From the IMG/VR virus record IMGVR_UViG_3300044632_001319: a DNA stretch of 64,000 bases; one strand, given 5' to 3'. The translations under genes and the position numbers were made by a program. Position 1 is the first letter of the stretch. Each line of letters starts with the position of its first letter. This document shows positions 1 through 64,000 of the stretch, one piece after another. The notes beneath the pieces are model-generated. The model was not told the DNA's origin, ran no database searches, and saw only the letters and a list, made by a program, of their open reading frames with translations. Source of the DNA: a virus.

Positions 1-203
1 TTACGAATGGCTCCCCATATATCATGGTCGTATGTAATGAATAATCTTCCAGGAAGAACAACATTCATGGGATAGCAGATTATTGGTGTTCCATTACCTT
101 GAGCAAGAACCACCTCATACATACCAGATATCTGTGGACCGCCCCTAGACAGAACGTCTTCTCTGAATTGAGTTATGGTTTCGCTTACTTTACTTGTTGC
201 CAT
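1..203 (-). CDS. Baseplate-tail tube initiator (gp54/gp19-like), runs off the window start
   Basis: Hand-translated ORF not in the track: MATSKVSETITQFREDVLSRGGPQISGMYEVV...NVVLPGR. The ATG overlaps the end of gp4. The 'I..F...GG...Y.V...LPG' pattern resembles tube-fold proteins, and the position next to gp4/gp48 is typical. Confidence 0.6.
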   Translation of the reverse strand, partial: MATSKVSETITQFREDVLSRGGPQISGMYEVVLAQGNGTPIICYPMNVVLPGRLFITYDHDIWGAIR

Positions 204-639
204 CGAATAGCTCTTTTTCTGTAAGTATTATAAACTTCCATGAATTAGATTCGCAAAACTGTTTTGCTGCTTCCCACTTACTGGTATTTATAGCATAAGT
301 AATATTTTCATTAATAAAAGATCTTTTTGATTTTCTTTTGCCCATTTCTGGTTTTTTTGTTTGTTTTGCTGGTTTGATCTCGACAATCATTGTTTCTACT
401 TCACCGCCTTTACTTCTTTTCTCGACAATAAAGTCTGGAATGTATTGGTGTACTAGATTGTCTACGGGTGATTTATAGGGTATACGAAGAGTCTCAAATG
501 ACCATCTTAGGATATTTACATTCTCGTCTAAGAATTTGCAAAATTTTCTTTCCCACAACGACCTACAGATAATATTATTTGGATCACCTATATATTTTGT
601 AGTATTCTTTGGTGTAAATCTAGTTTTGTAGGGCATCAA
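190..639 (-). CDS. gp4: Head completion nuclease (T4 gp4-like, TnsA-type endonuclease fold)
   Basis: KYIGDP..IICRSLWERKF, YIPDF, VEIKP..QT, KWEAA, F.ILTE motifs. Confidence 0.9.
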   Translation of the reverse strand: MMPYKTRFTPKNTTKYIGDPNNIICRSLWERKFCKFLDENVNILRWSFETLRIPYKSPVDNLVHQYIPDFIVEKRSKGGEVETMIVEIKPAKQTKKPEMGKRKSKRSFINENITYAINTSKWEAAKQFCESNSWKFIILTEKELFDGNK

Positions 640-657
640 AATATTTAGGAGAAAATA

Positions 658-1620
658 ATGCCAGGTTATGTATCAAACGTAGCATCGCTTCAAGAATCAA
701 CTGGAACATTTGTTTTTCCTAATGATGGAGAATTGGTCAGTAGCATACCATTATGGATGAAATTCTATTGTTTTGAGTATTCAAACACCGCACTCAATAG
801 GGTTGCTTCGTATTTAAGATCCCAGAATCTTGCAAATGTTCCTGGACTTTCAAATCTGAAAGCACAGATTTATGTTCCAGCACCAACAGCATACGAATCG
901 CTCACTTCTCTGCAATACAATCGGTCAGTAACTACTGCTGGTAATGCACTTCCTGGTCTATTAAACAAATTAGCAGACATGGCAAAGACATCCACGAATC
1001 CTTTTATAAAAGCAGTAGTAGATGGTGTGTCTCAGATTGCAGATGACGCAGAACAAACTGCAAAATTATTAGGAACAATTGCTGGTGGTGGATTTGGATA
1101 TGGTCAAGACATACCATTAGACTTAAACGATCTACAATTCGTCGGTGCTGGATCATATAGATCGTATGATATTAGATTATATTTGCCATGCTTATCCGTA
1201 GAGGATTCTATGAAAGCAGGAAAGATAATTAGATCATTTGAAGCACTGGCATTGCCTACAGCATTATCGGTGGGCGGTATTTTTGCAACTAGATATTTCC
1301 ACCCACCACTCTGGGTATTTGGAATTGGACCAGTTGATAGTATGAAGTTCGATCCTGACTGGACTGGATATCCACAATTGTGTGTGTTGCAATCCATTAA
1401 GGTAAGAAAGACCGCTGTAGATGCTAATTCAGTTTCTGCCTTCTATGATAATGCATCATTCAAACCCGTTGCATATTCAATAAGTTTACTATTCAGAGAA
1501 CTAGAACCAGCAATAAGAGTAGTCGGTCTTGGTGATCAGGTTGGAACCACCATAACAAATAGATCTGGTGCTATAATCGGAACTGGTACTAACATTGCAG
1601 CAAAGGTAACTGGACAGTAA
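658..1620 (+). CDS. gp48: Baseplate tail-tube cap (gp48-like)
   Basis: Divergent from gp4 and upstream of gp53. Has R.Y...L.L, F.PP.W, CVLQSI.V and P...ISL.F.ELEP motifs. Confidence 0.7.
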   Translation: MPGYVSNVASLQESTGTFVFPNDGELVSSIPLWMKFYCFEYSNTALNRVASYLRSQNLANVPGLSNLKAQIYVPAPTAYESLTSLQYNRSVTTAGNALPGLLNKLADMAKTSTNPFIKAVVDGVSQIADDAEQTAKLLGTIAGGGFGYGQDIPLDLNDLQFVGAGSYRSYDIRLYLPCLSVEDSMKAGKIIRSFEALALPTALSVGGIFATRYFHPPLWVFGIGPVDSMKFDPDWTGYPQLCVLQSIKVRKTAVDANSVSAFYDNASFKPVAYSISLLFRELEPAIRVVGLGDQVGTTITNRSGAIIGTGTNIAAKVTGQ

Positions 1621-1621
1621 T

Positions 1622-2569
1622 ATGCTTTTTAAGAATTATCCACAAATAACTTATCGTATAGGATCCAAAGATATAACATTAGTTGATATTTTTAAAAATA
1701 TAGCATTCACTAATGTAGAAAATAACAACGCATTTGATGATTACTACATTCAGGACGGAGAAAGTCCCGAAAATATATCTGCAAAGATTTATGGATCTAC
1801 ATCTTATGCTTGGATAATTTTACTAGTTAATAATATAGTGCATATCAAAAATGATTGGTTTATTAGTGCTTCAGAATTTGATCAGAGAACACAATCACAG
1901 TTGGGTGGAGATGCAATTTACATAGCAGCATTACCAGATATTCAACCTGGTGATATTATGGTTAAAGTTTTAACCGAAACTGATGGGTTTGCACAAACCG
2001 TGGATATTCAAAATTACAGACACGTTGCGGAATTTGATCGCAATCTTAGAAAAGTAAGAGGAATATCTGGTGCTGGTAATATAACACTAGGCAACTTAGT
2101 TGTTTTTGCAAGACTTAATGCAGATGGTTCTGTTGTTCCATTACAATTTAATAATCAAGCACAAACACCAACACCCACAGACTTCACAAATGTAATACAC
2201 ACAGAAAAGTACATAAACAGTGTTGATTATTTCATAACAGGAAACAACGTAGTTCTAAATCCATATTTGAATATTGGGTATCCTGGTCCTAGTGGAATTT
2301 CACCATCTACCACATTTGTTGATGCATCGGCAGGCATCTATATCAAAGACAATTTTGCGGATACCTTATTGTTCTACTATATGGATAACGAAGGTGTATT
2401 GCCATCAGGGGTATCGAAAGTATCCGTGGGTACAGAAAATTACAATAAATACATTGAGAACCAAAAAATTCGAATATTAAAACCAGAATTACTTTCTACT
2501 GTAATTTCTGCGATAGAGAATGCACTAAATGGTGACAACGTAGGAAAGATCTTTAAAGTTGAATTATAA
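1622..2569 (+). CDS. gp53: Baseplate wedge subunit (gp53-like, LysM-like motif)
   Basis: LFKNYP.I.Y start, YYIQDGESPENISAKIYGS..YAWIILLVNN, C-terminal N.KIRILKPE. Confidence 0.85.
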   Translation: MLFKNYPQITYRIGSKDITLVDIFKNIAFTNVENNNAFDDYYIQDGESPENISAKIYGSTSYAWIILLVNNIVHIKNDWFISASEFDQRTQSQLGGDAIYIAALPDIQPGDIMVKVLTETDGFAQTVDIQNYRHVAEFDRNLRKVRGISGAGNITLGNLVVFARLNADGSVVPLQFNNQAQTPTPTDFTNVIHTEKYINSVDYFITGNNVVLNPYLNIGYPGPSGISPSTTFVDASAGIYIKDNFADTLLFYYMDNEGVLPSGVSKVSVGTENYNKYIENQKIRILKPELLSTVISAIENALNGDNVGKIFKVEL

Positions 2570-5500
2570 TGGCTGACGATTTTAAAACATTAACAACAGT
2601 AAAAAACTCTCAACCAGCAACAGCATCACCTGGTGATGATTCTGTATCTTTTAATGGCAATCTAATTAAAACAACAGAATCAAGAATTCAAGAATTAACA
2701 ATAATCAAGGAAACCGATTCTGGATCTATAGATTTTAAGATTCTCCCATGGGACACAACGGTATCGGCAAGTTCGCCTTTATCATCGATTGGGTTTAAGG
2801 AATCATTATACAATGGTTGCATTTTCGGAAGCATAATTGTATTTGATATTAGAAATTGGATCGATGAATTGCTTTTCAATGGACAAGAGAAACTAAATAT
2901 CAAATTTAAAATAGGTAAGTCTGATAAGTTAATAGACATGACCTTTTTCATCTATGATGCGAAAAATATAACAGACTCTGCCAATCATCTGGAAACAATG
3001 CCAGGTAATGAGAAAGTCAGTCTTTGGGAACTTCAATTTGTGAGTTCCGAAATATTCTTACCAAACTACAACGAAACCCTAATACAAGACGACGAAGATT
3101 TCGTTGGTTACATTTCATCAAAAACTGATGAAAACAAATCACTAGTAAATGAAATATTTACAAAGTTCAATTTAAAGAAATACAAAGTCGATGATTCAAA
3201 GACTGGAGTTTGGTTAAAATTTGATCACGTTTCATATCCGTGGATGAAGCGAAAAGGTCAAATGAGAGTTCCACAGTTATTGAAATACCTTACAAACTAT
3301 GCATGGGACGGTGGTTCTGGTAAACTATACGCAGACTATTTCTGGTGGGAAGATAGAAATGGTTGGAGTTTTAGATCTGTCGGTAAGATGATTTCAGAAA
3401 ACTCAGAACCAGTAGATGGTTTTGCTGTTACCATTGACGAAACAAATCCAAATAGAATTTTTTCACTTCAAGTATTGAAAGAATATAATATTCAAAATTT
3501 ACTTGACAATGGTGCATTGTTCTCAAACTATACAAGAATAGACCCAAATTATAATAATCCATATTTGGATTTTATTGATACAAACGAATCATTGGTAACT
3601 GAAATAAATTATTACGATTACCATAAAGACTTTGAATTAACAACACTCATCGACAAATACAAACTAATACCTGATTCGTTTTCGACTGATCCGAAAACGA
3701 AAAATAGCAAGGCAAAACCATCTGCAAGGATGGACGATGACATCTATGGTTATTTTAATGAAAATTATCTGAATACACCAACACCCCAAGAATGGGATGT
3801 CTATGGTAAAACGCTCAGTGGTCCTTGGTCTACGAAAGCATGGCAACCTCAGTTTGATTCTACTGATTTAGAGTTTGATCAATTCAAGATAATACATGAA
3901 TCTATTCGCAAACCTCTAAAGATCAAAAGAGAGGAATATGCTAGAAAAAAGAATATAAAAAGAAAATGGGAAGTATATCGCTGCACGGTTTGCTGCCACG
4001 AACACGGTGCTTTAGGATCTACCGCAGATATTGCTCTATGGCAAAATCCTGGTCCACTAAACGGATCAACATATAATGCTTTGTTTGGTCCCACTGGAAT
4101 CTTTGCAGATATGGATCAATCATACAAGATTGCAGCAGCAGGATCTTTCACCGATCTAATCAACTACCAAGCAGGAAATACATTCTATGAAAGAGGACTC
4201 ACCTATTCATATGATTTGTCCAAGAGTCCATACAATCAATCTCTTGGACAATTTTTCAATCTTACAGGTCCAGAAGCACCATCTGCTTATGTCAAATATG
4301 TAATAAATCGTGCAACTAAACAATATGATATAATGATAACAAAGATAAACGAGAGAATTGCTGATCTGCAAGATTTCGTTTCAAATAGAGCACCACTTCA
4401 TAAAGAAATAGCAGACATAGTTTTTGAAAGTGTCTTGATTGATAAGAATTCTAATCTAACAAGACCTATAGATCTTTCGCAGGGATTCAAATATGTTGGC
4501 GATTCTATAGTTGGTGAAGTAGTTCCAGATTGGCCAATTAAACAACAAGAGTTTGGAATGGTTCCAGATACATCAATACCCACAGGCAAGGGTGTTGCTC
4601 AAGTTGTATTTGGTCAGCAAAATGCACAGAGAACAATTACATTTAAAGGACTTGAGGATTCTCAAGAAGATTATTGCGTTAGATGTAATGATCAAGGAAC
4701 TGGAATAGTCTGTGAACCAGTTACATATACACCACAAGGAAGACCAATTTGTTCTGGAGTTGTTTTGGGTGGTGGTTTAAACTGTGCAGATGTTAATATA
4801 ACAGTTGACGATTTAAATTGTAGACCACCAGCAGGAGAACCACGATACTGCTGCTTACGTCGCGATGCATCGCTTGCAGATCCTTTCAATCCTCAACCAT
4901 CTGTAAATTTTTGTACCGATCTTTTTGGATTACCACTGCCTGGAGAAGATCTTGATAATGAGTTTGCCTGTTACTCTTTTTTTGACCCCAGGTTCCGAGG
5001 ATCATTAGTTTCAGAATGCAGTATGTGTGCTCCATATAATCCAGATTTTGGTGGTGGTGGTTCGGGTGTTCGTGGACCCACTGGTCCACGTGGACCCACT
5101 GGACCAACTGGACCATCAGGATTGCCAACTGAGCAAGATGTACGATACATCTCACCACAATCATTCACAAATTGTTCGAACGATCCTGTTATAAGAGGTT
5201 ATATAAAATATACATCCTCAGCAAGTCAGCAATATAGTCCAATATATCTTTATGCAGCACCATATCTCTGGGATACAAATATAAAAGATTGGTCCTATAT
5301 TGATTATGGAACAGAAAGTGGTCTGATTCCATCCATAGTTGATTTTGAAATAAGACAAGAAACAATTAATTGTCTGCAATCTGGAAATTGCTACAACACA
5401 ACATGTTTAAGTTCGACAGCGATTGAAGTTCTTCGAAGAACTTGTGTTGCTGAAATACAAATACTTAAGGTAGAACTTAAACTATACGAGTATCTAAAAA

Positions 5501-7902
5501 ATAAGATTGTTGAAGAATATACATCAAAGTGGAACATAGCATATACCGAATGGTATAACAGAAATGCTTTCTTCTTCTCCAAACTACCAGGAAAATCAAT
5601 ATTCAAGTCTGAAGAAAAAGATACTGTTGGCACACCATTATCTCTCGACAATATCAAATCAATAACACGAAAAGAGATAAGAGGAAGCAGATACGAATTG
5701 TTATCTCGCTATGTTGGTATCACTGGTGCTTCTGCTGGAGAATGGTTACATTCAATATTCTTTGGTGGTAATAGTGGTTCAACATATCACCCATATTATG
5801 ATCAGGGTTATACTCGGGATGCTTATATAACATCTAGAGAACCACACGCATGGTTTAGTTTTGCGGATTCTGATGCCACGGACGATCCAACATTCTTTGT
5901 AGACAATAAACAATTTACAAATTATGGTCCAGTATATAAAGGCGAAGAATATGATGAATCTTCCGTTCTACACATAGGAACCAATGATTTATCAGATATT
6001 ACAAATATCGATAATAGAAGAATTAAAACCTATGGTAACGCACAATCCGATTTGAATACCGAAACCAATCTTTCAGATTTCAAAGATACATTTAATTTCT
6101 ACAATACGAATGGTAAAAAACCACCAAACCTAAAGAAAGAAGAAATATCTTCATATGTTCGCATAGAATTCCAAACCCCAATTGGTTTGGATAGAATTCG
6201 TGATTTTCCAAATGGGTTTATCAGAGATGCTGGTTCAGAGTATTTCTTACCATACATTGTAAATCTAACATCTGGTCCATTTGGAAGACAAGGTGTCAAA
6301 TATAATGTTGCGGTAATAGGAATGGATCCTTATGGGTTTGATGTTGCAGTCAAGAAGATAAAAGATGAACTGCCAACCAATCAAAAACTTTTAGGAATCG
6401 ATAAGGGTAATTATTATAATTGGTGGAACCACGATACAGGTTCTGTGTTGTCGAAGACCGATTATCTAACTTCAGATTACAATGGAATGGATCTCTGGCC
6501 AGAGGCAGGATTTGAAACAGATTATCCCTACTATGCATATGATGCATCACAAGAAGATCTACACGGTGGTGCATATGATTTAGATTATCATATGGGTGGT
6601 GGGTATTATTTCGAAAACGATTCACAAGATTGGATGGAATCGCTTCATCACTATGGTATGAGTTCGGGTAAGCAATTTGATCCACTTTACAGAACATCTG
6701 TTGTGGGATCATATATTCTACCAAACAGTTATAGAAAATTAAAACCACACAGATCTTGGTGGTCCTTGTTTGTTCCAAGAAATCTATTCATACCAATAAG
6801 ATTTGCAAATATGTTCAAAACTCCAAACACAAAGGCAAGAGATTTGTTTGGTGGAAAGGGAATATTTACAATTTCTCCAAACTATTGGAGAACCTGGTAT
6901 GGTAGCGAATTTGAAACTTGGTTAGAACTAGGAAAAGGAAATGCGATTAAAGATCTACTGGAAACCGAAGCACCAGATCTATCTTTCTTTGTAGATACCC
7001 CAGAAGACAAAACATCTATTTCTCCATACAACACAAATCTGAATGGATATTTTAGAGAATCGCTGATGCACTACCTTGCAGGAAATTATATTCTGTATAG
7101 ACCATCACTGGTATCCACTGAGTTGTGGAAATATGATTTAAGTGGTGAATCAGATTATGGTCTAATAACACCACCAGTTGATACTGAGTATGAAATGTTT
7201 GATCGCAATTTTGCACTACAGTTCACCGTATTTGCCAGAAACACTCGCAAATGTGAGGATATTGGTCTTAAGTGTGCAAACCCACAGGCACTACTCAAAG
7301 GACTGGTACAATCTGCGGGTGGTTGCACAGCAGACCCATATTGCAATTGTCCAGCAAAAGAGTTGATGCCAACTGAACAAGAACCCACATATCTTGAACT
7401 TCACAGATTATATCAAGAAATAAACGAATGTTCTCTTATAGAAGAAAATCTTGATTCTTCTTGGTTAGGTTGTGAATGGGCAGATCCAAATTCATCTTGC
7501 AGTTGCAACTGCCCAGAACAAGGAATTAATTTTAAGAAATACCTAGAATATAACAGAACATATTCTACTTTCTGGAATGTCCCAAATAAATTCCCACTGG
7601 TGAGAATTGCTCAACTTAGACAATTGGATTCTCAGAAAATTAAAATAAGAATAGCACCAAATGATAAGATTCAAATTGGTTCTATAGTCGAAATAATCAA
7701 CGAAAACGAATTGCCAGAAGAAACAGTGAACAAATATAAGAAGATATCAGGAAGATGGTTAGTCTCAGAGATAGATCATTTAATGCCAGGTACTATTGGT
7801 TACATAATGACCGTAACACTTGTAAGAAACAGTCTACATTATAATCCAAACGAATCTCAAGCACCAAAAGCAGTATTTGGTAAACAAGATAGAGAAGAAT
7901 AA
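2569..7902 (+). CDS. Giant baseplate hub-like protein (gp27/gpD-like termini) with large internal insertions
   Basis: N-terminal ES....G.I...D...LLFNGQE and YFWWEDRNGWSFRS; C-terminal IQIGSIVEI...KISGRWLVSEIDH...LVRNS, typical of hub proteins. Lies between gp53 and gp25. Confidence 0.6.
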   Translation: MADDFKTLTTVKNSQPATASPGDDSVSFNGNLIKTTESRIQELTIIKETDSGSIDFKILPWDTTVSASSPLSSIGFKESLYNGCIFGSIIVFDIRNWIDELLFNGQEKLNIKFKIGKSDKLIDMTFFIYDAKNITDSANHLETMPGNEKVSLWELQFVSSEIFLPNYNETLIQDDEDFVGYISSKTDENKSLVNEIFTKFNLKKYKVDDSKTGVWLKFDHVSYPWMKRKGQMRVPQLLKYLTNYAWDGGSGKLYADYFWWEDRNGWSFRSVGKMISENSEPVDGFAVTIDETNPNRIFSLQVLKEYNIQNLLDNGALFSNYTRIDPNYNNPYLDFIDTNESLVTEINYYDYHKDFELTTLIDKYKLIPDSFSTDPKTKNSKAKPSARMDDDIYGYFNENYLNTPTPQEWDVYGKTLSGPWSTKAWQPQFDSTDLEFDQFKIIHESIRKPLKIKREEYARKKNIKRKWEVYRCTVCCHEHGALGSTADIALWQNPGPLNGSTYNALFGPTGIFADMDQSYKIAAAGSFTDLINYQAGNTFYERGLTYSYDLSKSPYNQSLGQFFNLTGPEAPSAYVKYVINRATKQYDIMITKINERIADLQDFVSNRAPLHKEIADIVFESVLIDKNSNLTRPIDLSQGFKYVGDSIVGEVVPDWPIKQQEFGMVPDTSIPTGKGVAQVVFGQQNAQRTITFKGLEDSQEDYCVRCNDQGTGIVCEPVTYTPQGRPICSGVVLGGGLNCADVNITVDDLNCRPPAGEPRYCCLRRDASLADPFNPQPSVNFCTDLFGLPLPGEDLDNEFACYSFFDPRFRGSLVSECSMCAPYNPDFGGGGSGVRGPTGPRGPTGPTGPSGLPTEQDVRYISPQSFTNCSNDPVIRGYIKYTSSASQQYSPIYLYAAPYLWDTNIKDWSYIDYGTESGLIPSIVDFEIRQETINCLQSGNCYNTTCLSSTAIEVLRRTCVAEIQILKVELKLYEYLKNKIVEEYTSKWNIAYTEWYNRNAFFFSKLPGKSIFKSEEKDTVGTPLSLDNIKSITRKEIRGSRYELLSRYVGITGASAGEWLHSIFFGGNSGSTYHPYYDQGYTRDAYITSREPHAWFSFADSDATDDPTFFVDNKQFTNYGPVYKGEEYDESSVLHIGTNDLSDITNIDNRRIKTYGNAQSDLNTETNLSDFKDTFNFYNTNGKKPPNLKKEEISSYVRIEFQTPIGLDRIRDFPNGFIRDAGSEYFLPYIVNLTSGPFGRQGVKYNVAVIGMDPYGFDVAVKKIKDELPTNQKLLGIDKGNYYNWWNHDTGSVLSKTDYLTSDYNGMDLWPEAGFETDYPYYAYDASQEDLHGGAYDLDYHMGGGYYFENDSQDWMESLHHYGMSSGKQFDPLYRTSVVGSYILPNSYRKLKPHRSWWSLFVPRNLFIPIRFANMFKTPNTKARDLFGGKGIFTISPNYWRTWYGSEFETWLELGKGNAIKDLLETEAPDLSFFVDTPEDKTSISPYNTNLNGYFRESLMHYLAGNYILYRPSLVSTELWKYDLSGESDYGLITPPVDTEYEMFDRNFALQFTVFARNTRKCEDIGLKCANPQALLKGLVQSAGGCTADPYCNCPAKELMPTEQEPTYLELHRLYQEINECSLIEENLDSSWLGCEWADPNSSCSCNCPEQGINFKKYLEYNRTYSTFWNVPNKFPLVRIAQLRQLDSQKIKIRIAPNDKIQIGSIVEIINENELPEETVNKYKKISGRWLVSEIDHLMPGTIGYIMTVTLVRNSLHYNPNESQAPKAVFGKQDREE
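5071..5121 (+). repeat. Collagen-like GPT/GPR repeat encoded by a near-perfect 18-bp tandem duplication
   Basis: cgtggacccactggtcca cgtggacccactggacca encodes RGPTGPRGPTGPTGPSG. Confidence 0.85.
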
Positions 7903-7910
7903 ATAATAAT

Positions 7911-8306
7911 ATGCTAAAACGAAATATAAGTTACGCAGACATACCATTCTTCATCAGTAAAAATCCATTTACTGGGGATTTGAATTTGACCCGCGACTTG
8001 AACGCAATTCGTCAATCGATAAAGAATATCATCATGACGAATGTCGGAGAACGAGGGTTTGATTATAAATTTGGATGCAATATCTATGATTATTTGTTTG
8101 AAAATTTTACCATCGATATGGTTGTCAGGGTACAAGCAATAATTGCTGGTAATATTCAAAGATACGAAGGTAACAGAGTTGGGATAAATGATATCAAAAT
8201 TATTGATAATTCTCCTGCAAATGAAATAAATATAGTTGTGGATTATAATATTCCTGATGCTGGTATTTCTGACATAATCAACGTAAGCATAGCAAGGACC
8301 AGGTAA
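7911..8306 (+). CDS. gp25: Baseplate wedge subunit gp25
   Basis: NP.TGDL...D.NAIRQSIKNIIMTN.GER.F...FG. Confidence 0.92.
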   Translation: MLKRNISYADIPFFISKNPFTGDLNLTRDLNAIRQSIKNIIMTNVGERGFDYKFGCNIYDYLFENFTIDMVVRVQAIIAGNIQRYEGNRVGINDIKIIDNSPANEINIVVDYNIPDAGISDIINVSIARTR

Positions 8307-10081
8307 TGGCAAACACACCAACAACATTAGGAAATCTAGAATTCTCACAAATAAAAAATAGTCTAACTGACTATTTGAGAAATCAATCTACCTTTAGTGG
8401 ATATAATTTCGAAGGAAGTGCTATTCAAACCATAATAGATCTTCTTGCATATAACACATTCTACTATGCGTACTATGCAAACATGATCAATGCTGAGGCA
8501 TTTCTTGACAGTGCACAAAAAGAAGATTCCATAATTTCTCTATGCAAACCACTGGGGTATACTGTTCCTGCAAGAACCGCAGCAAGAGCAACAGTCACTG
8601 TAAATCAAGCAGCTGCATTTTCAGGCATAACTGCTGGAACATTGTTTGCATCCAAAGATGAAAATGGTGTTGCTTTTAACTTTTATAACTTAGACTATGT
8701 ACCACTAACCGATGGAACGAGTCAAGAAATTTCAATATACGAAGCATCAGCATATGTTAATTTTGATGCAATTCCCACCTTTGACTATGCAAATCAAAAA
8801 ATAACAATTGTCAGTGATGATTTCGATTTAAATTCCATTAAGGTCACTGTTACTGAGCAGATTGACGAATTAACACAACTTACCACGGATTGGGTCAGAC
8901 AACAAAATGTCGGATATGTTTCACAGATAAACGATAACATTTATTTTGTCGAGAGAACATCCACTGGATTTTCTATATTGTTTGGAACACCAAATTCTCT
9001 AGGAAGATCAATCGACACAACAATGAGTAGTGTTATTGTTCGGTATCTCAAGACGAACGGATCTTTAGGAAATGGTCTTTCATCATTTTCTTGCCCAGCA
9101 CTTTCTGGTTCTACAGTATTAACCGTATCTGCTTCACAAGGTGGTAGAAACAAACCAGATCTAGATTCAATTAGATTTGTTGCTCCAAAGTATTTTGCAT
9201 CACAAGAAAGAGCAGTCACCGTTAATGATTACAAGGCATTGCTTATCGAAGCAGGATATTTTGCAAATGATACAGAATTCAATGTGTTTGGTGGTCAAGA
9301 TTTAACTCCTGCAAGATTTGGAAGAGTTTTCATTACTACGAACAATCCACTAAGTGATTCTGTAATCGATGAATTGATTAATTTCCTAAAAGAAAGAAGT
9401 ATAGTTACGGTATTACCAGAATATGTTACTTCTAATACATTAAGAGTCGGTGTTGATTTGTTCTACAGTCTTGGTGCATCTACGCAAAACATTGCATCAA
9501 ATAGATTGCTAAGTACACAATATGTAACTGCACTGTTCAATCAATATTATGCTGCAAATAGAAAATATAATGTAAATTTCAGTGCTTCAGACTTCATAAC
9601 ATCTTTGCAGACAAATACAAATACAATTGTCAAGACTTTAAGAATATCCCCAGACAACTTTACCATATATGCAAACGAACCACTTGCTCCAGGTAAAGAT
9701 TACACATTTAATTTAAACAATGAACTACATCTTCCACTATCTTCGCCAACACCAGTAACTGATCAATTCAGTTCTGAATTGCCTGGAATATCAACTTCAA
9801 CTACTGGAAAGAAAGCAGTTCTGAAAATGTTTGCAACTACACTTGCAAATAAAAATAGTCAATTGAATCTACAGTTGTGGGCAGTAGATACGGATGGAAC
9901 AGAAACACAGGTATCTGGAACAACCTATGGAACTTTCATTGCCAACAAAGGTGTGATTATAATTCCATCTGGAGTTATAAATTCTCAAACAAATCTCAAG
10001 GCAGAATTCAAAAACAAAAGCGTTATTATAGGACTGAATAATCTAGTCACACTAACGGTAAACAACGTAACGGTAGTATAA
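8306..10081 (+). CDS. gp6: Baseplate wedge subunit gp6
   Basis: LEFSQIKNSL..YLR.Q..FSGYNFEGS....IIDLLAYNT.Y, E.FLDSA, SIRF.APK.FASQERAVT.NDY. Confidence 0.95.
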   Translation: MANTPTTLGNLEFSQIKNSLTDYLRNQSTFSGYNFEGSAIQTIIDLLAYNTFYYAYYANMINAEAFLDSAQKEDSIISLCKPLGYTVPARTAARATVTVNQAAAFSGITAGTLFASKDENGVAFNFYNLDYVPLTDGTSQEISIYEASAYVNFDAIPTFDYANQKITIVSDDFDLNSIKVTVTEQIDELTQLTTDWVRQQNVGYVSQINDNIYFVERTSTGFSILFGTPNSLGRSIDTTMSSVIVRYLKTNGSLGNGLSSFSCPALSGSTVLTVSASQGGRNKPDLDSIRFVAPKYFASQERAVTVNDYKALLIEAGYFANDTEFNVFGGQDLTPARFGRVFITTNNPLSDSVIDELINFLKERSIVTVLPEYVTSNTLRVGVDLFYSLGASTQNIASNRLLSTQYVTALFNQYYAANRKYNVNFSASDFITSLQTNTNTIVKTLRISPDNFTIYANEPLAPGKDYTFNLNNELHLPLSSPTPVTDQFSSELPGISTSTTGKKAVLKMFATTLANKNSQLNLQLWAVDTDGTETQVSGTTYGTFIANKGVIIIPSGVINSQTNLKAEFKNKSVIIGLNNLVTLTVNNVTVV

Positions 10082-11214
10082 TGTTATCGATAATTCTAAA
10101 CAGTCAAGAAGAAACCGCAAGATCATCGCTTGCCGAACTAAGCACTGCAATAAGTGATCTGAATTCTACATTGTTTAACACTTCTGATTGTGGTGTAAAT
10201 TATGACATTGCGAATCAAATACCGCTATGGATCATCTACGAAAAGCAAGACCGAATCGACGCGGGAAACAGTGGTCTTTCTATATTTGATTTCATTCAAA
10301 AATATTATAATTGGTTATACTGCGATAATATCGATGGTGCAGGATATGAACTGAATACCAATCTAATTGATTTGATTGATGTCGAAAAAACCAGAACCGC
10401 ATTCCTCGAAAGATTGTCACAGATTTATGTTGATGGGTTTGACCTTGCAGGATTGCAACACAATGGTGGGTTGATTACTAGTGAAAATTTAGTGAAGTTC
10501 ATCAAAAACATTCGTAGAACCTTTTACCATAAAAAAACAACCGAAGATGGTATTCGTTACTTCTTCAAAACACTGTTTGGTGTTGAAAACGAAGATGTAA
10601 AAATAGAAACGCCAAAGAAAAATATATTAAGACTCAACGGTGGTAGATTTTATAATGAAGACTTTTCTTTCCCAGGCAGAACTGGTGCATATGACTTACT
10701 TGGAGCACTGAGTGGAAGTTATCTTAATGGATCCAGGATGCAAGATGGAAATTGGATCCAAGATTGGTCATATTTACTTAGTGTCGGTGTAATAGCAACA
10801 GAATATAAACAATCATATCTGAATATAGCACACCCTGCTGGAATAAAAATTGTATTTGAAAAGACCCTTGCAGATTATCAGGGTCCAACATTTGATGAAA
10901 CAAATCCATTTGTATGTGAACTTCCTATTTTATCAAACTACGCACCATATGGTATTTCGTTTGATTACCGTGGATCGACTGCGGGAATCTATGTTACATG
11001 GACGGGTGTAAGTGGAATTACATTTGTGGGATTAACTGCAAATACTGGTTGCGGTCCTGGGTATACTGGATTTACTGGACCAACATACCTGTTCCCAAAC
11101 TGGACATCTCAAACCAATGTATTTAATTTTAAGGATCTATATATTGGTACGATGTTGGAATTATGCTACCCAGCAGATCTAGGTTCTCCAAACGCAGGTT
11201 CACAATGCTCTTAA
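10081..11214 (+). CDS. gp7: Short baseplate wedge initiator (gp7-like)
   Basis: F...YY.WL, FIKNIR..FY.KK.TE.GIRYFFK.LFG, QD...Q.WSY, HPAG.K.F; lies between gp6 and gp8. Confidence 0.7.
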   Translation: MLSIILNSQEETARSSLAELSTAISDLNSTLFNTSDCGVNYDIANQIPLWIIYEKQDRIDAGNSGLSIFDFIQKYYNWLYCDNIDGAGYELNTNLIDLIDVEKTRTAFLERLSQIYVDGFDLAGLQHNGGLITSENLVKFIKNIRRTFYHKKTTEDGIRYFFKTLFGVENEDVKIETPKKNILRLNGGRFYNEDFSFPGRTGAYDLLGALSGSYLNGSRMQDGNWIQDWSYLLSVGVIATEYKQSYLNIAHPAGIKIVFEKTLADYQGPTFDETNPFVCELPILSNYAPYGISFDYRGSTAGIYVTWTGVSGITFVGLTANTGCGPGYTGFTGPTYLFPNWTSQTNVFNFKDLYIGTMLELCYPADLGSPNAGSQCS

Positions 11215-11230
11215 CTAAACTGGAACAAAA

Positions 11231-12985
11231 ATGAGTATCAAAAGTCAAAATGTTAAAAAGTTTATAACAGACACTGGAACGAGCAAACAATTGTTTGTAT
11301 TCGTCGGTGCTGACACCAAAAATACCACATCGGATTCATCACAAACAGAAATTGACATATGGAATGATTCTGATTTTTCACTCAGGGTTGGTCAGAATAG
11401 TTTAAGTGCTGTTGTACAAAATATAAAATGGGTACAGAAAAATGCATATGTTCCATGGTCTGCAACAACACAAAACGTTGGTAACTTTTACGCATACAAT
11501 GAACAAAACGGATATGTGTATCTTTGCGTCTCAGATAATGCAAAAAATACAATAAACCAAAATAAAAACATTTCAAACATAAGACCATCACACATAACTG
11601 GTATACAGTCATATTCTGATGGTTATTCTTGGTTAACCCTTTACAGAATCACAGCATCGCACGAAAGATTCATATCATCCCAATGGATTCCTGTTTTTTC
11701 TTTTGATACCTTTGATGCATCAGATCAACAAACACAACTGCAAAAAACACAATCCTTTTGTAATAGCAATACTGGAGAAACTGGTCAATGTGGAATATAT
11801 GCCAAGATTCCACTTAGCACAGACGACGATGACGGAACAATAGAATACCAAAAGGGTAATTTATTTACCGTGGCACAAAATATCACATGCAGTGATTGTC
11901 ATTATTTGATGTATAATGATGAAAAGTTTGTTTCAAAATTCTATTCTAACTCAACTACTGTACCAAGTACAATAACAATTAATGGTACATACGAAGAGGT
12001 TGGAAATTTAATACAATTAAATCAAATTTCAACTGCATCTCCATATTATTACCTATACAATATAAACGAAACAAATAATCTGGACGAAGGGTGTATTATA
12101 TCAGCATTTGTTGACCTAACAGGGTTATCGAACACTCAACTAATTACAAATACACTCAATCCATCTATTACAATTGTAAGCAATACTGGTTCTGGTGCTT
12201 CATTAAGATTCACAACTTCAATATACAACGATTCGTATGTAGTAGATGGCATAGAAGTTATCTCTAGAGGATCGAACTATAAAGATTATAGATTGTCAGT
12301 CAATAATAATAACTTTTTAGGAATATCTGGTGATACACTATTAAATAAGATAAGATTAAATCTAGATAAAATCGACCACATCGGAGTTGATCCTATAAGT
12401 GTTCTGGGATCCCAACATGTGATGATCGATGCTAGAATTGAAAAACAAAATATAGTTAATTCTGGAATAGGATTACCAACAAATGTGAATTTCTTCGGAC
12501 TTGTGGAAAACCCACTTGGAATATCTGGATCGACACAAGTAATTTCTGGTTCGAATATTAACAAGAAACTAGATTCAATTTTTAGAACCACGATAAAGGC
12601 AGAGGCATCTGTTGTAGGATCTCCGTCGTTGCTTCCAGAAACAGATGAAAAATATGATACCTCACCATCGGTAGGCGATGAAGATCCATTGACCGATGTG
12701 ATAATTGGTGGAGTATCTGACGTTGTAGGTGGATCACCATCTACATCCACAATCGAAATCAAAAATGTTCCATATTCAAAATCTACATCTTTAGTTGGAT
12801 CAGAACTTATAGGACCAATCGGAGAGAGTCCAAAAGTAGGAACAGTAATAAACACAATAGTAGAAGTTCCATCATTCGTACAATATACTGGAAATATTCT
12901 TTCAACAACTAAACTGAGTTCTAACTTGCCAGTATCGGATGTAGATTCAGTTATTATCCGTATAAATATGGTCAGAGGAATGTAA
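11231..12985 (+). CDS. gp8: Baseplate wedge subunit gp8-like
   Basis: FY......VY.C.S.N, S..RP.H..G.....DGY.W..LY.I, F.S..WIPV, GLVENP, YTG.IL. Confidence 0.8.
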   Translation: MSIKSQNVKKFITDTGTSKQLFVFVGADTKNTTSDSSQTEIDIWNDSDFSLRVGQNSLSAVVQNIKWVQKNAYVPWSATTQNVGNFYAYNEQNGYVYLCVSDNAKNTINQNKNISNIRPSHITGIQSYSDGYSWLTLYRITASHERFISSQWIPVFSFDTFDASDQQTQLQKTQSFCNSNTGETGQCGIYAKIPLSTDDDDGTIEYQKGNLFTVAQNITCSDCHYLMYNDEKFVSKFYSNSTTVPSTITINGTYEEVGNLIQLNQISTASPYYYLYNINETNNLDEGCIISAFVDLTGLSNTQLITNTLNPSITIVSNTGSGASLRFTTSIYNDSYVVDGIEVISRGSNYKDYRLSVNNNNFLGISGDTLLNKIRLNLDKIDHIGVDPISVLGSQHVMIDARIEKQNIVNSGIGLPTNVNFFGLVENPLGISGSTQVISGSNINKKLDSIFRTTIKAEASVVGSPSLLPETDEKYDTSPSVGDEDPLTDVIIGGVSDVVGGSPSTSTIEIKNVPYSKSTSLVGSELIGPIGESPKVGTVINTIVEVPSFVQYTGNILSTTKLSSNLPVSDVDSVIIRINMVRGM

Positions 12986-13695
12986 TGAAAACACCATTTG
13001 GAACAAATTTACCATTATCTGAAGCACCATATTACAGTAGGATATCCAATCAGACTGATAATGGTAAGAATTATTACTTGACAGCATTCAATCCTGGTTA
13101 TGCACTACAAGCATCAGAACTAAACGAATTACAAGAAATATTTTTTGTAAATCAAAATCTTTCTCAGAGAACGAATGCAAACTGGTCTAATGCTGGATAC
13201 AAAATTCCATTTTGGGAAGGTTGCATTCCATTAAATCCAAGTTCTGTATCAATATCACAGGTAGCAACTGCAAATAGTTCATCTACATTTACAGTCACCT
13301 TAGCAAATGATTGGTATCTTTGGACAGAAAAAACATCAAAGATGAGTTTCTGGATTTACAATAATTTATCAACAACATCATTCTCCTTTACGACAACCAG
13401 CGGTGTTGGTCCTACTGAATATGTTGGATTTACTGTAACGAACGAATTAATTGATTGTTGTCAGGCAGCAAATTGTGACGTTAATCAAGATTCTACACTA
13501 CGAGACAATTCAAACGGATTATCTGACACATATTATACATGTGGTGCTTCTAGAAAGAAAGCATCAATCACCAATGCTATAATCTTGTCAGCAACAACAT
13601 CCTCAACATTCTTCCCATTATTTAATGTAACGCTTACTAATAGCACAACAGCATCATTTAAATTCATGGATAACCAAGAAATAATTATAAACTGA
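12985..13695 (+). CDS. Virion structural protein with a DUF4815/VrlC-like N-terminus
   Basis: APYY...KNYY..AFNPGYALQASELNELQ matches the conserved start of the protein that follows gp8 in cyanophage-type T4-likes. Confidence 0.65.
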   Translation: MKTPFGTNLPLSEAPYYSRISNQTDNGKNYYLTAFNPGYALQASELNELQEIFFVNQNLSQRTNANWSNAGYKIPFWEGCIPLNPSSVSISQVATANSSSTFTVTLANDWYLWTEKTSKMSFWIYNNLSTTSFSFTTTSGVGPTEYVGFTVTNELIDCCQAANCDVNQDSTLRDNSNGLSDTYYTCGASRKKASITNAIILSATTSSTFFPLFNVTLTNSTTASFKFMDNQEIIIN

Positions 13696-13709
13696 TTTAG
13701 GATAATTAA

Positions 13710-16037
13710 ATGGCATTCAATACCACTATAAATCAACTCACAGGAACCTCTACCTTTTTCGATTGGTTCAACAAAGAAAATAATGAAATTATTTCTAAAC
13801 TAAATCAATGCACAGTTTCTGGTGTAACAAGTGGTGATGGTGTTCTTGCATCATTGAATGCTTCCTCTGGATTAGTCACATTAAGCATTGGTGGAACCTC
13901 TGGAACAATAACAACTGGACTTAGTTTTGCGGGAGATGTTTCATTCTTAGGTGAAGCAGTCCTGCCAAACACCTCGTTTAAGATTACAGGAATAACATCA
14001 GGTTCTCCAGGATATAGTTTTGGATCTGTAGTCAAGATATCCTCATCTGGATACACACTTGCTAGAGCAAACGATCCAGATTCGGCAGAAGTTGTTGGTG
14101 TTTTATCTTCATTCGACACAACATATTCTGTTGTTACACTCACGGGAAGAATAGATGGCAATTTTACAAATGTTGCTGGTGGAACTCTTTCTCCTGGTTG
14201 CATTTACTTCTTAAGTCCCACCGCAAGAGGAAATATAACAACCACAGAACCAACTACGATTGGTTATGTTTCTAAACCAGTAATTCTTGGTCTAGGAGAA
14301 ACCGCTGGATTGGTCTTACAATATAGAGGCAACTATTTAAATGGTTCTATAAGCGGTGCTGGTGGTTCTGGTGGCAATAGAATATATTTCACATTACCAG
14401 CATCATCAAATCCTGGAACTTATGGATTCTCTGCTGGATACTTCTTATCATATGCGAAAGAACAATTAGACGGCAACACATTCATGCACAAATTTTTGGT
14501 TGACACTGGAAGAACTTCAATCAATGGTTGGTTCTTGAGTGCTGCAAACGATGTTGCATTTCCATTAGGTGCTGGAAATTATGGTCCAATGCCAGGTGAG
14601 GAAGAATTTATAGTAGGTATGGTTGAATCTATCACGACAAGTGGATCAGATTTGATATATCAACTTATCACTAATGGTCAAACTACAGTAATACCATATA
14701 GCATATCATCATACGCTTCATCTAAAGTAGGAACATGGTTTGTCTCTGGAACAACTTATGCAATTGCTCCTGCTGGAATAACACAAATAGTACCAACACA
14801 AATTGGAGCATATAACCCAGGAACTAAAGTTGGTATGGTATTTGATTCAAGTGTGCCAAACTGGTATGTTGATATAAAGAAAGTAGAAATTAGAACAGCA
14901 GGATCTCCTGTAAATATCAACAACACAACAAATGTTTACGATGTGTTAACTGATTCCACAAACTATGCATATAATGGAGATTTTTCAATATGGCAAAGAA
15001 ATGTGGGAAGAGATTCGGTATACAATAATAAAAATAGCACATACTTTGCTGATGGTTGGATTTTTAGACAAAATAATATCGATGCAGGAAGTGTTCAAAC
15101 ACTACAAAGACAAACACTTTCATCTGTAAGTACAGAAGTTGAAACTAATCCAGATTATTATATTGACATTAAATGTGTTGCTGCTCCAGCTGGTGCTAAT
15201 CCCGAAAACGGAGAGCATTCAATAGGTCATGTCATTGAAAATATTAAAACATTCAACGGCACTACAATTACAGTAAGTTTCTATGCAAAATGTGCTTTAT
15301 CTGGATATAGTCTAGATGTTTATCTTGCAAGGTATTCTGCTGGGTCTAGAATAAGAAAATACACAATCGACACAGTTGATGTCACCACTTCTTGGAAGAA
15401 ATATACACTTCAATACGAAGTGCCCGAACTAAATGCAAGTCCACCATTCACAGACGATTATCTTGAAATTGGTGTAGACCTTATTCCTTCGGTGAAGAAA
15501 GCATATGATCTTTCTTTATCTACTGGAACAAATATTACATTCAGTATAGCATCATTCAATGTGTTTGAGGGTGCATATAAGAATCCATTCCACAAATTTG
15601 AAAAATATGAAGAGAAGTTGAAGAAGGCACAACGATTCTACTACACAACATATACATCGGGTCAAACTATTGCAACACCCACTATGTCTGAGCAAGATGA
15701 ACCAGCACTAAACTGCCATAACTTCACATATCTCCCCAATGCTCCTTTCTCAATATTGAAACTTCCTGTTGAGCAAAAGAAAACTCCAACTGTAAGTGTA
15801 TATTCTCCAAAGACAGGACTTGCTCCAGAATTATACAATTATACAGCAAAAAGAGATCTAAGAAATGCTGGAAGAACCATTGGATTTAATGGTCAAATAA
15901 GAACACCAGTATTGAATTCTTTATCTGTCGCGACCAAAGAAGACACAACTTCAATTAGATTGAATATTGGTCCAGGCGCTGTACATTATGATGTTTTATT
16001 CTGCCAGTTAGTATCAGATGCAAGTTATCCAATTTAA
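13710..16037 (+). CDS. Tail fibre/appendage protein with a C-terminal carbohydrate-binding-like domain
   Basis: N-terminal TFFDWF.K.NE attachment motif; YTLARAN...AEVVG...G.IYFLS domain; NGDFSIWQR...FADGW...TITVSFYAK...TTSWKKYT...AQRFYY typical of phage fibre jelly-roll domains. Confidence 0.6.
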   Translation: MAFNTTINQLTGTSTFFDWFNKENNEIISKLNQCTVSGVTSGDGVLASLNASSGLVTLSIGGTSGTITTGLSFAGDVSFLGEAVLPNTSFKITGITSGSPGYSFGSVVKISSSGYTLARANDPDSAEVVGVLSSFDTTYSVVTLTGRIDGNFTNVAGGTLSPGCIYFLSPTARGNITTTEPTTIGYVSKPVILGLGETAGLVLQYRGNYLNGSISGAGGSGGNRIYFTLPASSNPGTYGFSAGYFLSYAKEQLDGNTFMHKFLVDTGRTSINGWFLSAANDVAFPLGAGNYGPMPGEEEFIVGMVESITTSGSDLIYQLITNGQTTVIPYSISSYASSKVGTWFVSGTTYAIAPAGITQIVPTQIGAYNPGTKVGMVFDSSVPNWYVDIKKVEIRTAGSPVNINNTTNVYDVLTDSTNYAYNGDFSIWQRNVGRDSVYNNKNSTYFADGWIFRQNNIDAGSVQTLQRQTLSSVSTEVETNPDYYIDIKCVAAPAGANPENGEHSIGHVIENIKTFNGTTITVSFYAKCALSGYSLDVYLARYSAGSRIRKYTIDTVDVTTSWKKYTLQYEVPELNASPPFTDDYLEIGVDLIPSVKKAYDLSLSTGTNITFSIASFNVFEGAYKNPFHKFEKYEEKLKKAQRFYYTTYTSGQTIATPTMSEQDEPALNCHNFTYLPNAPFSILKLPVEQKKTPTVSVYSPKTGLAPELYNYTAKRDLRNAGRTIGFNGQIRTPVLNSLSVATKEDTTSIRLNIGPGAVHYDVLFCQLVSDASYPI

Positions 16038-16048
16038 CGGAGTAATAC

Positions 16049-17179
16049 ATGCCAAGTTGCAGCAATAGTTCCAATATTAGTTCATCGATAAACACATTAA
16101 GTGTTGCCCAGGGTGGTTCACGTTTATTGGTTTCAGTACCATTAGTCGCTGGATTGACATTAGGAAATGTAATTAGATATGATATTTCTACTTCAGGATA
16201 CACTGCATCTAGAGCAAACCTTGCTGAAAATTCAGAGGTATTTGGAGTTATTGAAAGTTATGATTCAGTTTCTTCTAGATTCGGTGTTGTTTTATATGGT
16301 TCTATAACTTTAGATTCTTCTAAATTTGCTGACATGGGTAGTGGTGGTGGTTCTGGCGGAAATGATATTTACTTTTTAAGTGGTCAAACTGCTGGCATTT
16401 TGCAAAATTTAGCACCAACAAATTTAAACCATATCGTAAAACCAGTATATCAAGTTTCTCCACATGGATCGTACACGGGTGTAGTTGTCAACTACCTAGG
16501 ATATAAAATAGGTGGAGATATTCAAGCAGCATTTACCGACAATGAGTCTTTGGGAAATATTCAAATTGTTGTTGGAGATACAACATTCGATGAGGGATAT
16601 GTTGATGCATCAATCTCACACGAATTGCCAGTTGCAGATTACCCAGAATACTACTCAAAGTTTGGAACTGCTTATGGATACGTTGAAAGATTAACTGTAA
16701 GCGAGAGTGTTCCAGGATCGATAGTATCTACTCTAACTGCAACACAAAGCACTTCATCATATACAGGAAAAGTTGTTTCTGTCGATTATGCAAATAAATA
16801 CATTTATGTGTTTAAGAATCCAGCAACATCTTTATCATCAACAAACAAACAAATTTCAATTGCAACTAGTGGAACGACCTCAACTAAACTGACAGTCACA
16901 TCTAGTTCAATATATTCAGTTTACACTCCAGTTGTTACAATCAATCAACCATTAACGGTTTCTGGTAAAAATGGAGAAAATCTGACAGTATCACAAAAAA
17001 TTAAAATTGGTCTGAAAGTAAAACCACTCGGTGTACAAGTGACCGTCCCAACAAATGTTACCGCTTCATCTCTAACAGCAACAGTGTTGAAAGTTGGTAC
17101 GAGTGAAGATAATGTTGAAACAATATTAGATGATTTCGAGTCAAGAATTTCTGCGATTGAAACGCGATTGAGAATGTAA
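16049..17179 (+). CDS. Virion structural protein paralogous to the N-terminal domain of the upstream fibre, with a C-terminal coiled coil
   Basis: YTASRAN...SEVFGVI...IYFLS..G....P..KPV shared with 13710..16037; ends LDDFESRISAIETRL. Confidence 0.55.
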   Translation: MPSCSNSSNISSSINTLSVAQGGSRLLVSVPLVAGLTLGNVIRYDISTSGYTASRANLAENSEVFGVIESYDSVSSRFGVVLYGSITLDSSKFADMGSGGGSGGNDIYFLSGQTAGILQNLAPTNLNHIVKPVYQVSPHGSYTGVVVNYLGYKIGGDIQAAFTDNESLGNIQIVVGDTTFDEGYVDASISHELPVADYPEYYSKFGTAYGYVERLTVSESVPGSIVSTLTATQSTSSYTGKVVSVDYANKYIYVFKNPATSLSSTNKQISIATSGTTSTKLTVTSSSIYSVYTPVVTINQPLTVSGKNGENLTVSQKIKIGLKVKPLGVQVTVPTNVTASSLTATVLKVGTSEDNVETILDDFESRISAIETRLRM

Positions 17180-17180
17180 A

Positions 17181-20100
17181 ATGATATACGGAAGTAGTCC
17201 ATACACACAAAGAAATATAGTAGGCACAACAGGACCAACAGGAAACACTGGACCAACTGGTTCAACTGGAAATGATGGCAATCCTGGCGCAACTGGTAGA
17301 ACAGGAAATACTGGTGGTGATGTAATTGGTATCACACTAGCAAATAATACTGTAATTACTACATTTTCTGACAATACTAGTTTTGTAGGATCAAATATAA
17401 TTGGAGAAACTGGATCCTATTATATCTTCGTCGGTGCTGAAAACGTTTCGGGTGATGGCATTCCTCTTGTATCGGGTGTTTCATATGAATACAGCAACAC
17501 ATCAGCAGTAGGATCTGTTCGTGTAAGAGGATTTACGACTTCATCTTCTAGAGAAGGTGCTGCTGTAGTCAAAATTAATTCAGATGTAGATTCTAATTTA
17601 TTAGATATAACTTATAATCTTAATAATATCAAGTATCTTGGTATTTCTGGTGGAATAGATGGTCAACTAGTAGTATACAGAACAGGAACAGAATTTTATG
17701 GTCTGTCTGGAACAAACTACGATCCAGATACGCAGACAGTTGATTTGCAATTCATGAACTATGGTGAGCGTGTACACTACGTTCAACCAACAAAGAAAAC
17801 AATATATGATTCTAATGGTGCTGCTACCATCGGCAGATATTTTTACTGGAGTATAGATTGGGAAAAGGCAAATATTTTTGTTCTAAACAAATATACACCC
17901 ACTGGCGGAGAACGTGTAGATGCTCAAATTTTACTGTTCAGAAATCCACCATCTGGAGATGTTGCTAAAGGCATAACAGTTATTATTCCTTCTGGAATAA
18001 CTTCTTCATCTGAAGTTTTAACACAATATGCCGTTACGGATAATCTTAATGATGGTGTAACTTTAGACACTGGAAATTATGATATATCATGGCCATTGTC
18101 GTATCCACCCTGTCTAACTACTGGCACTGACGTAATCAATATGATATCTTTGGATAACATTTGGTATGCAAACTTTGGTGTTTATAGTGGAAGCAGTGAG
18201 CAAGTAGAATGGAATGCAAACTATGCAAATTGTTTAGAATCCATTAATCTTTCAGATTATCAATACGTTCCACCAGAAGACGGTGGCAATGGTGGTGGTG
18301 GAGGAGGCGGTGGTGGAGGTGGTGGTGGAGGTGGTAGTAGTTTCTGCAAAACACCCACCACAATAGGATTATGTTGTATTGCTTGTGATGCTGGCGATTC
18401 ATTTGTTACCACTTGTTCAAATTGTGAACCATATGTTGCACAGGGAGTAGCTCAGTTTTTCCCAGAACAAAGTGATGGATATGCTGGATGTACGGCAGAA
18501 GATGCAACTAGAGGCGTTTGCTGCTATCGAAATGCTGCTGGTACTATAGTTAAAAATAATGATCCTGCTGGTGTTAGACTATGCGATTGTACAAGATTGG
18601 CATCAGATTACGCTGGAAGTCAATGGTTTAGATGGACAGAATTCAGTACATGTGTACCAAACATAAATGCAATAAACTGTCAGGATACTTTTGATGGGTT
18701 TGGAGCATGTTGTGATGGTTTAGGAAATTGCGCAAGAGATAGACAAACAACATGTGAGTCCAGTGGAAGATATTGGCAAGGTATTGGTAGACCCTGCACA
18801 TACAATGATGGATTTACAGATGTGCAAACTTGTAGAAGTGGATCTGGTGCTTGTTGCGTTTCAGGCACATGTACTGGTAACGTCAATGGTGAAACTTGTA
18901 TAAGTTCTGGTGGTAAATACTTTGGATGTCAAATTCCTTGTGCCAATTACGAATGTATTTCAGCATATCGTGGTTGCTGTGCTAGTGAATCAGATCCATT
19001 TATAGTTGAGCAACACTGGCAAGGAACGACACCACTTCCAAACAACTGGGCATTTGAACAGAGTGGTGCAAATCTTGCAGGAACTGGAACAATAGCACAC
19101 GAATTGAAAGTTGGAGATGAATTTGCTGGAGGAATTGTTGCTGGAATATTTAAACCAAAAGGAACAAGATGTTTTGGAAACACTGCATTTGGTGGATATC
19201 CTCCTCAGTTTATTCCACCAGCAAACAATAACACAGCTCAATCACAACAACTCTTTAATTTTTTAAATAATGGTGCAGAAAAGTCGTGTGACTACTATTT
19301 TAGTCAATATGATCCCTCTGGATATGGGTTTACACTAGAAAATGGTCATAACGGTGACGATGATGCTTGGTTGCTGATTGTTAGTAAGTTTCCAGTCATA
19401 ATCGAACAAAGATATTGTGCTACCTCGAATAATTTTCAAACAGCTCAACATATAGCATATATTGCGCCAAGTTTATTTAATTCTACACCAGCAATACCAA
19501 CTGCGGCAAATATTGAAAATGCAACTCCTACAGTTATCAATGAAGATAATAACAGTTTTAGAACAATATATTCTAAAAACTTTAGATTAACACATGGTGG
19601 AACTGCATTCTCTTCAATCGCTTTGGATAACTTTGCAAGCACAGCACCAGCATTATCTGAATCCACAAGATCTAATTTTACAATATGCGATACAAATCAT
19701 CAAGGATCGAATCTTACACATGATGGTGTGTATGGTACAACTCCAGGTGCAACATATTGGGCAAACACCATAGCATTTAATGGATGCTCTGATACACCAT
19801 ATACATGCAACGAATGTGCTGATTATCCATTCGTTAGATCCAGAAGAGGTTGGACTTCAACAAAGGGTGGGATGAATGGAAACTTCAGTAGAAACTGGGG
19901 TCTATTTAACACAATAAGAATTATAAATTCTGATCTTGCCGAATATTATCTTGCATCTGGAAATGGATTATTCCCAAATGGAAATAAATCTTTATATGGT
20001 GGAAGAGCATATATTAGTGAGGCAGATCCTGGATTTACTGGAATATTTCAAGCACTTCAATCACCACCAACAACAAGTTTAAATTATCAACAAACAACTG

Positions 20101-21044
20101 CTGGTGAAGGTTGTTCGATATGGAATCGTTATTATTATCCATCAGATCTTCCTCCAACAGTTTCTGAAATTGGTGCACCAATAAATCCATTAAATCTCGC
20201 GAAACAATATGTTCCATTTACTGGACCAGAAACGAAATATAATTTAGGGTTTGGTAATAATGGTTGGTTAGGAATTCTCTATCCTCAACTCTCTCGTTGG
20301 TATATTCCCAGCATAGATGAATTGTCATTTATCGCAAGTAGATGTTTAGATCCAAACGTTAACTTGCAGCAGAAAATACAAGATGCATCTGGTATTCGCA
20401 TTGGAAATATTTTCTTGAATTCGAATACAGGAGCAAATGCTGCTGGTGCTGGACTGACTGGTTGGGTTTGGTCATCAACAATAACGTTTAATGAAACAGT
20501 ACCTGGTCAGTATCTACAAGGATCTGGTTCTGTAAATGGTATCACCGCATCATCACCTCAACCACTGAGTGGAACAAACGTAACAGTAGATGGGTTCCAA
20601 CAAAATTATTCTGCTGGTCAAATCACTGCATCACAATTCAGTAAAGCATGGGCATTAAAATTTGATACTGGAACAACCACCACACTACCAAATCCAAACG
20701 GATTTAAAGTAATGAAAAGAAATGACAGTAAACAAGGAAATGACAATGTCAATAATCGATTTGAACTTCGACTTGTTCGTCAAATTCGTTGCGATAGAAA
20801 ATTTTATTGGAACGGTGATAATCCAAGATACAGAAACACATTCTGGGCAGTTCCTAGATTGACTCCATCAGATGTAACTACTGGTAATTTTTATTCTCAT
20901 AGTGGAAATGCTTTATCAGTAACTGCACCCCCATGGCCTGGCAATGGTATTATTGCTCCACCAAATACATTACTGAATGGATTGTTCAATAATTTAAATT
21001 CATTCGTTGGCACTATACATAAAAATAGTATGAGAACTAATTAA
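17181..21044 (+). CDS. Collagen-like, Cys-repeat, DUF1566/C-type-lectin-like fibre protein 1
   Basis: MIYGSS then GTTGPTGNTGPTG; poly-Gly linker; GLCC/GVCC/GACC repeats; VGDEFAGG, WYIPSIDEL, WVWSST, LRLVR. Confidence 0.65.
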   Translation: MIYGSSPYTQRNIVGTTGPTGNTGPTGSTGNDGNPGATGRTGNTGGDVIGITLANNTVITTFSDNTSFVGSNIIGETGSYYIFVGAENVSGDGIPLVSGVSYEYSNTSAVGSVRVRGFTTSSSREGAAVVKINSDVDSNLLDITYNLNNIKYLGISGGIDGQLVVYRTGTEFYGLSGTNYDPDTQTVDLQFMNYGERVHYVQPTKKTIYDSNGAATIGRYFYWSIDWEKANIFVLNKYTPTGGERVDAQILLFRNPPSGDVAKGITVIIPSGITSSSEVLTQYAVTDNLNDGVTLDTGNYDISWPLSYPPCLTTGTDVINMISLDNIWYANFGVYSGSSEQVEWNANYANCLESINLSDYQYVPPEDGGNGGGGGGGGGGGGGGGSSFCKTPTTIGLCCIACDAGDSFVTTCSNCEPYVAQGVAQFFPEQSDGYAGCTAEDATRGVCCYRNAAGTIVKNNDPAGVRLCDCTRLASDYAGSQWFRWTEFSTCVPNINAINCQDTFDGFGACCDGLGNCARDRQTTCESSGRYWQGIGRPCTYNDGFTDVQTCRSGSGACCVSGTCTGNVNGETCISSGGKYFGCQIPCANYECISAYRGCCASESDPFIVEQHWQGTTPLPNNWAFEQSGANLAGTGTIAHELKVGDEFAGGIVAGIFKPKGTRCFGNTAFGGYPPQFIPPANNNTAQSQQLFNFLNNGAEKSCDYYFSQYDPSGYGFTLENGHNGDDDAWLLIVSKFPVIIEQRYCATSNNFQTAQHIAYIAPSLFNSTPAIPTAANIENATPTVINEDNNSFRTIYSKNFRLTHGGTAFSSIALDNFASTAPALSESTRSNFTICDTNHQGSNLTHDGVYGTTPGATYWANTIAFNGCSDTPYTCNECADYPFVRSRRGWTSTKGGMNGNFSRNWGLFNTIRIINSDLAEYYLASGNGLFPNGNKSLYGGRAYISEADPGFTGIFQALQSPPTTSLNYQQTTAGEGCSIWNRYYYPSDLPPTVSEIGAPINPLNLAKQYVPFTGPETKYNLGFGNNGWLGILYPQLSRWYIPSIDELSFIASRCLDPNVNLQQKIQDASGIRIGNIFLNSNTGANAAGAGLTGWVWSSTITFNETVPGQYLQGSGSVNGITASSPQPLSGTNVTVDGFQQNYSAGQITASQFSKAWALKFDTGTTTTLPNPNGFKVMKRNDSKQGNDNVNNRFELRLVRQIRCDRKFYWNGDNPRYRNTFWAVPRLTPSDVTTGNFYSHSGNALSVTAPPWPGNGIIAPPNTLLNGLFNNLNSFVGTIHKNSMRTN
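18282..18334 (+). repeat. Poly-glycine linker (GGN codon run)
   Basis: ggtggcaatggtggtggtggaggaggcggtggtggaggtggtggtggaggtgg encodes GGN followed by about 14 Gly. Confidence 0.9.
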
Positions 21045-24000
21045 TGATATACGGTTCATCTAGAATAACTCAAATTGTAACTGGAAATATTCCAAATGCA
21101 GTTCCAGGAAACACTGGACCTACTGGTCCTACTGGTCCTACTGGATCAACTGGTGCTACGGGTTTGGATGGTTCAATTGGTCCCACGGGTGCAGGAATTA
21201 CTGGTGCTACTGGTTCTGGAATAGGCATAACTTTAATTGCAAATAATGTTGCATATGGATTTACTGGTCTAAAAGGATCTGCTGGTGTTTCCAGTGGAGA
21301 TGAAACCTATAGAATTATTGGACTTGGTATTGTAAACCAAGATGTTTCTGCAAATATCGTATATGGCGAAACTGTTTCTTTGGGTGCTGGTCAAACTGCC
21401 TTATTCAAAGGCATAACGATATCAGGGCAAATACCAATACCAATTGCTAATTTTGTTGGTGTGAGCTCAAATAATGTTTCTACATTTTATATTTACGGTG
21501 CAACAGTACCAAATGCGAATTTTCCAATTGGTAATACTGGGGAATTATTGTATGTAAATAGCGAAGCAGGATTTGGAATTTCTCCACTTAAAGCATCAAG
21601 TGCTCCAAACACAAAGTGGGTTCCAGATGAAAGACAACTGATCATAGATCAAAACTTTACAAGAGAACCAATATATCAAAATAAAAATTGGACTACAGTT
21701 GGTGCTCCAGAATTTCAATTTACAAACACACCAGGTGCATTCTCTTATTACGCAACACTCGGGTCTGCTACATTTGGTACAGCACTGATACAAAATACAA
21801 TATATCCAAATTTTATTTTCTATTCGGGTGCTGGAATATATGGATTGGAAAATGATCCAAATACAGATACAATAAGTTTAGGTCAATCAATTATAATTGG
21901 ACTTACTAGTGGTAAAACATTTGAAAAAATTAATTTCATAGGAACCACTGGTATTTCATATTCAAACACATACAAACCACAATCAGTTTCTCGCGATAAT
22001 ATAGGATCTTGCTGTTTCTGTTCTGTAGAAGCAACAAATAAAATATGTGTTGATTATGTTACCTCAGAATTTTGCACTGCGGTATCTGGTGTATTCAATT
22101 CTGAATCATGTAATGATAGAACAAGTGGATCTGATTGTTTTGTGGAAGGTGCTTGCTGTATATACGATATAGAATTAGGTACAGTAAGATGCATAAACAC
22201 TACAAAGGAAAAATGCACACTCTTCAATGGTTCATTCAACGAAACTAAATCTTGCAACAATGTATGGGTAAACGGTCAACTGTTCACATGTCCCACCAAC
22301 TTCTGCAACGCTGGAACTAGACAACTAGGAAAATGTTGTGTTCAGGGCAGATGTTTTAGTCTAACACAAGCAGATTGCTCGTCAATATTTGGAGCATCAT
22401 TCACACCAGGACCAACATGCATTTCAGAACTAAACGATCCAACGTGCTGTGGTAAACTTGAACTAAATGGTGCTTGCTGTGTGCAAGGCAATTGTGTCAA
22501 CAATGTATCACCAGCACAATGTGCAAACGCATATAATGGAATATTTCAAGGTTCTGGATCAAAATGCAGTGAAGTTTCTTGCTGTGGTTATTCGTTCTCA
22601 GATGATTATTTTAGAGGTGTGTGTGCTGAATCTTGCAAAGCACTCGGTTCGCAACAAATATACTCTTGCCTAAATGTTGGAGATAAAATAGGTGGTGGTT
22701 ATTTTGTTGGATTTGTTGGTATGCCAAATCCATGTGATGAATATAATCAACCACTATTAGCATACGGTGAACCACTGGAATGTATGATATTCCCACGCGG
22801 AAATCTTACAAATGTTCCAAGTTGGTATTTAAAGACATGCAAAGGAACAAATCCAAATACAAATTCTGGATGTATAGAATATTTTGCTAGAACATATCCA
22901 GAGATATTACCAAAGAGTTCATTGACATCTAGATGTCTACTAAAAGCAGGAGTTCCATTTGTGCAGCAAGCGTATGCATTAAATGGAATTACATGGCCTA
23001 GTGAAACACTTTTCGAAGGTGGATTTGCATATAATCCAAATCGTGGTACACACTCTTATTCGCTGATTGGTTCTGGTCTTGCCGTAGAATACTTGGATGG
23101 AACAGAAGATAATCTGTACAGATATCTTGCGAGCAGGGTGTATGGAAATTCTAGCATTCATGTGCTGTGGGCATTGATTGTTGCACCAGAAGACGTTGAA
23201 ATATCTGGTGGAAGAGCACTTTCATGGGGCATGATGCAGGGATGTGTAAATGCAAACTCAAGTGGTGAACCAGTTCAAATTGTGAACGAAGAAATACCAA
23301 CATATCCAGTCGATGGTTTGCTGACAACAAGAATACACGATGCAACATCCAAAGAAAATCCACAGTATTGGTACAGAGGCACAACAGATACAAATGCATA
23401 CAATAGATTCAACTTTGGCAACGGTCCTGCTTGGGAATTTAATGTAAGTGCAGAATCAATAAACAACAATATCAATGAATTTAAATCAGCATATTCTGAT
23501 ATGTGGGATAGAAAAAATCCACTAGATTCTGCTATAAGACAAATATCAATCATCAATCAGAATAATCTCTATGGTCATAATGATTGGTATATTCCAAGCA
23601 TCACGGAACTAAATTATATTTACAGTAACGTTGCAAAACTAAATGCAGCACTTGCAGTAAATGGAGAACAGATACTTGGAGGAGACGAGTATTGGAGTTC
23701 TACAAGCGTAAGTAGATTACAATATTGGGATCCTGCTGAACCATTAAATAAAGATTTATATTCTCTAGAACCAATTAACTCACAGTTAGAACCATACCTA
23801 AGTTCAACAAGATTAACATCTACTAATAATAATTTCAATCTAAATGAAGATTCTGCTTATAAGTTCACACTGGCAGTATCAAACGGTCAGAAGATGTTAA
23901 CACAGACCTTTAATAATTTAAACCAGAATGCTTCGGGTAGAATGAATTCAAGAAGCAGATCAAGCAAGATTGCTAATCTCAGAGCAGTAAGAAGAATACC

Positions 24001-24118
24001 ATTGGTTGTAACATGTGGTGGTTTTTATTATAGCGACAACATTCTAAATACTTATTGGAAATCTGGAACAACTGGTTGTTCATCTTGCTTAGATCATGTT
24101 GAAGGAATTTGTCCATGA
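21044..24118 (+). CDS. Collagen-like, Cys-repeat, DUF1566/C-type-lectin-like fibre protein 2
   Basis: MIYGSS then GNTGPTGPTGPTG; GSCC/GACC/GKCC repeats; VGDKIGGG, DWYIPSITEL, YWSST, LRAVRRI. Confidence 0.65.
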   Translation: MIYGSSRITQIVTGNIPNAVPGNTGPTGPTGPTGSTGATGLDGSIGPTGAGITGATGSGIGITLIANNVAYGFTGLKGSAGVSSGDETYRIIGLGIVNQDVSANIVYGETVSLGAGQTALFKGITISGQIPIPIANFVGVSSNNVSTFYIYGATVPNANFPIGNTGELLYVNSEAGFGISPLKASSAPNTKWVPDERQLIIDQNFTREPIYQNKNWTTVGAPEFQFTNTPGAFSYYATLGSATFGTALIQNTIYPNFIFYSGAGIYGLENDPNTDTISLGQSIIIGLTSGKTFEKINFIGTTGISYSNTYKPQSVSRDNIGSCCFCSVEATNKICVDYVTSEFCTAVSGVFNSESCNDRTSGSDCFVEGACCIYDIELGTVRCINTTKEKCTLFNGSFNETKSCNNVWVNGQLFTCPTNFCNAGTRQLGKCCVQGRCFSLTQADCSSIFGASFTPGPTCISELNDPTCCGKLELNGACCVQGNCVNNVSPAQCANAYNGIFQGSGSKCSEVSCCGYSFSDDYFRGVCAESCKALGSQQIYSCLNVGDKIGGGYFVGFVGMPNPCDEYNQPLLAYGEPLECMIFPRGNLTNVPSWYLKTCKGTNPNTNSGCIEYFARTYPEILPKSSLTSRCLLKAGVPFVQQAYALNGITWPSETLFEGGFAYNPNRGTHSYSLIGSGLAVEYLDGTEDNLYRYLASRVYGNSSIHVLWALIVAPEDVEISGGRALSWGMMQGCVNANSSGEPVQIVNEEIPTYPVDGLLTTRIHDATSKENPQYWYRGTTDTNAYNRFNFGNGPAWEFNVSAESINNNINEFKSAYSDMWDRKNPLDSAIRQISIINQNNLYGHNDWYIPSITELNYIYSNVAKLNAALAVNGEQILGGDEYWSSTSVSRLQYWDPAEPLNKDLYSLEPINSQLEPYLSSTRLTSTNNNFNLNEDSAYKFTLAVSNGQKMLTQTFNNLNQNASGRMNSRSRSSKIANLRAVRRIPLVVTCGGFYYSDNILNTYWKSGTTGCSSCLDHVEGICP

Positions 24119-27060
24119 GTAGTAGTTCAATAATTAATTTTGTCATATATGGACAATCTGGTAATGATGGTCCAATTGGAGCAACTGGTCCCACTGGACC
24201 CACTGGTGCTACTGGTGCTACTGGAAATACAGGTCCATATGGTTTATATTTTGTTTCTGCACAGGGTGTATCAAATTCTATTGTTTTAACATTTTCTGAT
24301 GGATCCACAGCACAAATTAACGGATCGTTCAGAGGTGCTACAACCGCAGACAAGACAGCAGGAATTGTTTTAGGTGGAAACACTGGCAATTCCATTGGAG
24401 TTCTCTATAATGTCTCTGGTGGAACTTTTAACTTCTATGGAATATCTGCATACGGTTCTTTAGTAGCATCGCTTACTGGAGATAATTTAGAATATATCTC
24501 AATTGATAGTATCTATTATGGTTCTGATATTATTGGAAATTATGATCCAACATCTTTATCTGCACCAAGAAAATTATTATATGTTGGAAACACTACAACT
24601 GCTTTTGGTGCAGATCTCAAATACAGATCTGACATTGGAACTGTTGGTCTGTGCGGTGCATTTGAATTTGCCTATACAGCAGTATCGTCTGGAGCAGCAG
24701 ATGATACAAGTATTCATTTAAATTCTGGATCAAAAATATATTCATACGGTCCACTAAAAAAGGGATTTGAGTTTGAGGGAAGTACGTTTGGCGTGCTTCT
24801 AAATGCCAACAATGGTGGCGTGTTTCACCTCCGAACTCCAATTGGTATAAGAGGAATTACTGGTTCGTTTAGAACAAACGAAATAGCATCAATTACATTG
24901 ATCATAGATTCAGATAATGTTTGGAACTTTCCAGTAAATGTATACTTCGCACCAGACGAAAATTATCTATCTTGCGGCAAAAATATATTGGGACTGATGT
25001 CACATGATGGTGGTGCTACATGGTTGGCAACTGCATCTCATAGAGGTCATGGTGTAGAAAATGTTGGAAGACAATGCGTTCCTGGATCCTTATATGGTTC
25101 TTGTTGCTACAGTAAAGCAGACGGAACAAAAAACTGTAAGGATTATGTAACTGTTGAAGAATGCGATAAACTATTTGGTAATTTTTATCCAGCACAATCT
25201 TGTAATGATTCTTGTGTATCCCCAAATAGTTTGTGTTGCGCGAATGGTACATGTATAGAAAATATTTCTGCTGCTGAATGTGAAAAGTTTGGTGGAGACT
25301 ATTGGCAAGGATATACTTGTGGATTTGCATCTGGCACATTAAATTATCCAGATCCTGCAATTTATACAACACCAGAAAGTATAAGAGCAAATGGTCGTTT
25401 CTGTTACGACCCATGTGGAGATGTGAAGACTGTTTGCTGTAAAGATGGTAGATGTTTAGGAAATTATACAAGAGTTCAATGCGAATTGGTTCTTGGTGGT
25501 AAATCTCTAATTGGTGCTGAGTGTGCAGATGTCGATTGCTGCACATATGATTCAATACCTGGAGCATGTTGCATATGTACGACAGATCAAAACGGAAACA
25601 CAACATCAACATGCACACCCAATCTAACATATTCTGAGTGCAAAGCACTTAATGGATATTATATGGGACCAGGAAGACAGTGTAATGATGTAAGTTGCGG
25701 ATGCGTTTGCGGAAATACAACCACGACAATTGGTGCTTGCTGCGAAAATGGAATCTGTAGAAACACAACATTTGAAAATTGTGCTGGTACATTTATAGCA
25801 ACACAAACATGCAACACATATGAATGCAATCCTGGAATATGCTGCATCAATGGAAGATGTAGTGATATGTCTCAGTTAAATTGCAACGAAGCAGGAGGAG
25901 TATTTACTCCAAATACAAACTGTGCATCGACTGTTTGCACAGATACTAATCCTCCAGATCCAGATCCACCAGAACCACCAGTTGGTACTGGATCATGTTG
26001 TAGGAACGGACAGTGCTCACAAACCACACAGCAAAATTGTGGTGGTTCTTGGTCTGCTGGTCCATGTAGTTCTGCAAACTGCTCAGATCAAGATACAGAT
26101 AATGGTGGTGAGGGACATCCACCAGATAGAGATGGTCAAGGTGGCGGATTTGACAATGACGATGACGGTCCAGGCGGTGGTGGTTCTGGAAACAGCAATC
26201 CTCCTTCTACGCCAGGATCTTGTGATGGTCTAACACAAAATTGTTGCTGTATAAGTTTCGATTACTGCTATAGAAATGGATCATCATTCACTAAAAGAAC
26301 AGTCACTAGAAAAATATGTACACCTCTCGGCAACCCACCAGTTCCATGTGATAATTTTGCATTTGATAATTGTGCAAATACACATCTTCGGTTTGTTAAC
26401 ATTGCAAAATGCTGCGCTGCACGCAAAGGTTACTGCACAGTAACTGGAATCGATATAGATTGTGGTCTGATTCCCAGTTCAGTGCTTGATGAGTATTGTC
26501 CACAAATTACAGATCAGGATCTCTATAATTTCTTAAGAGATGAAGCATGTTATTCTGTGGATTATGCTGATGTTACACCAGGCATTTTTAACGAAATTGT
26601 ATGTGGAACACATCCTGTTATATGTCAAATAGATCCAACAAATCCTTGTACAAATGTAACAACTGCTAGTTCAGTTGCTTATAATGCACAAACATGCGGC
26701 GAGTCTCAATTGCCACCACTCCCAGGAAAATATCAAGGTGAGGGATTTGATATTTCGTATAGATCTTGTATAGACATCAACGGTGTCAGCACATGCTCAC
26801 ACGGTCAGTATGCTGCATGTGATCCACAATGTTCGAGAATGACAGATCCATGCTGTAGACTTGAATGTAATCGATTGGGTCTTAAGAGTTGTCCAGAATG
26901 TTTAGTAGAAAGTGGATGTGGTGGTGGAACATCTCCGCTTAAGTATACTACTGTTCCTGTAATAAAAAATGTAAAAATTATTATAAATAACGAAGAACAC
27001 TGTTTACCATTGTTGTGTGAAGGCGATGATTGCGATGGTTATACTTTCTGCGACGAGTAA
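24115..27060 (+). CDS. Collagen-like, Cys-repeat fibre protein 3 (about 7 G[AS]CC-type repeats, Cys-rich C-terminus)
   Basis: ATG at 24115 overlaps the upstream stop; VIYGQS then GATGPTGPTGATG; repeats of CC-x3-10-C-x7-C-x3-GG-x6-C. Confidence 0.65.
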   Translation: MSSSSIINFVIYGQSGNDGPIGATGPTGPTGATGATGNTGPYGLYFVSAQGVSNSIVLTFSDGSTAQINGSFRGATTADKTAGIVLGGNTGNSIGVLYNVSGGTFNFYGISAYGSLVASLTGDNLEYISIDSIYYGSDIIGNYDPTSLSAPRKLLYVGNTTTAFGADLKYRSDIGTVGLCGAFEFAYTAVSSGAADDTSIHLNSGSKIYSYGPLKKGFEFEGSTFGVLLNANNGGVFHLRTPIGIRGITGSFRTNEIASITLIIDSDNVWNFPVNVYFAPDENYLSCGKNILGLMSHDGGATWLATASHRGHGVENVGRQCVPGSLYGSCCYSKADGTKNCKDYVTVEECDKLFGNFYPAQSCNDSCVSPNSLCCANGTCIENISAAECEKFGGDYWQGYTCGFASGTLNYPDPAIYTTPESIRANGRFCYDPCGDVKTVCCKDGRCLGNYTRVQCELVLGGKSLIGAECADVDCCTYDSIPGACCICTTDQNGNTTSTCTPNLTYSECKALNGYYMGPGRQCNDVSCGCVCGNTTTTIGACCENGICRNTTFENCAGTFIATQTCNTYECNPGICCINGRCSDMSQLNCNEAGGVFTPNTNCASTVCTDTNPPDPDPPEPPVGTGSCCRNGQCSQTTQQNCGGSWSAGPCSSANCSDQDTDNGGEGHPPDRDGQGGGFDNDDDGPGGGGSGNSNPPSTPGSCDGLTQNCCCISFDYCYRNGSSFTKRTVTRKICTPLGNPPVPCDNFAFDNCANTHLRFVNIAKCCAARKGYCTVTGIDIDCGLIPSSVLDEYCPQITDQDLYNFLRDEACYSVDYADVTPGIFNEIVCGTHPVICQIDPTNPCTNVTTASSVAYNAQTCGESQLPPLPGKYQGEGFDISYRSCIDINGVSTCSHGQYAACDPQCSRMTDPCCRLECNRLGLKSCPECLVESGCGGGTSPLKYTTVPVIKNVKIIINNEEHCLPLLCEGDDCDGYTFCDE

Positions 27061-27063
27061 AAT

Positions 27064-28584
27064 ATGTCAATACAGTTTAGATCAAGAATAATCCCAGCAA
27101 TCGATTACTCAACCATATTAACAAATTATGGTTTTTGTTGTGGTCTTTCTGGATCTAATGGACTTCCAATATCAAAGACATATATTGAATGTGTGACCGA
27201 AGGTGGATTTTATGTCAAGGGTGCATCAGGGCAAGAAGTATCTTGTCCACAATACGATGATCGCTATGGATGCTGTTGTTCTTGCTCTTATGTCGATCCA
27301 GATGATTATAATCAAATAGAAGCATACCCACCATCTATACCATATCTTACATCTGGAACACGAAGCAGAATGACCAAATGTGAGTGTGAAAGAATTGGTG
27401 GAAAGTTTACACCAACCGCAGATGGCAATTGCCCTGCACTCACCAATGAAAATTGGGAATCATATTGTGCTGGACAACACCCAGATAATCCAACACTATT
27501 AATAGATGTAAGAGCACCAAGATCTTGCTGTCATCTGGAATATGATCCAAATACTGGTTGGCCAACAACAGTGGTGTGCAAGGATGTATGCACATCAGCA
27601 GACTGTGCTGAACTTTCAACTGAAACTTATCCATCTACATTCACTCTAAATGCTAGATGTAATATTCCACTCAGAGCAAACGGCAATCTAACAAATTGTT
27701 CAAATGCTCAAAATCTAGCATTTGTTGCAAATCAACCAATATATCAAGGGTTTGATATGGGTTCTTGTTACTCTTTAGTAAATGTCAATGGAACATATGA
27801 ATACGAATGTTCAATTACTCCACAAGAAAAGTGTGATGGGTATTGGATAATTCAACAAGATCAAAATAATGCATTCTGTAAAAACACACTTCAACCAACA
27901 AATCCACAAAAATCTGGAAGTGTTTATCTACCAGAATCGATGACTCTTTCAGCATTTAATGCATTGGGTCTGACTAATGGGGATGCATATCTTGGTGGTA
28001 CATTCATTGGAATATACAAAACAGGATCAAGCAGCGGCAAAAGCAGTGAAATATATGGAAATATAAATTTTGGAGATGCTTCTTTTGGAAGATTTATTCC
28101 AGATTCTATCGGTGGAACACATTCTCAGTGGGCAATTATTGTAGATGAAATACCAGTATCTTTACCATTCCTAGGAGAATCTGAAAAAGACATAGATGTC
28201 TCTACTTCGCTATGGGATGGGTATTATAACACCTACGGAAACGGCAGCACATTTCAGGGTGTTAAAACTGCTTTAACTAATCAAATAAGATATCAACCAA
28301 GAAAAGGATTTCTTGATTACTACATACCATCGATATACGAATTGAATTTCTATGCCGCATATCTTTATAATAACGATATCAAAGATAAAGGAAACCTGAT
28401 TTCATCATCATTCTTCAACACGAAATATATTTCGTCTGGACCATCGAAATCCAAGATAAATAATTCTAGTTTCGTCTATGGTCAAGCAATAAAGTTTTAC
28501 TATACATCAAACTATAAAAACATCTTAATAGATAAGAGAAATACTGAAACTGTTTTATTCTTTAGGCGAATTTTATTAACATGA
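27064..28584 (+). CDS. Cys-repeat, DUF1566-like protein 4 (no collagen stalk)
   Basis: GFCC, GCCC, RSCC, GSCY repeats; GDAYLGG, DG.YNT, DYYIPSIYEL, FFRRI. Confidence 0.6.
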   Translation: MSIQFRSRIIPAIDYSTILTNYGFCCGLSGSNGLPISKTYIECVTEGGFYVKGASGQEVSCPQYDDRYGCCCSCSYVDPDDYNQIEAYPPSIPYLTSGTRSRMTKCECERIGGKFTPTADGNCPALTNENWESYCAGQHPDNPTLLIDVRAPRSCCHLEYDPNTGWPTTVVCKDVCTSADCAELSTETYPSTFTLNARCNIPLRANGNLTNCSNAQNLAFVANQPIYQGFDMGSCYSLVNVNGTYEYECSITPQEKCDGYWIIQQDQNNAFCKNTLQPTNPQKSGSVYLPESMTLSAFNALGLTNGDAYLGGTFIGIYKTGSSSGKSSEIYGNINFGDASFGRFIPDSIGGTHSQWAIIVDEIPVSLPFLGESEKDIDVSTSLWDGYYNTYGNGSTFQGVKTALTNQIRYQPRKGFLDYYIPSIYELNFYAAYLYNNDIKDKGNLISSSFFNTKYISSGPSKSKINNSSFVYGQAIKFYYTSNYKNILIDKRNTETVLFFRRILLT

Positions 28585-28594
28585 AAGGTATATT

Positions 28595-29149
28595 ATGGGT
28601 TGCAATTGTAATAAAAACAAAACACAACAAACTCCTCAAGTAGAACCAGTAACATTTCGTAAAGAAGAAATAAAAAAACCAGAAACCCTGACGGAAGGCA
28701 TCAAGCAAAAAATGACCATGATGCAGAGTTTTGCATCAGCAATTTCTTCTAGAGGATTCAATAACGAAAAAGTTACAATACCCATGAAACAACTGAGAGT
28801 CGTCAGTTGTTTCGGAAACAAAAATCAGGGTGGTGCTCTTCCTCCCTGCGAACACCTAAAGGAAAGTACAACCCCTGGTAAATTCTATTGTGGTGGTTGT
28901 GGATGCGGAGATAGAAAAGGAACATGGTTGGTTGCTGATGGTGACGAATACAGTAAATTGGATTATCCTCGTTTAAATTGCCCATTGCAAATGCCAGGAT
29001 TTTCAAATTACGAAAAATCAAAACCAGATGAGGCAAATGTTCCAGTAACTCGTAGATATTATATCGAACAGTTACCATATGCGGAAATAGAGAAAATTCC
29101 AGTGAAAACTCACAATCCACCAGTAAAACAAGAAGAACCCAAAAATTAA
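28595..29149 (+). CDS. Small Cys-rich hypothetical protein
   Basis: MGCNCNK; SC...PC...YCGGCGCG...LNCP; AAAGG RBS upstream. Confidence 0.6.
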   Translation: MGCNCNKNKTQQTPQVEPVTFRKEEIKKPETLTEGIKQKMTMMQSFASAISSRGFNNEKVTIPMKQLRVVSCFGNKNQGGALPPCEHLKESTTPGKFYCGGCGCGDRKGTWLVADGDEYSKLDYPRLNCPLQMPGFSNYEKSKPDEANVPVTRRYYIEQLPYAEIEKIPVKTHNPPVKQEEPKN

Positions 29150-29158
29150 TACCAAAAG

Positions 29159-29190
29159 ACTCTCCTTATAAATAATTTAAGGAGAGTTTT
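29159..29190 (+). promoter_or_regulatory. Late promoter TATAAATA inside a hairpin that sequesters the gp13 Shine-Dalgarno
   Basis: ACTCTCCTTA (29159-68) and TAAGGAGAGT (29178-87) are a perfect inverted repeat; TATAAATA at 29167-74; ATG at 29194. Confidence 0.8.
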
Positions 29191-29193
29191 CAT

Positions 29194-30003
29194 ATGGCAG
29201 GACCATCAGGACCAAATTCAAGAAGAACATTAATAGAGCACTGTCTGCGTACACTCGGTGCTCCAGTGATTCAAATTAACGTCGATTACCAACAATGTGA
29301 AGATCGTCTTGATGAAGCATTGCAGTATTTCATCACTCGTCATTATGATGGTGTACAAAGAGTCTATTTTAAATATGAGTTGACACAAACCGATTTAGAT
29401 AGAGGGTTTATACAGGTAGAAGACATTGATACACCATCTGGTGATCCAACTGGACCCAGAGGAGAGGATATCGTATCGGTTATTAAACTTTTTAGATTCG
29501 GTACTCTATCTGGTGTGGATATGTTTGATGTTAGATATCAATTAGCATTGACTGATTACTTTGGAATAAATCGTGGATTAAATGGAAGTCAATCAACACC
29601 ACTGGCAGGATATCAGGTAACTATGCAATATATTAGTTTACTTGAACAATTTTTTAGTCCTGAGAAGTCTATAAGATTTAGCAAAGTAACAAATAAAATA
29701 TATGCAGATGCATTCAGTCAAGACATAACTGCTGGACAACATGTTGTTATTGAAGCATATGCAGTTCTAGACCCAGAAACCCACACTTCGATATACAATG
29801 ATCGTATGTTGAAAAAATATGTTACAGCACTGATCAAGAGACAGTGGGGTTCGAATATGTTAAAATATGATGGTGTTCAACTTCCAGGTGGTATCGTGTT
29901 CAAGGGTCAACAAATATACGATCAAGCAACACAAGAAATAATGATGATCGAACAAGAGTTTGAAAGAGCATATGAACTTCCAATTGATTTCATGATCGGA
30001 TAA
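29194..30003 (+). CDS. gp13: Neck protein gp13
   Basis: LI.HCLRTLGAPVIQINV...Q.EDRLDEALQYF...HYDG; KKYVTALIKRQWG.N..KYDGVQLPGG. Confidence 0.95.
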   Translation: MAGPSGPNSRRTLIEHCLRTLGAPVIQINVDYQQCEDRLDEALQYFITRHYDGVQRVYFKYELTQTDLDRGFIQVEDIDTPSGDPTGPRGEDIVSVIKLFRFGTLSGVDMFDVRYQLALTDYFGINRGLNGSQSTPLAGYQVTMQYISLLEQFFSPEKSIRFSKVTNKIYADAFSQDITAGQHVVIEAYAVLDPETHTSIYNDRMLKKYVTALIKRQWGSNMLKYDGVQLPGGIVFKGQQIYDQATQEIMMIEQEFERAYELPIDFMIG

Positions 30004-30006
30004 CAA

Positions 30007-30930
30007 ATGGCAACAAATCCTTATTTCAAAGAATATTTTGGAGAACAAGACTTATTGGATGACTTGATTGTAGAAACAATCAAGGCAATGGGTCGTGATA
30101 TGATTTATATTCCCAGAGAATATTTGAAGAAGGATCTTGTATTTGGAGAAGATCCAATATCACAATTTAAAGATGCATATACAATAGAAATGTATATTCA
30201 AAATGTGACTTCATTCGGTGGGCAACTGAACGTCATAAACAAATTTGGAATCAATATTACCGATAGAGTTACGCTTCAGGTTTCTAAAACTAGATTTGAA
30301 CAGGAAATCACTACTAAGGATGTAATAATTAAAACTCCAAGAGAAGGAGATCTAATATACTTTCCCTTCAACAAAAGTCTTTTTGAAATCAATTATGTTG
30401 AAGACAAGATTCCATTCTTCCAGTTTGGTGTATTGAACACCTATACATTGACATGCGAACTCTTCACATATTCTTACGAAACAATCGATACAGGATTCAC
30501 CGACATCGATGTTGTTGAAGAAGATAGAAAACACAACATGTATGCTTTCACACTGTCGGGAGCACCAGTTAGTGGACTTTCTGTTCTTAAGCGTGGAGAA
30601 AAAGTATTCCAAGTTGCTGGTATTACGGGTGCTTCGGCAGCATATGCAAACGCAACAGCAGAAGCATTTATCGTTGAATATACTGGAAACGTAACTTATG
30701 TAAAGGGTGTCAGTGGAAACTTTGTGTCTGGTTCAAGTGGAACACAATCGATTAAAGGTGTCACAAGCGGTGTTGAATATTATATACTTGGTGTGACATC
30801 GACAAACATCAATCTGGGTGTAGATCCAATATCTGGTTATGCTGAAATTGAAAACGATATTTATGCAGATCAAGCAGATACGGAAATTAATTTTAGCAGA
30901 GATAATCCATTCTCAGAGGAGTGTAATTAA
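30007..30930 (+). CDS. gp14: Neck protein gp14
   Basis: NPYF...EQ.L..DLI.E.IK..G.D..YIPR, PREGDLIYFP, F.QFG..Y.L.CELF.YS, NPF. Confidence 0.95.
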   Translation: MATNPYFKEYFGEQDLLDDLIVETIKAMGRDMIYIPREYLKKDLVFGEDPISQFKDAYTIEMYIQNVTSFGGQLNVINKFGINITDRVTLQVSKTRFEQEITTKDVIIKTPREGDLIYFPFNKSLFEINYVEDKIPFFQFGVLNTYTLTCELFTYSYETIDTGFTDIDVVEEDRKHNMYAFTLSGAPVSGLSVLKRGEKVFQVAGITGASAAYANATAEAFIVEYTGNVTYVKGVSGNFVSGSSGTQSIKGVTSGVEYYILGVTSTNINLGVDPISGYAEIENDIYADQADTEINFSRDNPFSEECN

Positions 30931-31682
30931 TGTTCACAGTTAATCAATCATTTTATAACGAATCCATAAGAAAAACTGTAGTGGCATTTGGATCCTTATT
31001 CGAATCCGTCTATGTTACTCGTTATGAAGTGAATGGTACTGAAAAAGAAAAAATAAGAGTTCCCCTTTCGTATGGAAGCAAAGAAAAGTTTATATGGAGA
31101 CTTTCACAGGAAAGTAGTTTATCAAAAAATAGTAGAGTTCAAATTGTTCTACCAAAAATGGGATTTGAAATAACTACACTTCTTTATGATCCAACAAGAA
31201 AAATTAACAGAACAATACAAAGAAGTAATGTTGTAAGCGGTACATTCAAGCAAATGTATACTGAAGTCCCATATAACATTAATTTTGCACTTTATGCATT
31301 TACTCGTAATATGGATGACATGTTACAGATAATTGAACAAATAGTTCCATATTTTTCTCCAGAATTTACAATCACAATGAAGATGAATGATCTGCATCAG
31401 ACAGTAGATGTTCCTTTTGTGCTGAACAACATCACCCTCAATGAAGATTATGAGGGAACATTTGATACGAGAAGAGCACTCATAAGCAGTTTTGATTTCA
31501 CTGCAAAAACTTACATATACCCACAAATTTGTGGTTCTACTGGAGGTGTAATCGAAAGAACAGACTTGAATTTCTTCGAGGATGTCGGATCTACAGCAGC
31601 AGATAATGCCGTTGGAGATATTGGTTATACAGGAGATGTGATTACAGGATCTATAACAGAAGTGATTGGAGATTGGCCATGA
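30930..31682 (+). CDS. gp15: Tail sheath stabilizer/completion protein gp15
   Basis: FYNESIRK.VVAFG.LF, VPL.YG.KEKF, LP.MGFE, QIIEQI.PYF.P, DYEG.F..RR. Confidence 0.95.
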   Translation: MFTVNQSFYNESIRKTVVAFGSLFESVYVTRYEVNGTEKEKIRVPLSYGSKEKFIWRLSQESSLSKNSRVQIVLPKMGFEITTLLYDPTRKINRTIQRSNVVSGTFKQMYTEVPYNINFALYAFTRNMDDMLQIIEQIVPYFSPEFTITMKMNDLHQTVDVPFVLNNITLNEDYEGTFDTRRALISSFDFTAKTYIYPQICGSTGGVIERTDLNFFEDVGSTAADNAVGDIGYTGDVITGSITEVIGDWP

Positions 31683-32149
31683 ATGAAGATTCCGCAGAGG
31701 AAAAACTTTCTAAGATACTTGATATTGAAATACTAGACCAACCTAAAAAAGAAATAACTAAAGCAGAAGATCTAATAACAAAAGTTAAAATAAAAAGAAA
31801 AGATCAAATAAGACAGGATTTTGATTCTGCTAGAAAGAATATGAAAGAACTCATAAGTTCTGGATTTGAAGCATTAGATGGAATCATGAAAGTTGCCGAA
31901 GCAGGGGATTCTCCAAGAGCATATGAAGTTGCTTCGATACTCTTGAAGACTATAAGCGAAATCAATACTGATTTGATGGATATGCACAAAACCACTGCTG
32001 ATGCTCTTGGAGTGAATAAAATAGTGAAAAATAATACAACAAATAATTCAATATTTGTTGGATCAACTAGGGATTTGCAAAATATAATCAATCAATCTCG
32101 TAGTCAATTGAAAGCGATCAATTCGGAAGAAATAGAAAATGACAGCTAA
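31679..32149 (+). CDS. gp16: Terminase small subunit gp16
   Basis: DF..AR.N...LI..G..AL......A....SPRAYEV; NNSIFVGST.DL. Confidence 0.92.
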   Translation: MNEDSAEEKLSKILDIEILDQPKKEITKAEDLITKVKIKRKDQIRQDFDSARKNMKELISSGFEALDGIMKVAEAGDSPRAYEVASILLKTISEINTDLMDMHKTTADALGVNKIVKNNTTNNSIFVGSTRDLQNIINQSRSQLKAINSEEIENDS

Positions 32150-33884
32150 AAAAGATGGATACCTGGGAAATCCCAACCTAAAACCAGTAGGCGTACAACA
32201 GCAATTTACACCAGAACAAGTTCAAGAATATATTAAATGCGTTAACGATCCAGCATACTTTGTTGAAAAATATGTAAAAATTGTTGCAGTAGATAAAGGT
32301 CTTGTTCCATTTGAAATGTATGATTTTCAAAAAGATCTGATCACTCAGTTGCATTCTAACAGATTCGTAATTGGTAAATTGCCCAGACAGGTAGGTAAAA
32401 CCACAACAGTAGGTGCTTATCTGTTACATTATGTTTTATTCAATCAGAACATGAACGTGGCAATTCTTGCAAATAAACAATCAACTGCTATTGAAATTCT
32501 AGGAAGAATTAAAATGGCATATGAGTATTTGCCAAAATGGTTACAGCAGGGTGTAATTGAATGGAATAAAGGTTCAATCGTATTAGAAAACGGATCTAGG
32601 ATCCTCGCTGCGGCAACCTCTTCATCTGCTATCCGTGGTGGTTCTTTCAATTGCATATTGTTAGACGAGTTTGCTCACATCCCTACGCAAATTGCAGAAG
32701 AGTTCTTCACTTCAGTATATCCAACCATTACCTCGGGTCAATCCACGAAGATGTTCATAATTTCGACACCCAACGGATTGAATATGTTTTATTACTATTG
32801 GAAGGGTGCAATCAATAAACAAAACGGTTATGTTCCATTTGAGGTACACTGGAGTCAAGTTCCAAAATATCCAGGTGGTCCTTTAAGAGATGATAAGTGG
32901 AAGCAAGAGATGATTAGCAAGACTTCTGAGAAGCAATTCGAACAGGAGTTCGAATGTGACTTTTTAGGAAGTTCAAATACTCTGATTGCTCCATCAAAAC
33001 TTCATACACTAGTTTATAGTAAACCATTGATGAGAACTAAGGATGGAATGAGCATATATGAAGAACCAAAAAGAAAAAATTCAGAAGTTCCAAAATCACA
33101 AGATCATTTGTATTTTATAACATCCGATGTCGCAGAGGGACAGGGTAAAGACTATACAACCCTTACGGTTATCGATGTCACCCAGTTTCCATACAGGGTG
33201 GTCGCGACCTATAAAAACAATACAGTATCTCCATTATTATTTGCTTCCGTAATTAAAACAGTCGCAAAGAAATATAACAATGCACATGTGCTTATAGAAG
33301 TCAATAGCATTGGAATGGAAGTTGCAAACATATTGCATACTGACTTGGAATACGAGAATATCGTTAAAACTGCCATGATGGGTAGAAAAGGACAAATAAT
33401 AACAGAGGGGTATGGTCCTAACAAAAAGGTACAAATGGGTGTCAAGACTTCGGTCATGACCAAAAAAATAGGTTGTCAAGTTCTCAAAAACATGATTGAA
33501 GAAGATAAACTTATTGTCGAAGATGCCGACATTATTTCAGAATTTACAACCTTTATCTCGAAAAAACAAAGTTTTGAAGCAGAAGATGGTCATAATGATG
33601 ACTTAGTTATGTGTCTTGTGTTGTTTGCTTGGGCAACAAGACAACAATATTTTAAAAATCTAACAGACATGGATGTGCGTCTTGCCATGTATCAGCAAGA
33701 AATTGAAAACATAGAAGACGATATGTTGCCCTTTGGATACTTTACTGATGGATCTGACGATATAGAAGACGCAGAGGAAGATAAATATTGGACATCAGGT
33801 AAAGACCATTGGTTGATATTTGATAAACAAAACGTGCCTACTCCTTGGGATGATTTGATACCAAAAAAGTTTAAGCGTAAATAA
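32139..33884 (+). CDS. gp17: Terminase large subunit gp17
   Basis: YLGNPNLK, PRQVGKTT (Walker A), LLDEFA (Walker B), ISTPNG, DVAEG.G.DY, HNDDLVM. Confidence 0.98.
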   Translation: MTAKKDGYLGNPNLKPVGVQQQFTPEQVQEYIKCVNDPAYFVEKYVKIVAVDKGLVPFEMYDFQKDLITQLHSNRFVIGKLPRQVGKTTTVGAYLLHYVLFNQNMNVAILANKQSTAIEILGRIKMAYEYLPKWLQQGVIEWNKGSIVLENGSRILAAATSSSAIRGGSFNCILLDEFAHIPTQIAEEFFTSVYPTITSGQSTKMFIISTPNGLNMFYYYWKGAINKQNGYVPFEVHWSQVPKYPGGPLRDDKWKQEMISKTSEKQFEQEFECDFLGSSNTLIAPSKLHTLVYSKPLMRTKDGMSIYEEPKRKNSEVPKSQDHLYFITSDVAEGQGKDYTTLTVIDVTQFPYRVVATYKNNTVSPLLFASVIKTVAKKYNNAHVLIEVNSIGMEVANILHTDLEYENIVKTAMMGRKGQIITEGYGPNKKVQMGVKTSVMTKKIGCQVLKNMIEEDKLIVEDADIISEFTTFISKKQSFEAEDGHNDDLVMCLVLFAWATRQQYFKNLTDMDVRLAMYQQEIENIEDDMLPFGYFTDGSDDIEDAEEDKYWTSGKDHWLIFDKQNVPTPWDDLIPKKFKRK

Positions 33885-33911
33885 AAATATACAGTTCACG
33901 AAAAAACTACA

Positions 33912-33919
33912 TATAAATA
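33912..33919 (+). promoter_or_regulatory. T4-type late promoter upstream of gp18
   Basis: TATAAATA followed by an AAGGAG RBS. Confidence 0.8.
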
Positions 33920-33944
33920 GCAATTTATTCCAAGGAGAGAAAAA

Positions 33945-35177
33945 ATGTCAAGACCTAATGTAATTTTTAGAATTAACGATGAATCTTTAGTTGTACCCAT
34001 AACTGAAGATTTCTCATCAGCAATAGGTGCAGTATACAACACAACAAACTTTTTAAAAGTATTAGCAGGAACCACCGCTGAACGGGACGCAGGGTATTTT
34101 TTCGTACCAAACGCATCTGATTGGTACTCTAGACTTACAGATTACATAACAGGTCTTGCTGGTGGGGTAACTGCTGTACAGGGAATCACAGAATATTCAG
34201 TAGGTTCGTGTGCAGCATCATATCTTAATGGAAACTATTCTGGTGGTGGAATCTCAGCAGGGTTTAGTGGTGAATGGTGGCCTGTAAATAACTTCCTGCA
34301 ATATGGTGCTGGTTGCTATGTAGGATTCGGCAGTGCAACTCCAGGCAATGAATTTGCACAATTAGGATTTGATGTGATATTCCAAGGTGGAACAACTCTT
34401 GGAAATTCAAACTACGGTACTGCTGTAACAACCATAGTCGATGAAAGATCAAGCGGAGATCAACCAGTAATTGGAATAGTTTATGCTCGTTCTACCACCT
34501 CAGCAATTGATACTAATGTTACAGGTGTAACATTTACCTCTGGTGCTAACAACTACAACTATGTCAAAGTTTATGGTGAAAAGATTCATCTTGACACAAC
34601 TGGGGCATATTCAATCGAAACCCCACTTGCAGCAGATGTTGCTGGATGCATTGCTCGTACCGACAGAGATTTCTATCCATGGTTCTCACCAGCAGGATCT
34701 CGTAGAGGTAGAATTTTAAATGTTCTTCGTCTTAAGAGATCACTAACAACTGCCGAACAAGACAATCTTTATGCAAACAGAATAAACCCAGTGGTAACAT
34801 TCCCTGGTGACGGAACTCTTCTTTACGGTGACAAGACGGCAGAATCTACTACAACTACTCTGTCCAGAATCAATGTTTCTAGACTATTCATGTACATTAA
34901 GAAATCACTAGCACCAGTTGCTCGTTCTATTCTTTTCGAGCAAAACGATGCAATCACTCGTTCAAGATTCAAGATTGCTGCTGAAGGATTCCTTGATCGT
35001 ATAGTGGGTCAAAGAGGAATAACCGAATACCGTGTCATTTGCGATAGCACAAATAACACACCAGAAGTGGTTGAGGCAAATTACTTTGTTGCTGATATTT
35101 TAATTAAACCAATTCCTTCAATCAATTATGTCAAGATAACACTAACTAATAAAGATCTTTCAGAACCAATTGGATAA
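33945..35177 (+). CDS. gp18: Tail sheath protein gp18 (unusually short, 410 aa)
   Basis: PWFSPAG..RG, D.LY.NRINPVV.FPG.G..LYGDKT, RINV.RLF, FEQND..TR, CD.TNNTP. Confidence 0.92.
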   Translation: MSRPNVIFRINDESLVVPITEDFSSAIGAVYNTTNFLKVLAGTTAERDAGYFFVPNASDWYSRLTDYITGLAGGVTAVQGITEYSVGSCAASYLNGNYSGGGISAGFSGEWWPVNNFLQYGAGCYVGFGSATPGNEFAQLGFDVIFQGGTTLGNSNYGTAVTTIVDERSSGDQPVIGIVYARSTTSAIDTNVTGVTFTSGANNYNYVKVYGEKIHLDTTGAYSIETPLAADVAGCIARTDRDFYPWFSPAGSRRGRILNVLRLKRSLTTAEQDNLYANRINPVVTFPGDGTLLYGDKTAESTTTTLSRINVSRLFMYIKKSLAPVARSILFEQNDAITRSRFKIAAEGFLDRIVGQRGITEYRVICDSTNNTPEVVEANYFVADILIKPIPSINYVKITLTNKDLSEPIG

Positions 35178-35198
35178 ATAAAGGAGAAGAGGTTATAA

Positions 35199-35747
35199 AT
35201 GGCAACATTAAACGAGTTTAGATCTAATTTTTTTGGCGTTAGACCAAATAGATTTTTAATTGAAGCAACTTGGCCAAGTGGAGTCGCTTCACCAGATTTA
35301 AGTGACCTCAACATTTATGTAAAGGCAACAGATCTCCCAGGATCAACTATTGGTTCGATTCCAATCGCATGGCAAGGAAGAATAGTAAAGTTTTCTGGCG
35401 AAAGAGTTTATGCTGACTGGGCAATATCAGTATATGACTCAAGCATTCCTGCAAAGGATCTTCGTCTTGGATTTGAGAGATGGGTAGAGGCAATGGATGG
35501 TAGAAATACTCACCAAATCAATTATAACCTAACTTCAGATTGGGTTGTAAGATATAGTGATATTATACCAGGAACAAGCGTAAGCGCACTTCCAACTCAA
35601 CAACCAGATAACTTTAATAAGTCAATTAAGTTGAGAAATTGTTTCCCAACTGACATTGGACCAATCAGTCTAAATTATGATGCAGTCGATTCGTTCTCTG
35701 AATTTACAGTGCAACTAGCATACGATTTCTGGGAACCATATAACTAA
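35199..35747 (+). CDS. gp19: Tail tube protein gp19
   Basis: RPNRF, KAT.LPGSTIG.I...QGR..K.SGER.YADW, FPTDIG.I.L.YD, EF.V.LAYD.W. Confidence 0.93.
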   Translation: MATLNEFRSNFFGVRPNRFLIEATWPSGVASPDLSDLNIYVKATDLPGSTIGSIPIAWQGRIVKFSGERVYADWAISVYDSSIPAKDLRLGFERWVEAMDGRNTHQINYNLTSDWVVRYSDIIPGTSVSALPTQQPDNFNKSIKLRNCFPTDIGPISLNYDAVDSFSEFTVQLAYDFWEPYN

Positions 35748-35764
35748 GAAGGATTTAATACTCT

Positions 35765-37333
35765 ATGGCATGGGAACTTTTTGGATTTTCTATTGGTAAA
35801 AAGGCTGAGTTAAGTGATGCGGTTGGTCTTACTGGCGATAATCAACAAAATTTATCGTTCGTAGCACCAGAAAATTTTGATGGAACTCAGGTCATTGAAA
35901 CGGGAGGCTTTATGTCTTCCGTTTATGACTTTGGTGGTTCATTCATGGATGAGAATTCTCTCATCAAGCAATATCGAAGCATGTCGCTTTATCCAGAGGT
36001 TGACATGGCAATTGAGGATATTGTCACACAAGCAATTGTATTTGATACAGATGATCATTCCTTAAAAATAAAACTAGATAATGTAGATTTATCAGACAAT
36101 ATTAAATCTAAAATAAATTATGAATTTGATAAAATATTAAAACTTTTAGACTTCAAGAACAAAGGTTATGATATTTTTAGAAGATGGTATGTCGATGGTC
36201 GTCTTTATTTTCAAAATATTATCGATGTCGAACATCCAGAAAATGGTATAGTTGAACTACGAGCAATTGACCCCGTTCGTATTCGTAAAATTCGTAAAGT
36301 TCAAAAAGAAGTAAAAAGAGTTCAAAACACAACAATACCAGTAATCAAAAAGGTAGAAGAACACTACGTTTATACAGATTATGAAATTAATAACGTATCT
36401 TCTACAACCAGTGCTATGGGTGTTAAAATATCTCCAGATGCAGTCACTTATTGTCACTCTGGTTATATTGACCAAACATCAAAAAGAGTAGTTGGTCATT
36501 TACACAAGGCAATACGACCATTGAACATGCTTCGTCAGACAGAAGATGCAATGGTTGTCTATAGAATTGCGCGAGCACCAGAACGAAGAGTCTTTTATAT
36601 TGATGTTGGCAATCTTCCAAAGCAAAAAGCAGAAGAATACATCAAGAACTTAATGACTCGTTATCGTAATAAATTGACATATGATTCGTCTACTGGTGAG
36701 ATTAAAGACCAAAGAAACCATATGTCGATGCTTGAAGATTATTGGTTACCAAGAAGAGAGGGTGGTAAAGGTACAGAAATTAGCACCCTTCCTGGTGGTC
36801 AAAGTCTTGGAGAGATGGAAGACGTTGAATATTTGCTTCGAAAACTTTATAGAGCACTCAACGTTCCACTCACAAGAATGGAAGTTCAGACTGGGTTTAA
36901 CTTAGGAAGAACTGCTGAGATCACTAGAGATGAAGTCAAGTTCTACAAGTTCATCGAAAGACTACAAAATAGATTCTCGTACTTATTCTTGGATATTTTA
37001 AAGAAGCAATGCATTCTTCGGGGAATTCTCACACTTGATGACTGGAACAAGATTTATCAAGATATACAGATAGTCTATAGCAAAGATTCATATTTCAACG
37101 AACTTAAAGAAAATGAAATTATGCGTGAACGCATTGAAATGTTAAATACTGTTGGTGTTTATAACGGTGTATTCTTCTCTACAGACTATGTAAGAAGGAA
37201 AATACTGAAGCAAACCGATACAGAAATTGCTGAAATGGATATTGAGATAGAGAAAGATCGTCAGAAACAAATACAACAACAGTTGCAAATGCAAGCACTA
37301 GGACTTGGCGATGAGCAACAAGAACAAAAATAA
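35765..37333 (+). CDS. gp20: Portal protein gp20
   Basis: IFRRWYVDGR, HLHKAI...N.LR..ED..V.YRI.RAPERRVFYIDVGNLPK.KAE, EDYWLPRREGGKGTEI.TLPGG. Confidence 0.98.
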   Translation: MAWELFGFSIGKKAELSDAVGLTGDNQQNLSFVAPENFDGTQVIETGGFMSSVYDFGGSFMDENSLIKQYRSMSLYPEVDMAIEDIVTQAIVFDTDDHSLKIKLDNVDLSDNIKSKINYEFDKILKLLDFKNKGYDIFRRWYVDGRLYFQNIIDVEHPENGIVELRAIDPVRIRKIRKVQKEVKRVQNTTIPVIKKVEEHYVYTDYEINNVSSTTSAMGVKISPDAVTYCHSGYIDQTSKRVVGHLHKAIRPLNMLRQTEDAMVVYRIARAPERRVFYIDVGNLPKQKAEEYIKNLMTRYRNKLTYDSSTGEIKDQRNHMSMLEDYWLPRREGGKGTEISTLPGGQSLGEMEDVEYLLRKLYRALNVPLTRMEVQTGFNLGRTAEITRDEVKFYKFIERLQNRFSYLFLDILKKQCILRGILTLDDWNKIYQDIQIVYSKDSYFNELKENEIMRERIEMLNTVGVYNGVFFSTDYVRRKILKQTDTEIAEMDIEIEKDRQKQIQQQLQMQALGLGDEQQEQK

Positions 37334-37356
37334 TACATATAAAATAGGAGATATAC

Positions 37357-37863
37357 ATGTCTAAGTCAAAGGAAATTTTAACAGCACTTCTTAAAGAAGA
37401 TTTACTAGAAGCAAAAAAATTAATTAATGATTCTTTACTAGAAAAACTAGGAAATGCTCTAGAGCAAAAGTTAGTTGATTTTGCTCCAACTGTTTTTGAG
37501 TCAGAAGCAGCAAGCGAAGGTTTAAAAGGCAAACAACATAAATTAGATGCCAATAAGAATGGCAAAATTGATGGTGAAGACTTTAAACTCCTAAAGAAGA
37601 AAAAGGCAAACGAAGATGTTGAAGAGTCAGATGAAGATATGAATTCTTTAGTAGAGGAATTCCAATCAGAACTCGCATCTTTAGTCCAAGAAATCCAAGA
37701 GGAAACTGGACAAGAACTTACAGAGGAAGAAATTGAAGAACTTGCAAACGAATACCTTGATGCCTTGTCTGAAGCAAAAGACGAAGACGAGGACGAGGAA
37801 GATGAAGACGAAGAGGATGATTGCGAGGATTGCAAGAAATCAAAGAAACATAAGAAGGACTAA
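37357..37863 (+). CDS. Prohead core protein (gp67/gp68 position), acidic, with an EF-hand-like loop
   Basis: Between gp20 and gp21; highly Glu/Asp-rich; DANKNGKIDGED. Confidence 0.7.
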   Translation: MSKSKEILTALLKEDLLEAKKLINDSLLEKLGNALEQKLVDFAPTVFESEAASEGLKGKQHKLDANKNGKIDGEDFKLLKKKKANEDVEESDEDMNSLVEEFQSELASLVQEIQEETGQELTEEEIEELANEYLDALSEAKDEDEDEEDEDEEDDCEDCKKSKKHKKD

Positions 37864-37866
37864 TAC

Positions 37867-38511
37867 ATGAAACTTATTACTGAAACCACTGAAAATGTAA
37901 AACCATTAATTGAGACTGCTAAGGGTGGTGCTAAAACTTATTACCTCACTGGGGTAATGATGGAAGCAAACGTGGTTAATCGTAATAAAAGAATGTACAA
38001 AGAAGGTGTTCTCAAGAAAGAAACTGGAAGATACATCAAGGAATATGTCAATAAAAATAGAGCTCTTGGAGAACTCAACCATCCAGATGGTCCCACTGTC
38101 AATTTAGACAGAGTGTCCCACATGGTAAGCAATCTTACCGAATCTGGAAATCAAATCATTGGTAAAATGAAAATTCTTGATACTCCAATGGGTAAAATCG
38201 TAAAGGCACTTATCGATGAAGGTGCTCAATTGGGTGTATCTTCCAGAGGCATGGGTTCGCTAAAGCAAGTGAATGGAATCAATGAAGTTCAAGAAGATTT
38301 CACACTTGCAGCAATTGATATTGTTGCTGATCCATCTGCTCCAAATGCATTCGTTAATGGTATTCTAGAAGGCAAGGAATGGATTTGGGATAACGGAATT
38401 TTAGTTGAAAAAGAAATATCTGATTATGAGAGAAAATTAAAATCAACTTCAAAGCGTAAGTTAGAAGAAAATGCAATTAATCTATTCTCTGATTTCCTAA
38501 GGCGTCTATGA
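37867..38511 (+). CDS. gp21: Prohead protease gp21
   Basis: MKLITE, NRN.R.Y, ALGELNHP, VSH, GVSSRGMGS, DIVADPSAP.AFV.GI.E. Confidence 0.97.
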   Translation: MKLITETTENVKPLIETAKGGAKTYYLTGVMMEANVVNRNKRMYKEGVLKKETGRYIKEYVNKNRALGELNHPDGPTVNLDRVSHMVSNLTESGNQIIGKMKILDTPMGKIVKALIDEGAQLGVSSRGMGSLKQVNGINEVQEDFTLAAIDIVADPSAPNAFVNGILEGKEWIWDNGILVEKEISDYERKLKSTSKRKLEENAINLFSDFLRRL

Positions 38512-39026
38512 AAAATAAATCAGACAAGGAATTATACGAAGAAGTAGAATCCAAATTAAGGGATTCTATTCCTTCTATTGCACAAAATGTTCACTCATCT
38601 CTCAATGAAAGTTCAAATTTCATGAGAAAGATGGGTCTTTTTGCAGCAGAATATGCGCATAGAATAGTCGATGCGGCACACAAATTAAACCTGTCTGCTA
38701 ATATGGCATCAAAAAAGAATGCCTCTAGAATCAGAGATGAATTATTAACTTCTCATTATTCTGCTGAATTGGGAATGAAAAAGAATCACATTAACACCAT
38801 CTTAAATTTTTATCCACAAAACCATCCAGATAGAATATCACTTGAGGCAAAAATTAGAACAGTTGGTAGGGTAAATCCAATTATTGGATCCCTACAGAAA
38901 ACTTCTACAGCAACAATTGGAAATTATAAAGATAAGATCAATAAATCGTATAGTGTGCTGACTACCCCAATAACTCCAGCACAAATGGCAAATATATATC
39001 GTAATGCTCGTTCCAGAATACCTTAA
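38508..39026 (+). CDS. Hypothetical protein, possibly an internal head protein
   Basis: Coupled to gp21 by an ATGA overlap; acidic N-terminus with LYE/LNE motifs, basic remainder. Confidence 0.55.
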   Translation: MKNKSDKELYEEVESKLRDSIPSIAQNVHSSLNESSNFMRKMGLFAAEYAHRIVDAAHKLNLSANMASKKNASRIRDELLTSHYSAELGMKKNHINTILNFYPQNHPDRISLEAKIRTVGRVNPIIGSLQKTSTATIGNYKDKINKSYSVLTTPITPAQMANIYRNARSRIP

Positions 39027-39039
39027 TTTTTTAAACGTC

Positions 39040-39061
39040 TAAATATTAAATATTCTAAATA
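39040..39061 (+). promoter_or_regulatory. Three tandem TAAATA late-promoter cores upstream of gp22
   Basis: TAAATA at 39040, 39047 and 39056. Confidence 0.6.
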
Positions 39062-39087
39062 GTTTTTAGAAAAAAGTGGAGAATCCA

Positions 39088-40119
39088 ATGGCAGAATCAA
39101 ACCCCTATGCAGACTACTCGTCAACCGATCTTTATAATGATGGAACAGGTAAAGGTGCAGTAATTGCTCCTCCTATATCAGATCCAAATGTTGCTGCAAC
39201 CAACCAATCAACCATTTCTGGTGCAGCAGCTGGTGGAAAGAAAAAGAAAAAAGAAGAAGCAAAAGAAAGCATTGACTACTTAGCAAGTCTATTTGACGGT
39301 GAAGAACTGTCAGAAGACTTTAAGTTCAAGGCAAAGACTATCTTTGAAGCAGCAATTGCAGAAAAGGTAGCAATAATTGAATCACACATCCTAGAAGCAG
39401 CAAAAGAAATTATCGAAGAGCAAGTAATCAACAATGGCAATAATCTTGTTGAGCAAGTTGATAGTTATCTTGATTACGTCATCTCAGAGTGGATGACTGA
39501 AAATAAAGTTGCTGTAGAGAGAGGTCTTCGCACAGAGATCGCAGAGAATTTCATCATGGGTCTAAAGAACCTGTTTGAGAATTCTTTCATCGATGTACCA
39601 CAAGAAAAATATAATGTTCTTGACGATCTCTTTGATGCAAACGAAGAACTTCAAGAGAACGTAAACAATCTAATCAAGCAAAATATGAACCTCAAGAATG
39701 AAATTAAAGCACATCTTTGTGCCGAAGCATTCATGGAGGAAACCGCTGGATTAGCAGCAACTCAAGTTGAAAAACTTGCTAAACTCTCAGAAGGACTCGA
39801 ATTTGAGACTGTAGATCAATACAAGCAAAAAGTTTCACTTCTTCGTGAGTCATACTTCTCAAGAAGACCACAACAAAGCGTAAGTGCTGCACCACAAGCA
39901 AATTATAATCCAACCCAAGTACCTCTAACCGAGGATACCCAAAGTGGTTCATTTGTTGGTGATTCAACCAGCAATGATCCACTCATGGAAAGCGTAATCA
40001 ATACAATTAGCATGTTACAAAGAAACAATCCAAAGGTTGAAAAAGTTCATCCAACTGAAAGAGCACAAAAACTTGCTAGTTTAATTAATCCCAATATCGT
40101 CAAGGACAATTACATTTGA
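39088..40119 (+). CDS. gp22: Prohead core scaffold protein gp22
   Basis: GEELSEDFK.KA.TIFEAA, VD.YLDYV..EW..EN..AVE.GLR.EI.E.F..GLK.LF; ATG at 39088 after GGAG. Confidence 0.95.
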   Translation: MAESNPYADYSSTDLYNDGTGKGAVIAPPISDPNVAATNQSTISGAAAGGKKKKKEEAKESIDYLASLFDGEELSEDFKFKAKTIFEAAIAEKVAIIESHILEAAKEIIEEQVINNGNNLVEQVDSYLDYVISEWMTENKVAVERGLRTEIAENFIMGLKNLFENSFIDVPQEKYNVLDDLFDANEELQENVNNLIKQNMNLKNEIKAHLCAEAFMEETAGLAATQVEKLAKLSEGLEFETVDQYKQKVSLLRESYFSRRPQQSVSAAPQANYNPTQVPLTEDTQSGSFVGDSTSNDPLMESVINTISMLQRNNPKVEKVHPTERAQKLASLINPNIVKDNYI

Positions 40120-40131
40120 AAATGTAAATTT

Positions 40132-40143
40132 AATAAATAAATA
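40132..40143 (+). promoter_or_regulatory. Late promoter(s) upstream of gp23
   Basis: AATAAATAAATA with overlapping TAAATA cores, then an AAGGAG RBS. Confidence 0.65.
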
Positions 40144-40166
40144 AAGACTTAAGGAGAGAAAAATAA

Positions 40167-41660
40167 ATGTCACTCGATTTTAACAATAGTACACCATATG
40201 ACACACTCGTAGAGAAGTGGTCACCCGTTCTAGAACACGGAGATCTTCCATCAATTACTGACCTTCACAAGAAGCGCGTAACCGCAGTCCTTCTTGAGAA
40301 CCAAGTCAAGGCAATGAGAGAAGAAAGAGCATCACAAAACCTTTTCGAAAATACCATGGGACCAATCGGAATCGGTGGCAACTTTGCTGCTGGTCAAGTT
40401 GGTGCAGCAGGAAATTTCGCAGGTTATGATCCTGTTCTGATTTCACTCGTTCGCCGCGCAATGCCCAATGTCGTTGCATACGACATCGCAGGCGTTCAAC
40501 CCATGAGTGCTCCAACTGGACTCATCTTCGCAATGCGCGCACGTTATGGAAACGACAACAACGGATACACCCAAGGCGAAGAAGCACTCTTCGATGAACC
40601 ATGGTCCAAGTTCTCAGGTGTTTGCGGTGCATCTGGACCTGGTGCAGCAAATTACGCAGCAATTCTTTCTGGTTCAACACTCGGTATCTTCGGAAACAAT
40701 GCACTCGGTAATTTTGATGCAGCAACCAATGGTGCAACCTTTATTACTCGTCCTGATGTCTTCAGTCAGTTCCGTGGTATGCTTACCTCAACTGCTGAAA
40801 CTCTCGGTAAGAATACTGAAACAGCAGACTTCCGTGAAATGGCATTCAGCATTGAACGCGTTGCTGTACAAGCAAGATCACGCGCACTCAAAGCAGAATA
40901 CACCACAGAACTCGCACAAGATCTTCGTGCAGTACACGGACTTGATGCAGAGGCAGAACTTGCTAACATCCTCTCGGTTGAAATCATGAACGAAATCAAC
41001 CGCGAAATTCTTCGCGCAATGTACTATGTTGCTAAGACTGGTTGCCAAAACACCGATCTAGCTTCTAGAGTTGGTGGTGGATCAGGTGGTGTTTATGACC
41101 TTATTCTCGACTCAGACGGTCGTTGGTCAGCAGAACGCTTCCGTGGACTTATGTTCCAAATTGAACGCGAAGCAAACGCAATTGCTAAGGATACTCGTAG
41201 AGGCAAGGGTAACTTCATCGTATGCAGTGCAGACGTTGCTTCAGCACTCGCAATGGGTGGATTCCTCAACCTCTCACCAGCACTCAATGTAGACCTTCAA
41301 GTAGATGATACTGGTAACGTCTTCGCTGGTGTACTCAACAACAAGTTCAAAGTTTACATCGATCCCTTCATTGCAAACAATGTTAACTTCATCACTGTTG
41401 GATACAAGGGAACCTCACCATATGACGCAGGATTCTTCTACTGCCCATACGTTCCCCTCCAAATGGTACGCGCAGTCGGTCAAGACACCTTCCAACCAAA
41501 GATCGGATTTAAGACTCGTTACGGTCTAGTTGCAAATCCCTTCGCTGGTGGTCGTAGCAGCACCTTCGGTTCAGGCAAACCAGAAGACGGTCTAGAGGCA
41601 AGCACCAATGCTTACTACCGCCTCTTCGCAGTCAAGAATCTCCACGGAAACACCGTCTGA
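40167..41660 (+). CDS. gp23: Major capsid protein gp23
   Basis: EKWSPVL, DPVLISLVRRAMPN..AYDI.GVQPM..PTGLIFAMR, SRALKAEYT.ELAQDL, YCPYVPLQ, QPKIGFKTRYG. Confidence 0.99.
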   Translation: MSLDFNNSTPYDTLVEKWSPVLEHGDLPSITDLHKKRVTAVLLENQVKAMREERASQNLFENTMGPIGIGGNFAAGQVGAAGNFAGYDPVLISLVRRAMPNVVAYDIAGVQPMSAPTGLIFAMRARYGNDNNGYTQGEEALFDEPWSKFSGVCGASGPGAANYAAILSGSTLGIFGNNALGNFDAATNGATFITRPDVFSQFRGMLTSTAETLGKNTETADFREMAFSIERVAVQARSRALKAEYTTELAQDLRAVHGLDAEAELANILSVEIMNEINREILRAMYYVAKTGCQNTDLASRVGGGSGGVYDLILDSDGRWSAERFRGLMFQIEREANAIAKDTRRGKGNFIVCSADVASALAMGGFLNLSPALNVDLQVDDTGNVFAGVLNNKFKVYIDPFIANNVNFITVGYKGTSPYDAGFFYCPYVPLQMVRAVGQDTFQPKIGFKTRYGLVANPFAGGRSSTFGSGKPEDGLEASTNAYYRLFAVKNLHGNTV

Positions 41661-41680
41661 TAGATTCGGATAAACCACAC

Positions 41681-41715
41681 GAAACCCAGGGTTGAAAGAC
41701 CCTGGGTTTTCTTTT
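41681..41715 (+). terminator. Rho-independent terminator after gp23
   Basis: AAACCCAGGGT-TGAAAG-ACCCTGGGTTT followed by TCTTTT. Confidence 0.9.
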
Positions 41716-41727
41716 ATACATATTGAT

Positions 41728-42318
41728 ATGCCAAACAACAACAAACAAATCATAAAGGATGAAGTTACTGAAAATGTTCTTCGTGATTTGCCTGGTGATT
41801 TTTTGTTTGATAATTTATTACAACCAGATACACACAATGTATTAACAAATAATAAATTTAGATTTGTCTTGACTCGTTGTCCAACGATGACATATTTCTG
41901 TCAAAGAGCAAACATTCCATCTTTAAGTTTTGGTACTTCGATACAATCAAATCCAACTGGTATTTCTATTCGTAGACCAGGAACCTCTTATGTTTACGAA
42001 GACTTACAAATTGGATTTTCTGTAGACGAAAATATGAAAAATTGGTTAGAAATACACAACTGGATAAAGGATCTTGGTATTTCATACGATTCTGCTACTG
42101 AAGTTCTTCGAGAATCGCAAAAGATTTCATCTGCATATGTTTTAGTCTTGAACAGTCAATATAGACCAATCTTGGCAGTAAAATATAGAAATGTTTATCC
42201 TACCTTTTTAAGTGCTATTGATTTTGATTCTTCAACCACCGATTCAGATACCGTGATTGCAACAGCAACATTTGCATATACCCATTACGAAATTGAAGTA
42301 TACACAAATAACCCTTAA
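41728..42318 (+). CDS. gp3: Tail completion/tube terminator gp3-like
   Basis: L..NKFRF.L...P...YFCQ.ANIP, PG....YEDL...F.VDE...NW.EI.NW; ATG at 41728 downstream of the terminator. Confidence 0.85.
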   Translation: MPNNNKQIIKDEVTENVLRDLPGDFLFDNLLQPDTHNVLTNNKFRFVLTRCPTMTYFCQRANIPSLSFGTSIQSNPTGISIRRPGTSYVYEDLQIGFSVDENMKNWLEIHNWIKDLGISYDSATEVLRESQKISSAYVLVLNSQYRPILAVKYRNVYPTFLSAIDFDSSTTDSDTVIATATFAYTHYEIEVYTNNP

Positions 42319-42323
42319 TTATT

Positions 42324-42758
42324 ATGAATATCGATCAAATTAAAATACAAGCAGAACTAGACACAATAATCAATACAGACCACCTAGAAGAAGAAGCATC
42401 AAAAATACCACAGTTGCACAACAAATATCTGTGCATATTGATGGATGAAAAACTCATACTAGAAAGTTTAGAATCAAAATTAAAAATTCTCAAAAGAGAT
42501 AAATGGTTATACTACTCTGGCAGAATGTCAGATGAAGATCTCAAGAAAAGAGGATGGGAACAATTTGATCTGAACATTCTGAAGCAAGACCTGGATAGAT
42601 TCATTGAAAGCGATAGCGAAGTTATCACTCTTGCAAATAAAGTTTTTCTTCAAAAAGAAAAAGTAAATTACATCGAAGGTGTGGTAAAAGTAATTTCAAA
42701 TAAAATTTGGAGCATTCGATCATCGATTGAATGGATTAAGTTCACTCAAGGTTTATGA
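42324..42758 (+). CDS. uvsY: Recombination mediator UvsY
   Basis: IP.LH.KYL, KW.YYSG, LK.D.D.FI.SD, I...IEW.KF..G. Confidence 0.92.
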   Translation: MNIDQIKIQAELDTIINTDHLEEEASKIPQLHNKYLCILMDEKLILESLESKLKILKRDKWLYYSGRMSDEDLKKRGWEQFDLNILKQDLDRFIESDSEVITLANKVFLQKEKVNYIEGVVKVISNKIWSIRSSIEWIKFTQGL

Positions 42759-44218
42759 TAAAGATAAAACATGTAGATTCTGTTTATATTCAGATAGAGT
42801 GTGACAAAGGTATTGCTAAGGAACTTTCTTCATTCTTTACTTTTAGAGTTCCAAATTCTGAATACAATCCAGCATTCCGTAAGAAAAAATGGGATGGTAA
42901 GATTCGTTTATATAATATCATTACCAATAAAATATATGCTGGTTTGCTTCCTTATGTAATGACATTTGCATCTGAACGTGGATACAAAGTCGCATACGAG
43001 AGTTTACTCAAGAATGACGATCCACCAACACAATTTCCTAGAGTCTTCGCAGGAGGCAAGGAGATTCAACCACACGACTACCAGATCGAATCAGTCAAGC
43101 ACGCCATACAAAATCGTAGAGCACTTCTGATATCACCTACTGGTAGTGGCAAGAGTTTGATCATCTATATGATCATGCTGGAATTGTTGCAGAGAACACA
43201 GAATAAGATTCTCATTGTCGTGCCAACAACAGGACTAGTTACACAACTGAACTCTGATTTTCAAGACTACGCAAATTCAAAATCCATATCAAAACATATA
43301 CACTTAGTCTATGGTGGACAAGAAAAGAACACTGACTGTAGAGTAGTCATCTCAACATGGCAAAGTCTTCACACTCAGTCTGAAGAATATTTCAAGCAAT
43401 TTGATGCAATCATCGGTGATGAATCACATTTGTTTAAGGCAAAATCACTGATCAAGATAATGACCAAGTTGAAAAATTGCAATTATAGAATAGGAACGAC
43501 AGGAACGTTGGATGGTACACAGGTACACAGACTCGTACTAGAAGGTTTATTTGGAGCAGTACATCAAGTAACTACAACCAAGGAACTCATAGACAAGGAT
43601 GTCTTGGCAAAATTAAATATTGAATGTTTACTTTTGAGATATTCCGATGCAGATATTCAACAGATTAAAAGAGCAAAATATGTTGAAGAGATCGATTGGT
43701 TGGTTACCAATGAAAAAAGAAATAACTTCATCAGTAATTTAGCAAATAGTATTTCTGGAAATGTACTTGTGCTCTTCAATTTTGTTGAAAAGCACGGTGT
43801 TCCTTTGTTTCAAAAGATATCAAAGAACAATAAGAAAGATTGTTATCTTATTTGTGGAAAGACTGATATCGAGGAAAGAGAAGACATTCGTAAAATTGTA
43901 GATAAGCAAAACAATAGCATACTTGTTGCATCGTATGGTACATGCAGCACAGGCATCAATATCAAAAACATACATGCCATTATATTTGCTTCACCATCCA
44001 AATCAGTTATTCGTGTCTTGCAGTCAATTGGTAGAGGGTTGAGAAAGTCTGACACAAAGGATAGAGTAACAGTGTTTGATTTAGGTGATGATCTCAGTTA
44101 CCTCAAGTATCGCAATCATGCGTTGCGACATCTAGATGAGCGCACCAGCATATATACTAATGAACAGTTTACATTCAAGAAGACTAAAATCAAATTAGGA
44201 GATACGAATGAATCTTAA
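42755..44218 (+). CDS. uvsW: SF2 DNA helicase UvsW
   Basis: WDGKIRL, SPTGSGKS, STWQS, GDESH, GTTGT, STGINI, LQSIGRGLR. Confidence 0.97.
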   Translation: MIKIKHVDSVYIQIECDKGIAKELSSFFTFRVPNSEYNPAFRKKKWDGKIRLYNIITNKIYAGLLPYVMTFASERGYKVAYESLLKNDDPPTQFPRVFAGGKEIQPHDYQIESVKHAIQNRRALLISPTGSGKSLIIYMIMLELLQRTQNKILIVVPTTGLVTQLNSDFQDYANSKSISKHIHLVYGGQEKNTDCRVVISTWQSLHTQSEEYFKQFDAIIGDESHLFKAKSLIKIMTKLKNCNYRIGTTGTLDGTQVHRLVLEGLFGAVHQVTTTKELIDKDVLAKLNIECLLLRYSDADIQQIKRAKYVEEIDWLVTNEKRNNFISNLANSISGNVLVLFNFVEKHGVPLFQKISKNNKKDCYLICGKTDIEEREDIRKIVDKQNNSILVASYGTCSTGINIKNIHAIIFASPSKSVIRVLQSIGRGLRKSDTKDRVTVFDLGDDLSYLKYRNHALRHLDERTSIYTNEQFTFKKTKIKLGDTNES

Positions 44219-44906
44219 GATTCTTAAACTTAGAAGTGGTGAAGAGATTGCGTGTCAGGTTCTTGAAGAAAATGAAACATCCATGAAGGTCTTTCAACCC
44301 ATGTTGTTTAAGACATCATCTTCGTTGGATTTTATGGGCAGACACGTTGATATAACAACACTACATGATTGGTTAGTGAACACTGATGATAAAAATGTTG
44401 CAATACCAACAAATCATATTGCTTTTGTCAGTGTACCAAATAAAGAAACAACAAAACTTTACATATTGGAAAGCGAAAAGGAATTTGATCCAAAGAATTT
44501 CAAGACAAAGGTAAAGGAAACTCCATCTGAAGATATGTTATCAGATGCATTCCCTCTTACTGAAATGCTTGAGGATTTGATCAATAATTCATCTAATTTG
44601 ATGGATAATTATAAAGACCCACCAAAGAAATCAAAAAGAAAGAGGAAGGAAAAGAAACTACATCTTCCTCCAGATATGACTGATGAAAATGAATTAGATC
44701 GTCACATGATCATGATGCAAATGTACATTCCTGCTGAGAGCATCATGAATCTAATTACTTCTGGAGTATTAGATCCAAAGGTTCTTTTAAATATGATTGA
44801 TGAGATTAAAAAGCGTAATCGCTTTACTGGTGACGAGAAGGATAGGAAGGATTTTGGGAACACCTTCTCCGACTGGAATCCTGATCCCAATTCTACTGAT
44901 TACTAA
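44208..44906 (+). CDS. Conserved hypothetical protein after uvsW (Sm-like N-terminus)
   Basis: ILKL.SGEEI.C.V start, typical of the gene at this locus in T4-like phages. Confidence 0.6.
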   Translation: MNLKILKLRSGEEIACQVLEENETSMKVFQPMLFKTSSSLDFMGRHVDITTLHDWLVNTDDKNVAIPTNHIAFVSVPNKETTKLYILESEKEFDPKNFKTKVKETPSEDMLSDAFPLTEMLEDLINNSSNLMDNYKDPPKKSKRKRKEKKLHLPPDMTDENELDRHMIMMQMYIPAESIMNLITSGVLDPKVLLNMIDEIKKRNRFTGDEKDRKDFGNTFSDWNPDPNSTDY

Positions 44907-44953
44907 TAGTATAATACAGTATTACTAGATCTCTTCTTCTTTCCCACACAAAG

Positions 44954-44983
44954 ATTATACACATGTCTTCAAAACGGTGTCAA
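44954..44983 (-). promoter_or_regulatory. Consensus sigma70-type promoter on the minus strand
   Basis: Reverse complement reads TTGACA-18 nt-TATAAT. Confidence 0.75.
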
Positions 44984-45022
44984 GCCCCAAGTAAGGGTTT
45001 TTTGAAAAATCTTATAAACTAC

Positions 45023-45050
45023 TTGAAAAAACAATTGAGTATGCTATACT
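45023..45050 (+). promoter_or_regulatory. Sigma70-type early promoter for the gp55 operon
   Basis: TTGAAA-16 nt-TATACT with an extended -10 (TGcTATACT). Confidence 0.7.
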
Positions 45051-45059
45051 TGATTCGTA

Positions 45060-45632
45060 GTGAGGATGAACATGAATCAAGAAGATGAAAAAGAAATAGA
45101 AGAAGAAGTAAAAACATTAAAACATTATATCAACAATGTTAAGTTTTGTGCTGCAATGACCGAGTGGAAAAAATTAGTAAAAGATGCAGAGGAATGTGGT
45201 GACAGACGACCACCAGTAACTGACTATATTGCAGAATCTTTTCTTAAGATTGCAGAACATTTATCACACAGACCAAATTTTATCAACTACCCATTTAAGG
45301 AAGATATGATTGGTGATGGGGTGGAAAATTGTCTTTTATATGCACACAATTTTGATCCAGAAAAATCATCAAATCCCTTTTCTTATTTTACCCAAATAAT
45401 TTATTATGCGTTTTTACGCAGAATAGAAAAGGAAAAGAAGCAAGCATTCATCAAATATAAGTGCTTACAGATGAAAGACATGGATGGTAAGTTTGTAGAG
45501 TGGATGAAGAAAGAATCAGATACTGCAACTTACAGCGAATTTCTACAGAAACACTTTTCACTCAGTGAAATGGATGTTGAAAAACTAGAACCAAAAGACA
45601 AAAAGAAAAGAAAGAAAAGGAAGCGAAAGTGA
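45060..45632 (+). CDS. gp55: Late transcription sigma factor gp55
   Basis: HYINN..F, YI.E.FLKIA..LS.RPNF.NY...EDMI.DG.ENC, FDPEKS.NPF.YFTQI.YYAFLRRI.KEKKQ; true start may be ATG at 45066 or 45072. Confidence 0.96.
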   Translation: MRMNMNQEDEKEIEEEVKTLKHYINNVKFCAAMTEWKKLVKDAEECGDRRPPVTDYIAESFLKIAEHLSHRPNFINYPFKEDMIGDGVENCLLYAHNFDPEKSSNPFSYFTQIIYYAFLRRIEKEKKQAFIKYKCLQMKDMDGKFVEWMKKESDTATYSEFLQKHFSLSEMDVEKLEPKDKKKRKKRKRK

Positions 45633-46687
45633 AAATAGCATTTATATCCGATACCCACTTCGGAGTTCGTAATGATTCACCTTTTTTCCTAGAGAACGCT
45701 CTTACCTTTTTCGAAAAACAATTTTTTCCTTATCTAAAGGAAAACCAGATTCTCGACGTTATTCACCTTGGCGACTTTTTCGACCGAAGAAAGTTTGTTA
45801 ATTTCAACACTCTTTCTTCGGTTCGAAAGAGATTTATCAATTACATTGAGAATAATAATCTGAGAATGCACATAACTATTGGAAATCATGATACTTATTT
45901 TCGCAACACAAATGAATTGAATTCATTGAAGGAATTGTTGACGGAAAAGTATAAATCCATTATTCTTTATGAGAAACCATCGACAATCAAATTTGATGAC
46001 TTTTGTTTTGGGATAGTTCCTTGGATTACTAAGGAAAACGAACAAGATGTCTTGGATTTTCTCTCGACATGCCCTTGTCGAATGATTGGTGGTCATTTTG
46101 AAATTGCAGGATTCGAGGTTATCGCTGGAGTCAAGCACTCACATGGGTTTAGTGCATCGAACTTTAAACGTTTCGATAAAGTGTTATCTGGTCACTTCCA
46201 TATCAAGCAGTCACAAGGCAACATACATTATCTTGGCACACAATATCAGATGACTTTTTCTGATGTTTATTCTACCAAGGGGTTTCATGTCTACGATACT
46301 GAAAAGGATGTATTGGAATTCATACCAAATGAAAACAACATCTTTCATGTATTCACATATGACGACTCGACTCCTGATGAGGTAAAAAAGATTGCCAATT
46401 ATGTGAAAGAAACAAATCTAAAAAATGCATTTATTCGAATAACTGTAAGAAGCAAATCAAAGCAGGAAATCTTTGATAAATTCATTGATGCTTTGTGGAG
46501 CAAGGGAATCCAGGATCTTTCAATTAATGAAGATCCTCTAGAAAAATCATCAACTGTTGAATTCGATGAATCAGAGGATACAATAAGCATCATAAATCGT
46601 GAAGTGGATGCAATTGAAAGAGATATAGACAAGACTAAATTGAAGACGATCATTAAAGACTTATACATGGAAAGTCTCTCCATATGA
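45629..46687 (+). CDS. gp47: Recombination nuclease gp47 (Mre11/SbcD-like)
   Basis: DTHFG, HLGD.FDRR, GNHD, SGHFH. Confidence 0.96.
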   Translation: MKIAFISDTHFGVRNDSPFFLENALTFFEKQFFPYLKENQILDVIHLGDFFDRRKFVNFNTLSSVRKRFINYIENNNLRMHITIGNHDTYFRNTNELNSLKELLTEKYKSIILYEKPSTIKFDDFCFGIVPWITKENEQDVLDFLSTCPCRMIGGHFEIAGFEVIAGVKHSHGFSASNFKRFDKVLSGHFHIKQSQGNIHYLGTQYQMTFSDVYSTKGFHVYDTEKDVLEFIPNENNIFHVFTYDDSTPDEVKKIANYVKETNLKNAFIRITVRSKSKQEIFDKFIDALWSKGIQDLSINEDPLEKSSTVEFDESEDTISIINREVDAIERDIDKTKLKTIIKDLYMESLSI

Positions 46688-48414
46688 TTAAATTTGAAAA
46701 AGTAAGATTTAAAAACTTTGGATCTTTCGGCAATACCTTTACCGAAATCGAACTAGACAAGAATAATACAACTTTAATTTGTGGTAACAATGGAAGTGGA
46801 AAGTCTTTTGCATTTCTAGACTCCATTACCTTTGCTTTGTTTGGTAAACCTTTTAGAAAAATAAACATACCACAACTGGTCAACTCAATCAATGAAAAGG
46901 GATGTCTAGTTGAAATTGAATTCTCAAAGGGTGCTGATAAGTTCATGGTTCGAAGAGGCATCGGTCCAAGAATATTTGAGATTTATAAAAACGGAACGAT
47001 AATTGATCAAGAAGCAAAGAGTCTTGATTATCAGGATATTCTTGAACAACAAATACTAAAGATGAACTATAAGACGTTCACTCAGGTTGTCATTCTCGGT
47101 AGTTCATCCTTTGTGCCATTCATGCAGTTGAGTGCAGCAGACCGACGATCAGTCATTGAAAATATTCTTGATATCAATATATTCAGCACCATGAATATCG
47201 TACTTAAGGGAAAGATTATTTCACTTAAGGAAACAATCAAGGAATTGAATTCTAAAATTGAATTGGAAAAGAGCAAGATATCAATTCAGAGAAATTATAT
47301 TTCAACTCTGGAAAAGAAGAACTCAGAAGAAGATGAAGATGTTTCCGATAGAATTAAAGAACTAGAGGATAAGATTCTTCATCATAATTACTCTCTTCTT
47401 TCTGAGAATCTTACTCTAAATGCTATAGAAACTGATATTCAATATCTTAAAAATGGCATCAAAGAATGTCAATCCAAATCAAAGAAATATAACTCTATAA
47501 TTTCTGAGTTTGGTGCAAATAAAAAGCAAAAGCAACAAGAGATTGTTTTCTTTAAAGAAAATTGCAAATGCCCAACCTGTAGTCAACCCATTGAAGAAAA
47601 GATGAAGAAGGAAAAAATCCTGACTACAAATTATGAAATTTCAAATATTGATGATCAGATCGAACATGTAAACAGTGCGTTAAAAGACAATACGCAGAAT
47701 GTTGAGATGTTGGAATTACAACTTGAAAGAGCATCAAAATCTCTGTCATATACAAATGGTGTCAACAGAGAGATTGAGATGCTTAAGAAAGAAATTGAAA
47801 GAATTAAATCATCAACTAAGAAATCCACGATTAAAAATAATATTGTGGATGAAAAGGAAAAACTAAAACTTCTTGAAGGTGGATTTGTAGCACTTGAAGA
47901 AGAACGCAATCTTCATTCCGAAGAATTAATGTATCATGAATTTGCCAACGAACTTCTTCGCGATGGTGGTGTGAAGACAAAGATTATAAAATATTATCTT
48001 CCACACATGAACAAGTACATCAATAAATTCTTATCTTCGATGGATTTCTTCGTGCAGTTCCATATGGATGAAGAATTCAATGAGCAGATCAAATCAAGAT
48101 ATCGCGATGAGTTTTCCTATATGAATTTTAGTGAAGGCGAGAAGATGCGTATAGATCTGGCATTGCTCCTTGCATGGCGTGAGGTAGCACGACTCAAGAA
48201 TAGTGTAAATTGTAATTTGCTTATTCTAGACGAGGTTTTTGATTCTTCACTTGATGGTGTCGGTATGGACGATCTCATGAAATTACTAAAGATCATAAGC
48301 GACAAAGCAAATGTATATGTGATCAGTCATAAAGCAGATCAATTGGTTGACAAATTTTCTACGATAATCTCTTTTGAGAAAAAGAATAATTTTAGTAGAA
48401 TGATAAATAACTGA
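46684..48414 (+). CDS. gp46: Recombination ATPase gp46 (Rad50/SbcC-like)
   Basis: G.NGSGKS, CPTC zinc hook, FSEGEK, LILDEVFD, ISH. Confidence 0.97.
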   Translation: MIKFEKVRFKNFGSFGNTFTEIELDKNNTTLICGNNGSGKSFAFLDSITFALFGKPFRKINIPQLVNSINEKGCLVEIEFSKGADKFMVRRGIGPRIFEIYKNGTIIDQEAKSLDYQDILEQQILKMNYKTFTQVVILGSSSFVPFMQLSAADRRSVIENILDINIFSTMNIVLKGKIISLKETIKELNSKIELEKSKISIQRNYISTLEKKNSEEDEDVSDRIKELEDKILHHNYSLLSENLTLNAIETDIQYLKNGIKECQSKSKKYNSIISEFGANKKQKQQEIVFFKENCKCPTCSQPIEEKMKKEKILTTNYEISNIDDQIEHVNSALKDNTQNVEMLELQLERASKSLSYTNGVNREIEMLKKEIERIKSSTKKSTIKNNIVDEKEKLKLLEGGFVALEEERNLHSEELMYHEFANELLRDGGVKTKIIKYYLPHMNKYINKFLSSMDFFVQFHMDEEFNEQIKSRYRDEFSYMNFSEGEKMRIDLALLLAWREVARLKNSVNCNLLILDEVFDSSLDGVGMDDLMKLLKIISDKANVYVISHKADQLVDKFSTIISFEKKNNFSRMINN

Positions 48415-48415
48415 T

Positions 48416-48736
48416 ATGAAATCGACAGACAATTTAAACTTTAGAGGTAAGTTTAAACAATACGATCCCGATGGTAAACCATATTTGTACCGTATAGGTG
48501 ATTCTGTAGAATTCAATGGTAATGTTTATGTTGCTGTCAAACCCACTTCATCCAGAATTCCTGGAACTATGGAAGGTAAATCTTATTGGAGCGATCTGGG
48601 TGATAGCGATGGATTTTATATTTCAGAATTTACTCCACCGAATTCCTCAATAGGAGATAGATGGTATGTTCCATCTACAGGAATAATGTATACTAGAATA
48701 CAAGAAGAAAGTAACAAGATTTGGGTTGAATTATGA
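48416..48736 (+). CDS. Small protein with CBM5/12-like and fibre-type 'GDRW' motifs
   Basis: YRIGDSVEFNGNVYVA...PG...W; PP...GDRWY...WV; GATAAATA upstream. Confidence 0.55.
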   Translation: MKSTDNLNFRGKFKQYDPDGKPYLYRIGDSVEFNGNVYVAVKPTSSRIPGTMEGKSYWSDLGDSDGFYISEFTPPNSSIGDRWYVPSTGIMYTRIQEESNKIWVEL

Positions 48737-48751
48737 GCATGACATGGTATA

Positions 48752-48940
48752 ATGGAGATTGTAATGAAGCGTGACGATAAACATCAGGAAAAACCAAAAC
48801 CACCTAAACAATTAAAATCCGTAAATAAAAAAGAAAAAGATTCGGAAAAAACAAAGTCAAAGCAAAAATTAAAAAATCTTTGGCAAAATGGTTTTGATGA
48901 TGGGTACGATGATTTTGAGAACAATTTTCAGAAATTTTAA
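48752..48940 (+). CDS. Small basic hypothetical protein
   Basis: Lys-rich with an acidic tail; GGAG before a second ATG suggests a slightly later start. Confidence 0.55.
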   Translation: MEIVMKRDDKHQEKPKPPKQLKSVNKKEKDSEKTKSKQKLKNLWQNGFDDGYDDFENNFQKF

Positions 48941-48942
48941 TT

Positions 48943-49626
48943 ATGAGCACTGTAACATTTTCTAAAAATACTCTAGCGATTCTTAAGAACTTTTCAAGTT
49001 TAAATTCAAATCTCCTGGTTAAACCAGGAAAGATAATCAAGACAATTACACCATCCAAGAATGGAATGGCAATTGCAACCGTTGACGAAACATTTGATGT
49101 TGAGTTTGGAATCTGGGATCTAAACAAGTTTCTGGGTGTTATCAGTCTTTTCAACAATCCATCATTTACTTTTGGTGAGAAGAGCGTGAAGATCAAGAAT
49201 GGTGGTAATTCTGTAGTGAATTATTACTATTCAGAACCAAGACTGCTTTCGGTTCCGACCAAAGATGTCATCATGCCAGCGGTCAATATATCCATTACAC
49301 TTACTGATAAGCAATTTTCTGAACTTCAGAAAGCAGCATCAGTAATGCAATTGCCCGATCTTTCATTCACAAATGATTCTGGTGACATTGTAGCAATGGT
49401 TTCGGATCTTGGAGATCCAACCAGCAATACATACAAGGTCGTGGTGTTTGAGGATTGGAAGGGTGAGTCTTTCTTGTTCAACTTCAAGATGGAAAACATC
49501 AAGATTCTCCCTGGAGATTATACCGTTAATTTTGCTAAGAACGTAGTGGGTGAATTTGTAAACAACAACATTTCACTCAAGTATTGGTTTGCCATGGAAG
49601 CGAACACTTCAAAGTATGGATCTTAA
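48943..49626 (+). CDS. gp45: Sliding clamp gp45
   Basis: TL.ILKNFS.LN.N, FGI.DLN.FL, F.FK.EN.KI.PGDY.V, Y.FA.E. Confidence 0.95.
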   Translation: MSTVTFSKNTLAILKNFSSLNSNLLVKPGKIIKTITPSKNGMAIATVDETFDVEFGIWDLNKFLGVISLFNNPSFTFGEKSVKIKNGGNSVVNYYYSEPRLLSVPTKDVIMPAVNISITLTDKQFSELQKAASVMQLPDLSFTNDSGDIVAMVSDLGDPTSNTYKVVVFEDWKGESFLFNFKMENIKILPGDYTVNFAKNVVGEFVNNNISLKYWFAMEANTSKYGS

Positions 49627-49631
49627 TTATT

Positions 49632-50576
49632 ATGAACCCTGACAATTTTTTGTGGGTCGAAAAGTATCGACCAAAGACCATCTCGGAGTGTGTTCTCCCC
49701 ATGTCGCTGAAGTCAACCTTCAGCGACATGGTTGCTAAAGGAGAACCACAGAATTTACTGTTTTCGGGTACTGCTGGTGTCGGTAAGACAACCGTTGCCA
49801 AGGCACTTTGTAACGAAATGGGTTGCGATTGGATATTGATCAACTGCTCTGAAGAGGGCAACATTGATACACTACGCACAAAGATTCGTCAATTTGCCAG
49901 TACAGTCTCCCTGAGTGGAGATGTTCGTAAGGTAGTGATCCTTGACGAGTTTGACTATTCAAATGCTAACAGCATTCAACCTGCTCTTCGTGGAGCGATT
50001 GAGGAGTTTGCAAATAATTGCAGATTTATTCTGACCTGTAATTACAAGTCAAGGATTATCGAACCGATACACTCCCGATGCACATGCATCGATTTTTCTC
50101 TACCAGTCAACGAGAAACCAGCAATTGCTGCTAAAATGATGGAGCGTTGTTGCCATATCTTGACACAGGAGGGAATCTCTTACGATAAAAAGATTTTAGG
50201 TCAACTGATTCTAAAGTATTTCCCAGATATGCGTAGAATCATCAATGAACTCCAACGATACGGGGTATCTGGAACCATTGATATTGGGATTCTAGCAAAT
50301 GTCAGTGACGTAGAGATCAAGAATCTCATGGGTGCTCTTAAGGCAAAGGACTTTGCCACTGTTCGTAAGTGGGCAGCATTGAATGCAGAGAACGCTCCAC
50401 AGGAACTTTACAGGAAACTCTACGATGCCCTGGGAGACTATCTGGAGAATCAGAGCATTCCAGAGGCAATCCAGATCATTGCAAAGTCCCAGTACCGATC
50501 TGCGTTCGTTGCTGATCAAGAGATTCAACTGATGGATTGCCTGATTCGCATTATGTTGATGTGCTCATTCAAATAA
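49632..50576 (+). CDS. gp44: Clamp loader large subunit gp44
   Basis: LWVEKYRP, G.AGVGKTT, ILDEFD, FILTCN, SRC, FPD.RR..NELQ; ATG at 49632 preferred. Confidence 0.97.
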   Translation: MNPDNFLWVEKYRPKTISECVLPMSLKSTFSDMVAKGEPQNLLFSGTAGVGKTTVAKALCNEMGCDWILINCSEEGNIDTLRTKIRQFASTVSLSGDVRKVVILDEFDYSNANSIQPALRGAIEEFANNCRFILTCNYKSRIIEPIHSRCTCIDFSLPVNEKPAIAAKMMERCCHILTQEGISYDKKILGQLILKYFPDMRRIINELQRYGVSGTIDIGILANVSDVEIKNLMGALKAKDFATVRKWAALNAENAPQELYRKLYDALGDYLENQSIPEAIQIIAKSQYRSAFVADQEIQLMDCLIRIMLMCSFK

Positions 50577-50577
50577 T

Positions 50578-50949
50578 ATGCTTTCCGAATTCCTAAACTC
50601 AATCAACCAAACAAAGGAAAACCTCATAAAGAGTGACCCAAAACTCGAAAAGGAGTATATTCCTTACGTTACTAATAAGTGTTTTTCTTATTTTCCAGAA
50701 ACAATACTACATGCGTCCAAGATGAATGCTTGTGCTTTTCTGGATAAAAAGATACAATACGACTATTACCTGTATGCCTTGAGCAAGAAAAAGAGGTTTT
50801 CTAAGTGGGTAAAACCAGAAAAAGAGGAAAAGATAGCACTCATCAAAGAGGTTTACGGGTATTCTGACAGGCAAGCAAGAAATGTAGCAGACCTTCTAAA
50901 CCTAGAAGACCTCAAGCAACTAAGTCGAAAAGGTGGTCAAAAACGGTAA
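50578..50949 (+). CDS. gp62: Clamp loader small subunit gp62
   Basis: LNSIN.TK, Y.PY..N...S, QYDY, KRFSKW.K, YGYS...A, GG. Confidence 0.93.
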   Translation: MLSEFLNSINQTKENLIKSDPKLEKEYIPYVTNKCFSYFPETILHASKMNACAFLDKKIQYDYYLYALSKKKRFSKWVKPEKEEKIALIKEVYGYSDRQARNVADLLNLEDLKQLSRKGGQKR

Positions 50950-50985
50950 AACCCTAAATAATTTCTGTCAAAATGGGAGTATATT

Positions 50986-51384
50986 ATGACAGAAGATATT
51001 TTTGAAGGTTTGGGTGTAGAAGTAAAATTGAAGAAGGAAGAAGATTTCCTTAAAGTAAAGGAAACACTTACTCGCATAGGTGTGTCTTCCAAAACAGAAA
51101 AGAAACTTTACCAATCTTGCCATATTCTCCACAAACGTGGTAGATATGCAATCATGCATTTTAAGGAAATGTTTGTTTTAGATGGTCTAGACAGTGACAT
51201 GTCTACCGATGATTTGGGTAGAAGAAACACGATTGTAAAGTTATTGGTAGAGTGGGGATTGGTTGAAGTAGTAGATCGTACAAAATACGAACAACCACAA
51301 CTTTCGCTTGCAAGATTGAAAATTATTCCACACAAAGAAAAGTCAGAATGGACACTTGTACCAAAGTACCATATAGGAAAGTGA
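50986..51384 (+). CDS. regA: Translational repressor RegA
   Basis: DFLKVKETLTRIGV.S...LYQSCHILHK.GRY.I.HFKE.F.LDG, RRN.I..LL..WGL, KY.IG. Confidence 0.97.
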   Translation: MTEDIFEGLGVEVKLKKEEDFLKVKETLTRIGVSSKTEKKLYQSCHILHKRGRYAIMHFKEMFVLDGLDSDMSTDDLGRRNTIVKLLVEWGLVEVVDRTKYEQPQLSLARLKIIPHKEKSEWTLVPKYHIGK

Positions 51385-51411
51385 CATACATAATAGTGGA
51401 GAATTTACAAT

Positions 51412-52245
51412 ATGAAAAAAATGCAAGCAATTGGTGCTCCATTTACCATAGAACATTCATCTTGTTCAGATTTAAAACCAAAAGAATTTGATTGGACCCC
51501 CGATGACCACCCCATAAAGGTATTCATTGACGGTGCAATTGCATCTGGTATAAGTTACCAAAAAAAATTAGGAGAGAGAAAGATAGCATGGGTCTGCGAG
51601 TCCCGTGTTATCTTTCATTCCATGCATTTCCCAAGAGACATCTGGGAAAACAATATAGTCATGATTGCTTCATCTTTTGATCTTCTGTTCACATCAGAAA
51701 AATCAATGGTAGATAAACATCCCAACATCAGATACTGCCCAGCAGGAAGCAATCTGCCATGGATCAAAGAACAAGAAGTCTATCCCAAAACAAAAATGAC
51801 ATCACTGATTGCATCACCAAAAAAGTATGCATTTGGTCATGCACTTCGTCATTCATTGGCAGAAAAGTGGAAAGATAACGTAGATCTATATGGTGGTGTG
51901 ATGGGATCAAAGCGAGTCGGAAGCACCACATGGGATAAATTAGAAGCACTAAAAGATTATCGTTTTTCAATAATCATTGAGAATGATAAGTATGAAACAT
52001 ATTACACAGAAAAACTAACAGATTGTTTTGCAACAGGAACCATCCCTGTATATTGGGGTGCTCCTGACATTGAAACTCATTTCAATAAAGATGGTATCAT
52101 AACACTAACTGGTGACTTTGATATCAATTCTTTGACTGAAGAATTATACAACAGCAAATTGAATTCGGTTATAGATAACTTTAATCGTGTTAAAGGTCTA
52201 AGAATGGCAGATGATGAATTATTTGGACTAATCCGTGAAAACTGA
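51412..52245 (+). CDS. GT10-family (alpha-1,3-fucosyltransferase-like) glycosyltransferase
   Basis: YRFSIIIEN...Y.TEKL.DCF..GTIPVYWG alpha-1,3-FucT motif. Confidence 0.8.
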   Translation: MKKMQAIGAPFTIEHSSCSDLKPKEFDWTPDDHPIKVFIDGAIASGISYQKKLGERKIAWVCESRVIFHSMHFPRDIWENNIVMIASSFDLLFTSEKSMVDKHPNIRYCPAGSNLPWIKEQEVYPKTKMTSLIASPKKYAFGHALRHSLAEKWKDNVDLYGGVMGSKRVGSTTWDKLEALKDYRFSIIIENDKYETYYTEKLTDCFATGTIPVYWGAPDIETHFNKDGIITLTGDFDINSLTEELYNSKLNSVIDNFNRVKGLRMADDELFGLIREN

Positions 52246-52894
52246 AATTGTATCATTTTATTGCGATATTGATAATAGAACATATTACAGCGATCATTCT
52301 CGAAGATTGAGAATTAACTGTAATGAGAATAATATTCCTCACGACATCCGTGAATTGCCTTCGCGTGGCGAGTATAGATTGAATTGTTTGGCAAAACCCA
52401 AATTTATTCTTTCTATTCTGGAAGAGAAGAAAAAACCATTTGTCTGGATGGATGTCGATTCGATCATACATGCAGAACTTGATATTTTTGATCCTCTATC
52501 GGAATCAGTTGATATGGCATTTGCATATCAAAGTATCTTTCCTCATATAGATTATAGTTATCCAAAAGCATCTCCAATTCTTTTTACATACAAAGATATT
52601 GTCATAGAATTTGTAAAATACTGGATTGCCATGTGTGAAGAGAATGAACGCAATCAGAACCAAAGAAAGGTATTTGATCACGAAATATTAATGGAAAAAG
52701 TAATTCCTGTATTCTTTCCTAAGATGAAAGTTGCTGCGTTGGGAATGAATTATGCAATATGGCCTGGAAATCCTATCTCACCCGAGTTGAAACCTATGAT
52801 CACTATGGGTATTGCAGACGGACCATCCAAAGAAAAATCACTCAGGGAAATGGGATTGTCAGAGCATATGGTTAAATTTAACTTAGTGGGGTAA
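52235..52894 (+). CDS. GT-A nucleotide-diphospho-sugar transferase (GT77/GT34-like)
   Basis: KP.FI...L.......VWMDVDS (DxD), later FDHE. Confidence 0.65.
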   Translation: MKTEIVSFYCDIDNRTYYSDHSRRLRINCNENNIPHDIRELPSRGEYRLNCLAKPKFILSILEEKKKPFVWMDVDSIIHAELDIFDPLSESVDMAFAYQSIFPHIDYSYPKASPILFTYKDIVIEFVKYWIAMCEENERNQNQRKVFDHEILMEKVIPVFFPKMKVAALGMNYAIWPGNPISPELKPMITMGIADGPSKEKSLREMGLSEHMVKFNLVG

Positions 52895-52899
52895 TAAAA

Positions 52900-54417
52900 A
52901 TGAATGCTACAATTTATAATGCTGATTATTTTGGTTTTGGTCCTATAGACTTAGATTTTCCATGTGAAATACATTTTACACGATTTGGAAATACTGATTC
53001 TGCGTTACATTTCAAATACAATAAATTAGAACCAGTTTATGATAACATTAATTTTACTAATAATAGTTCATTTAAAGTTTTTGTTTGTTCTAACGAACCT
53101 TCAACTTCTACTAATAGAGAAACAAATGTTAATATTATTACAAATTCTAATCAATATGATTTAATATTAACTTCTGAAGAAGAAATAATCAATAACTGTG
53201 ATAATGCTGTATTTTTTCCATATGGTGGAACTTGGTTAAATAAAAAGAAAGAAAATCATTTAGATTCGTTAGGTGTATTTGATGAATCACAAATACCAAT
53301 TCTTAATAAAGAATATAATGTATCTTTTTTATCAACATCACATCTAGGAAAAATAGGATACAATTTAAGATGTATGATTTGGAATCAAAGAAATAAAATT
53401 GAATTGAATACTAAATTTTATTCTAGTACAAGACATCCAACAAATACATTAAATTTTTCAAATACATTACATGATGGATTAATACCAAATGACGATAAAA
53501 TCAATTTGTTTAATTCTATGTTTAGTATTGCTGTAGAAAGTAGTTACGAAAAAAACTACTTTACAGAAAAACTAATTGATTGTTTGTTAACAAAAACAGT
53601 TCCTATTTATTGGGGATGTCCTAATATCAGTGATTTTTTCGATGATCGTGGAATTATATCGTTTAAAACATATGAAGAATTTTTAATAAAGATAAATTCT
53701 ATAAATGAAAAAACTTATAATGAAATGAAACCATATATTGATGCTAATTATGAAAAAGCAAAAGAATATGGTAGAGATTTATTTCACAGAGTAAAAGAAC
53801 AAATAATAAAATATAGAAATGAAAAATTATCTAAAACTGATATTTTATGGACAATAGGAATATTGACAGTTCCTGAAAGAAAAGATAAGTTATCAAGATT
53901 AATCAAAAAGATAGACGATCAAGTTCTAGTTAGCATTGCAAATAGAATTGAATTGATTATTGTTAGTGATGATAAAACTAGAACTGTTGGTGATAAAAGA
54001 AATGAAGTTTTGGACAAAGCAAATGGCAAATATGTATGTTTTATTGATGACGACGACTTGATATCACCAAATTACATTCCTAAAATTTTTAATAAATTGC
54101 ATAAAGAAATATATGATGGAATTGGATTTTGGGGTATGTACTATGTTTCAGAAAACCCTACAATGTTGTTCAATCATGCAAACATAAATAATGGACACTT
54201 CAAGAAAGATGGAAAGCAATATCGTCCATTAAATCATTTAAATCCAGTAAGAACTGAAATTGCAAAAGCAATTAGATTCCCTGATAAAAATTATGCTGAA
54301 GATTCGGATTATTGTGATCGTTTGTTGGAATCAGGTTTAGTGAAAAGTGAGTATAATTTTGATGAAGTCATGTACCATTACTTGTGGTCGCCACAAGAAA
54401 CATTAACACAAAAATGA
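52900..54417 (+). CDS. GT10-like plus GT2 fusion glycosyltransferase
   Basis: FSIAVE....NYFTEKLIDC...KTVPIYWG, then G.KRN......A.GKYV.FIDDDD and EDSD. Confidence 0.8.
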   Translation: MNATIYNADYFGFGPIDLDFPCEIHFTRFGNTDSALHFKYNKLEPVYDNINFTNNSSFKVFVCSNEPSTSTNRETNVNIITNSNQYDLILTSEEEIINNCDNAVFFPYGGTWLNKKKENHLDSLGVFDESQIPILNKEYNVSFLSTSHLGKIGYNLRCMIWNQRNKIELNTKFYSSTRHPTNTLNFSNTLHDGLIPNDDKINLFNSMFSIAVESSYEKNYFTEKLIDCLLTKTVPIYWGCPNISDFFDDRGIISFKTYEEFLIKINSINEKTYNEMKPYIDANYEKAKEYGRDLFHRVKEQIIKYRNEKLSKTDILWTIGILTVPERKDKLSRLIKKIDDQVLVSIANRIELIIVSDDKTRTVGDKRNEVLDKANGKYVCFIDDDDLISPNYIPKIFNKLHKEIYDGIGFWGMYYVSENPTMLFNHANINNGHFKKDGKQYRPLNHLNPVRTEIAKAIRFPDKNYAEDSDYCDRLLESGLVKSEYNFDEVMYHYLWSPQETLTQK

Positions 54418-55151
54418 ATAAACTTTATATTAGACAATATGCTGGACTCGGAGATATTTTTTTTCTACAAAAACTAGTAAATAATTTTATAGATTTAGGT
54501 TATGATGAAATAATCTGGCCAGTTATTAAACATTATGAATATTTAAAAGAATATAATGAAAATGAAAAAATAAAGTATATTTCAATAGATTCTATGAGTG
54601 ATGAACTACAAAACTTGTATTTGCAGAATACAATTTCTAAAGTAAATGATACTAGTTTATATCTCCCAATAGATAAACTTTGTCATGTTGAAGGAAATTG
54701 TAATAATTTTATGGAACAAAAATATCATTCATTTCAGTTAAATTTTAATGATTGGCAAAAATATTGTAAATTTAAAAGATACCCAGAGCGAGAAAATAAA
54801 TGTAGAGAATATTTTGGCATCGATAAGGGGGATAAATTTATATTTGTTAATAATATTTTTGCTTCTCCTCCAGAAACTTATATTAGAGAGATGAATTATT
54901 CTACTAATTTTAAAATAGTTGAACACAAACTAGAGCATTTGAATATGTTTAAATTTTTTGATTTTTCATGGTTATTGGAAAATGCAGAAGAAATTCATAC
55001 TGTAGAAACTTCATTATGTTACTTGATTGAATGTTTAGATACAAAAGCTTCTTTGAATTTATATTCGAGAAAAATAAATGGATATAATCAATATTTAAAT
55101 TTTGATTATATTAAAAATATTTACAAAAAAGAATGGAATAAAATATTATGA
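54414..55151 (+). CDS. Putative GT-B glycosyltransferase-like protein
   Basis: GLGD.F N-terminus, LLENA.EIH.VETS; island context. Confidence 0.5.
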   Translation: MNKLYIRQYAGLGDIFFLQKLVNNFIDLGYDEIIWPVIKHYEYLKEYNENEKIKYISIDSMSDELQNLYLQNTISKVNDTSLYLPIDKLCHVEGNCNNFMEQKYHSFQLNFNDWQKYCKFKRYPERENKCREYFGIDKGDKFIFVNNIFASPPETYIREMNYSTNFKIVEHKLEHLNMFKFFDFSWLLENAEEIHTVETSLCYLIECLDTKASLNLYSRKINGYNQYLNFDYIKNIYKKEWNKIL

Positions 55152-55519
55152 TGGTAGAAGTTTCAGTTGGTGAAGTAATTGATAAATATACTATTTTAGA
55201 AATCAAGGAAGAACATATTACAGATTCTTCCAAGTTAAGTAATATCAAAAAAGAAAAATTTATAATTCAAAAAGAACTTGAAAAGATGAATTATCTTAAT
55301 AAGTTTGCTTCTGAAATAGCAGAACTGAAAGATATTAATTCACATTTGTGGAAGATTGAAGATGACATCAGAATCAAAGAATCAAGATTAGAATTCGATG
55401 AAGAATTTATTGAACTTGCACGATCTGTCTATATGACAAATGATCGTAGATTTGCTGTCAAGAATCGAATTAATACGTTATCAAATTCAAATATTAAAGA
55501 AGAAAAGTCGTATTCTTAA
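55148..55519 (+). CDS. DUF6165-like protein
   Basis: VSVGEVIDK.TILEIK, L..IN..LW.IED.IR, FIELARSVY.TND.R...K..IN. Confidence 0.8.
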   Translation: MMVEVSVGEVIDKYTILEIKEEHITDSSKLSNIKKEKFIIQKELEKMNYLNKFASEIAELKDINSHLWKIEDDIRIKESRLEFDEEFIELARSVYMTNDRRFAVKNRINTLSNSNIKEEKSYS

Positions 55520-55536
55520 TACAATATGGATTCATT

Positions 55537-56184
55537 ATGCCCAATAATAGAGAAGAACATATAAATTATACGAGAAGAGAATGGGAAACTTGGTCAATTT
55601 TTAAATTTATTCTTGATAAATTGAATAATTTGAATATAAAGACTGTTGTTGATCTTGGAGCAAATGTTGGAGAAGTCTCTAATGTATTTTTTGAGAAGAT
55701 ACCATCAATAGAAAATTTATATCTGTTTGAACCACAAAATGATAATTTTAACTTTATCTTCGATAGATTTCAAAATAATTCAAAATTTAAATTATTTAAA
55801 TATGGAATTTATTATGGTAAGGAACAATCAAACTTGTATAGACAAGATTCAAATGTTGGTGGATACTCCGTAGAAAAAAATATAATAGAAGAATATGAGA
55901 CTGTAGATCTTAAACCTTTAGAATATTTTAATATTAAAAATATTGATTTTATAAAAATTGATATCGAAGGTGCTGAATATAATGTTTTGCAAAATTCAAC
56001 TATTTTGAAAGAAATTCCATATGTGCTGGTAGAAGCACATCCACATGGATTTGATTTGTCGATATTGAATAAAATAAATTTGCATCAATATTTTTTAAAT
56101 TATTTAACTGAACATCTTAATACACACGATTTGATTTATTGCGATTCTGTTCAATATCAATATTTTTTGGAGAAAAAGAAATGA
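55537..56184 (+). CDS. FkbM-family SAM methyltransferase
   Basis: VDLGANVG, FEP, IKIDIEGAE. Confidence 0.88.
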   Translation: MPNNREEHINYTRREWETWSIFKFILDKLNNLNIKTVVDLGANVGEVSNVFFEKIPSIENLYLFEPQNDNFNFIFDRFQNNSKFKLFKYGIYYGKEQSNLYRQDSNVGGYSVEKNIIEEYETVDLKPLEYFNIKNIDFIKIDIEGAEYNVLQNSTILKEIPYVLVEAHPHGFDLSILNKINLHQYFLNYLTEHLNTHDLIYCDSVQYQYFLEKKK

Positions 56185-56963
56185 AAGTATTAGATATTGT
56201 TTTACAGGGCCCTATATGGAAAACTACAGTGGATACTGCAAAGTATTATCTGGAATTGCCATTTGTCAATAAAGTTATTATATCCACTTGGGATGATGAA
56301 CCCATTAATGAATATAATGAAAATGGTATAGAAGTTATAAAATCAAATAAACCTGTTAATGGAGTTGGTAATATGAATTACCAAATAGTTTCTTCGTTTG
56401 AAGGAATTAAAAAAACAGAGTCCAAACTTGTAGCAAAAATGAGATCTGATCAAATAATTCATAAAGACAGTATGAATTATCTTAACAATTTTATAACTGA
56501 TAATATAGATGATACTGATTTAATGTATTCTGATGGATCAAAAAGAAAAGGAAATGTATTTGTGATAGGAATGAATAAAATATTTCCATTCCATCCACAA
56601 GACCATATCTTTTGGGGATATAGGGAAGATGTTTATAGGGTGTTTGATATACCACTAAAACCAGCAAGGATGAAAAGAGACACGGCAGATTTCACAAAAG
56701 AAGTGCGATGTAACATTTATTTGGGAGCAATGTATTTTAAGCAGTTTTATCCAGAAGTGGAAAAGTATATTGATAATTTTGAAGATTATTTGGTAGACAA
56801 TCCAAAAAAGTTAGATGCTCTAATCCTGTCAGAAAAAACAAGAGATAAAGTTTTTAAAGTTCTTCCTAAATTTAGTATGTTTTGGGAGAAATATAAATGG
56901 GATGCATATCCATATTCTTGGTATGGGTCTATGGGTGAATACTATTATGAAGATTTAAAATGA
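56181..56963 (+). CDS. WavE-like LPS/glycan synthesis protein
   Basis: IVLQGP, VIISTW, N.NYQI.SS..G, K.RSD, FHP.DH.F.G. Confidence 0.75.
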   Translation: MKVLDIVLQGPIWKTTVDTAKYYLELPFVNKVIISTWDDEPINEYNENGIEVIKSNKPVNGVGNMNYQIVSSFEGIKKTESKLVAKMRSDQIIHKDSMNYLNNFITDNIDDTDLMYSDGSKRKGNVFVIGMNKIFPFHPQDHIFWGYREDVYRVFDIPLKPARMKRDTADFTKEVRCNIYLGAMYFKQFYPEVEKYIDNFEDYLVDNPKKLDALILSEKTRDKVFKVLPKFSMFWEKYKWDAYPYSWYGSMGEYYYEDLK

Positions 56964-57691
56964 TTTCATTTAATGGTCACTCTGGATGCTCTATAAAGAT
57001 GTTATCGGATGGTATTGTCAGAAAAACATCATCCAATACTGATTATAACAGTAGATTACAAAATCAGATGTTAAAGCAAAAACAGTTTTATCATCCAGTT
57101 ATAAGGACAACGGATATAGTTGATTGTGGTTATAATTCAGATGGATTATTTTATTTTGATATGAAATATATTCGTGGTGTAAATCTATCGATATATTTTC
57201 AACAAAATACTTTAAATTCTTGCATGAAAATAATAGATTTGTTTTCTAGTTTTAATACTGAAAACCAAATTGATATTAGTGACGCAATTAATAAAAAAAT
57301 AAGAACTATTAATATTGATGAAGAATCATTGAAATTAATTACAGATCAAAGATGGACGGTATCTAGTGGATATTGTCATGGTGATTTGACATTCGAAAAT
57401 GTTCTGATAAATAGTGATGGTGTCTATCTTATAGATTTTTTAGATTCTTTTGTCGAATGTCCAATTATTGATGAATCTAAATTGTTGCAAGATTCTTTTT
57501 GTTATTGGTCATTTAAAAACAATATTCCAAAAAGAAAACTTATTACGGTTTGTGATAAGTTTGACACCAGACAACACTATTGTATGTTGTTGTTGCATTT
57601 ATTTAGAATAATACCATATGCAAATGCAGCAAAGAAAGAAAATTTATTATGTATGATAAATCGAGTGAAGACCAAAATAAACCAATTTTAA
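56960..57691 (+). CDS. APH/choline-kinase-like phosphotransferase
   Basis: GHSGC, VRK, CHGDLTFEN.L, LIDF, D..KL.QD. Confidence 0.8.
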   Translation: MISFNGHSGCSIKMLSDGIVRKTSSNTDYNSRLQNQMLKQKQFYHPVIRTTDIVDCGYNSDGLFYFDMKYIRGVNLSIYFQQNTLNSCMKIIDLFSSFNTENQIDISDAINKKIRTINIDEESLKLITDQRWTVSSGYCHGDLTFENVLINSDGVYLIDFLDSFVECPIIDESKLLQDSFCYWSFKNNIPKRKLITVCDKFDTRQHYCMLLLHLFRIIPYANAAKKENLLCMINRVKTKINQF

Positions 57692-58719
57692 TAATACCAG
57701 CTGCTGGAAAGTCATCTAGATTTCAAAATATGAAACCAAAATGGATGCTTACACATCCATCTGGAAAATTAATGATTGAAAAAGTAGTAGAAGGATTATC
57801 TATTAATGATTATTCTATGATCTATTTTGTAGTTTTGAAAGAGCATTGTCAAAAATATGAGGCAGATGTAATATTGAAACAATGTTTTCATAACATATCA
57901 CATAAAGTGGTAATACTGGAAGAGTCTACAAACAGTAGTCCAGAAACTGTATATAATTGTTTAATAAAAGAAAATATTAGTGGATCAATAGTAGTAAAGG
58001 ATTGTGATTGTTTAGTATCATATAATAGTCCAAATATGACAAATTTTGTTGTTGGTATAGATGTCAATTCCACTATTAAAAATATTCAACAAAAATCATT
58101 TATATTAGTCAATCAAGACAATATTATACAAGAAATAGTAGAAAAGAAAATAGTTTCTGATAAGATTTGTCTTGGGGTGTATGGGATGAATTCTTATAAT
58201 TTTATAAAATCATTTTTTCGCTTGAATCAAACTATAGGAACAGAATTATATTTTAGTCATATAATTTCAGACATTATTGATACTGATAATAAAGTTTTTG
58301 TTGAGATAGATGCAACAGAATTTATAGATTGGGGAACTAAAGAAGAATGGTTTTCTTCGGCAAACCTTAAAAATACATATTTTGTAGACATTGATGGTGT
58401 CATGTTGGTAAATACTGGAAAATACGGAAGTAAAAATTGGTATAATACAATAGAACCTATAGAACAAAATATATCAACAATCAAACAGTTATCGGATGAA
58501 GGTCATGAAATTATTTTTGTAACTTCAAGACCTTTCGATGCACTTCAAAAATTTAAAGATCTATTGAAGAATAGAAATATAAAATATAAAACTATAATTG
58601 ATTCGTGTCTACATTCTAAACGAATCATCATTAATGATTTTGCAGCAAGTAATCCATTTCCAAGTTGCTTGGCAATAAATATTCCAAGAGATGAACTTAT
58701 TGAATCTTATTTGAGGTAA
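57649..58719 (+). CDS. Sugar nucleotidyltransferase fused to a HAD phosphatase
   Basis: IIPAAG.SSRF...PK, KDCD, DWGT; C-terminal FVDIDG, TSR, IIND. Confidence 0.8.
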   Translation: MYDKSSEDQNKPILIIPAAGKSSRFQNMKPKWMLTHPSGKLMIEKVVEGLSINDYSMIYFVVLKEHCQKYEADVILKQCFHNISHKVVILEESTNSSPETVYNCLIKENISGSIVVKDCDCLVSYNSPNMTNFVVGIDVNSTIKNIQQKSFILVNQDNIIQEIVEKKIVSDKICLGVYGMNSYNFIKSFFRLNQTIGTELYFSHIISDIIDTDNKVFVEIDATEFIDWGTKEEWFSSANLKNTYFVDIDGVMLVNTGKYGSKNWYNTIEPIEQNISTIKQLSDEGHEIIFVTSRPFDALQKFKDLLKNRNIKYKTIIDSCLHSKRIIINDFAASNPFPSCLAINIPRDELIESYLR

Positions 58720-58721
58720 TT

Positions 58722-59717
58722 ATGAATATAATGGTCACAGGAGCAGCAGGTGGTATTGGATCTACTGTTTGTAATTCTTTAGATTTCCATGGTCATAAAT
58801 TGACTATGATTGATAATTTAGAATATGGTTATATAGAAAATATAAAATACAATAGACAATATGATAATTTTTACAAATATGATATTCGCGAATTGAATCC
58901 AAATAAGTTTCAACCAACCATAGAATATGATGCTATTTTGCATTTGGCAGCAATCACATCACTACCAGAATGTGAAAACAATGTTCAAAAAACTATTTCG
59001 GTCAATTTAGAGGGAACTGCTAATATTTTAGAATTTGCCAGAAAACGAAATATTCCTTATGTGTTTTTTACTAGCACCAGTGCTGTTTATGAAAATAATA
59101 AACAAGACACATTAGAGGAATCATATCCAGTATCTCCTAGACTTTGGTATTCTTTATCTAAAAAAATGTCTGAAGATTTGTGTGAATCGTATAGAAATAA
59201 TTATGGGATGACGATAACCACTGCTAGATTGTTTAATGTTTTTGGACCAAAACAGGATATGTATAGAAAAAATCCACCATTAATAAATTATCTTGTTAGG
59301 GAATTTATTAATAATAGACAACCTATTTTGCATTCAACTGGATTACAACGAAGAGATTATATAAACATTGATGATGTTATTGGATTTTTAAATTCTTGTT
59401 TGGTAAAACAACCAAATATGATTTTAAATGTTTGTACTGGTAAAACAATAACAGTTCGAGATATAGTTGATATTGTTAGAAAGACTTTAAATGTAAAAAT
59501 CGAACCAATATACAGAGATGCAACAATGTTGTGGGATTCATATCCAGAATTATTTTCTGGCAATTATTCTCTGTCGAAAGATGTGGTATTCAGTGAAACT
59601 AATAAAGTATGTAGAGGATCAAATCTTCTAGCACAACAAATACTCGGATGGAAACCTAGTATTGAGATCGATGAATCCATACAACAAACAGTCTTAAAAA
59701 TTAAGGATAATATATGA
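58722..59717 (+). CDS. NAD-dependent nucleotide-sugar epimerase/dehydratase (extended SDR)
   Basis: VTGAAGGIG, HLAA, STSAVY, YSLSK, RLFNVFGP, RDYI.I.D. Confidence 0.9.
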   Translation: MNIMVTGAAGGIGSTVCNSLDFHGHKLTMIDNLEYGYIENIKYNRQYDNFYKYDIRELNPNKFQPTIEYDAILHLAAITSLPECENNVQKTISVNLEGTANILEFARKRNIPYVFFTSTSAVYENNKQDTLEESYPVSPRLWYSLSKKMSEDLCESYRNNYGMTITTARLFNVFGPKQDMYRKNPPLINYLVREFINNRQPILHSTGLQRRDYINIDDVIGFLNSCLVKQPNMILNVCTGKTITVRDIVDIVRKTLNVKIEPIYRDATMLWDSYPELFSGNYSLSKDVVFSETNKVCRGSNLLAQQILGWKPSIEIDESIQQTVLKIKDNI

Positions 59718-59780
59718 ACATTGATACTGTTGTATGGTTGATTATTCATCAAATTCTAGTCCAAATGCTGATGTTGTCTT

Positions 59781-59788
59781 TATAAATA
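59781..59788 (+). promoter_or_regulatory. T4-type late promoter inside the glycan island
   Basis: TATAAATA followed by an AAAGGA RBS and ATG at 59809. Confidence 0.55.
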
Positions 59789-59808
59789 CAAGAAAGGAAT
59801 TATAGAAT

Positions 59809-60441
59809 ATGAATTTTAACCGTGATCATGGAACAGCGATTCCAAAAAATGATTTCAATCAAAATATTGATTGTGAAAGCATAAAGAATGTTAATACTAG
59901 AATTTTGGGTGGCGGTGCTTCTCAAAATTTTGTTGCATTTAAACTTCTAGAAAACTACATTGCATATGAAAAACCAGAATATGTAGTTGAAATTGGTTCA
60001 CAAAAAGGTGGTCTATCCGTATATCTTGGAACTATTGCATGTGTAGCTGAACAATTTTTATTTCACACATTTGATATCACCAAATCAGATTGGAATAATA
60101 GAGCTCATGAAGGTGCTGGACATTGGTTTGAAAAAATGGAATCAATCTGTCCATTTTGTAAATCATTCGAATCTGATATATTCTCAGAATATTCTTATAA
60201 TTTGATCTTTGAGAATATTAAAAAATATAAAACTTTAATTATATGTGATGGGGGAAATAAAGCTAAAGAAGTTTATATGTATTCTTCTTTACTTAAGAGT
60301 GGTGATATGATTATGGCGCATGATTTTGGACATGAAATTTTTGACCAAAATATCAATTATAACATATTACAACCACATGAACCATTTAATCAAAGATTTA
60401 TTGATAATAAGACTTTATTTAAAACATTTGTGAGAATATAA
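59809..60441 (+). CDS. Class I SAM methyltransferase-like protein (CmcI/Methyltransf_24-like)
   Basis: VEIGS.KGG, TFDI, ICDGG, LKSGD...AHD. Confidence 0.7.
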   Translation: MNFNRDHGTAIPKNDFNQNIDCESIKNVNTRILGGGASQNFVAFKLLENYIAYEKPEYVVEIGSQKGGLSVYLGTIACVAEQFLFHTFDITKSDWNNRAHEGAGHWFEKMESICPFCKSFESDIFSEYSYNLIFENIKKYKTLIICDGGNKAKEVYMYSSLLKSGDMIMAHDFGHEIFDQNINYNILQPHEPFNQRFIDNKTLFKTFVRI

Positions 60442-61028
60442 TGAATATTGATTTTGAACTAAAAACCCATTGGTTGTGGGAACATATTTGGGGAAATACA
60501 AATCGACCAGATTGGAAAATGCCAAACATATTTTGTCATATTTTATTTAAATATGCTAATGATATTGGAAGATTGTCTAACATAAATCATGCAATTGAAA
60601 CTGGAACTTATGAGGGAAATAGTTCTATTTGTTTTTCTTATTTATTCGAAACGGTTGACACCATAGAAAAATATCCAGATCATAATCCGTATAAACACAA
60701 ATCATTAATTTCCATTCACAATGATATTAAAAATACAAATCCAAATATTAATTTTCATTATGGAAATAGTCCAGATCATATGAGAGAAATTTTTATTAAA
60801 AATCCAGATACTGATTATTTTATCCTATTAGATGCTCATACTGGCAGGGAATCTCCTGTCATGGAAGAGTTAAAATGTATAAAGGATTATAGTAATAGTA
60901 ATAATCATGTAATAATGATTGATGATTGTAATACAATTTCTGTAGATTATGATAAAGTTCTTGAAATAAATCCAAAATACAATATCATACATACTGGTAT
61001 TGGAAGTGACATAGTTTTAATTTATTGA
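60441..61028 (+). CDS. SAM methyltransferase-like protein
   Basis: IETGTY.G, TIE, GNS, LDAH, P...EL..I, IMIDD. Confidence 0.7.
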   Translation: MNIDFELKTHWLWEHIWGNTNRPDWKMPNIFCHILFKYANDIGRLSNINHAIETGTYEGNSSICFSYLFETVDTIEKYPDHNPYKHKSLISIHNDIKNTNPNINFHYGNSPDHMREIFIKNPDTDYFILLDAHTGRESPVMEELKCIKDYSNSNNHVIMIDDCNTISVDYDKVLEINPKYNIIHTGIGSDIVLIY

Positions 61029-61038
61029 GGCAAATATT

Positions 61039-62058
61039 ATGAAAAAGATTCTTGTACTTGGCGGTGGTGGTTTTATCGGTTCTCATCTTGTAAAACGATT
61101 CAAGAGAGAAGGTCATTGGGTAAGAGTTGTTGATCTTAAATATCCAGAATTTTCAAAATCTCCAGCAGATGATTTTATCATAGGAGATTTGAGACTACAA
61201 CAAATTTGTGATAAGGCATTTGATATTCAGTTTGATGAAGTTTATCAACTAGCAGCAGATATGGGTGGTGCTGGTTATATTTTCACAGGAGAGCACGATG
61301 CTGATATCATGCATAATTCTGCTCTTATTAATTTAAATGTCGTAGAGCGATGCCATAAGACTAAAGTGGGAAAGGTTTTCTACTCGTCTTCGGCATGTAT
61401 GTATCCAGCATACAATCAAGAAGATCCTGACAACCCCAAATGCTCGGAGGAGTCTGCATATCCAGCAGCACCAGATAGCGAGTATGGTTGGGAAAAACTA
61501 TTCAGCGAAAGACTATATCTCGCATATGCTCGCAATCACGGAATGAGGGTTAGAATTGCTCGTTATCACAACATCTTTGGACCAGAAGGAACATGGCAGG
61601 GTGGAAAAGAAAAAGCACCAGCAGCAATGTGTAGAAAGGTAGCAGAAGCAAATAATAGTTCAATGATTGAGGTATGGGGAGATGGACAACAAACACGATC
61701 ATTCTTATACATCGATGACTGTATTGATGCTACAATTCGACTTATGAATTCAGATTGTACAGTTCCAGTTAATATTGGTTCTGAGGAAATGATCAAGATT
61801 AATGATCTGGCAGAAATGGCAATTGAAATATCTGGAAAAAATATTGATATTAAAAATGTAAAGGGACCAGTTGGGGTTCGTGGAAGAAATTCAGATAATA
61901 AATTATTTAATAGAATGGTTGGATCTCCAAATTATCGTTCACTTCGTGTTGGTATGGAAACAACCTATGATTGGATAGAAACACAAGTTTTAAATCGAAA
62001 TAAAAAAGAATATTGTAGTTCTGCTCAAATGGATGTAGAAGACCGTTTTCGTAGATGA
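61039..62058 (+). CDS. GDP-mannose 3,5-epimerase-like SDR
   Basis: GGGGFIG, QLAADMGGAGYI, YSSSACMYP, YGWEK, RYHNIFGP.GTW.GGKEKAPAA.CRK, VWGDG.QTRSF, GP.GVRGRNS. Confidence 0.88.
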   Translation: MKKILVLGGGGFIGSHLVKRFKREGHWVRVVDLKYPEFSKSPADDFIIGDLRLQQICDKAFDIQFDEVYQLAADMGGAGYIFTGEHDADIMHNSALINLNVVERCHKTKVGKVFYSSSACMYPAYNQEDPDNPKCSEESAYPAAPDSEYGWEKLFSERLYLAYARNHGMRVRIARYHNIFGPEGTWQGGKEKAPAAMCRKVAEANNSSMIEVWGDGQQTRSFLYIDDCIDATIRLMNSDCTVPVNIGSEEMIKINDLAEMAIEISGKNIDIKNVKGPVGVRGRNSDNKLFNRMVGSPNYRSLRVGMETTYDWIETQVLNRNKKEYCSSAQMDVEDRFRR

Positions 62059-62228
62059 AAAAGAATAATAAAATTTACTACTTGATTGGATATCTTGACG
62101 GGTATCCAATTATTTCTATACCAACCTATAAGAAACAATTCAATAGAAATAAATTAATAAAAAATTATTCTCTAGATAAAAATGTTAAATTTAAAATACA
62201 AACTAAAGATGTTTTTATTGGTTGGTAA
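62055..62228 (+). CDS. Small basic hypothetical protein (57 aa)
   Basis: Hand-translated MKKNNKIYYLIGYLDGYPIISIPTYKK...FIGW*; ATGA overlap with the epimerase stop. Confidence 0.45.
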   Translation: MKKNNKIYYLIGYLDGYPIISIPTYKKQFNRNKLIKNYSLDKNVKFKIQTKDVFIGW

Positions 62229-62246
62229 ACTTATAAGGACTATAAT

Positions 62247-62852
62247 ATGACTTGGAAAAATTCACAAGGCGGATACTCACAATATGGAGAAGATTTAATC
62301 TTAAAAGAAATATTATCAGAAAATGGATATTTTTTAGAAATAGGTTCTTTTTGTCCATTTATATTTTCAAATACAAGATTTTTAGTGGATCGTGGATGGG
62401 GTGGATGCTATGTAGATGGATGTTCATTTGCTATTGGACGTTTTATTCAAGAATATAAAGATAATGACAAAATTAAAATTGTACAGGCACTCATAGGAGA
62501 TGCTGACAGATTTATCAAATTTTATAATAGTATTACTGATGCAATTTCGTCTACAGATATAAATCATGCTGATAAATGGAAAAAAAGTGGTTCTCAATTC
62601 AGAGAAGTCTATACTGTTATGATTAGTATGAATACATTACAAACTATTTTACCACCTGTTATTGATTTTATCAACATTGATGTTGAAGGACAAAGTGCTT
62701 ATCTTTCTACATTGATAAATTATGATCAATTACAAACTAAAGTTGTTTGTATAGAACATGATAATTCAATTGATATGATTAATTCTTATATGAGTAAATT
62801 TAATTTTACAGTTCATTATACAAATGCTACAAATATAATCTATAAGAGATAA
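62247..62852 (+). CDS. FkbM-family methyltransferase
   Basis: YSQYGED, FLEIG, SNT, GW.G, FINIDVEG, CIEH. Confidence 0.85.
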   Translation: MTWKNSQGGYSQYGEDLILKEILSENGYFLEIGSFCPFIFSNTRFLVDRGWGGCYVDGCSFAIGRFIQEYKDNDKIKIVQALIGDADRFIKFYNSITDAISSTDINHADKWKKSGSQFREVYTVMISMNTLQTILPPVIDFINIDVEGQSAYLSTLINYDQLQTKVVCIEHDNSIDMINSYMSKFNFTVHYTNATNIIYKR

Positions 62853-62896
62853 AACTATTTTATAAATTAACCTAAATACAATAAAGGATTTATACA

Positions 62897-64000
62897 ATGA
62901 AACCAAAACTAACACTCTGCATGATCGTCAAGAATGAATCTCATATTATTCATGAGTGTCTTGAATCTATTTACAAGTATATTGATTATTGGGTAGTATC
63001 AGATACTGGTTCTACAGACGGAACACAAGACATCATAAGAAAGTTTTTTGAGTCAAAGGGAATTCCTGGCGAAATTCACCAAGACGAATGGAAAAACTTT
63101 GGACATAATCGCACGTTAGCATTAAATCATTGCCAAGGCAAAGCAGAATATGCGTGGATGATCGACGCAGATGATAAGGTAGAAGGAAATTTTAAGTTTC
63201 CAGAAAATCCAGATGGTGATGCATATGTTGTAAGAATGGGAAGAGAAGACTTTTCTTGGTGGAGAACCCAGATATTCAAGGTAGATTCTAAGTGGGAATA
63301 TCGTGGTGTTCTTCATGAATATCCATCATGCACGACAAACGATAAACCAGTATTGGTTAAAATCGAAGGAAAGTACAACATCAATGCGAGAACGCTTGGT
63401 GCAAGAAATGTTGGTATTACTGTCATTGAGAAGTACAAGAAAGATGCTGAACTCCTAGAGAAAGCATTGATTGATGAACCTACAAATACCAGATATCAGT
63501 TTTATCTTGCACAATCGTATTTTGATTCTCAGCAATGGGAAAAGGCAATTGAAGCATATATGAGAAGAGCACAATCTGGTGGATGGCCTGAGGAAGTTTA
63601 TTATTCATTGTATAGAATTGCAATTTGCCGTGCAATGTTAGATAGACCATGGTCGGAGATTCAAGCATCGTTTCTTGATGCATACAACTATCGACCAATT
63701 CGTGCAGAACCACTAATTCATATCGCACAAGCACTGAGAACAAAATTTGATCAACCAGCAGCAGCATTTGTTTTTGCTAGAATCGCAGCAGAAATACCAT
63801 TCCCAACAACTGAGATCTTGTTTGTTCCTGATCTGTTATATCGATTTACTGCTCTTGATGAATTGGGTGCTGTTGCTCATGCTGCTGGAAGACCAGAACT
63901 TGGATATCTTGCATGTAAAAAACTGCTAGAAGATGGTCGTGTTCCAGAGGAACACCTGACAAGAGTTCAAAATAATTACAAACATTACCAAACAATCATG
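62897..64000 (+). CDS. GT2 glycosyltransferase with TPR repeats, runs off the window end
   Basis: Hand-translated MKPKLTLCMIVKNESHII.ECLES...DTGSTDGT...NFGHNR...IDADD...GVLHE...RYQFYLAQSY. Preceded by CCTAAATA (62871) and AAGGA. Confidence 0.88.
   Translation, partial: MKPKLTLCMIVKNESHIIHECLESIYKYIDYWVVSDTGSTDGTQDIIRKFFESKGIPGEIHQDEWKNFGHNRTLALNHCQGKAEYAWMIDADDKVEGNFKFPENPDGDAYVVRMGREDFSWWRTQIFKVDSKWEYRGVLHEYPSCTTNDKPVLVKIEGKYNINARTLGARNVGITVIEKYKKDAELLEKALIDEPTNTRYQFYLAQSYFDSQQWEKAIEAYMRRAQSGGWPEEVYYSLYRIAICRAMLDRPWSEIQASFLDAYNYRPIRAEPLIHIAQALRTKFDQPAAAFVFARIAAEIPFPTTEILFVPDLLYRFTALDELGAVAHAAGRPELGYLACKKLLEDGRVPEEHLTRVQNNYKHYQTIM

Follow-up and report, generated by a model that had tools for sequence, protein, structure and literature searches.

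The degenerate tetranucleotide RGCY is read by R.CviJI and M.CviJI from chlorovirus IL-3A, the former cleaving RG^CY and the latter yielding 5mC. R.CviJI is the only natural RGCY enzyme in the literature that we found (PMC3681635), where CviJI, SetI and FaiI are listed as rare natural examples of ultra-frequent cutters and only CviJI is given an RGCY site; chloroviruses package their restriction enzymes, which degrade host DNA (PMC3681635, PMC7019647). In marine myovirus-like genomes from metagenomes, RGCY is the motif most commonly methylated, as m4C (Hiraoka et al. 2022, PMC8919816); this viral methylation is unmatched by host methylation motifs, with m5C invisible to the method used. Rusinov et al. 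2018 (PMC6286503) surveyed how virulent phages avoid short palindromic restriction sites, with no mention of RGCY, cyanophages or T4-like phages, and none of the papers found to contain the word RGCY deals with its avoidance by phages.

We analysed a window of 64,000 nucleotides (the whole stretch of DNA presented), which covers the structural and replication module of an uncultured T4-like myovirus from lake water (Table 1), with no tRNAs found in it. The window holds 34 RGCY sites in total: 16 AGCT, 13 GGCC, 4 GGCT and 1 AGCC, against 289 GATC and no CCGG. An earlier note, made by eye, had called AGCT, GGCT and AGCC scarce, CCGG absent and GATC abundant; all of this holds, and its 13 GGCC positions are exact. 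Under a first-order Markov model on both strands, the bottom four of all 4-mers are CCGG (observed/expected, O/E, 0/40), GGCT+AGCC (5/186, or 0.03), AGCT (16/152) and GGCC (13/57). For RGCY as a whole the O/E is 0.09, or 0.06 excluding forced sites. A synonymous-codon shuffle of the window predicts 315 ± 13 RGCY sites (z = −22) and 38 CCGG; a third-base shuffle that holds protein, codon usage and all dinucleotides constant predicts 186 ± 8 (z = −19) and 25, respectively. Under both the Markov and the codon-shuffle nulls, RGCY and CCGG fall far below an O/E of 1. An explanation of the scarcity by low G+C, by codon usage or by a bias in dinucleotides has a virtually negligible chance of being right: GCC/GGC trinucleotides are somewhat low (0.55) and GGCC alone stands at 0.74 under a second-order Markov model, but the low GCC/GGC is a by-product of the purge itself, both shuffles reject such an explanation (|z| of about 19 or more), and RGCY is at its expected frequency in T4 (35% G+C; O/E 1.03), KVP40 (1.02) and S-CRM01 (0.94). 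The depletion is independent of codon and dinucleotide usage.

Table 1. Coordinates of the window, its glycan island and the surviving RGCY sites.
Feature	Position	Strand	Remark
Whole window	1..64000		T4-like baseplate, fibre, sheath, portal, prohead, gp23; then UvsW, gp47/46, clamp, clamp loader, RegA; then glycan island
AT-rich glycan-synthesis island, 27-31% G+C	52501..62500	+	GT2, GT10, WavE, SDR epimerases
GGCC, TGG-CCA Trp-Pro	4532..4535	+	
GGCC, TGG-CCA Trp-Pro	6497..6500	+	
GGCC, TGG-CCA Trp-Pro	18091..18094	+	
GGCC, TGG-CCT Trp-Pro	20935..20938	+	
GGCC, TGG-CCT Trp-Pro	22995..22998	+	
GGCC, TGG-CCA Trp-Pro	27560..27563	+	
GGCC, TGG-CCA Trp-Pro	31675..31678	+	
GGCC, TGG-CCT Trp-Pro	34279..34282	+	within tail sheath gene
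GGCC, TGG-CCA Trp-Pro	35272..35275	+	
GGCC, TGG-CCT Trp-Pro	52761..52764	+	
GGCC, TGG-CCA Trp-Pro	54517..54520	+	in ORF 54384-55151; frame derived from ORF start
GGCC, GGC-CCT Gly-Pro	56208..56211	+	sole avoidable GGCC; WavE-like gene of AT-rich island
GGCC, TGG-CCT Trp-Pro	63585..63588	+	
AGCT sites	209, 8611, 15188, 18449, 19235, 19442, 21464, 32144, 38061, 39228, 41060, 55046, 57699, 60045, 60102, 60261		
GGCT sites	9, 2571, 35803, 35906		
AGCC site	44983		
CAGCTG, around surviving AGCT	8610..8615		other three start at 15187, 39227, 57698

The four avoided words, AGCT, AGCC, GGCT and GGCC, form a set that reverse complementation maps onto itself, GGCT and AGCC are depleted equally on the coding strand, and the neighbours RGCR and YGCY are over-represented (AGCA 1.2–1.7, TGCT 1.7, GGCA 1.45); the palindromic closure together with this over-representation is the pattern expected from a dimeric DNA-reading enzyme. 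The suggestion that the selecting specificity was either RGCY or GGCC plus AGCT can be narrowed: GGCT/AGCC, invisible to enzymes reading GGCC or AGCT, are the most depleted of the set, so a single degenerate RGCY specificity fits better than the two-enzyme option. The recognition word of CviJI is identical to the avoided word, and CviJI is likewise virus-borne and from fresh water; it works inside algal cells, however, chloroviruses protect themselves by methylation rather than site loss, and its star activity (RGCR, YGCY) has no counterpart here, both words being enriched. The absence of CCGG is a separate avoidance and is absolute.

Codon context reveals how the word was removed. Of 380 alanine codons that follow a purine 18 are GCY, whereas after pyrimidines the figure is 318 of 678 (odds ratio 0.056, p = 1e-53), confirming the impression that GCA replaces GCY after purines. 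Lys/Glu/Gln-Leu is never written xAG-CTN in the window, Trp-Leu takes TTR in 21/21 cases and Trp-Ala takes GCA in 11/11, and the codons AGC and GGC each precede a pyrimidine only twice. In the frame nRG|CYn all 12 RGCY sites are forced Trp-Pro, a dipeptide that is not itself depleted (12 versus 9.3 expected), and in the alanine frame NNR|GCY depletion is ten-fold (18 versus 155). RGCY is therefore removed by synonymous change, with 12 of the 13 GGCC survivors forced by the protein (TGG-CCN, which the called frame reads as Trp-Pro, as had been proposed); the thirteenth does fall in the AT-rich island, again as proposed. The purge spans codon boundaries and is present in all three frames, which argues for selection on the word itself rather than codon bias or decay of methylated cytosine, and supports the earlier claim of long-term selection as word-level avoidance through synonymous recoding.

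Methylation and deamination together have depleted CpG in vertebrates, and RGCY cytosines methylated by a host or phage enzyme could have been lost in the same manner. A cytosine methylase of no assigned specificity does occur in close relatives, and TG/CA dinucleotides are somewhat high in the window (1.28). Such decay is nevertheless very improbable as the cause: the central G and C of NNR|GCY are alanine codon positions 1 and 2, where deamination would alter the protein, yet this frame is as strongly purged as stated; losses there run through GCA or a pyrimidine-ending preceding codon, so that it is the flanking R and Y that change; what takes the place of RGCY is RGCR and YGCY rather than RGTY or RACY; and CCGG, as well as ACGT in relatives, is at exactly zero over at least 100 kb, beyond the reach of mutation pressure alone.

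Avoidable RGCY sites number 6 versus 35.6 expected in the AT-rich island and 16 versus 360 elsewhere in the window (binomial p = 0.011), an approximately four-fold higher relative density that we read as amelioration. Seven of the 16 surviving AGCT sites are embedded in CAGCTG or GAGCTC (p = 2e-5), and across the clade CAGCTG is not purged (32 versus 39 expected), an observation that counts against an avoidance reading.

We next compared the window with its freshwater relatives. RGCY depletion is common to the whole clade, and every relative with capsid identity of at least 72% has an RGCY O/E of at most 0.25. At four-fold sites the window is 46–50% identical to either of two long relatives (G1 and G2), versus 36% by chance; an inherited purge would have decayed, so the purge is actively maintained, and each lineage of the clade maintains it. 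Between relatives, synonymous positions are nearly saturated. By contrast with this shared trait, avoidance of CCGG, ACGT, TCGA and TGCA flips on and off among close relatives in mosaic fashion, all-or-none and fast: observed/expected counts are 0/160 for ACGT and 2/110 for CCGG in G1, 0/195 and 0/93 in G2, 14/101 for TCGA in relative L011 and 7/75 for TGCA in L005. The RGCY purge is maintained actively yet leaky, with CCGG and ACGT at exact zero. The GC-rich start of G1 has no match in Rfam or in the phage collection. The sole match of the clade in the genome collection, a contig with a capsid 82% identical, is binned with a Terrimicrobiaceae MAG, probably a binning artefact.

The trait extends to cultured phages. 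Six cultured Kyanoviridae (S-PM2, P-SSM2, S-SKS1, S-SSM7, HTVC008M and Melnitz) have RGCY O/E values of 0.18–0.39, and their hosts, Synechococcus, Prochlorococcus, Pelagibacter (SAR11) and an OM43 methylophile, span three phyla. As in the window, their depletion includes the non-palindromic GGCT/AGCC, CAGCTG is spared, and S-PM2, P-SSM2 and S-SSM7 have no CCGG at all; the window is more extreme than any of them, its capsid protein is only ~55% identical to theirs and its phage comes from lakes. The earlier note had taken the depletion for a host fingerprint. Its presence across the freshwater clade and in phages of cyanobacteria, SAR11 and OM43 makes it instead a phage-family trait, with no power to tell hosts apart. 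Better suited as a strain-level fingerprint are the labile words that are present or absent in full (CCGG, ACGT, TCGA, TGCA and GATC), which could serve in matching phages to hosts or strains. That the trait tracks a phage family through three host phyla is unusual for host-specific restriction and so weighs against restriction-site avoidance.

On balance, we consider restriction-site avoidance driven by a putative RGCY-specific nuclease the probable explanation. Phage DNA would repeatedly meet sequence-specific double-strand DNA endonucleases during infection, one recognising RGCY, a degenerate palindrome and the R.CviJI specificity, and a second recognising CCGG; each site would raise the chance of a damaging cut, and site-destroying synonymous changes would be fixed. 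The leftovers would then be the unrecodable Trp-Pro sites plus a thin scatter of new ones, mostly in alanine codons and recently acquired DNA. The agent would be a nuclease, most likely encoded by the host. Pressure per site appears weaker at RGCY than at CCGG, perhaps because the enzyme is encountered only sometimes, because T4-type recombination mends some cuts, or because a phage methylase covers most leftover sites. About 100 RGCY sites remain per genome, still cleavable by a potent enzyme; this residue speaks against avoidance, and the model needs a quantitative per-site cost. In the cases of Rusinov et al. 2018 (PMC6286503), short self-complementary words are likewise under-represented through synonymous recoding, with variation between related phages, and CCGG in the window, like ACGT, TCGA and TGCA in its relatives, is a textbook example. 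RGCY, the chief word avoided here, departs from classic site avoidance: it is a degenerate 4-mer that amounts to 3 bp, and its purge is family-wide whatever the host, and leaky rather than absolute.

No RGCY-cutting enzyme, nor a gene for one, was found in any host or phage, a further point against avoidance. The window has no nuclease or DNA methylase gene except gp46/47, nor a CviJI-type nuclease paired with an adjacent cytosine methylase. A tblastn phyletic screen for genes that all six depleted cultured genomes have and S-CRM01 and T4 lack returned no nuclease, although distant homologues could escape it; its only hits were a small kinase-like protein, an unknown protein of 153 aa and tail proteins, and neither the window nor G1 or G2 contains a match to any of these. 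G1 and G2 share a conserved orphan DNA methylase of SPPY type (N4-cytosine-like) between dUTPase and DNA polymerase. It has no solved relative, no informative name among 3404 environmental homologues and no detected nuclease domain among its scanned neighbours, and is absent from the cultured depleted phages; Pfam likewise finds no nuclease domain in the neighbours of the P-SSM2 methylases.

These genes bear on an unlikely alternative, in which the RGCY nuclease goes with the phage family and not with its hosts (encoded by this phage or by competing relatives) and destroys host or rival DNA in the manner of the packaged chlorovirus enzymes, the phage's own genome being spared by its few sites, by RGCY m4C, or by both. 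It would fit a purge that is family-wide over three host phyla, in contrast to the other avoided words, which vary among close relatives, and it gains from the orphan methylase of G1 and G2 and from the viral origin of the only known natural RGCY enzyme, which comes from a virus group that packages such enzymes and degrades host DNA with them (PMC3681635, PMC7019647). The marine myovirus-like genomes (PMC8919816) point the same way: these are also aquatic myoviruses, with the same word and the same puzzle that no host of the study shares the motif, a mismatch that tells against avoidance (with m5C invisible there). They modify RGCY where the window phage removes it, so phages of such kind also protect RGCY by modification, which is a point in favour of the avoidance reading. 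Set against a phage-borne enzyme are the missing nuclease and methylase genes of the window (gp46/47 aside), a phyletic screen that yielded no nuclease, the lack of the SPPY methylase in cultured depleted phages, and the ~100 residual sites that its own enzyme would put at risk. In its fullest form, which we hold to be distinctly doubtful, the nuclease would be the family's own, and aquatic T4-like phages with ordinary cytosine would tell self from host or rival DNA by RGCY, cutting where it is frequent and unmethylated and staying safe through the purge, m4C of the remainder, or both. If true, this would account for the trait across cyanobacterial, SAR11, OM43 and lake hosts, and for marine myoviruses methylating a motif found in no host.

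Restriction-site avoidance is well known, but not the almost total purge of a degenerate word that is effectively 3 bp long, least of all one kept throughout a family of abundant aquatic phages irrespective of host. The purge points to a widespread putative RGCY-specific nuclease. Taken with the RGCY methylation reported for marine myoviruses, it makes RGCY a central battleground of aquatic T4-like phages. The identity of the enzyme would tell host defence from phage weapon, and would bear on how cytosine-containing T4-like phages discriminate their own DNA from that of the host.

On recount, every count and coordinate in the earlier note proved correct: the window holds 13 GGCC sites, 12 of them TGG-CCN translated as Trp-Pro and the thirteenth (56208, GGC-CCT) inside the AT-rich island, together with 16 AGCT, 4 GGCT, 1 AGCC, 0 CCGG and 289 GATC. 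By first-order Markov expectation, the lowest four of all 4-mers in the window are CCGG (0 observed/40 expected), GGCT/AGCC (5/186), AGCT (16/152) and GGCC (13/57). We used two protein-preserving null models, a synonymous-codon shuffle and a third-base shuffle; the latter swaps among same-family codons with the same next base, keeping codon usage and every dinucleotide but leaving one of three frames frozen. Against the codon shuffle, the window has 34 RGCY sites (AGCT, AGCC, GGCT and GGCC) where 315 ± 13 are expected (z = −22) and 0 CCGG where 38 are expected; against the third-base shuffle the expectations are 186 ± 8 (z = −19) and 25. The avoidance proposed in that note therefore persists, rather than returning to an observed/expected ratio (O/E) near 1, when codon usage and dinucleotides are controlled. 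ACGT (56 versus 127, z = −7) and GTAC (102 versus 183) are about half-depleted in the window under the codon shuffle, although ACGT is entirely missing from several close relatives; the pattern may reflect intermittent selection, or sites regrowing once pressure was lost. Four hexamers, none including RGCY or CCGG, have zero copies in the window: CTGCAG (7.6–11.8 expected), AGTACT (4.7–11.3), GCATGC (4.2–8.7) and TACGTA (2.2–6.4).

Codon choice in the window follows the same rule. GCT/GCC makes up 47% of the Ala codons that follow a pyrimidine but 5% of those that follow a purine; the Ser codon AGC and the Gly codon GGC each occur 100 times with a purine next and twice with a pyrimidine next; codons for Lys, Glu and Gln always end in A ahead of Leu or Pro codons starting CT or CC; and following Trp, Leu is invariably TTR and Ala invariably GCA. 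Twelve sites remain in the frame nRG-CYn, all at Trp-Pro, the sole context without a synonymous escape. The dipeptide itself is not avoided (12 versus 9.3 expected), and selection against RGCY therefore stops short of the protein level. RGCY is replaced by RGCR and YGCY, with AGCA, GGCA and TGCT enriched, so the mutations sit at the outer, degenerate positions of the word. Because of this, and because the Ala frame is depleted ten-fold even though its central GC is non-synonymous, methyl-cytosine deamination is ruled out as the cause.

Reverse complementation maps the avoided set onto itself, and GGCT and AGCC are equally rare on the coding strand, a symmetry that points to a symmetric protein acting on double-stranded DNA rather than an RNA-level effect. 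Of the two specificities offered initially, RGCY (CviJI-like) or GGCC plus AGCT, the single RGCY specificity fits better, since GGCT/AGCC are the most depleted of its words. CAGCTG escapes the AGCT purge, both in the window plus two long related contigs, G1 and G2 (32 versus 39 expected), and in cultured genomes (143 versus 183); its O/E, about 0.8 in both the clade and cultured Kyanoviridae, contrasts with 0.1–0.35 for other NAGCTN words. Among the 16 surviving AGCT sites of the window, 7 are CAGCTG or GAGCTC (p = 2e-5). Any explanation must account for the spared CAGCTG, the CAGCTG/GAGCTC survivors, the half-depleted ACGT/GTAC and the absent CTGCAG, AGTACT and GCATGC.

All large ORFs of the window lie on the + strand. 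PHROG and Pfam matches cover structural genes (T4-type baseplate wedge protein, tail fibres, sheath, portal and gp23 major head protein), replication genes (UvsW-like helicase, gp47/gp46, sliding clamp, clamp loader and RegA) and an island of 27–31% G+C carrying glycosyltransferases and sugar-nucleotide enzymes. The window's capsid and portal proteins share only 51–57% identity with their counterparts in cultured cyanomyoviruses and the OM43 phage Melnitz, and at least 20 lake-water metagenome runs contain near-identical DNA; the window therefore belongs to an uncultured T4-like myovirus that recurs in fresh water. Within the window, the island has about 4× the relative density of avoidable RGCY sites (p = 0.011), which fits newer acquired DNA where the purge is still under way. 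It is mostly missing or rearranged in G1 and G2.

Locations of features in the window and in loci of its relatives
Feature	Location	Content or context
CAGCTG sites	window 8610, 15187, 39227, 57698	
AT-rich island	window 51412-62852	GT10- and GT2-type glycosyltransferases, WavE-like protein, NTP-transferase/HAD protein, two SDR epimerases/dehydratases, sugar-type methyltransferases
Predicted orphan SPPY methylase	L086:589-1932, L087:595-1932 (G1, G2)	between dUTPase and family-B DNA polymerase
Start of G1	L088:1-5200	50–52% G+C, no ORF >280 aa

A capsid-based scan of IMG/VR gave 80 related loci (57–88% identity), which we arranged on a capsid tree. RGCY O/E is ≤0.25 in nearly all relatives with at least 72% capsid identity, the exceptions being two short loci (0.30 and 0.45). 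It is mostly 0.2–0.35 in the group at about 65% identity (one subclade 0.55, one locus 0.74), about 0.7 in that at about 60%, where the low words are GGCC and GCGC, and about 1 in outgroups. Avoidance of CCGG, ACGT, TCGA, TGCA and GATC is an all-or-none mosaic that flips between close relatives. TCGA avoidance is near-complete (for example, 14/101) in L011, L013, L050, L022 and L024, TGCA avoidance strong (for example, 7/75) in L005, L006, L014, L015 and L018, and GATC avoidance weaker in L040 and L049 (18/51, 15/30); these patterns change between phages with similar capsids. G1 (108 kb) and G2 (118 kb), both collinear with the window, are almost free of ACGT (0/160 and 0/195) and CCGG (2/110 and 0/93), whereas their RGCY O/E is 0.19 and 0.23. 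The RGCY purge is thus deep, conserved and leaky, and purges of the other palindromes are absolute and short-lived. Compared with G1 or G2, the window is 46–50% identical at four-fold degenerate sites (36% by chance); with synonymous sites so nearly turned over, the RGCY purge must be actively kept up in each lineage.

The start of G1 carries many internal direct and inverted repeats (45–160 bp) and matched nothing in Rfam or the phage collection; its RGCY O/E is 0.5–0.76, yet it has ACGT 0/17 and CCGG 1/21. A further relative, the 27.7-kb contig JBMOHW010000020.1 (capsid gene 82% identical; ACGT 0/41, CCGG 0/20), was binned with a Terrimicrobiaceae (Verrucomicrobiota) MAG; the placement is an artefact of binning or else a weak lead to the host.

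Among cultured phages (whole genomes, except an 80-kb sample of KVP40), RGCY is depleted in S-SKS1 (Synechococcus, O/E 0.18), S-PM2 (Synechococcus, 0.24), P-SSM2 (Prochlorococcus, 0.24), HTVC008M (Pelagibacter, 0.25), Melnitz (OM43, 0.34) and S-SSM7 (Synechococcus, 0.39), GGCT/AGCC likewise. Values for S-CRM01 (freshwater Synechococcus), KVP40 (Vibrio) and T4 (E. coli) are 0.94, 1.02 and 1.03, and S-CRM01 has no strong 4-mer avoidance. Avoidance of RGCY is therefore a trait shared by Kyanoviridae-like aquatic T4 phages with hosts in three phyla, and not the fingerprint of a single host that the earlier note had suggested. Other words are also purged in these phages: GCGC 0/71, CGCG 0/34 and CCGG 0/126 in P-SSM2; CCGG 0/155 in S-PM2 and 0/170 in S-SSM7; TCGA 2/205 and CGCG 1/33 in HTVC008M; GATC 23/460 and CGCG 1/55 in Melnitz.

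Classical restriction-site avoidance is the best-supported account of the RGCY and CCGG purges: a CCGG-specific enzyme would impose strong, absolute selection, and an RGCY-specific enzyme weaker, per-site selection over very long time. In the main rival, the phage family itself bears an RGCY nuclease, to destroy host DNA or compete with other phages, a reading favoured by the distribution of the purge across hosts and by the purely viral methylation. RGCY (m4C) is the commonest methylated motif in marine myovirus-like genomes, and the authors of that study note that the viral motifs lack matching host motifs (PMC8919816). In the cited literature, chlorovirus R.CviJI is the one natural enzyme named for RGCY (PMC3681635), and restriction enzymes packaged by chloroviruses break down host DNA (PMC3681635, PMC7019647). 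Our analysis, however, gave no positive gene-level evidence for a phage-borne nuclease. PHROG and Pfam found neither a DNA methylase nor a restriction-type nuclease in the window, and a tblastn screen for genes that the six depleted cultured genomes all share and S-CRM01 lacks turned up no nuclease.

G1 and G2 share a conserved predicted methylase (445–447 aa, ending TLEGLFGD or TLESLFGE) with an SPPY motif, a hallmark of many N4-cytosine methylases. None of its 3404 environmental homologues has an informative name, and none of the cultured phages tested has a counterpart. L057, L060, L064, L075, L077 and L078 carry distant copies, about 9 kb downstream of the capsid gene. Under restriction-site avoidance, the cost of RGCY must be quantitative, since the purge leaks and each genome still has roughly 100 RGCY sites that are residual or cannot be avoided. 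One reconciliation would be that the phage also methylates RGCY, in which case fewer sites would make full protection of the packaged genome likelier.

Follow-up and report, generated by a model that had tools for sequence, protein, structure and literature searches.

An SgtA-like glycosyltransferase with collagen-like tail fibres as its probable targets in a T4-like freshwater myovirus

SunS and ThuS are peptide glycosyltransferases that form the S- and O-linked sugars of glycocins. The gene of the C. difficile glycosyltransferase SgtA, an O-GlcNAc transferase of the spore exosporium, lies directly 5' of bclA3, which encodes its GPT collagen substrate, and the enzyme places beta-O-GlcNAc on Thr, and also on Ser, in GPT-repeat peptides in vitro (PMC7157674), while GmaR, which has a GT and TPR layout, is a flagellin O-GlcNAc transferase (PMC9638930). 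Glycosylation of virions has been described for mycobacteriophages by Freeman et al. 2023, where, as cited in PMC12619734 and PMC12801897, siphovirus capsid and tail-tube subunits carry glycans on their C-termini.

The locus that we compare with these systems lies in a 64-kb window (the whole stretch of DNA that was analysed), which belongs to a T4-like myovirus from freshwater; the phage is known from metagenomes only. The presence of more than 12 kb of sugar enzymes, proposed in a sequence-only reading of this DNA, is borne out: 3' of regA, at 51412-64000, 15 genes run in one direction, with a GC content of 25-32% compared to 34-39% in the rest of the window. According to Pfam, the island encodes a GT10-like protein, a GT10+GT2 fusion, DUF6165, an FkbM methyltransferase, WavE, two SDR epimerase/dehydratases and a GT2+TPR protein, and, as weaker matches, a second FkbM, a kinase-like protein, an NTP-transferase/HAD protein and a CmcI-like methyltransferase. 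The last of these genes, that of the GT2-TPR protein, is truncated by the window end. The island genes are as follows.

51412-52245, + strand: GT10-like (fucosyltransferase-type) glycosyltransferase, first island gene after regA (PF00852, E 5e-9; no TM segment)
52235-52894, + strand: ORF of unknown family, 219 aa (no Pfam or PHROG match)
52900-54417, + strand: two-domain glycosyltransferase, GT10-like (PF00852, E 4.9e-6, residues 205-260) and GT2 (PF00535, E 5.6e-10, residues 352-445)
54384-55151, + strand: ORF of unknown family, 255 aa (no Pfam or PHROG match)
55148-55519, + strand: DUF6165 protein (PF19662, E 6e-11)
55537-56184, + strand: FkbM-type methyltransferase (PF05050, E 2e-12)
56139-56963, + strand: WavE-like glycan synthesis protein (PF07507, E 1.2e-9)
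56960-57691, + strand: small kinase-like protein, possible sugar kinase (weak APH, RIO and TCAD9 matches, all under curated cut-offs)
57649-58719, + strand: possible nucleotidyltransferase and HAD phosphatase fusion (weak Pfam matches only: NTP_transf_3, E 0.005; Hydrolase_3, E 9e-4)
58722-59717, + strand: SDR NDP-sugar dehydratase/epimerase (Pfam Epimerase, E 4.6e-43; no NCBIfam equivalog at cut-off)
59809-60441, + strand: possible CmcI/rhamnosyl O-methyltransferase-like protein (PF04989, E 0.002, under cut-off)
60441-61028, + strand: ORF of unknown family, 195 aa (no Pfam match)
61039-62058, + strand: SDR epimerase/reductase, nearest to GDP-L-fucose synthase (Pfam Epimerase, E 1.3e-46; NCBIfam Fcl at 110 bits, cut-off 500)
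62247-62852, + strand: possible second FkbM-type methyltransferase (PF05050, E 5.7e-4, under cut-off)
62897-64000, + strand, cut by the window end: SgtA/GmaR/SunS-like GT2-TPR protein glycosyltransferase, 403 aa in full (Pfam GT2 and TPR)

The full GT2-TPR gene is present in the phage's own contig, L084, which matches the window at 100% identity along 11,104 nt. By BLASTP, the protein matches SgtA with an E-value of 8e-20 and 24% identity over 297 aa, covering the GT-A domain and the first TPRs, and its GT-A metal-binding motif (D90, D92, D93) is invariant. Among solved structures, a PDB sequence search at E<0.01 returned only GmaR (4e-11, the best match) and SunS/ThuS as relatives, and a Foldseek search with the AF2 model of the protein (pLDDT 89) placed SunS/ThuS on top over the full length (E 1.6e-17), followed by TarS (4e-8). 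The nearest NCBIfam model is also the SunS family, at 48.9 bits far under the equivalog cut-off of 350, and with only 24% identity to SgtA the donor and acceptor can thus not be read from homology. Sequence and predicted fold nevertheless support a protein-type glycosyltransferase, apparently one associated with Thr-rich collagen fibres.

Three late-promoter-like boxes had been proposed for the island, and two of them hold up. The first, a perfect TATAAATA preceding genes 59809-62058, has the same spacing as the boxes 5' of the gp13 (29167) and sheath (33912) genes, and the window encodes gp55, its candidate reader. The second, directly 5' of the GT2-TPR gene, reads CCTAAATA, and the homologous position reads TATAAATA in relatives.

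59781-59788, + strand: T4-type late promoter box TATAAATA, 28 nt 5' of gene 59809
62871-62878, + strand: variant late-promoter box CCTAAATA, 25 nt 5' of the GT2-TPR start
45060-45632, + strand: gp55 late sigma factor, candidate reader of the TATAAATA boxes (phrog_234, E 2e-56)

Of the five copies of TATAAATA on the + strand, four sit 15-60 nt 5' of a start codon (p about 1e-5), the total count not being above chance, and the same holds for the position of four of the six copies of CTAAATA (the scaffold gene twice, regA and GT2-TPR; p 3e-5). As for the third box, CATACATA is present at 51385 as claimed, and we found no support for a promoter role. Among relatives (67 distinct GT2-TPR genes, 53-81% identical), TATAAATA occurs at -60 to -11 of the GT2-TPR gene in 31%, versus 2.2% of upstream island genes (Fisher p 2e-14). 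Counting against late expression, the window's own GT2-TPR box is CCTAAATA and not the consensus, and a recognisable box is absent in about half of the relatives. The other island genes of the relatives have a late box in only 2%, which counts against a late island as a whole, and genes 51412-59717 follow regA almost gaplessly and may therefore be transcribed earlier.

Thr-rich collagen fibres, also claimed from the sequence alone, are found both within the window and beyond it. Four genes (2569, 17181, 21044 and 24109) contain runs of 8-11 Gly-X-Y triplets, in which Thr occupies Y in 50% of triplets.

5056-5127, + strand: short collagen run of 8 triplets inside the 1777-aa tail protein 2569-7902 (triplet count)
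17223-17321, + strand: Thr-rich collagen run of 11 triplets at the N-terminus of fibre gene 17181-21044 (PHROG tail-fibre matches)
21107-21196, + strand: Thr-rich collagen run of 10 triplets at the N-terminus of fibre gene 21044-24118 (PHROG tail-fibre matches)
24151-24249, + strand: Thr-rich collagen run of 11 triplets at the N-terminus of fibre gene 24109-27060 (triplet count; PHROG tail-fibre matches)

Past its collagen run, fibre gene 21044-24118 also encodes a weak Lcl_C domain. Beyond the window, the GT2-TPR gene in L084 is directly followed in the 3' direction by TATAAATA and by genes for a tail fibre of 442 aa, a protein of 142 aa, a tail fibre of 709 aa and further fibres. The 709-aa fibre, in which Pfam recognises Collagen at E 3.5e-20, has (GPT)n in eight blocks, much longer than the runs in the window, and has GXT blocks ending in GAD in common with BclA3. 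A second sugar-enzyme cluster lies 3' of the fibre genes and comprises a sulfotransferase, FkbM, a PfkB kinase, a cytidylyltransferase-like protein and an epimerase.

The same neighbourhood is seen among relatives, where collagen ORFs near the GT2-TPR gene number 67/357 downstream versus 4/650 upstream (p 2e-27), with Thr in 43% of the Y positions of their repeats. After clustering at 70% identity, a collagen gene is found at most 6 kb downstream in 8 of 11 informative clusters, this synteny being partly inherited and not independent; a nearby collagen gene is absent in the other three clusters and in two megaphage homologues, which counts against the association. More distant homologues (36-46% identity) lie directly 3' of Pfam-confirmed GXT collagen genes in Acidobacteriota, Binatia, Deltaproteobacteria and Actinomycetota, and those of Mycobacterium sit 3' of PE-PGRS genes. 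Across these independent lineages, 24 Gly-repeat ORFs fall within 2.5 kb of the enzyme gene versus 5 farther away (p 5e-7), and in the unrelated jumbo phage Tunturi_5 a distance of 3.7 kb separates a homologue from a tail fibre with (GPT)n.

Since an SgtA-related enzyme gene ends the island just 5' of collagen-like tail-fibre genes, the phage probably sugar-coats its fibres. With moderate confidence, we favour a model in which it glycosylates its own collagen-like fibres through a late-expressed SgtA-like GT2-TPR enzyme. The enzyme would be produced late, at the head of the tail-fibre gene cluster, its TPR domain would bind unassembled fibre chains in the cytoplasm of the infected cell, and its GT-A domain would set a first sugar on Thr (or Ser) of the Gly-X-Thr repeats, as SgtA does on BclA3. 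Other transferases and methyltransferases of the island would probably extend, methylate and cap this protein-linked glycan, perhaps with a contribution from the enzyme cluster on the far side of the fibre genes, and the outcome would be a virion with glycosylated fibres, possibly to the benefit of the phage. The earlier claim that the GT2-TPR enzyme acts on protein is thus retained for Thr-rich collagen, through the SgtA homology, the SunS/ThuS fold, GmaR, the late promoters and the collagen neighbours, and not for scattered motif sites or for Cys.

These scattered sites concern G-x-[STC]-[GA], which the sequence-only reading had found dense in virion proteins and not in replication proteins. 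The enrichment is real: 25 virion proteins contain 72 copies outside the collagen runs where shuffling each protein gives an expectation of 27.5 (z about 9), and the non-structural proteins 5 versus 5.5. The motif had further been taken for a glycosylation signal across the virion, yet for capsid, sheath and baseplate we consider it the more probable explanation that the excess reflects a structural grammar of Gly/Ser/Thr-rich proteins (turns, helix N-caps, strand edges, degenerate collagen-like triplets), which is compatible with fibre glycosylation. Residue preferences around G-x-[ST] are broad, with hydrophobics favoured at -2, +1 and +5, G, F, A and Y all at +3, and charged residues depleted, and the five sites of the sheath model lie in loops or at helix starts. 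The ratio over the syntenic gp18 span is 2.0-2.3 in the window and relatives, 1.4-1.7 in cyanophages and 1.0 in T4 (small counts each), T4 thus lacking the excess, and two cyanophages without GT2-TPR still reach a motif ratio of 1.6. Given this weaker cyanophage version and the ordinary structural contexts, a virion-wide sequon is hypothetical. Against a purely structural origin, the excess is confined to one residue order (ratios are 0.8-1.4 for the 22 alternative orders of these residue classes), exceeds that of the controls, is repeated in the relatives' fibre proteins (982 versus 361 expected), and in core proteins falls mostly on lineage-specific sites in variable segments; one sheath site, G-S-[C/S]-A, is kept in 20/21 relatives, and SgtA accepts both Thr and Ser (PMC7157674). 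The proposed targeting of Cys is not supported, Cys making up 8/72 sites where composition alone predicts roughly 10% (an estimate from per-protein figures).

GT10, WavE and SDR sugar enzymes are families typical of LPS and O-antigen pathways, which counts against fibre glycosylation, and one could also speculate that the island remodels LPS, O-antigen, capsule or a host glycoprotein during infection, blocking superinfection or keeping progeny from sticking to debris, the adjacency to fibre genes being merely that of two variable regions side by side. Publications on pelagimyophages and cyanomyophages interpret glycosyltransferase and LPS genes interspersed with tail-fibre genes in this way (PMC7029224; PMC12801897), and late boxes are absent from most island genes. 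We still regard it as unlikely, since the 15 island genes include no flippase, polymerase, ligase, initiating phosphoglycosyltransferase or any membrane protein (membrane segments are predicted in 0/15, a weak point because peripheral LPS/O-antigen enzymes also do without them), the characterised GT2-TPR relatives all act on proteins or peptides, a late promoter often precedes the GT2-TPR gene, and the collagen pairing recurs in unrelated bacteria and a jumbo phage. It is quite improbable that the enzyme's acceptor is instead a host protein, a phage protein outside the virion or a SunS-style secreted glycopeptide, the rest of the island being unrelated acquired genes: SunS/ThuS are its best structural matches, and the low GC and an almost complete lack of DNA similarity to known phages suggest horizontal acquisition, but no glycocin-like precursor or exporter lies beside its gene and the collagen association holds across lineages. 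Glycosylation of phage DNA to evade host restriction we consider highly improbable, for although phage glycosyltransferases often modify DNA and multi-sugar DNA glycans are known (as cited in PMC12619734), no base-hydroxymethylation gene was found within the window, the enzyme with its TPRs falls among protein and peptide transferases, and the late-promoter and fibre-gene links are unlike a replication-coupled role.

Compared with known systems, the proposed fibre glycosylation shares its setting with cyanomyophages and pelagimyophages, which are also aquatic and T4-like and have variable islands mixing sugar enzymes with tail-fibre genes, although those islands have been assigned to host surface or DNA modification (PMC7029224; PMC12801897); a 50,697-record collection held no GT2-TPR homologue in cultured cyanophages. 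Mycobacteriophages modify virion proteins with phage-encoded glycosyltransferases, as is predicted here, whereas the present candidate is a T4-like myovirus with predicted collagen-like fibre targets and another enzyme family. SunS/ThuS share the full-length fold and the nearest family model, but the phage protein falls far below that model's cut-off, has no glycocin precursor nearby, and shows no Cys enrichment at motif sites. Listeria GmaR likewise has a GT domain followed by TPRs, the sequence match lying in the N-terminal GT part, and acts in the cytoplasm on a filament-forming protein, as predicted for the phage enzyme, but carries linker and antirepressor domains that the phage protein lacks, and targets flagellin. 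A close counterpart is SgtA/BclA3, where a GT-A domain is likewise followed by TPRs in a protein of about 360-400 aa, with homology over both domains, and the enzyme gene lies directly 5' of one whose GXT blocks are interspersed with GAD. The phage system differs from it in its low identity, its late operon, its presumed tail-fibre targets and an activity that is predicted, and in the many extra transferases, methyltransferases and sugar-nucleotide enzymes attached to it.

The reading best supported by our data, and one that we consider probable if only modestly so, is that collagen-like tail fibres rich in Thr are O-glycosylated late, in the cytoplasm, by an enzyme like SgtA of C. difficile, with the island of 15 co-directional sugar-enzyme genes behind regA (51412-64000) probably supplying and elaborating the glycan. 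The main rival is that the island remodels the glycans of the host. Abundant aquatic T4-like phages often carry islands of sugar enzymes next to their tail-fibre genes, and changing the host surface is the usual interpretation of these islands. In published accounts of such phages, glycosyltransferases interleaved with tail fibres have been assigned to the modification of host O-chains or of DNA (PMC7029224, PMC12801897). Virion glycosylation is cited in PMC12619734 as established for mycobacteriophages, and in the literature searched no paper ties a GT2-TPR enzyme, the type encoded by the last gene of the island (62897-64000, + strand; GT2-TPR below), to phage collagen fibres.

All long open reading frames of the window lie on the + strand. 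PHROGs assigns to them T4-type baseplate wedge proteins, fibres, the neck proteins gp13/14/15, terminase, a short sheath, tube, portal, scaffold and major head protein; after this structural block come UvsY, UvsW, the late sigma factor gp55, gp47/46, clamp and clamp loader, and regA. The phage is recorded from metagenomes only, and its closest DNA matches are cyanomyophages, at just 67-70% identity and in the head and tail core. The tail sheath gene (33945-35177) encodes only 410 aa, compared with 659-754 aa in T4 and cyanophages; the match to sheath families is limited to residues 182-401, and the N-terminal part, predicted to be helical, carries a G-x-T-A (residue 42) and a G-S-[C/S]-A (residue 87) that are kept in most relatives. 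A second tail-tube-family protein (phrog_45, E = 7e-32) is encoded at 41692-42318, directly after the major head protein, the tube gene itself lying at 35199.

From 51412 to the window end the GC content drops to 25-32%, and the DNA similarity of the island to known phages is almost nil. By Pfam, its 15 packed genes include a GT10-like protein, a GT10+GT2 fusion, a DUF6165 protein, an FkbM methyltransferase, a WavE-like and a kinase-like protein, two SDR sugar epimerase/dehydratases and GT2-TPR; weaker matches mark a second FkbM, a nucleotidyltransferase/HAD fusion and a CmcI-like methyltransferase, and three proteins match no family. NCBIfam gave no name for the donor-sugar pathway, all SDR matches falling far under the cut-offs. 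As regards the remodelling of host glycans, the island does not amount to a self-contained O-antigen or capsule pathway: no Pfam family of an initiating phosphoglycosyltransferase, flippase, polymerase or ligase was found among the 15 proteins, nor are membrane segments predicted in any of them, the 19-aa hydropathy peak never reaching 1.6.

Since the window end cuts GT2-TPR, the full 403-aa protein was taken from a 155-kb NCBI contig found by exact protein match, which is 100% identical to the window across 11,104 nt. The protein consists of a GT-A (GT2) domain (PF00535, E = 8e-13) and C-terminal TPR-type repeats, the latter with weak Pfam TPR matches. Its Asp-x-Asp metal site is intact, with D90, D92, D93 and a DTGSTD segment invariant across 22 homologues. 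An AlphaFold (AF2) model built from these 22 homologues (pLDDT 89) places helical repeats after the GT-A domain, in pairs at residues 176-383 (pLDDT about 90). Foldseek searches with this model returned SunS/ThuS at the top, over the full length (1.6e-17), and TarS far behind (4e-8), while by sequence the only related solved structures are SunS/ThuS and GmaR (4e-11), a GT+TPR enzyme that adds GlcNAc to flagellin (PMC9638930). Against the model for SunS family peptide S-glycosyltransferases, TIGR04195, GT2-TPR scores 48.9 bits, under the equivalog cut-off of 350, and a Cys-bearing glycocin precursor and exporter are absent from its surroundings, all called neighbours being genes for sugar enzymes or fibres.

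In the phage's own contig, the stop codon of GT2-TPR is directly followed by TATAAATA, the T4-type late promoter consensus, and then by a 442-aa tail-fibre gene, a 142-aa gene and a 709-aa tail fibre, beyond which lie more fibre genes and an RCC1-repeat protein. The 709-aa fibre contains eight (GPT)n blocks closed by GAD or GSD, and matches Pfam Collagen (PF01391) with an E-value of 3.5e-20. The Gly-X-Y runs of the window itself, read directly, are 8-11 triplets long and do not reach significance in Pfam. Downstream of the fibre genes, as seen on a 99.55% identical contig that continues the phage past the window end (L250, 10942-20148), there is a second sugar-enzyme cluster, preceded by the RCC1-repeat protein (1101 aa) and made up of a sulfotransferase fusion, an FkbM fusion, a PfkB kinase, a cytidylyltransferase-like protein, an epimerase and a cupin. 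Sugar-modifying enzymes thus lie on either side of the fibre genes. This second cluster resembles an ADP-heptose-type pathway plus sulfation; in a 596-aa fusion beyond the window, Pfam confirms the sulfotransferase part only and not the TPR or GT9 parts. Two features of the window's own fibre region may be recorded here. A weak match under the cut-off (PF07603, E = 1e-6) relates residues 823-889 of the fibre protein at 21044-24118 to the C-terminal domain of Lcl, a collagen-like protein of Legionella, and four proteins at 17181-28584 contain 3-8% Cys, unusually much for virion parts assembled in the cytoplasm.

The pairing of enzyme and collagen gene recurs in other genomes. IMG/VR holds 157 contigs with GT2-TPR homologues (53-81% identity), and statistics were based on the 67 distinct genes among the relatives. 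Collagen ORFs are concentrated downstream of the enzyme gene (67/357, against 4/650 upstream), and a collagen gene lies at most 6 kb downstream in 8 of the 11 informative clusters at 70% identity. Thr occupies 43-50% of the Y positions of the triplets, the commonest being GNT, GPT and GAT. In Acidobacteriota, Binatia, Deltaproteobacteria and Actinomycetota, bacterial homologues with 36-46% identity closely follow GXT collagen genes that Pfam confirms, and in many non-tuberculous Mycobacterium genomes a homologue comes directly after a same-strand PE-PGRS gene recognized by the Pfam models PE and PGRS. In an unrelated jumbo phage of the acidobacterium Tunturiibacter, Tunturi_5, 3.7 kb separate the homologue from a tail-fibre gene with long (GPT)n runs.

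PE-PGRS genes and the Tunturi_5 gene pair
About 6000-7400, same strand as the match: PE-PGRS genes, just upstream of the match at 8001 (L112, L143, L145, L152, L161 and other Mycobacterium loci)
6998-8101: gp35, GT2-TPR homologue (L167, Tunturi_5)
11810-15014: gp29, (GPT)n tail fibre (L167, Tunturi_5)

Between gp35 and gp29 lie four unannotated genes alike in size, about 280 aa. In the independent lineages, 24 Gly-repeat ORFs were found within 2.5 kb of the enzyme gene and 5 farther off (p = 5e-7). From the mycobacterial gene order, an SgtA-like enzyme may glycosylate some PE-PGRS proteins, and the repeated pairing of this clade with bacterial collagen-like and PE-PGRS genes suggests that glycosylated surface proteins with Gly repeats form a broader class, so far little studied. 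No collagen gene was present within 7 kb of two megaphage homologues, and no cultured cyanophage in a collection of 50,697 records has a GT2-TPR homologue.

The timing of expression was approached through promoter boxes, several of which the sequence-only reading had marked as late-promoter-like. The one at 59781 holds up: it reads TATAAATA, lies 28 nt upstream of gene 59809 and, together with the gp55 sigma factor encoded in the genome (phrog_234, 2e-56), makes this gene fit a predicted late transcription unit of the T4 type. No support was found for CATACATA at 51385. GT2-TPR itself is preceded in the window by CCTAAATA, which aligns with the TATAAATA/NATAAATA boxes of the relatives. There, TATAAATA stands 11-60 nt upstream of GT2-TPR in 31% of the 67 distinct genes and NATAAATA in 45%, compared with 2.2% and 4.5% for other island genes (Fisher p = 2e-14). 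The + strand of the window has six copies of CTAAATA. Four of them (39039, 39055, 50954 and 62872) lie 15-60 nt before the starts of the scaffold gene (twice), regA and GT2-TPR, and from this placement the sequence may be a variant promoter box, late or middle, of this phage group.

It had also been proposed that virion proteins carry a glycosylation motif, G-x-[S/T/C]-[G/A], at greater density than non-structural proteins. Counted against shuffled controls, this enrichment is borne out: outside collagen runs, virion proteins contain 72 motifs against 27.5 expected (z about 9), and the non-structural proteins of the window have no excess. The same residue classes in other orders give ratios of 0.8-1.4. 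The ratio for the motif is 0.84 in T4, 1.6 in two cyanophages without the enzyme and 2.7 in the fibre proteins of the relatives; in the window's core proteins the sites are mostly lineage-specific and fall in variable segments. The suggestion that Cys might also serve as a target found no support, Cys occupying 8 of the 72 sites, near the roughly 10% estimated from composition. The motif statistic is thus real. As a sequon the motif is a candidate only, because the flanks (hydrophobic residues at -2, +1 and +5, one of G, F, A and Y at +3, charged residues scarce) look like a general structural grammar, because the sites in the sheath lie in loops and helix starts, as judged from the secondary structure of a mediocre model (pLDDT 66), and because the gradient of the motif with enzyme presence (2.0-2.3, 1.4-1.7, 1.0) comes from small counts in which the enzyme-positive phages are close relatives and the known negatives distant. 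One could speculate further, though we regard it as improbable, that an SgtA-like enzyme recognizes a minimal G-x-[S/T]-[G/A], that capsid, sheath, baseplate and fibres all bear a glycan coat of methylated deoxyhexose, possibly with heptose or sulfated sugars, made by both clusters flanking the fibre genes, and that the clade modifies Gly-repeat surface proteins in general, mycobacterial PE-PGRS among them.

If the phage does glycosylate its own fibres, then a phage-made glycan could underlie recognition of the host, stability of the fibres and resistance to proteases or grazers, and many "LPS genes" of metagenomic phages would need to be read anew. Through the link to SgtA and BclA3, recombinant enzyme and peptides offer a direct test of the idea. 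SgtA has 358 aa and a GT-A+TPR layout; its gene lies immediately upstream of bclA3, and in vitro the enzyme transfers beta-O-GlcNAc onto GPT-repeat peptides, at Thr and at Ser as well (PMC7157674). With an sgtA sequence obtained from a metagenome by means of a published primer, BLASTP aligned the phage enzyme over 297 aa (residues 5-280) at 24% identity and E = 8e-20, spanning both domains; the gene after sgtA contains GAT/GPT blocks with GAD punctuation. GT2-TPR displays four features of the SgtA-like family, namely a GT-A domain with its metal site, a TPR domain, homology across both and an adjoining Gly-X-Thr collagen-like gene; sugar transfer to Thr or Ser of such repeats is its predicted activity. 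The likeness extends to the neighbouring protein, as the 709-aa phage fibre (13005-15134 in L084, the phage's own contig) and BclA3 of C. difficile (3147-5201 in L256, the bclA3 locus) share GXT blocks, each ended by GAD (or GSD).

Follow-up and report, generated by a model that had tools for sequence, protein, structure and literature searches.

Four tandem genes for predicted fibre proteins share a cysteine-rich module in the structural block of a T4-like phage

Genes and repeats at the locus

The window, which is the 64,000 nucleotides of DNA analysed here (IMG/VR virus record IMGVR_UViG_3300044632_001319), contains four tandem Cys-rich genes, A to D, that sit inside a structural block of T4 type, with a gp8-like wedge gene on one side and gp13 on the other (Table 1). 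Upstream, the block has gp53-, gp25-, gp6- and gp8-like genes. Downstream it has gp13, 14, 15, 16, 17, 18, 19, 20, 21, 22 and 23, with gp14, gp15, terminase, sheath, tube and portal coming after the gp13-like gene. There are no tRNA genes within the window. These are the four genes of the original prediction, and the three example repeats that it quoted are letter-exact at A556-587, B476-513 and C576-610.

Table 1. Coordinates of the fibre genes, their parts and the genes that border them. Positions are nucleotides of the window unless given as residues.
Feature	Position	Strand	Basis or remark
gp8-like baseplate wedge gene	11231..12985	+	phrog_438, E 1e-17
Three unassigned structural ORFs between gp8-like gene and A	12985-17179		
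Gene A, predicted fibre protein, 1287 aa	17181..21044	+	ORF and translation
A N-terminus: MIYGSS, then collagen-like G-x-T tract	residues about 15-47		
A poly-Gly	residues 368-384		upstream of module array
A module array, residues 396-600	18366..18980	+	HMM scan, Cys map, alignments; long variants A396, A445; canonical copies 18702-18815, 18846-18956; CC stub
A large C-terminal region with WYIPSIDEL (Lcl_C-type) motif	residues 1040-1048 (motif)		motif common to B
Gene B, predicted fibre protein, 1024 aa	21044..24118	+	ORF and translation
B N-terminus: MIYGSS and collagen-like tract	residues about 21-59		
B module array, residues 321-545	22004..22678	+	HMM scan, Cys map, alignment; long variants B321, B369; canonical copies 22328-22435, 22469-22582; one degenerate copy
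B C-terminal head, Lcl_C/DUF1566-like core, residues 823-889	23510-23710	+	sub-cut-off Pfam match
Gene C, predicted fibre protein, 983 aa	24109..27060	+	TTG start 24109
C N-terminus: VIYGQS and collagen-like tract	24151-24243	+	
C module array, residues 323-660, seven copies	25075..26088	+	HMM, AlphaFold2; canonical copies 25228-25335, 25429-25539, 25732-25827, 25834-25938, 25990-26082; long variants C330, C485
C C-terminal 284 residues, different Cys-rich domain, 37 Cys	26206..27057	+	Cys map
Gene D, 506 aa	27064..28584	+	ORF and translation
D degenerate modules D23, D69, D153	27130..27660	+	weak HMM matches, CC-anchored Cys spacing
D terminal head with YYIPSIYEL motif	residues 418-426 (motif)		
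orf184, small Cys-cluster protein, 8 Cys including CGGCGC, closing the fibre block	28595..29149	+	
gp13-like neck protein	29194..30003	+	phrog_211, E 3.5e-35

In T4, the stretch from the wedge genes to gp13 is the place of gp9-gp12 and fibritin (wac). A PHROG scan from the gp8-like gene to gp13 found no match to the T4 gp9, gp10, gp11, gp12 or wac families in A-D or in the three ORFs upstream of them, so the claim that the four genes replace that set in the gene order was upheld. Gene number, size and domain make-up also differ from those of the T4 set. Because they share its place in the gene order, we believe that A-D probably do the general job of gp9-gp12/wac, as baseplate or neck fibres.

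The PHROG matches that A-D do have fall on the collagen-like N-terminal tracts and are to tail-fibre families (PHROGs 5073, 6320 and 366), plus one weak match to phrog_4245, of unknown function, on the C-terminal head of B. In A, the tail-fibre matches are restricted to residues 10-85. The set thus resembles the collagen-like phage tail fibres at its N-termini. A second resemblance is to the Legionella collagen-like adhesin Lcl, which joins a collagen tract to an Lcl_C/DUF1566 head. B has an Lcl_C-like core, which PF07603 (Lcl_C/DUF1566) matched at E 1e-6 and 29.5 bits, under its 34.9-bit cut-off. A and D gave no match to PF07603 and have only the W/YYIPSI-EL core motif in common with B. However, both likenesses have clear limits. 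The tracts of A, B and C are short, at about 10 G-x-y triplets each, and below the cut-off (11.9 bits on B for PF01391, against 27.2), the PHROG matches lie almost only on these tracts, and nothing in Lcl or the fibre PHROGs matches the module arrays.

Protein C runs from the VIYGQS motif and collagen-like tract through an N-terminal domain, seven modules and a Pro/Gly/Asp linker to a second Cys-rich domain, which is presumably the distal tip. A tblastn search found this last domain kept only in the closest relatives, L002 and L003. Public gene calls start C at the ATG at 24115, which gives 981 aa. The phage is present in the samples JGI 3300046007 and 3300049629, SRR35488616 and ERZ28008667. 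There are 65 metagenomic homologues of C, and none has a Pfam domain. D has no collagen-like N-terminus and begins with degenerate modules; it is found at the equivalent position in L002 and L003. The four fibre genes, orf184 and gp13 also occur together in these two relatives.

Cysteine makes up 3.1% of A, 4.0% of B, 8.3% of C and 4.5% of D, versus 1.23% in the 51 other ORFs of the window. A-D (17181-28584) contain 18-19 copies of a module of about 35 aa, GxCC-x4-5-C-x7-8-C-x10-13-C-x4-C. Nine copies are canonical (A508, A556, B429, B476, C374, C441, C542, C576 and C628; HMM i-E 1e-11 to 1e-16). Another 9-10 copies depart from this form, being longer or degenerate (A396, A445, B321, B369, C330, C485, D23, D69 and D153), plus stubs at A597 and B511. 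The modules of D are weak matches that we assigned by inspection, and they are the least certain part of the module map. The repeats are far above chance: the strict core CC-x3-12-C-x6-9-C-x9-16-C was seen 11 times, versus a mean of 0.15 and a maximum of 2 in 1000 residue shuffles. The predicted number of about 20 copies was thus nearly right, but only about half of the copies fit the motif strictly as it had been written.

The nine window copies align column by column with 86 bacterial copies on the framework G-A/x-C-C-x4-5-C-x7-8-C-x3-GG-x-[FYW]-x-G-x-G-x2-C-x4-C. C3, C4, C17 and C30 are invariant in this joint alignment. Conservation is limited almost entirely to Cys and Gly, and neither His nor Asp is conserved. 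Of the six cysteines proposed as conserved in each module, the sixth is absent from some copies.

Relatives of the module in bacteria and phages

The original prediction had likened the repeats to GACC repeats in secreted proteins of Planctomycetota (Phycisphaerae), and this likeness turned out to be real. A profile built only from the copies of one phage (profile A1) matched 1734 protein clusters (50% identity) at E<=1e-3; of these, 466 passed E<=1e-10 and 30 passed E<=1e-30, and the best match was at E 1e-88. Nearly all of the top 150 clusters are bacterial proteins with signal peptides, and one of the profile matches is a named Phycisphaerae MAG protein. We searched species genomes and viral loci with a degenerate DNA pattern. 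Among the species-genome matches listed, 61 of 80 are Planctomycetota, 38 of them Phycisphaerae. The module was present in 25 of 151 genomes of the class Phycisphaerae but in none of 150 additional genomes taken as a sample of a comparison phylum. Some Phycisphaerae thus have a huge expansion of an extracellular repeat to which the phage module is homologous.

The bacterial proteins belong to Planctomycetota (mainly Phycisphaerae) and Candidatus Eisenbacteria. Their consensus, GACCxxDGxC..T...C...GG.YQG.GT.C....C, has the same Cys framework and conserved Gly, Thr and aromatic positions as the phage copies, which are 20-50% identical to the first module of the joint alignment. The settings differ. 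On the bacterial side there are signal peptides and anchoring domains (dockerin, T9SS, choice-of-anchor), and the predominant spacing is CC-x5-C. The phage proteins, by contrast, lack a signal peptide and have collagen-like N-termini as well as fibre heads; their spacing is mostly CC-x4-C, with many long-hairpin variants, and their codons are AT-rich. Neither Pfam nor NCBIfam has a model for the module, even for a protein that consists of six modules only. A literature search for the repeat and for T4-like phages of planctomycetes found neither described. The module is a large uncatalogued family which links the fibres of a widespread uncultured group of aquatic T4-like phages, proteins secreted by Phycisphaerae and by a few further phyla, and possibly the animal IRHD described below. 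A named model would annotate thousands of phage and planctomycete proteins that are now "hypothetical".

Among IMG/VR viral loci, at least 55 of the 86 that bear the module share T4-like neighbours with the window. In relatives, the modules are confined to clusters in which large ORFs lie next to each other. Module-bearing T4-like phages are as far apart as 55-62% TerL identity, and for 76% of phage copies the nearest relative is a copy from another phage. The module is old and widespread in uncultured T4-like phages, where it is probably a resident building block and not a recent capture. When the bacterial protein P0069 was used as a query for related loci, no relative was found. The nearest cultured relatives are Synechococcus myophages, at 51-57% identity. 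The repeat region had no tblastn match in 50,697 GenBank phages, and the whole fibre block had none with megablast either; weak, short modules could escape BLAST, so this does not prove that the module is absent from cultured phages.

Fold of the module and structural look-alikes

The prediction for a single module, C576-610, was confident (pLDDT 91.4) and gave a hairpin, a helix and a strand. The joint phage-bacterial alignment folded at pLDDT 91. For the whole array of C, the AlphaFold2 model had a mean pLDDT of 80.8, with the first four modules above 90 and a hairpin, helix and strand in each. AlphaFold kept this arrangement in the long variants C330 and C485, with a longer hairpin.

We compared one module with 48,161 PDB representatives at Z>=2, and only iRhom1, iRhom2 and a designed EEHE mini-protein matched. 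For iRhom1 the Z was 4.1 with 34% identity and for iRhom2 it was 3.8 with 29%, with an rmsd of 1.2 A over 35 of 35 residues, although these Z values are below the level that excludes chance. The module-like spacing CC-x5-C-x7-C-x13-C-x4-C is identical in iRhom1, which also has a second partial copy; the sequence E-value of 2.2 is not significant. The region in question is the iRhom homology domain (IRHD) of animal iRhom1 and iRhom2 (PDB 9XY4, 9Q7Y, 8SNL), the sole solved structure that matches the module. The IRHD has 8 disulfide bonds that staple it, and its authors called the fold unprecedented (PMC11248996). It is extracellular. However, it forms one compact domain within a membrane pseudoprotease and not a tandem array, and its function of supporting ADAM17 is unrelated. 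At modest scores, the module agrees in fold and in its exact Cys spacing with a part of the disulfide-stapled IRHD. With Z at only 3.8-5.0 and a sequence E-value of 2.2, homology between the two is not established.

The top structural matches, 9xy4_A and 8snl_B, come from entries titled as ADAM17-iRhom complexes and could be taken for the ADAM17 membrane-proximal domain, but these chains are iRhom1. The residue numbering differs between the two entries. The ADAM17_MPD model (PF16698) had no Pfam match in A-D and none that was significant in two related phage records and three module-rich bacterial genomes. A PDB sequence match to a "baseplate wedge subunit" (9f4a) was also set aside, at E 0.28; the peptide in that entry is a segment conserved across about 1467 enterobacterial T4-like phages. 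Foldseek with the 341-residue array model found nothing at E<=0.001 in the PDB or BFVD. The presence and absence of Cys at the array ends is ambiguous as a guide to disulfide pairing.

Proposed fibre architecture, possible host and alternative readings

We hold with moderate confidence that A-D are paralogous baseplate-attached fibre proteins with stalks of disulfide-locked beads, made by an uncultured aquatic T4-like myovirus. The IYG[SQ]S motif and the short collagen-like tract of A, B and C would probably trimerise and dock on the baseplate. The middle of each protein is a string of three to seven modules. Three disulfides may lock each module when the virion comes into contact with oxidising water after lysis, which is also how the phage module proteins would reach the outside. 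Locked in this way, the array would be a stiff, protease-resistant stalk that sets the reach of the C-terminal binding heads. In A, B and D the head appears to be Lcl_C/DUF1566-like and in C it appears to be a separate Cys-rich knot, and four different heads could give several receptor specificities. The disulfides that had been proposed are plausible through the match to the stapled IRHD.

By eye, none of the four proteins (0/4) has a signal peptide-like N-terminus, as had been predicted; they would be made in the reducing cytoplasm, which counts against disulfides. In five related viral records (30-68% complete), a search for oxidation enzymes found no DsbA, and the only thioredoxin match was below the cut-off. 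That proteins made in the cytoplasm should be so rich in cysteine beads poses a testable question for phage biology, namely when and how the virion disulfides form.

The arrays could instead be the adhesive part of the fibres, with modules that bind ligands (for example as multivalent binders of glycans or surfaces) rather than act as passive spacers. In bacteria the module co-occurs with dockerin, GC-type dockerin, LTD, cadherin-like, VWA and T9SS sorting domains, which makes it a part of surface-interaction proteins there. In addition, its copy number varies widely among related phages, up to 20 GxCC per ORF, which is typical of evolving adhesins. However, the conserved positions are almost only structural, no surface patch is conserved across copies, and the distinct C-terminal heads look like the binding parts. 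We consider a binding role for the modules rather unlikely and keep to arrays that serve as stalks.

The modules were also proposed to be taken from the host, with a planctomycete (Phycisphaerae-like) bacterium as that host. The strong enrichment in Planctomycetota and Phycisphaerae fits this, as do the Atlas neighbours of protein C, which are Planctomycetota clusters. The low GC of the phage is compatible with a GC-rich host, as in marine cyanomyophages. However, the codon usage of the modules is fully phage-like, with a GC3 of 0.17-0.24 that equals the GC3 of the flanking phage sequence, and the copies are spread over diverged T4-like phages and are usually closer to copies from other phages than to bacterial ones. 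As for the host itself, Dockerin_1 was not found in the same five viral records, the nearest cultured relatives infect Synechococcus, and a related phage that bears the module has a permuted tmRNA gene, whereas the tmRNA of Phycisphaerae has the standard one-piece form in 38 of 41 genomes and is permuted above the cut-off in 0 of 41. Since the module is old and widespread in T4-like phages and phage-like in codon usage, recent host-derived modules and a planctomycete host are not supported, and we think the combination unlikely. It is a long shot that a broad, wholly uncultured aquatic T4-like clade infects Phycisphaerae or other Planctomycetota and builds its fibres from the module of its host phylum. 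In that case each set of fibre proteins would have roughly 50 or more disulfides, which would form with no secretory pathway and perhaps with the help of orf184. The shared module is a weak but usable lead to the hosts of this group of phages.

It is improbable that the modules are metal-binding clusters of Zn or Fe-S type, folded in the reducing cytoplasm with thiolate-metal bonds: the missing signal peptides and the failure to find a disulfide-forming enzyme in the related records would suit them, the use of metal ions by T4 fibres is known, and the CGGCGC of the adjacent orf184 could handle metal, but six Cys without conserved His or Asp suit Cys4 sites less well than three pairs, the homologues in bacteria are exported proteins, the sole solved look-alike with identical spacing is disulfide-stapled, and the third structural match is a designed hairpin-helix-strand mini-protein.

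Next to the proposed disulfide-locked fibres, orf184 is a possible candidate for an assembly accessory. It has no Pfam or PHROG match and no tblastn match in the 50,697 GenBank phages. In all 12 of the 12 related loci that include gp13, it lies directly upstream of that gene, at 42-77% identity, and its nearest Atlas clusters are viral only.

The fibre block and its cysteine modules

PHROG and Pfam scans identified the window as a segment of a T4-like myovirus genome (see the table). Its closest cultured relatives are Synechococcus myophages, with an identity of just 51% for the portal and 55–57% for TerL. The fibre block has no nucleotide-level match among 50,697 GenBank phages, and the phage itself turns up in several public samples, on at least 14 contigs in all.

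Feature coordinates, in the window unless another record is named
Feature	Position	Observation
gp53-, gp25-, gp6- and gp8-like baseplate genes	1622–12985	PHROG/Pfam scans
1777-aa protein	2569–7902	First ~390 residues match tail/hub phrog_350; much longer than T4 hub proteins
Fibre ORF A	17181–21044	+ strand
Fibre ORF B	21044–24118	+ strand
Fibre ORF C	24109–27060	+ strand
C-terminal domain of C	26206–27057	284 residues, 37 Cys; second Cys-rich domain, unrelated to the module
Fibre ORF D	27064–28584	+ strand
orf184	28595–29149	Small protein, 8 Cys: C-x13-C ... YCGGCGC ... CP
gp13-like gene	29194–30003
gp13, gp14, gp15, both terminase subunits, sheath, tube, portal	29194–37333	PHROG/Pfam scans
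Prohead protease, scaffold, gp23, UvsY, UvsW, gp46/47, clamp and clamp loader, RegA	beyond 37333	PHROG/Pfam scans
168-aa ORF between portal and prohead protease genes	37357–37863	EF-hand pair match below threshold (26.7 bits; cut-off 30)
Sugar-handling cassette	51412–59717	Very AT-rich (GC 25–29% vs ~35% elsewhere); two fucosyltransferase-like/GT2 glycosyltransferases, FkbM methyltransferase, WavE-like, kinase-like, nucleotidyltransferase/HAD-like, GDP-mannose-dehydratase-type epimerase; could modify virion or host glycans
Permuted (two-piece type) tmRNA	1465–2708 of L208 (IMG/VR record of related locus L136)	Tag VNKQLQTMIANQLAMAA; adjoins tRNA-Tyr, tRNA-Ile(UAU), tRNA-Leu(UAA)

The four fibre ORFs exist as originally predicted, and the three repeat examples quoted with them were found exactly. 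The repeat is a module of about 35 residues with six cysteines (GxCC-x4-5-C-x7-8-C-x10-13-C-x4-C). Its strict core pattern occurs 11 times, where shuffling gives an expectation of 0.15, and cysteine makes up 3.1–8.3% of A–D versus 1.23% of the remaining window ORFs. We counted nine canonical copies and another 9–10 long-hairpin or degenerate variants, a total of 18–19 (4 in A, 4–5 in B, 7 in C and 3 weak ones in D). The original figure of about 20 copies is thus reasonable, though only around half of them strictly match the motif as it was given.

A shared IYG[SQ]S motif in A, B and C leads into a collagen-like tract of about ten G-x-y triplets, and nearly all PHROG tail-fibre matches to A–D fall on this tract. 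The sole other PHROG match, to a family of unknown function, is at the C-terminal head of B. B also has a below-threshold match to the Lcl_C/DUF1566 core, and the W/YYIPSI-EL motif of that core recurs in A and D. The block is flanked by the gp8-like gene and three unassigned ORFs on one side and by gp13 on the other, the place that gp9–gp12 and wac occupy in T4. The proposed replacement of those genes is supported by position, and none of their families matches the block in the PHROG/Pfam scans. In our view, the block most likely encodes four modular baseplate fibres, with stalks that are probably strings of an uncatalogued mini-domain, likely locked by disulfides. The C-terminal domain of C appears to be a fast-evolving tip because it was found in the two closest relatives only.

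The small gene closing the block, orf184, lies immediately upstream of gp13 in 12/12 related loci that include gp13. The Atlas clusters closest to it are exclusively viral, and it has no match in Pfam, PHROG or GenBank phages.

Distribution and origin of the module

We searched a profile of the nine canonical copies alone against 1.84 billion cluster representatives, which matched 1734 proteins at E<=1e-3; 466 of these remain at E<=1e-10, and 30 at E<=1e-30. The best 150 are nearly all bacterial-looking, with signal peptides and without the collagen N-terminus, and hold 1073–1077 modules with the consensus GACCxxDGxCxxxTxxxCxxxGGxYQGxGTxCxxxxC and, most frequently, the spacing CC-x5-C-x7-C-x13-C. 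No Pfam-A or NCBIfam model covers the module; a 313-aa protein of six modules and little else was assigned zero families from either. Every family that co-occurs with it is a domain with a surface or anchoring role, among them Dockerin_1, GC-type dockerin, LTD, choice-of-anchor Q, cadherin-like, VWA and the T9SS tail.

The original prediction had pointed to similar repeats in secreted proteins of Planctomycetota (Phycisphaerae), and the taxonomic distribution of the module shows this to be correct. A Phycisphaerae MAG protein is named among the top profile matches. When one genome per GTDB species was scanned with a degenerate DNA pattern, at least 120 stretches matched. Among the 80 matches listed, the titles place 61 in Planctomycetota, including 38 in Phycisphaerae, and 9 in Candidatus Eisenbacteria; another 5 come from other phyla, and 5 are unnamed. 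Three of the five listed matches from other phyla are each confined to one short contig and may be binning errors. The remaining two appear genuine: 12 modules spread over 4 contigs of an Ignavibacteriales MAG, and 1 module on a Nitrospiraceae chromosome. A joint profile, built from 9 phage copies and 86 bacterial ones, found the module in 25/151 Phycisphaerae-class genomes, most of which had scored copies numbering from 10 to 50 or more. It was in 0/150 further genomes from the phylum of a Chitinophagaceae MAG, taken for comparison.

Among phages, the four-gene set with orf184 and gp13 is syntenic in two IMG/VR contigs, and the bacterial-type DNA pattern matched 84 stretches in IMG/VR. Module-bearing viral loci have a median GC of 0.40 (range 0.32–0.70) and ORFs of up to 1925 aa with 217 Cys. 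T4-like neighbours are common with the window in 55/86 loci (including gp6, gp25, gp13–15, orf775 and orf376), and TerL identity to the window is only 55–63%, the two closest relatives aside. Across five related records, only runs of adjoining large ORFs contain modules. The other 31 loci, which include all the GC-rich ones, are without these neighbours. Ten of the module-bearing contigs without them (L126, L128, L134, L151, L152, L169, L170, L198, L201 and L203) have a GC of 0.59–0.70; they may represent (pro)phages of planctomycetes, or else bacterial DNA catalogued as viral.

The likeness to planctomycete repeats had led to the proposal of host-derived modules and a planctomycete host, which our results do not support. 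Recent capture from a GC-rich host is disfavoured because the GC3 of the module regions (0.17–0.24) equals that of the rest of the fibre genes, and because for 76% of 169 phage modules the nearest non-Cys match is another phage locus rather than any of 1077 bacterial modules. A third point against it is that Dockerin_1 was not found in the five related viral records (30–68% complete). The fourth is that a related module-bearing T4-like record carries a permuted tmRNA (RF04321, 70.8 bits; ARAGORN concurs) with three tRNAs alongside, whereas 38/41 Phycisphaerae genomes have a standard one-piece tmRNA and 0/41 a permuted one above cut-off. Low phage GC does not itself speak against a GC-rich host, since that pairing is normal in marine cyanomyophages. 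We consider it unlikely that the window phage infects a planctomycete.

Predicted structure and oxidation

AlphaFold2 was run on residues 320–660 of C with an alignment including 64 phage homologues. The model has a mean pLDDT of 80.8, with the first four modules above 90. Each is predicted to fold as a beta-hairpin followed by a short helix and then a strand; in long variants it is just the hairpin that is extended. A single canonical module (C576–610, modelled from the joint alignment) gave the same topology at pLDDT 91.4.

Foldseek with the array model found no match at E<=0.001 in PDB or BFVD. Exhaustive structural alignment of the single module against 48,161 PDB representatives reached Z>=2 for three chains only: 9xy4_A (Z 4.1, rmsd 1.2 A, 35/35 residues, 34% identity), 8snl_B (Z 3.8, rmsd 1.2 A, 29% identity) and a designed hairpin-helix-strand (EEHE) mini-protein (Z 2.8). 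Entries 9xy4 and 8snl also rank first for the array model. We had taken their chains for ADAM17, an identity we dropped when they turned out to be iRhom1 and, from differing residue numbering, iRhom2. A segment of iRhom1 has the exact bacterial-module spacing CC-x5-C-x7-C-x13-C-x4-C, and there is a second partial copy; the sequence score against the module is non-significant (E 2.2). Since the iRhom homology domain is extracellular and stapled by 8 disulfides (PMC11248996), this modelled likeness is the best available argument that the six cysteines would form three disulfides.

As for enzymes that could form them, the thioredoxin and Dsb genes that the original prediction had proposed to look for did not appear: neither DsbA nor an above-cut-off thioredoxin was found in the five related records (30–68% complete), and no DsbA, thioredoxin or Erv-type enzyme is among the window genes scanned with Pfam/PHROGs (which include all but some six of the smaller ORFs, most of these at 59.8–64 kb). 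In the simplest reading, the beads would become oxidised after lysis. A part for orf184 in this is speculation.

PDB 9f4a/9f4b, a 341-aa 'baseplate wedge subunit', has a conserved segment (…NGMCS…C…GGKWTP) that resembles the module core C3-C4-GG-x-W at just E 0.28, and this segment occurs in about 1467 GenBank T4-like phages of enterobacteria.
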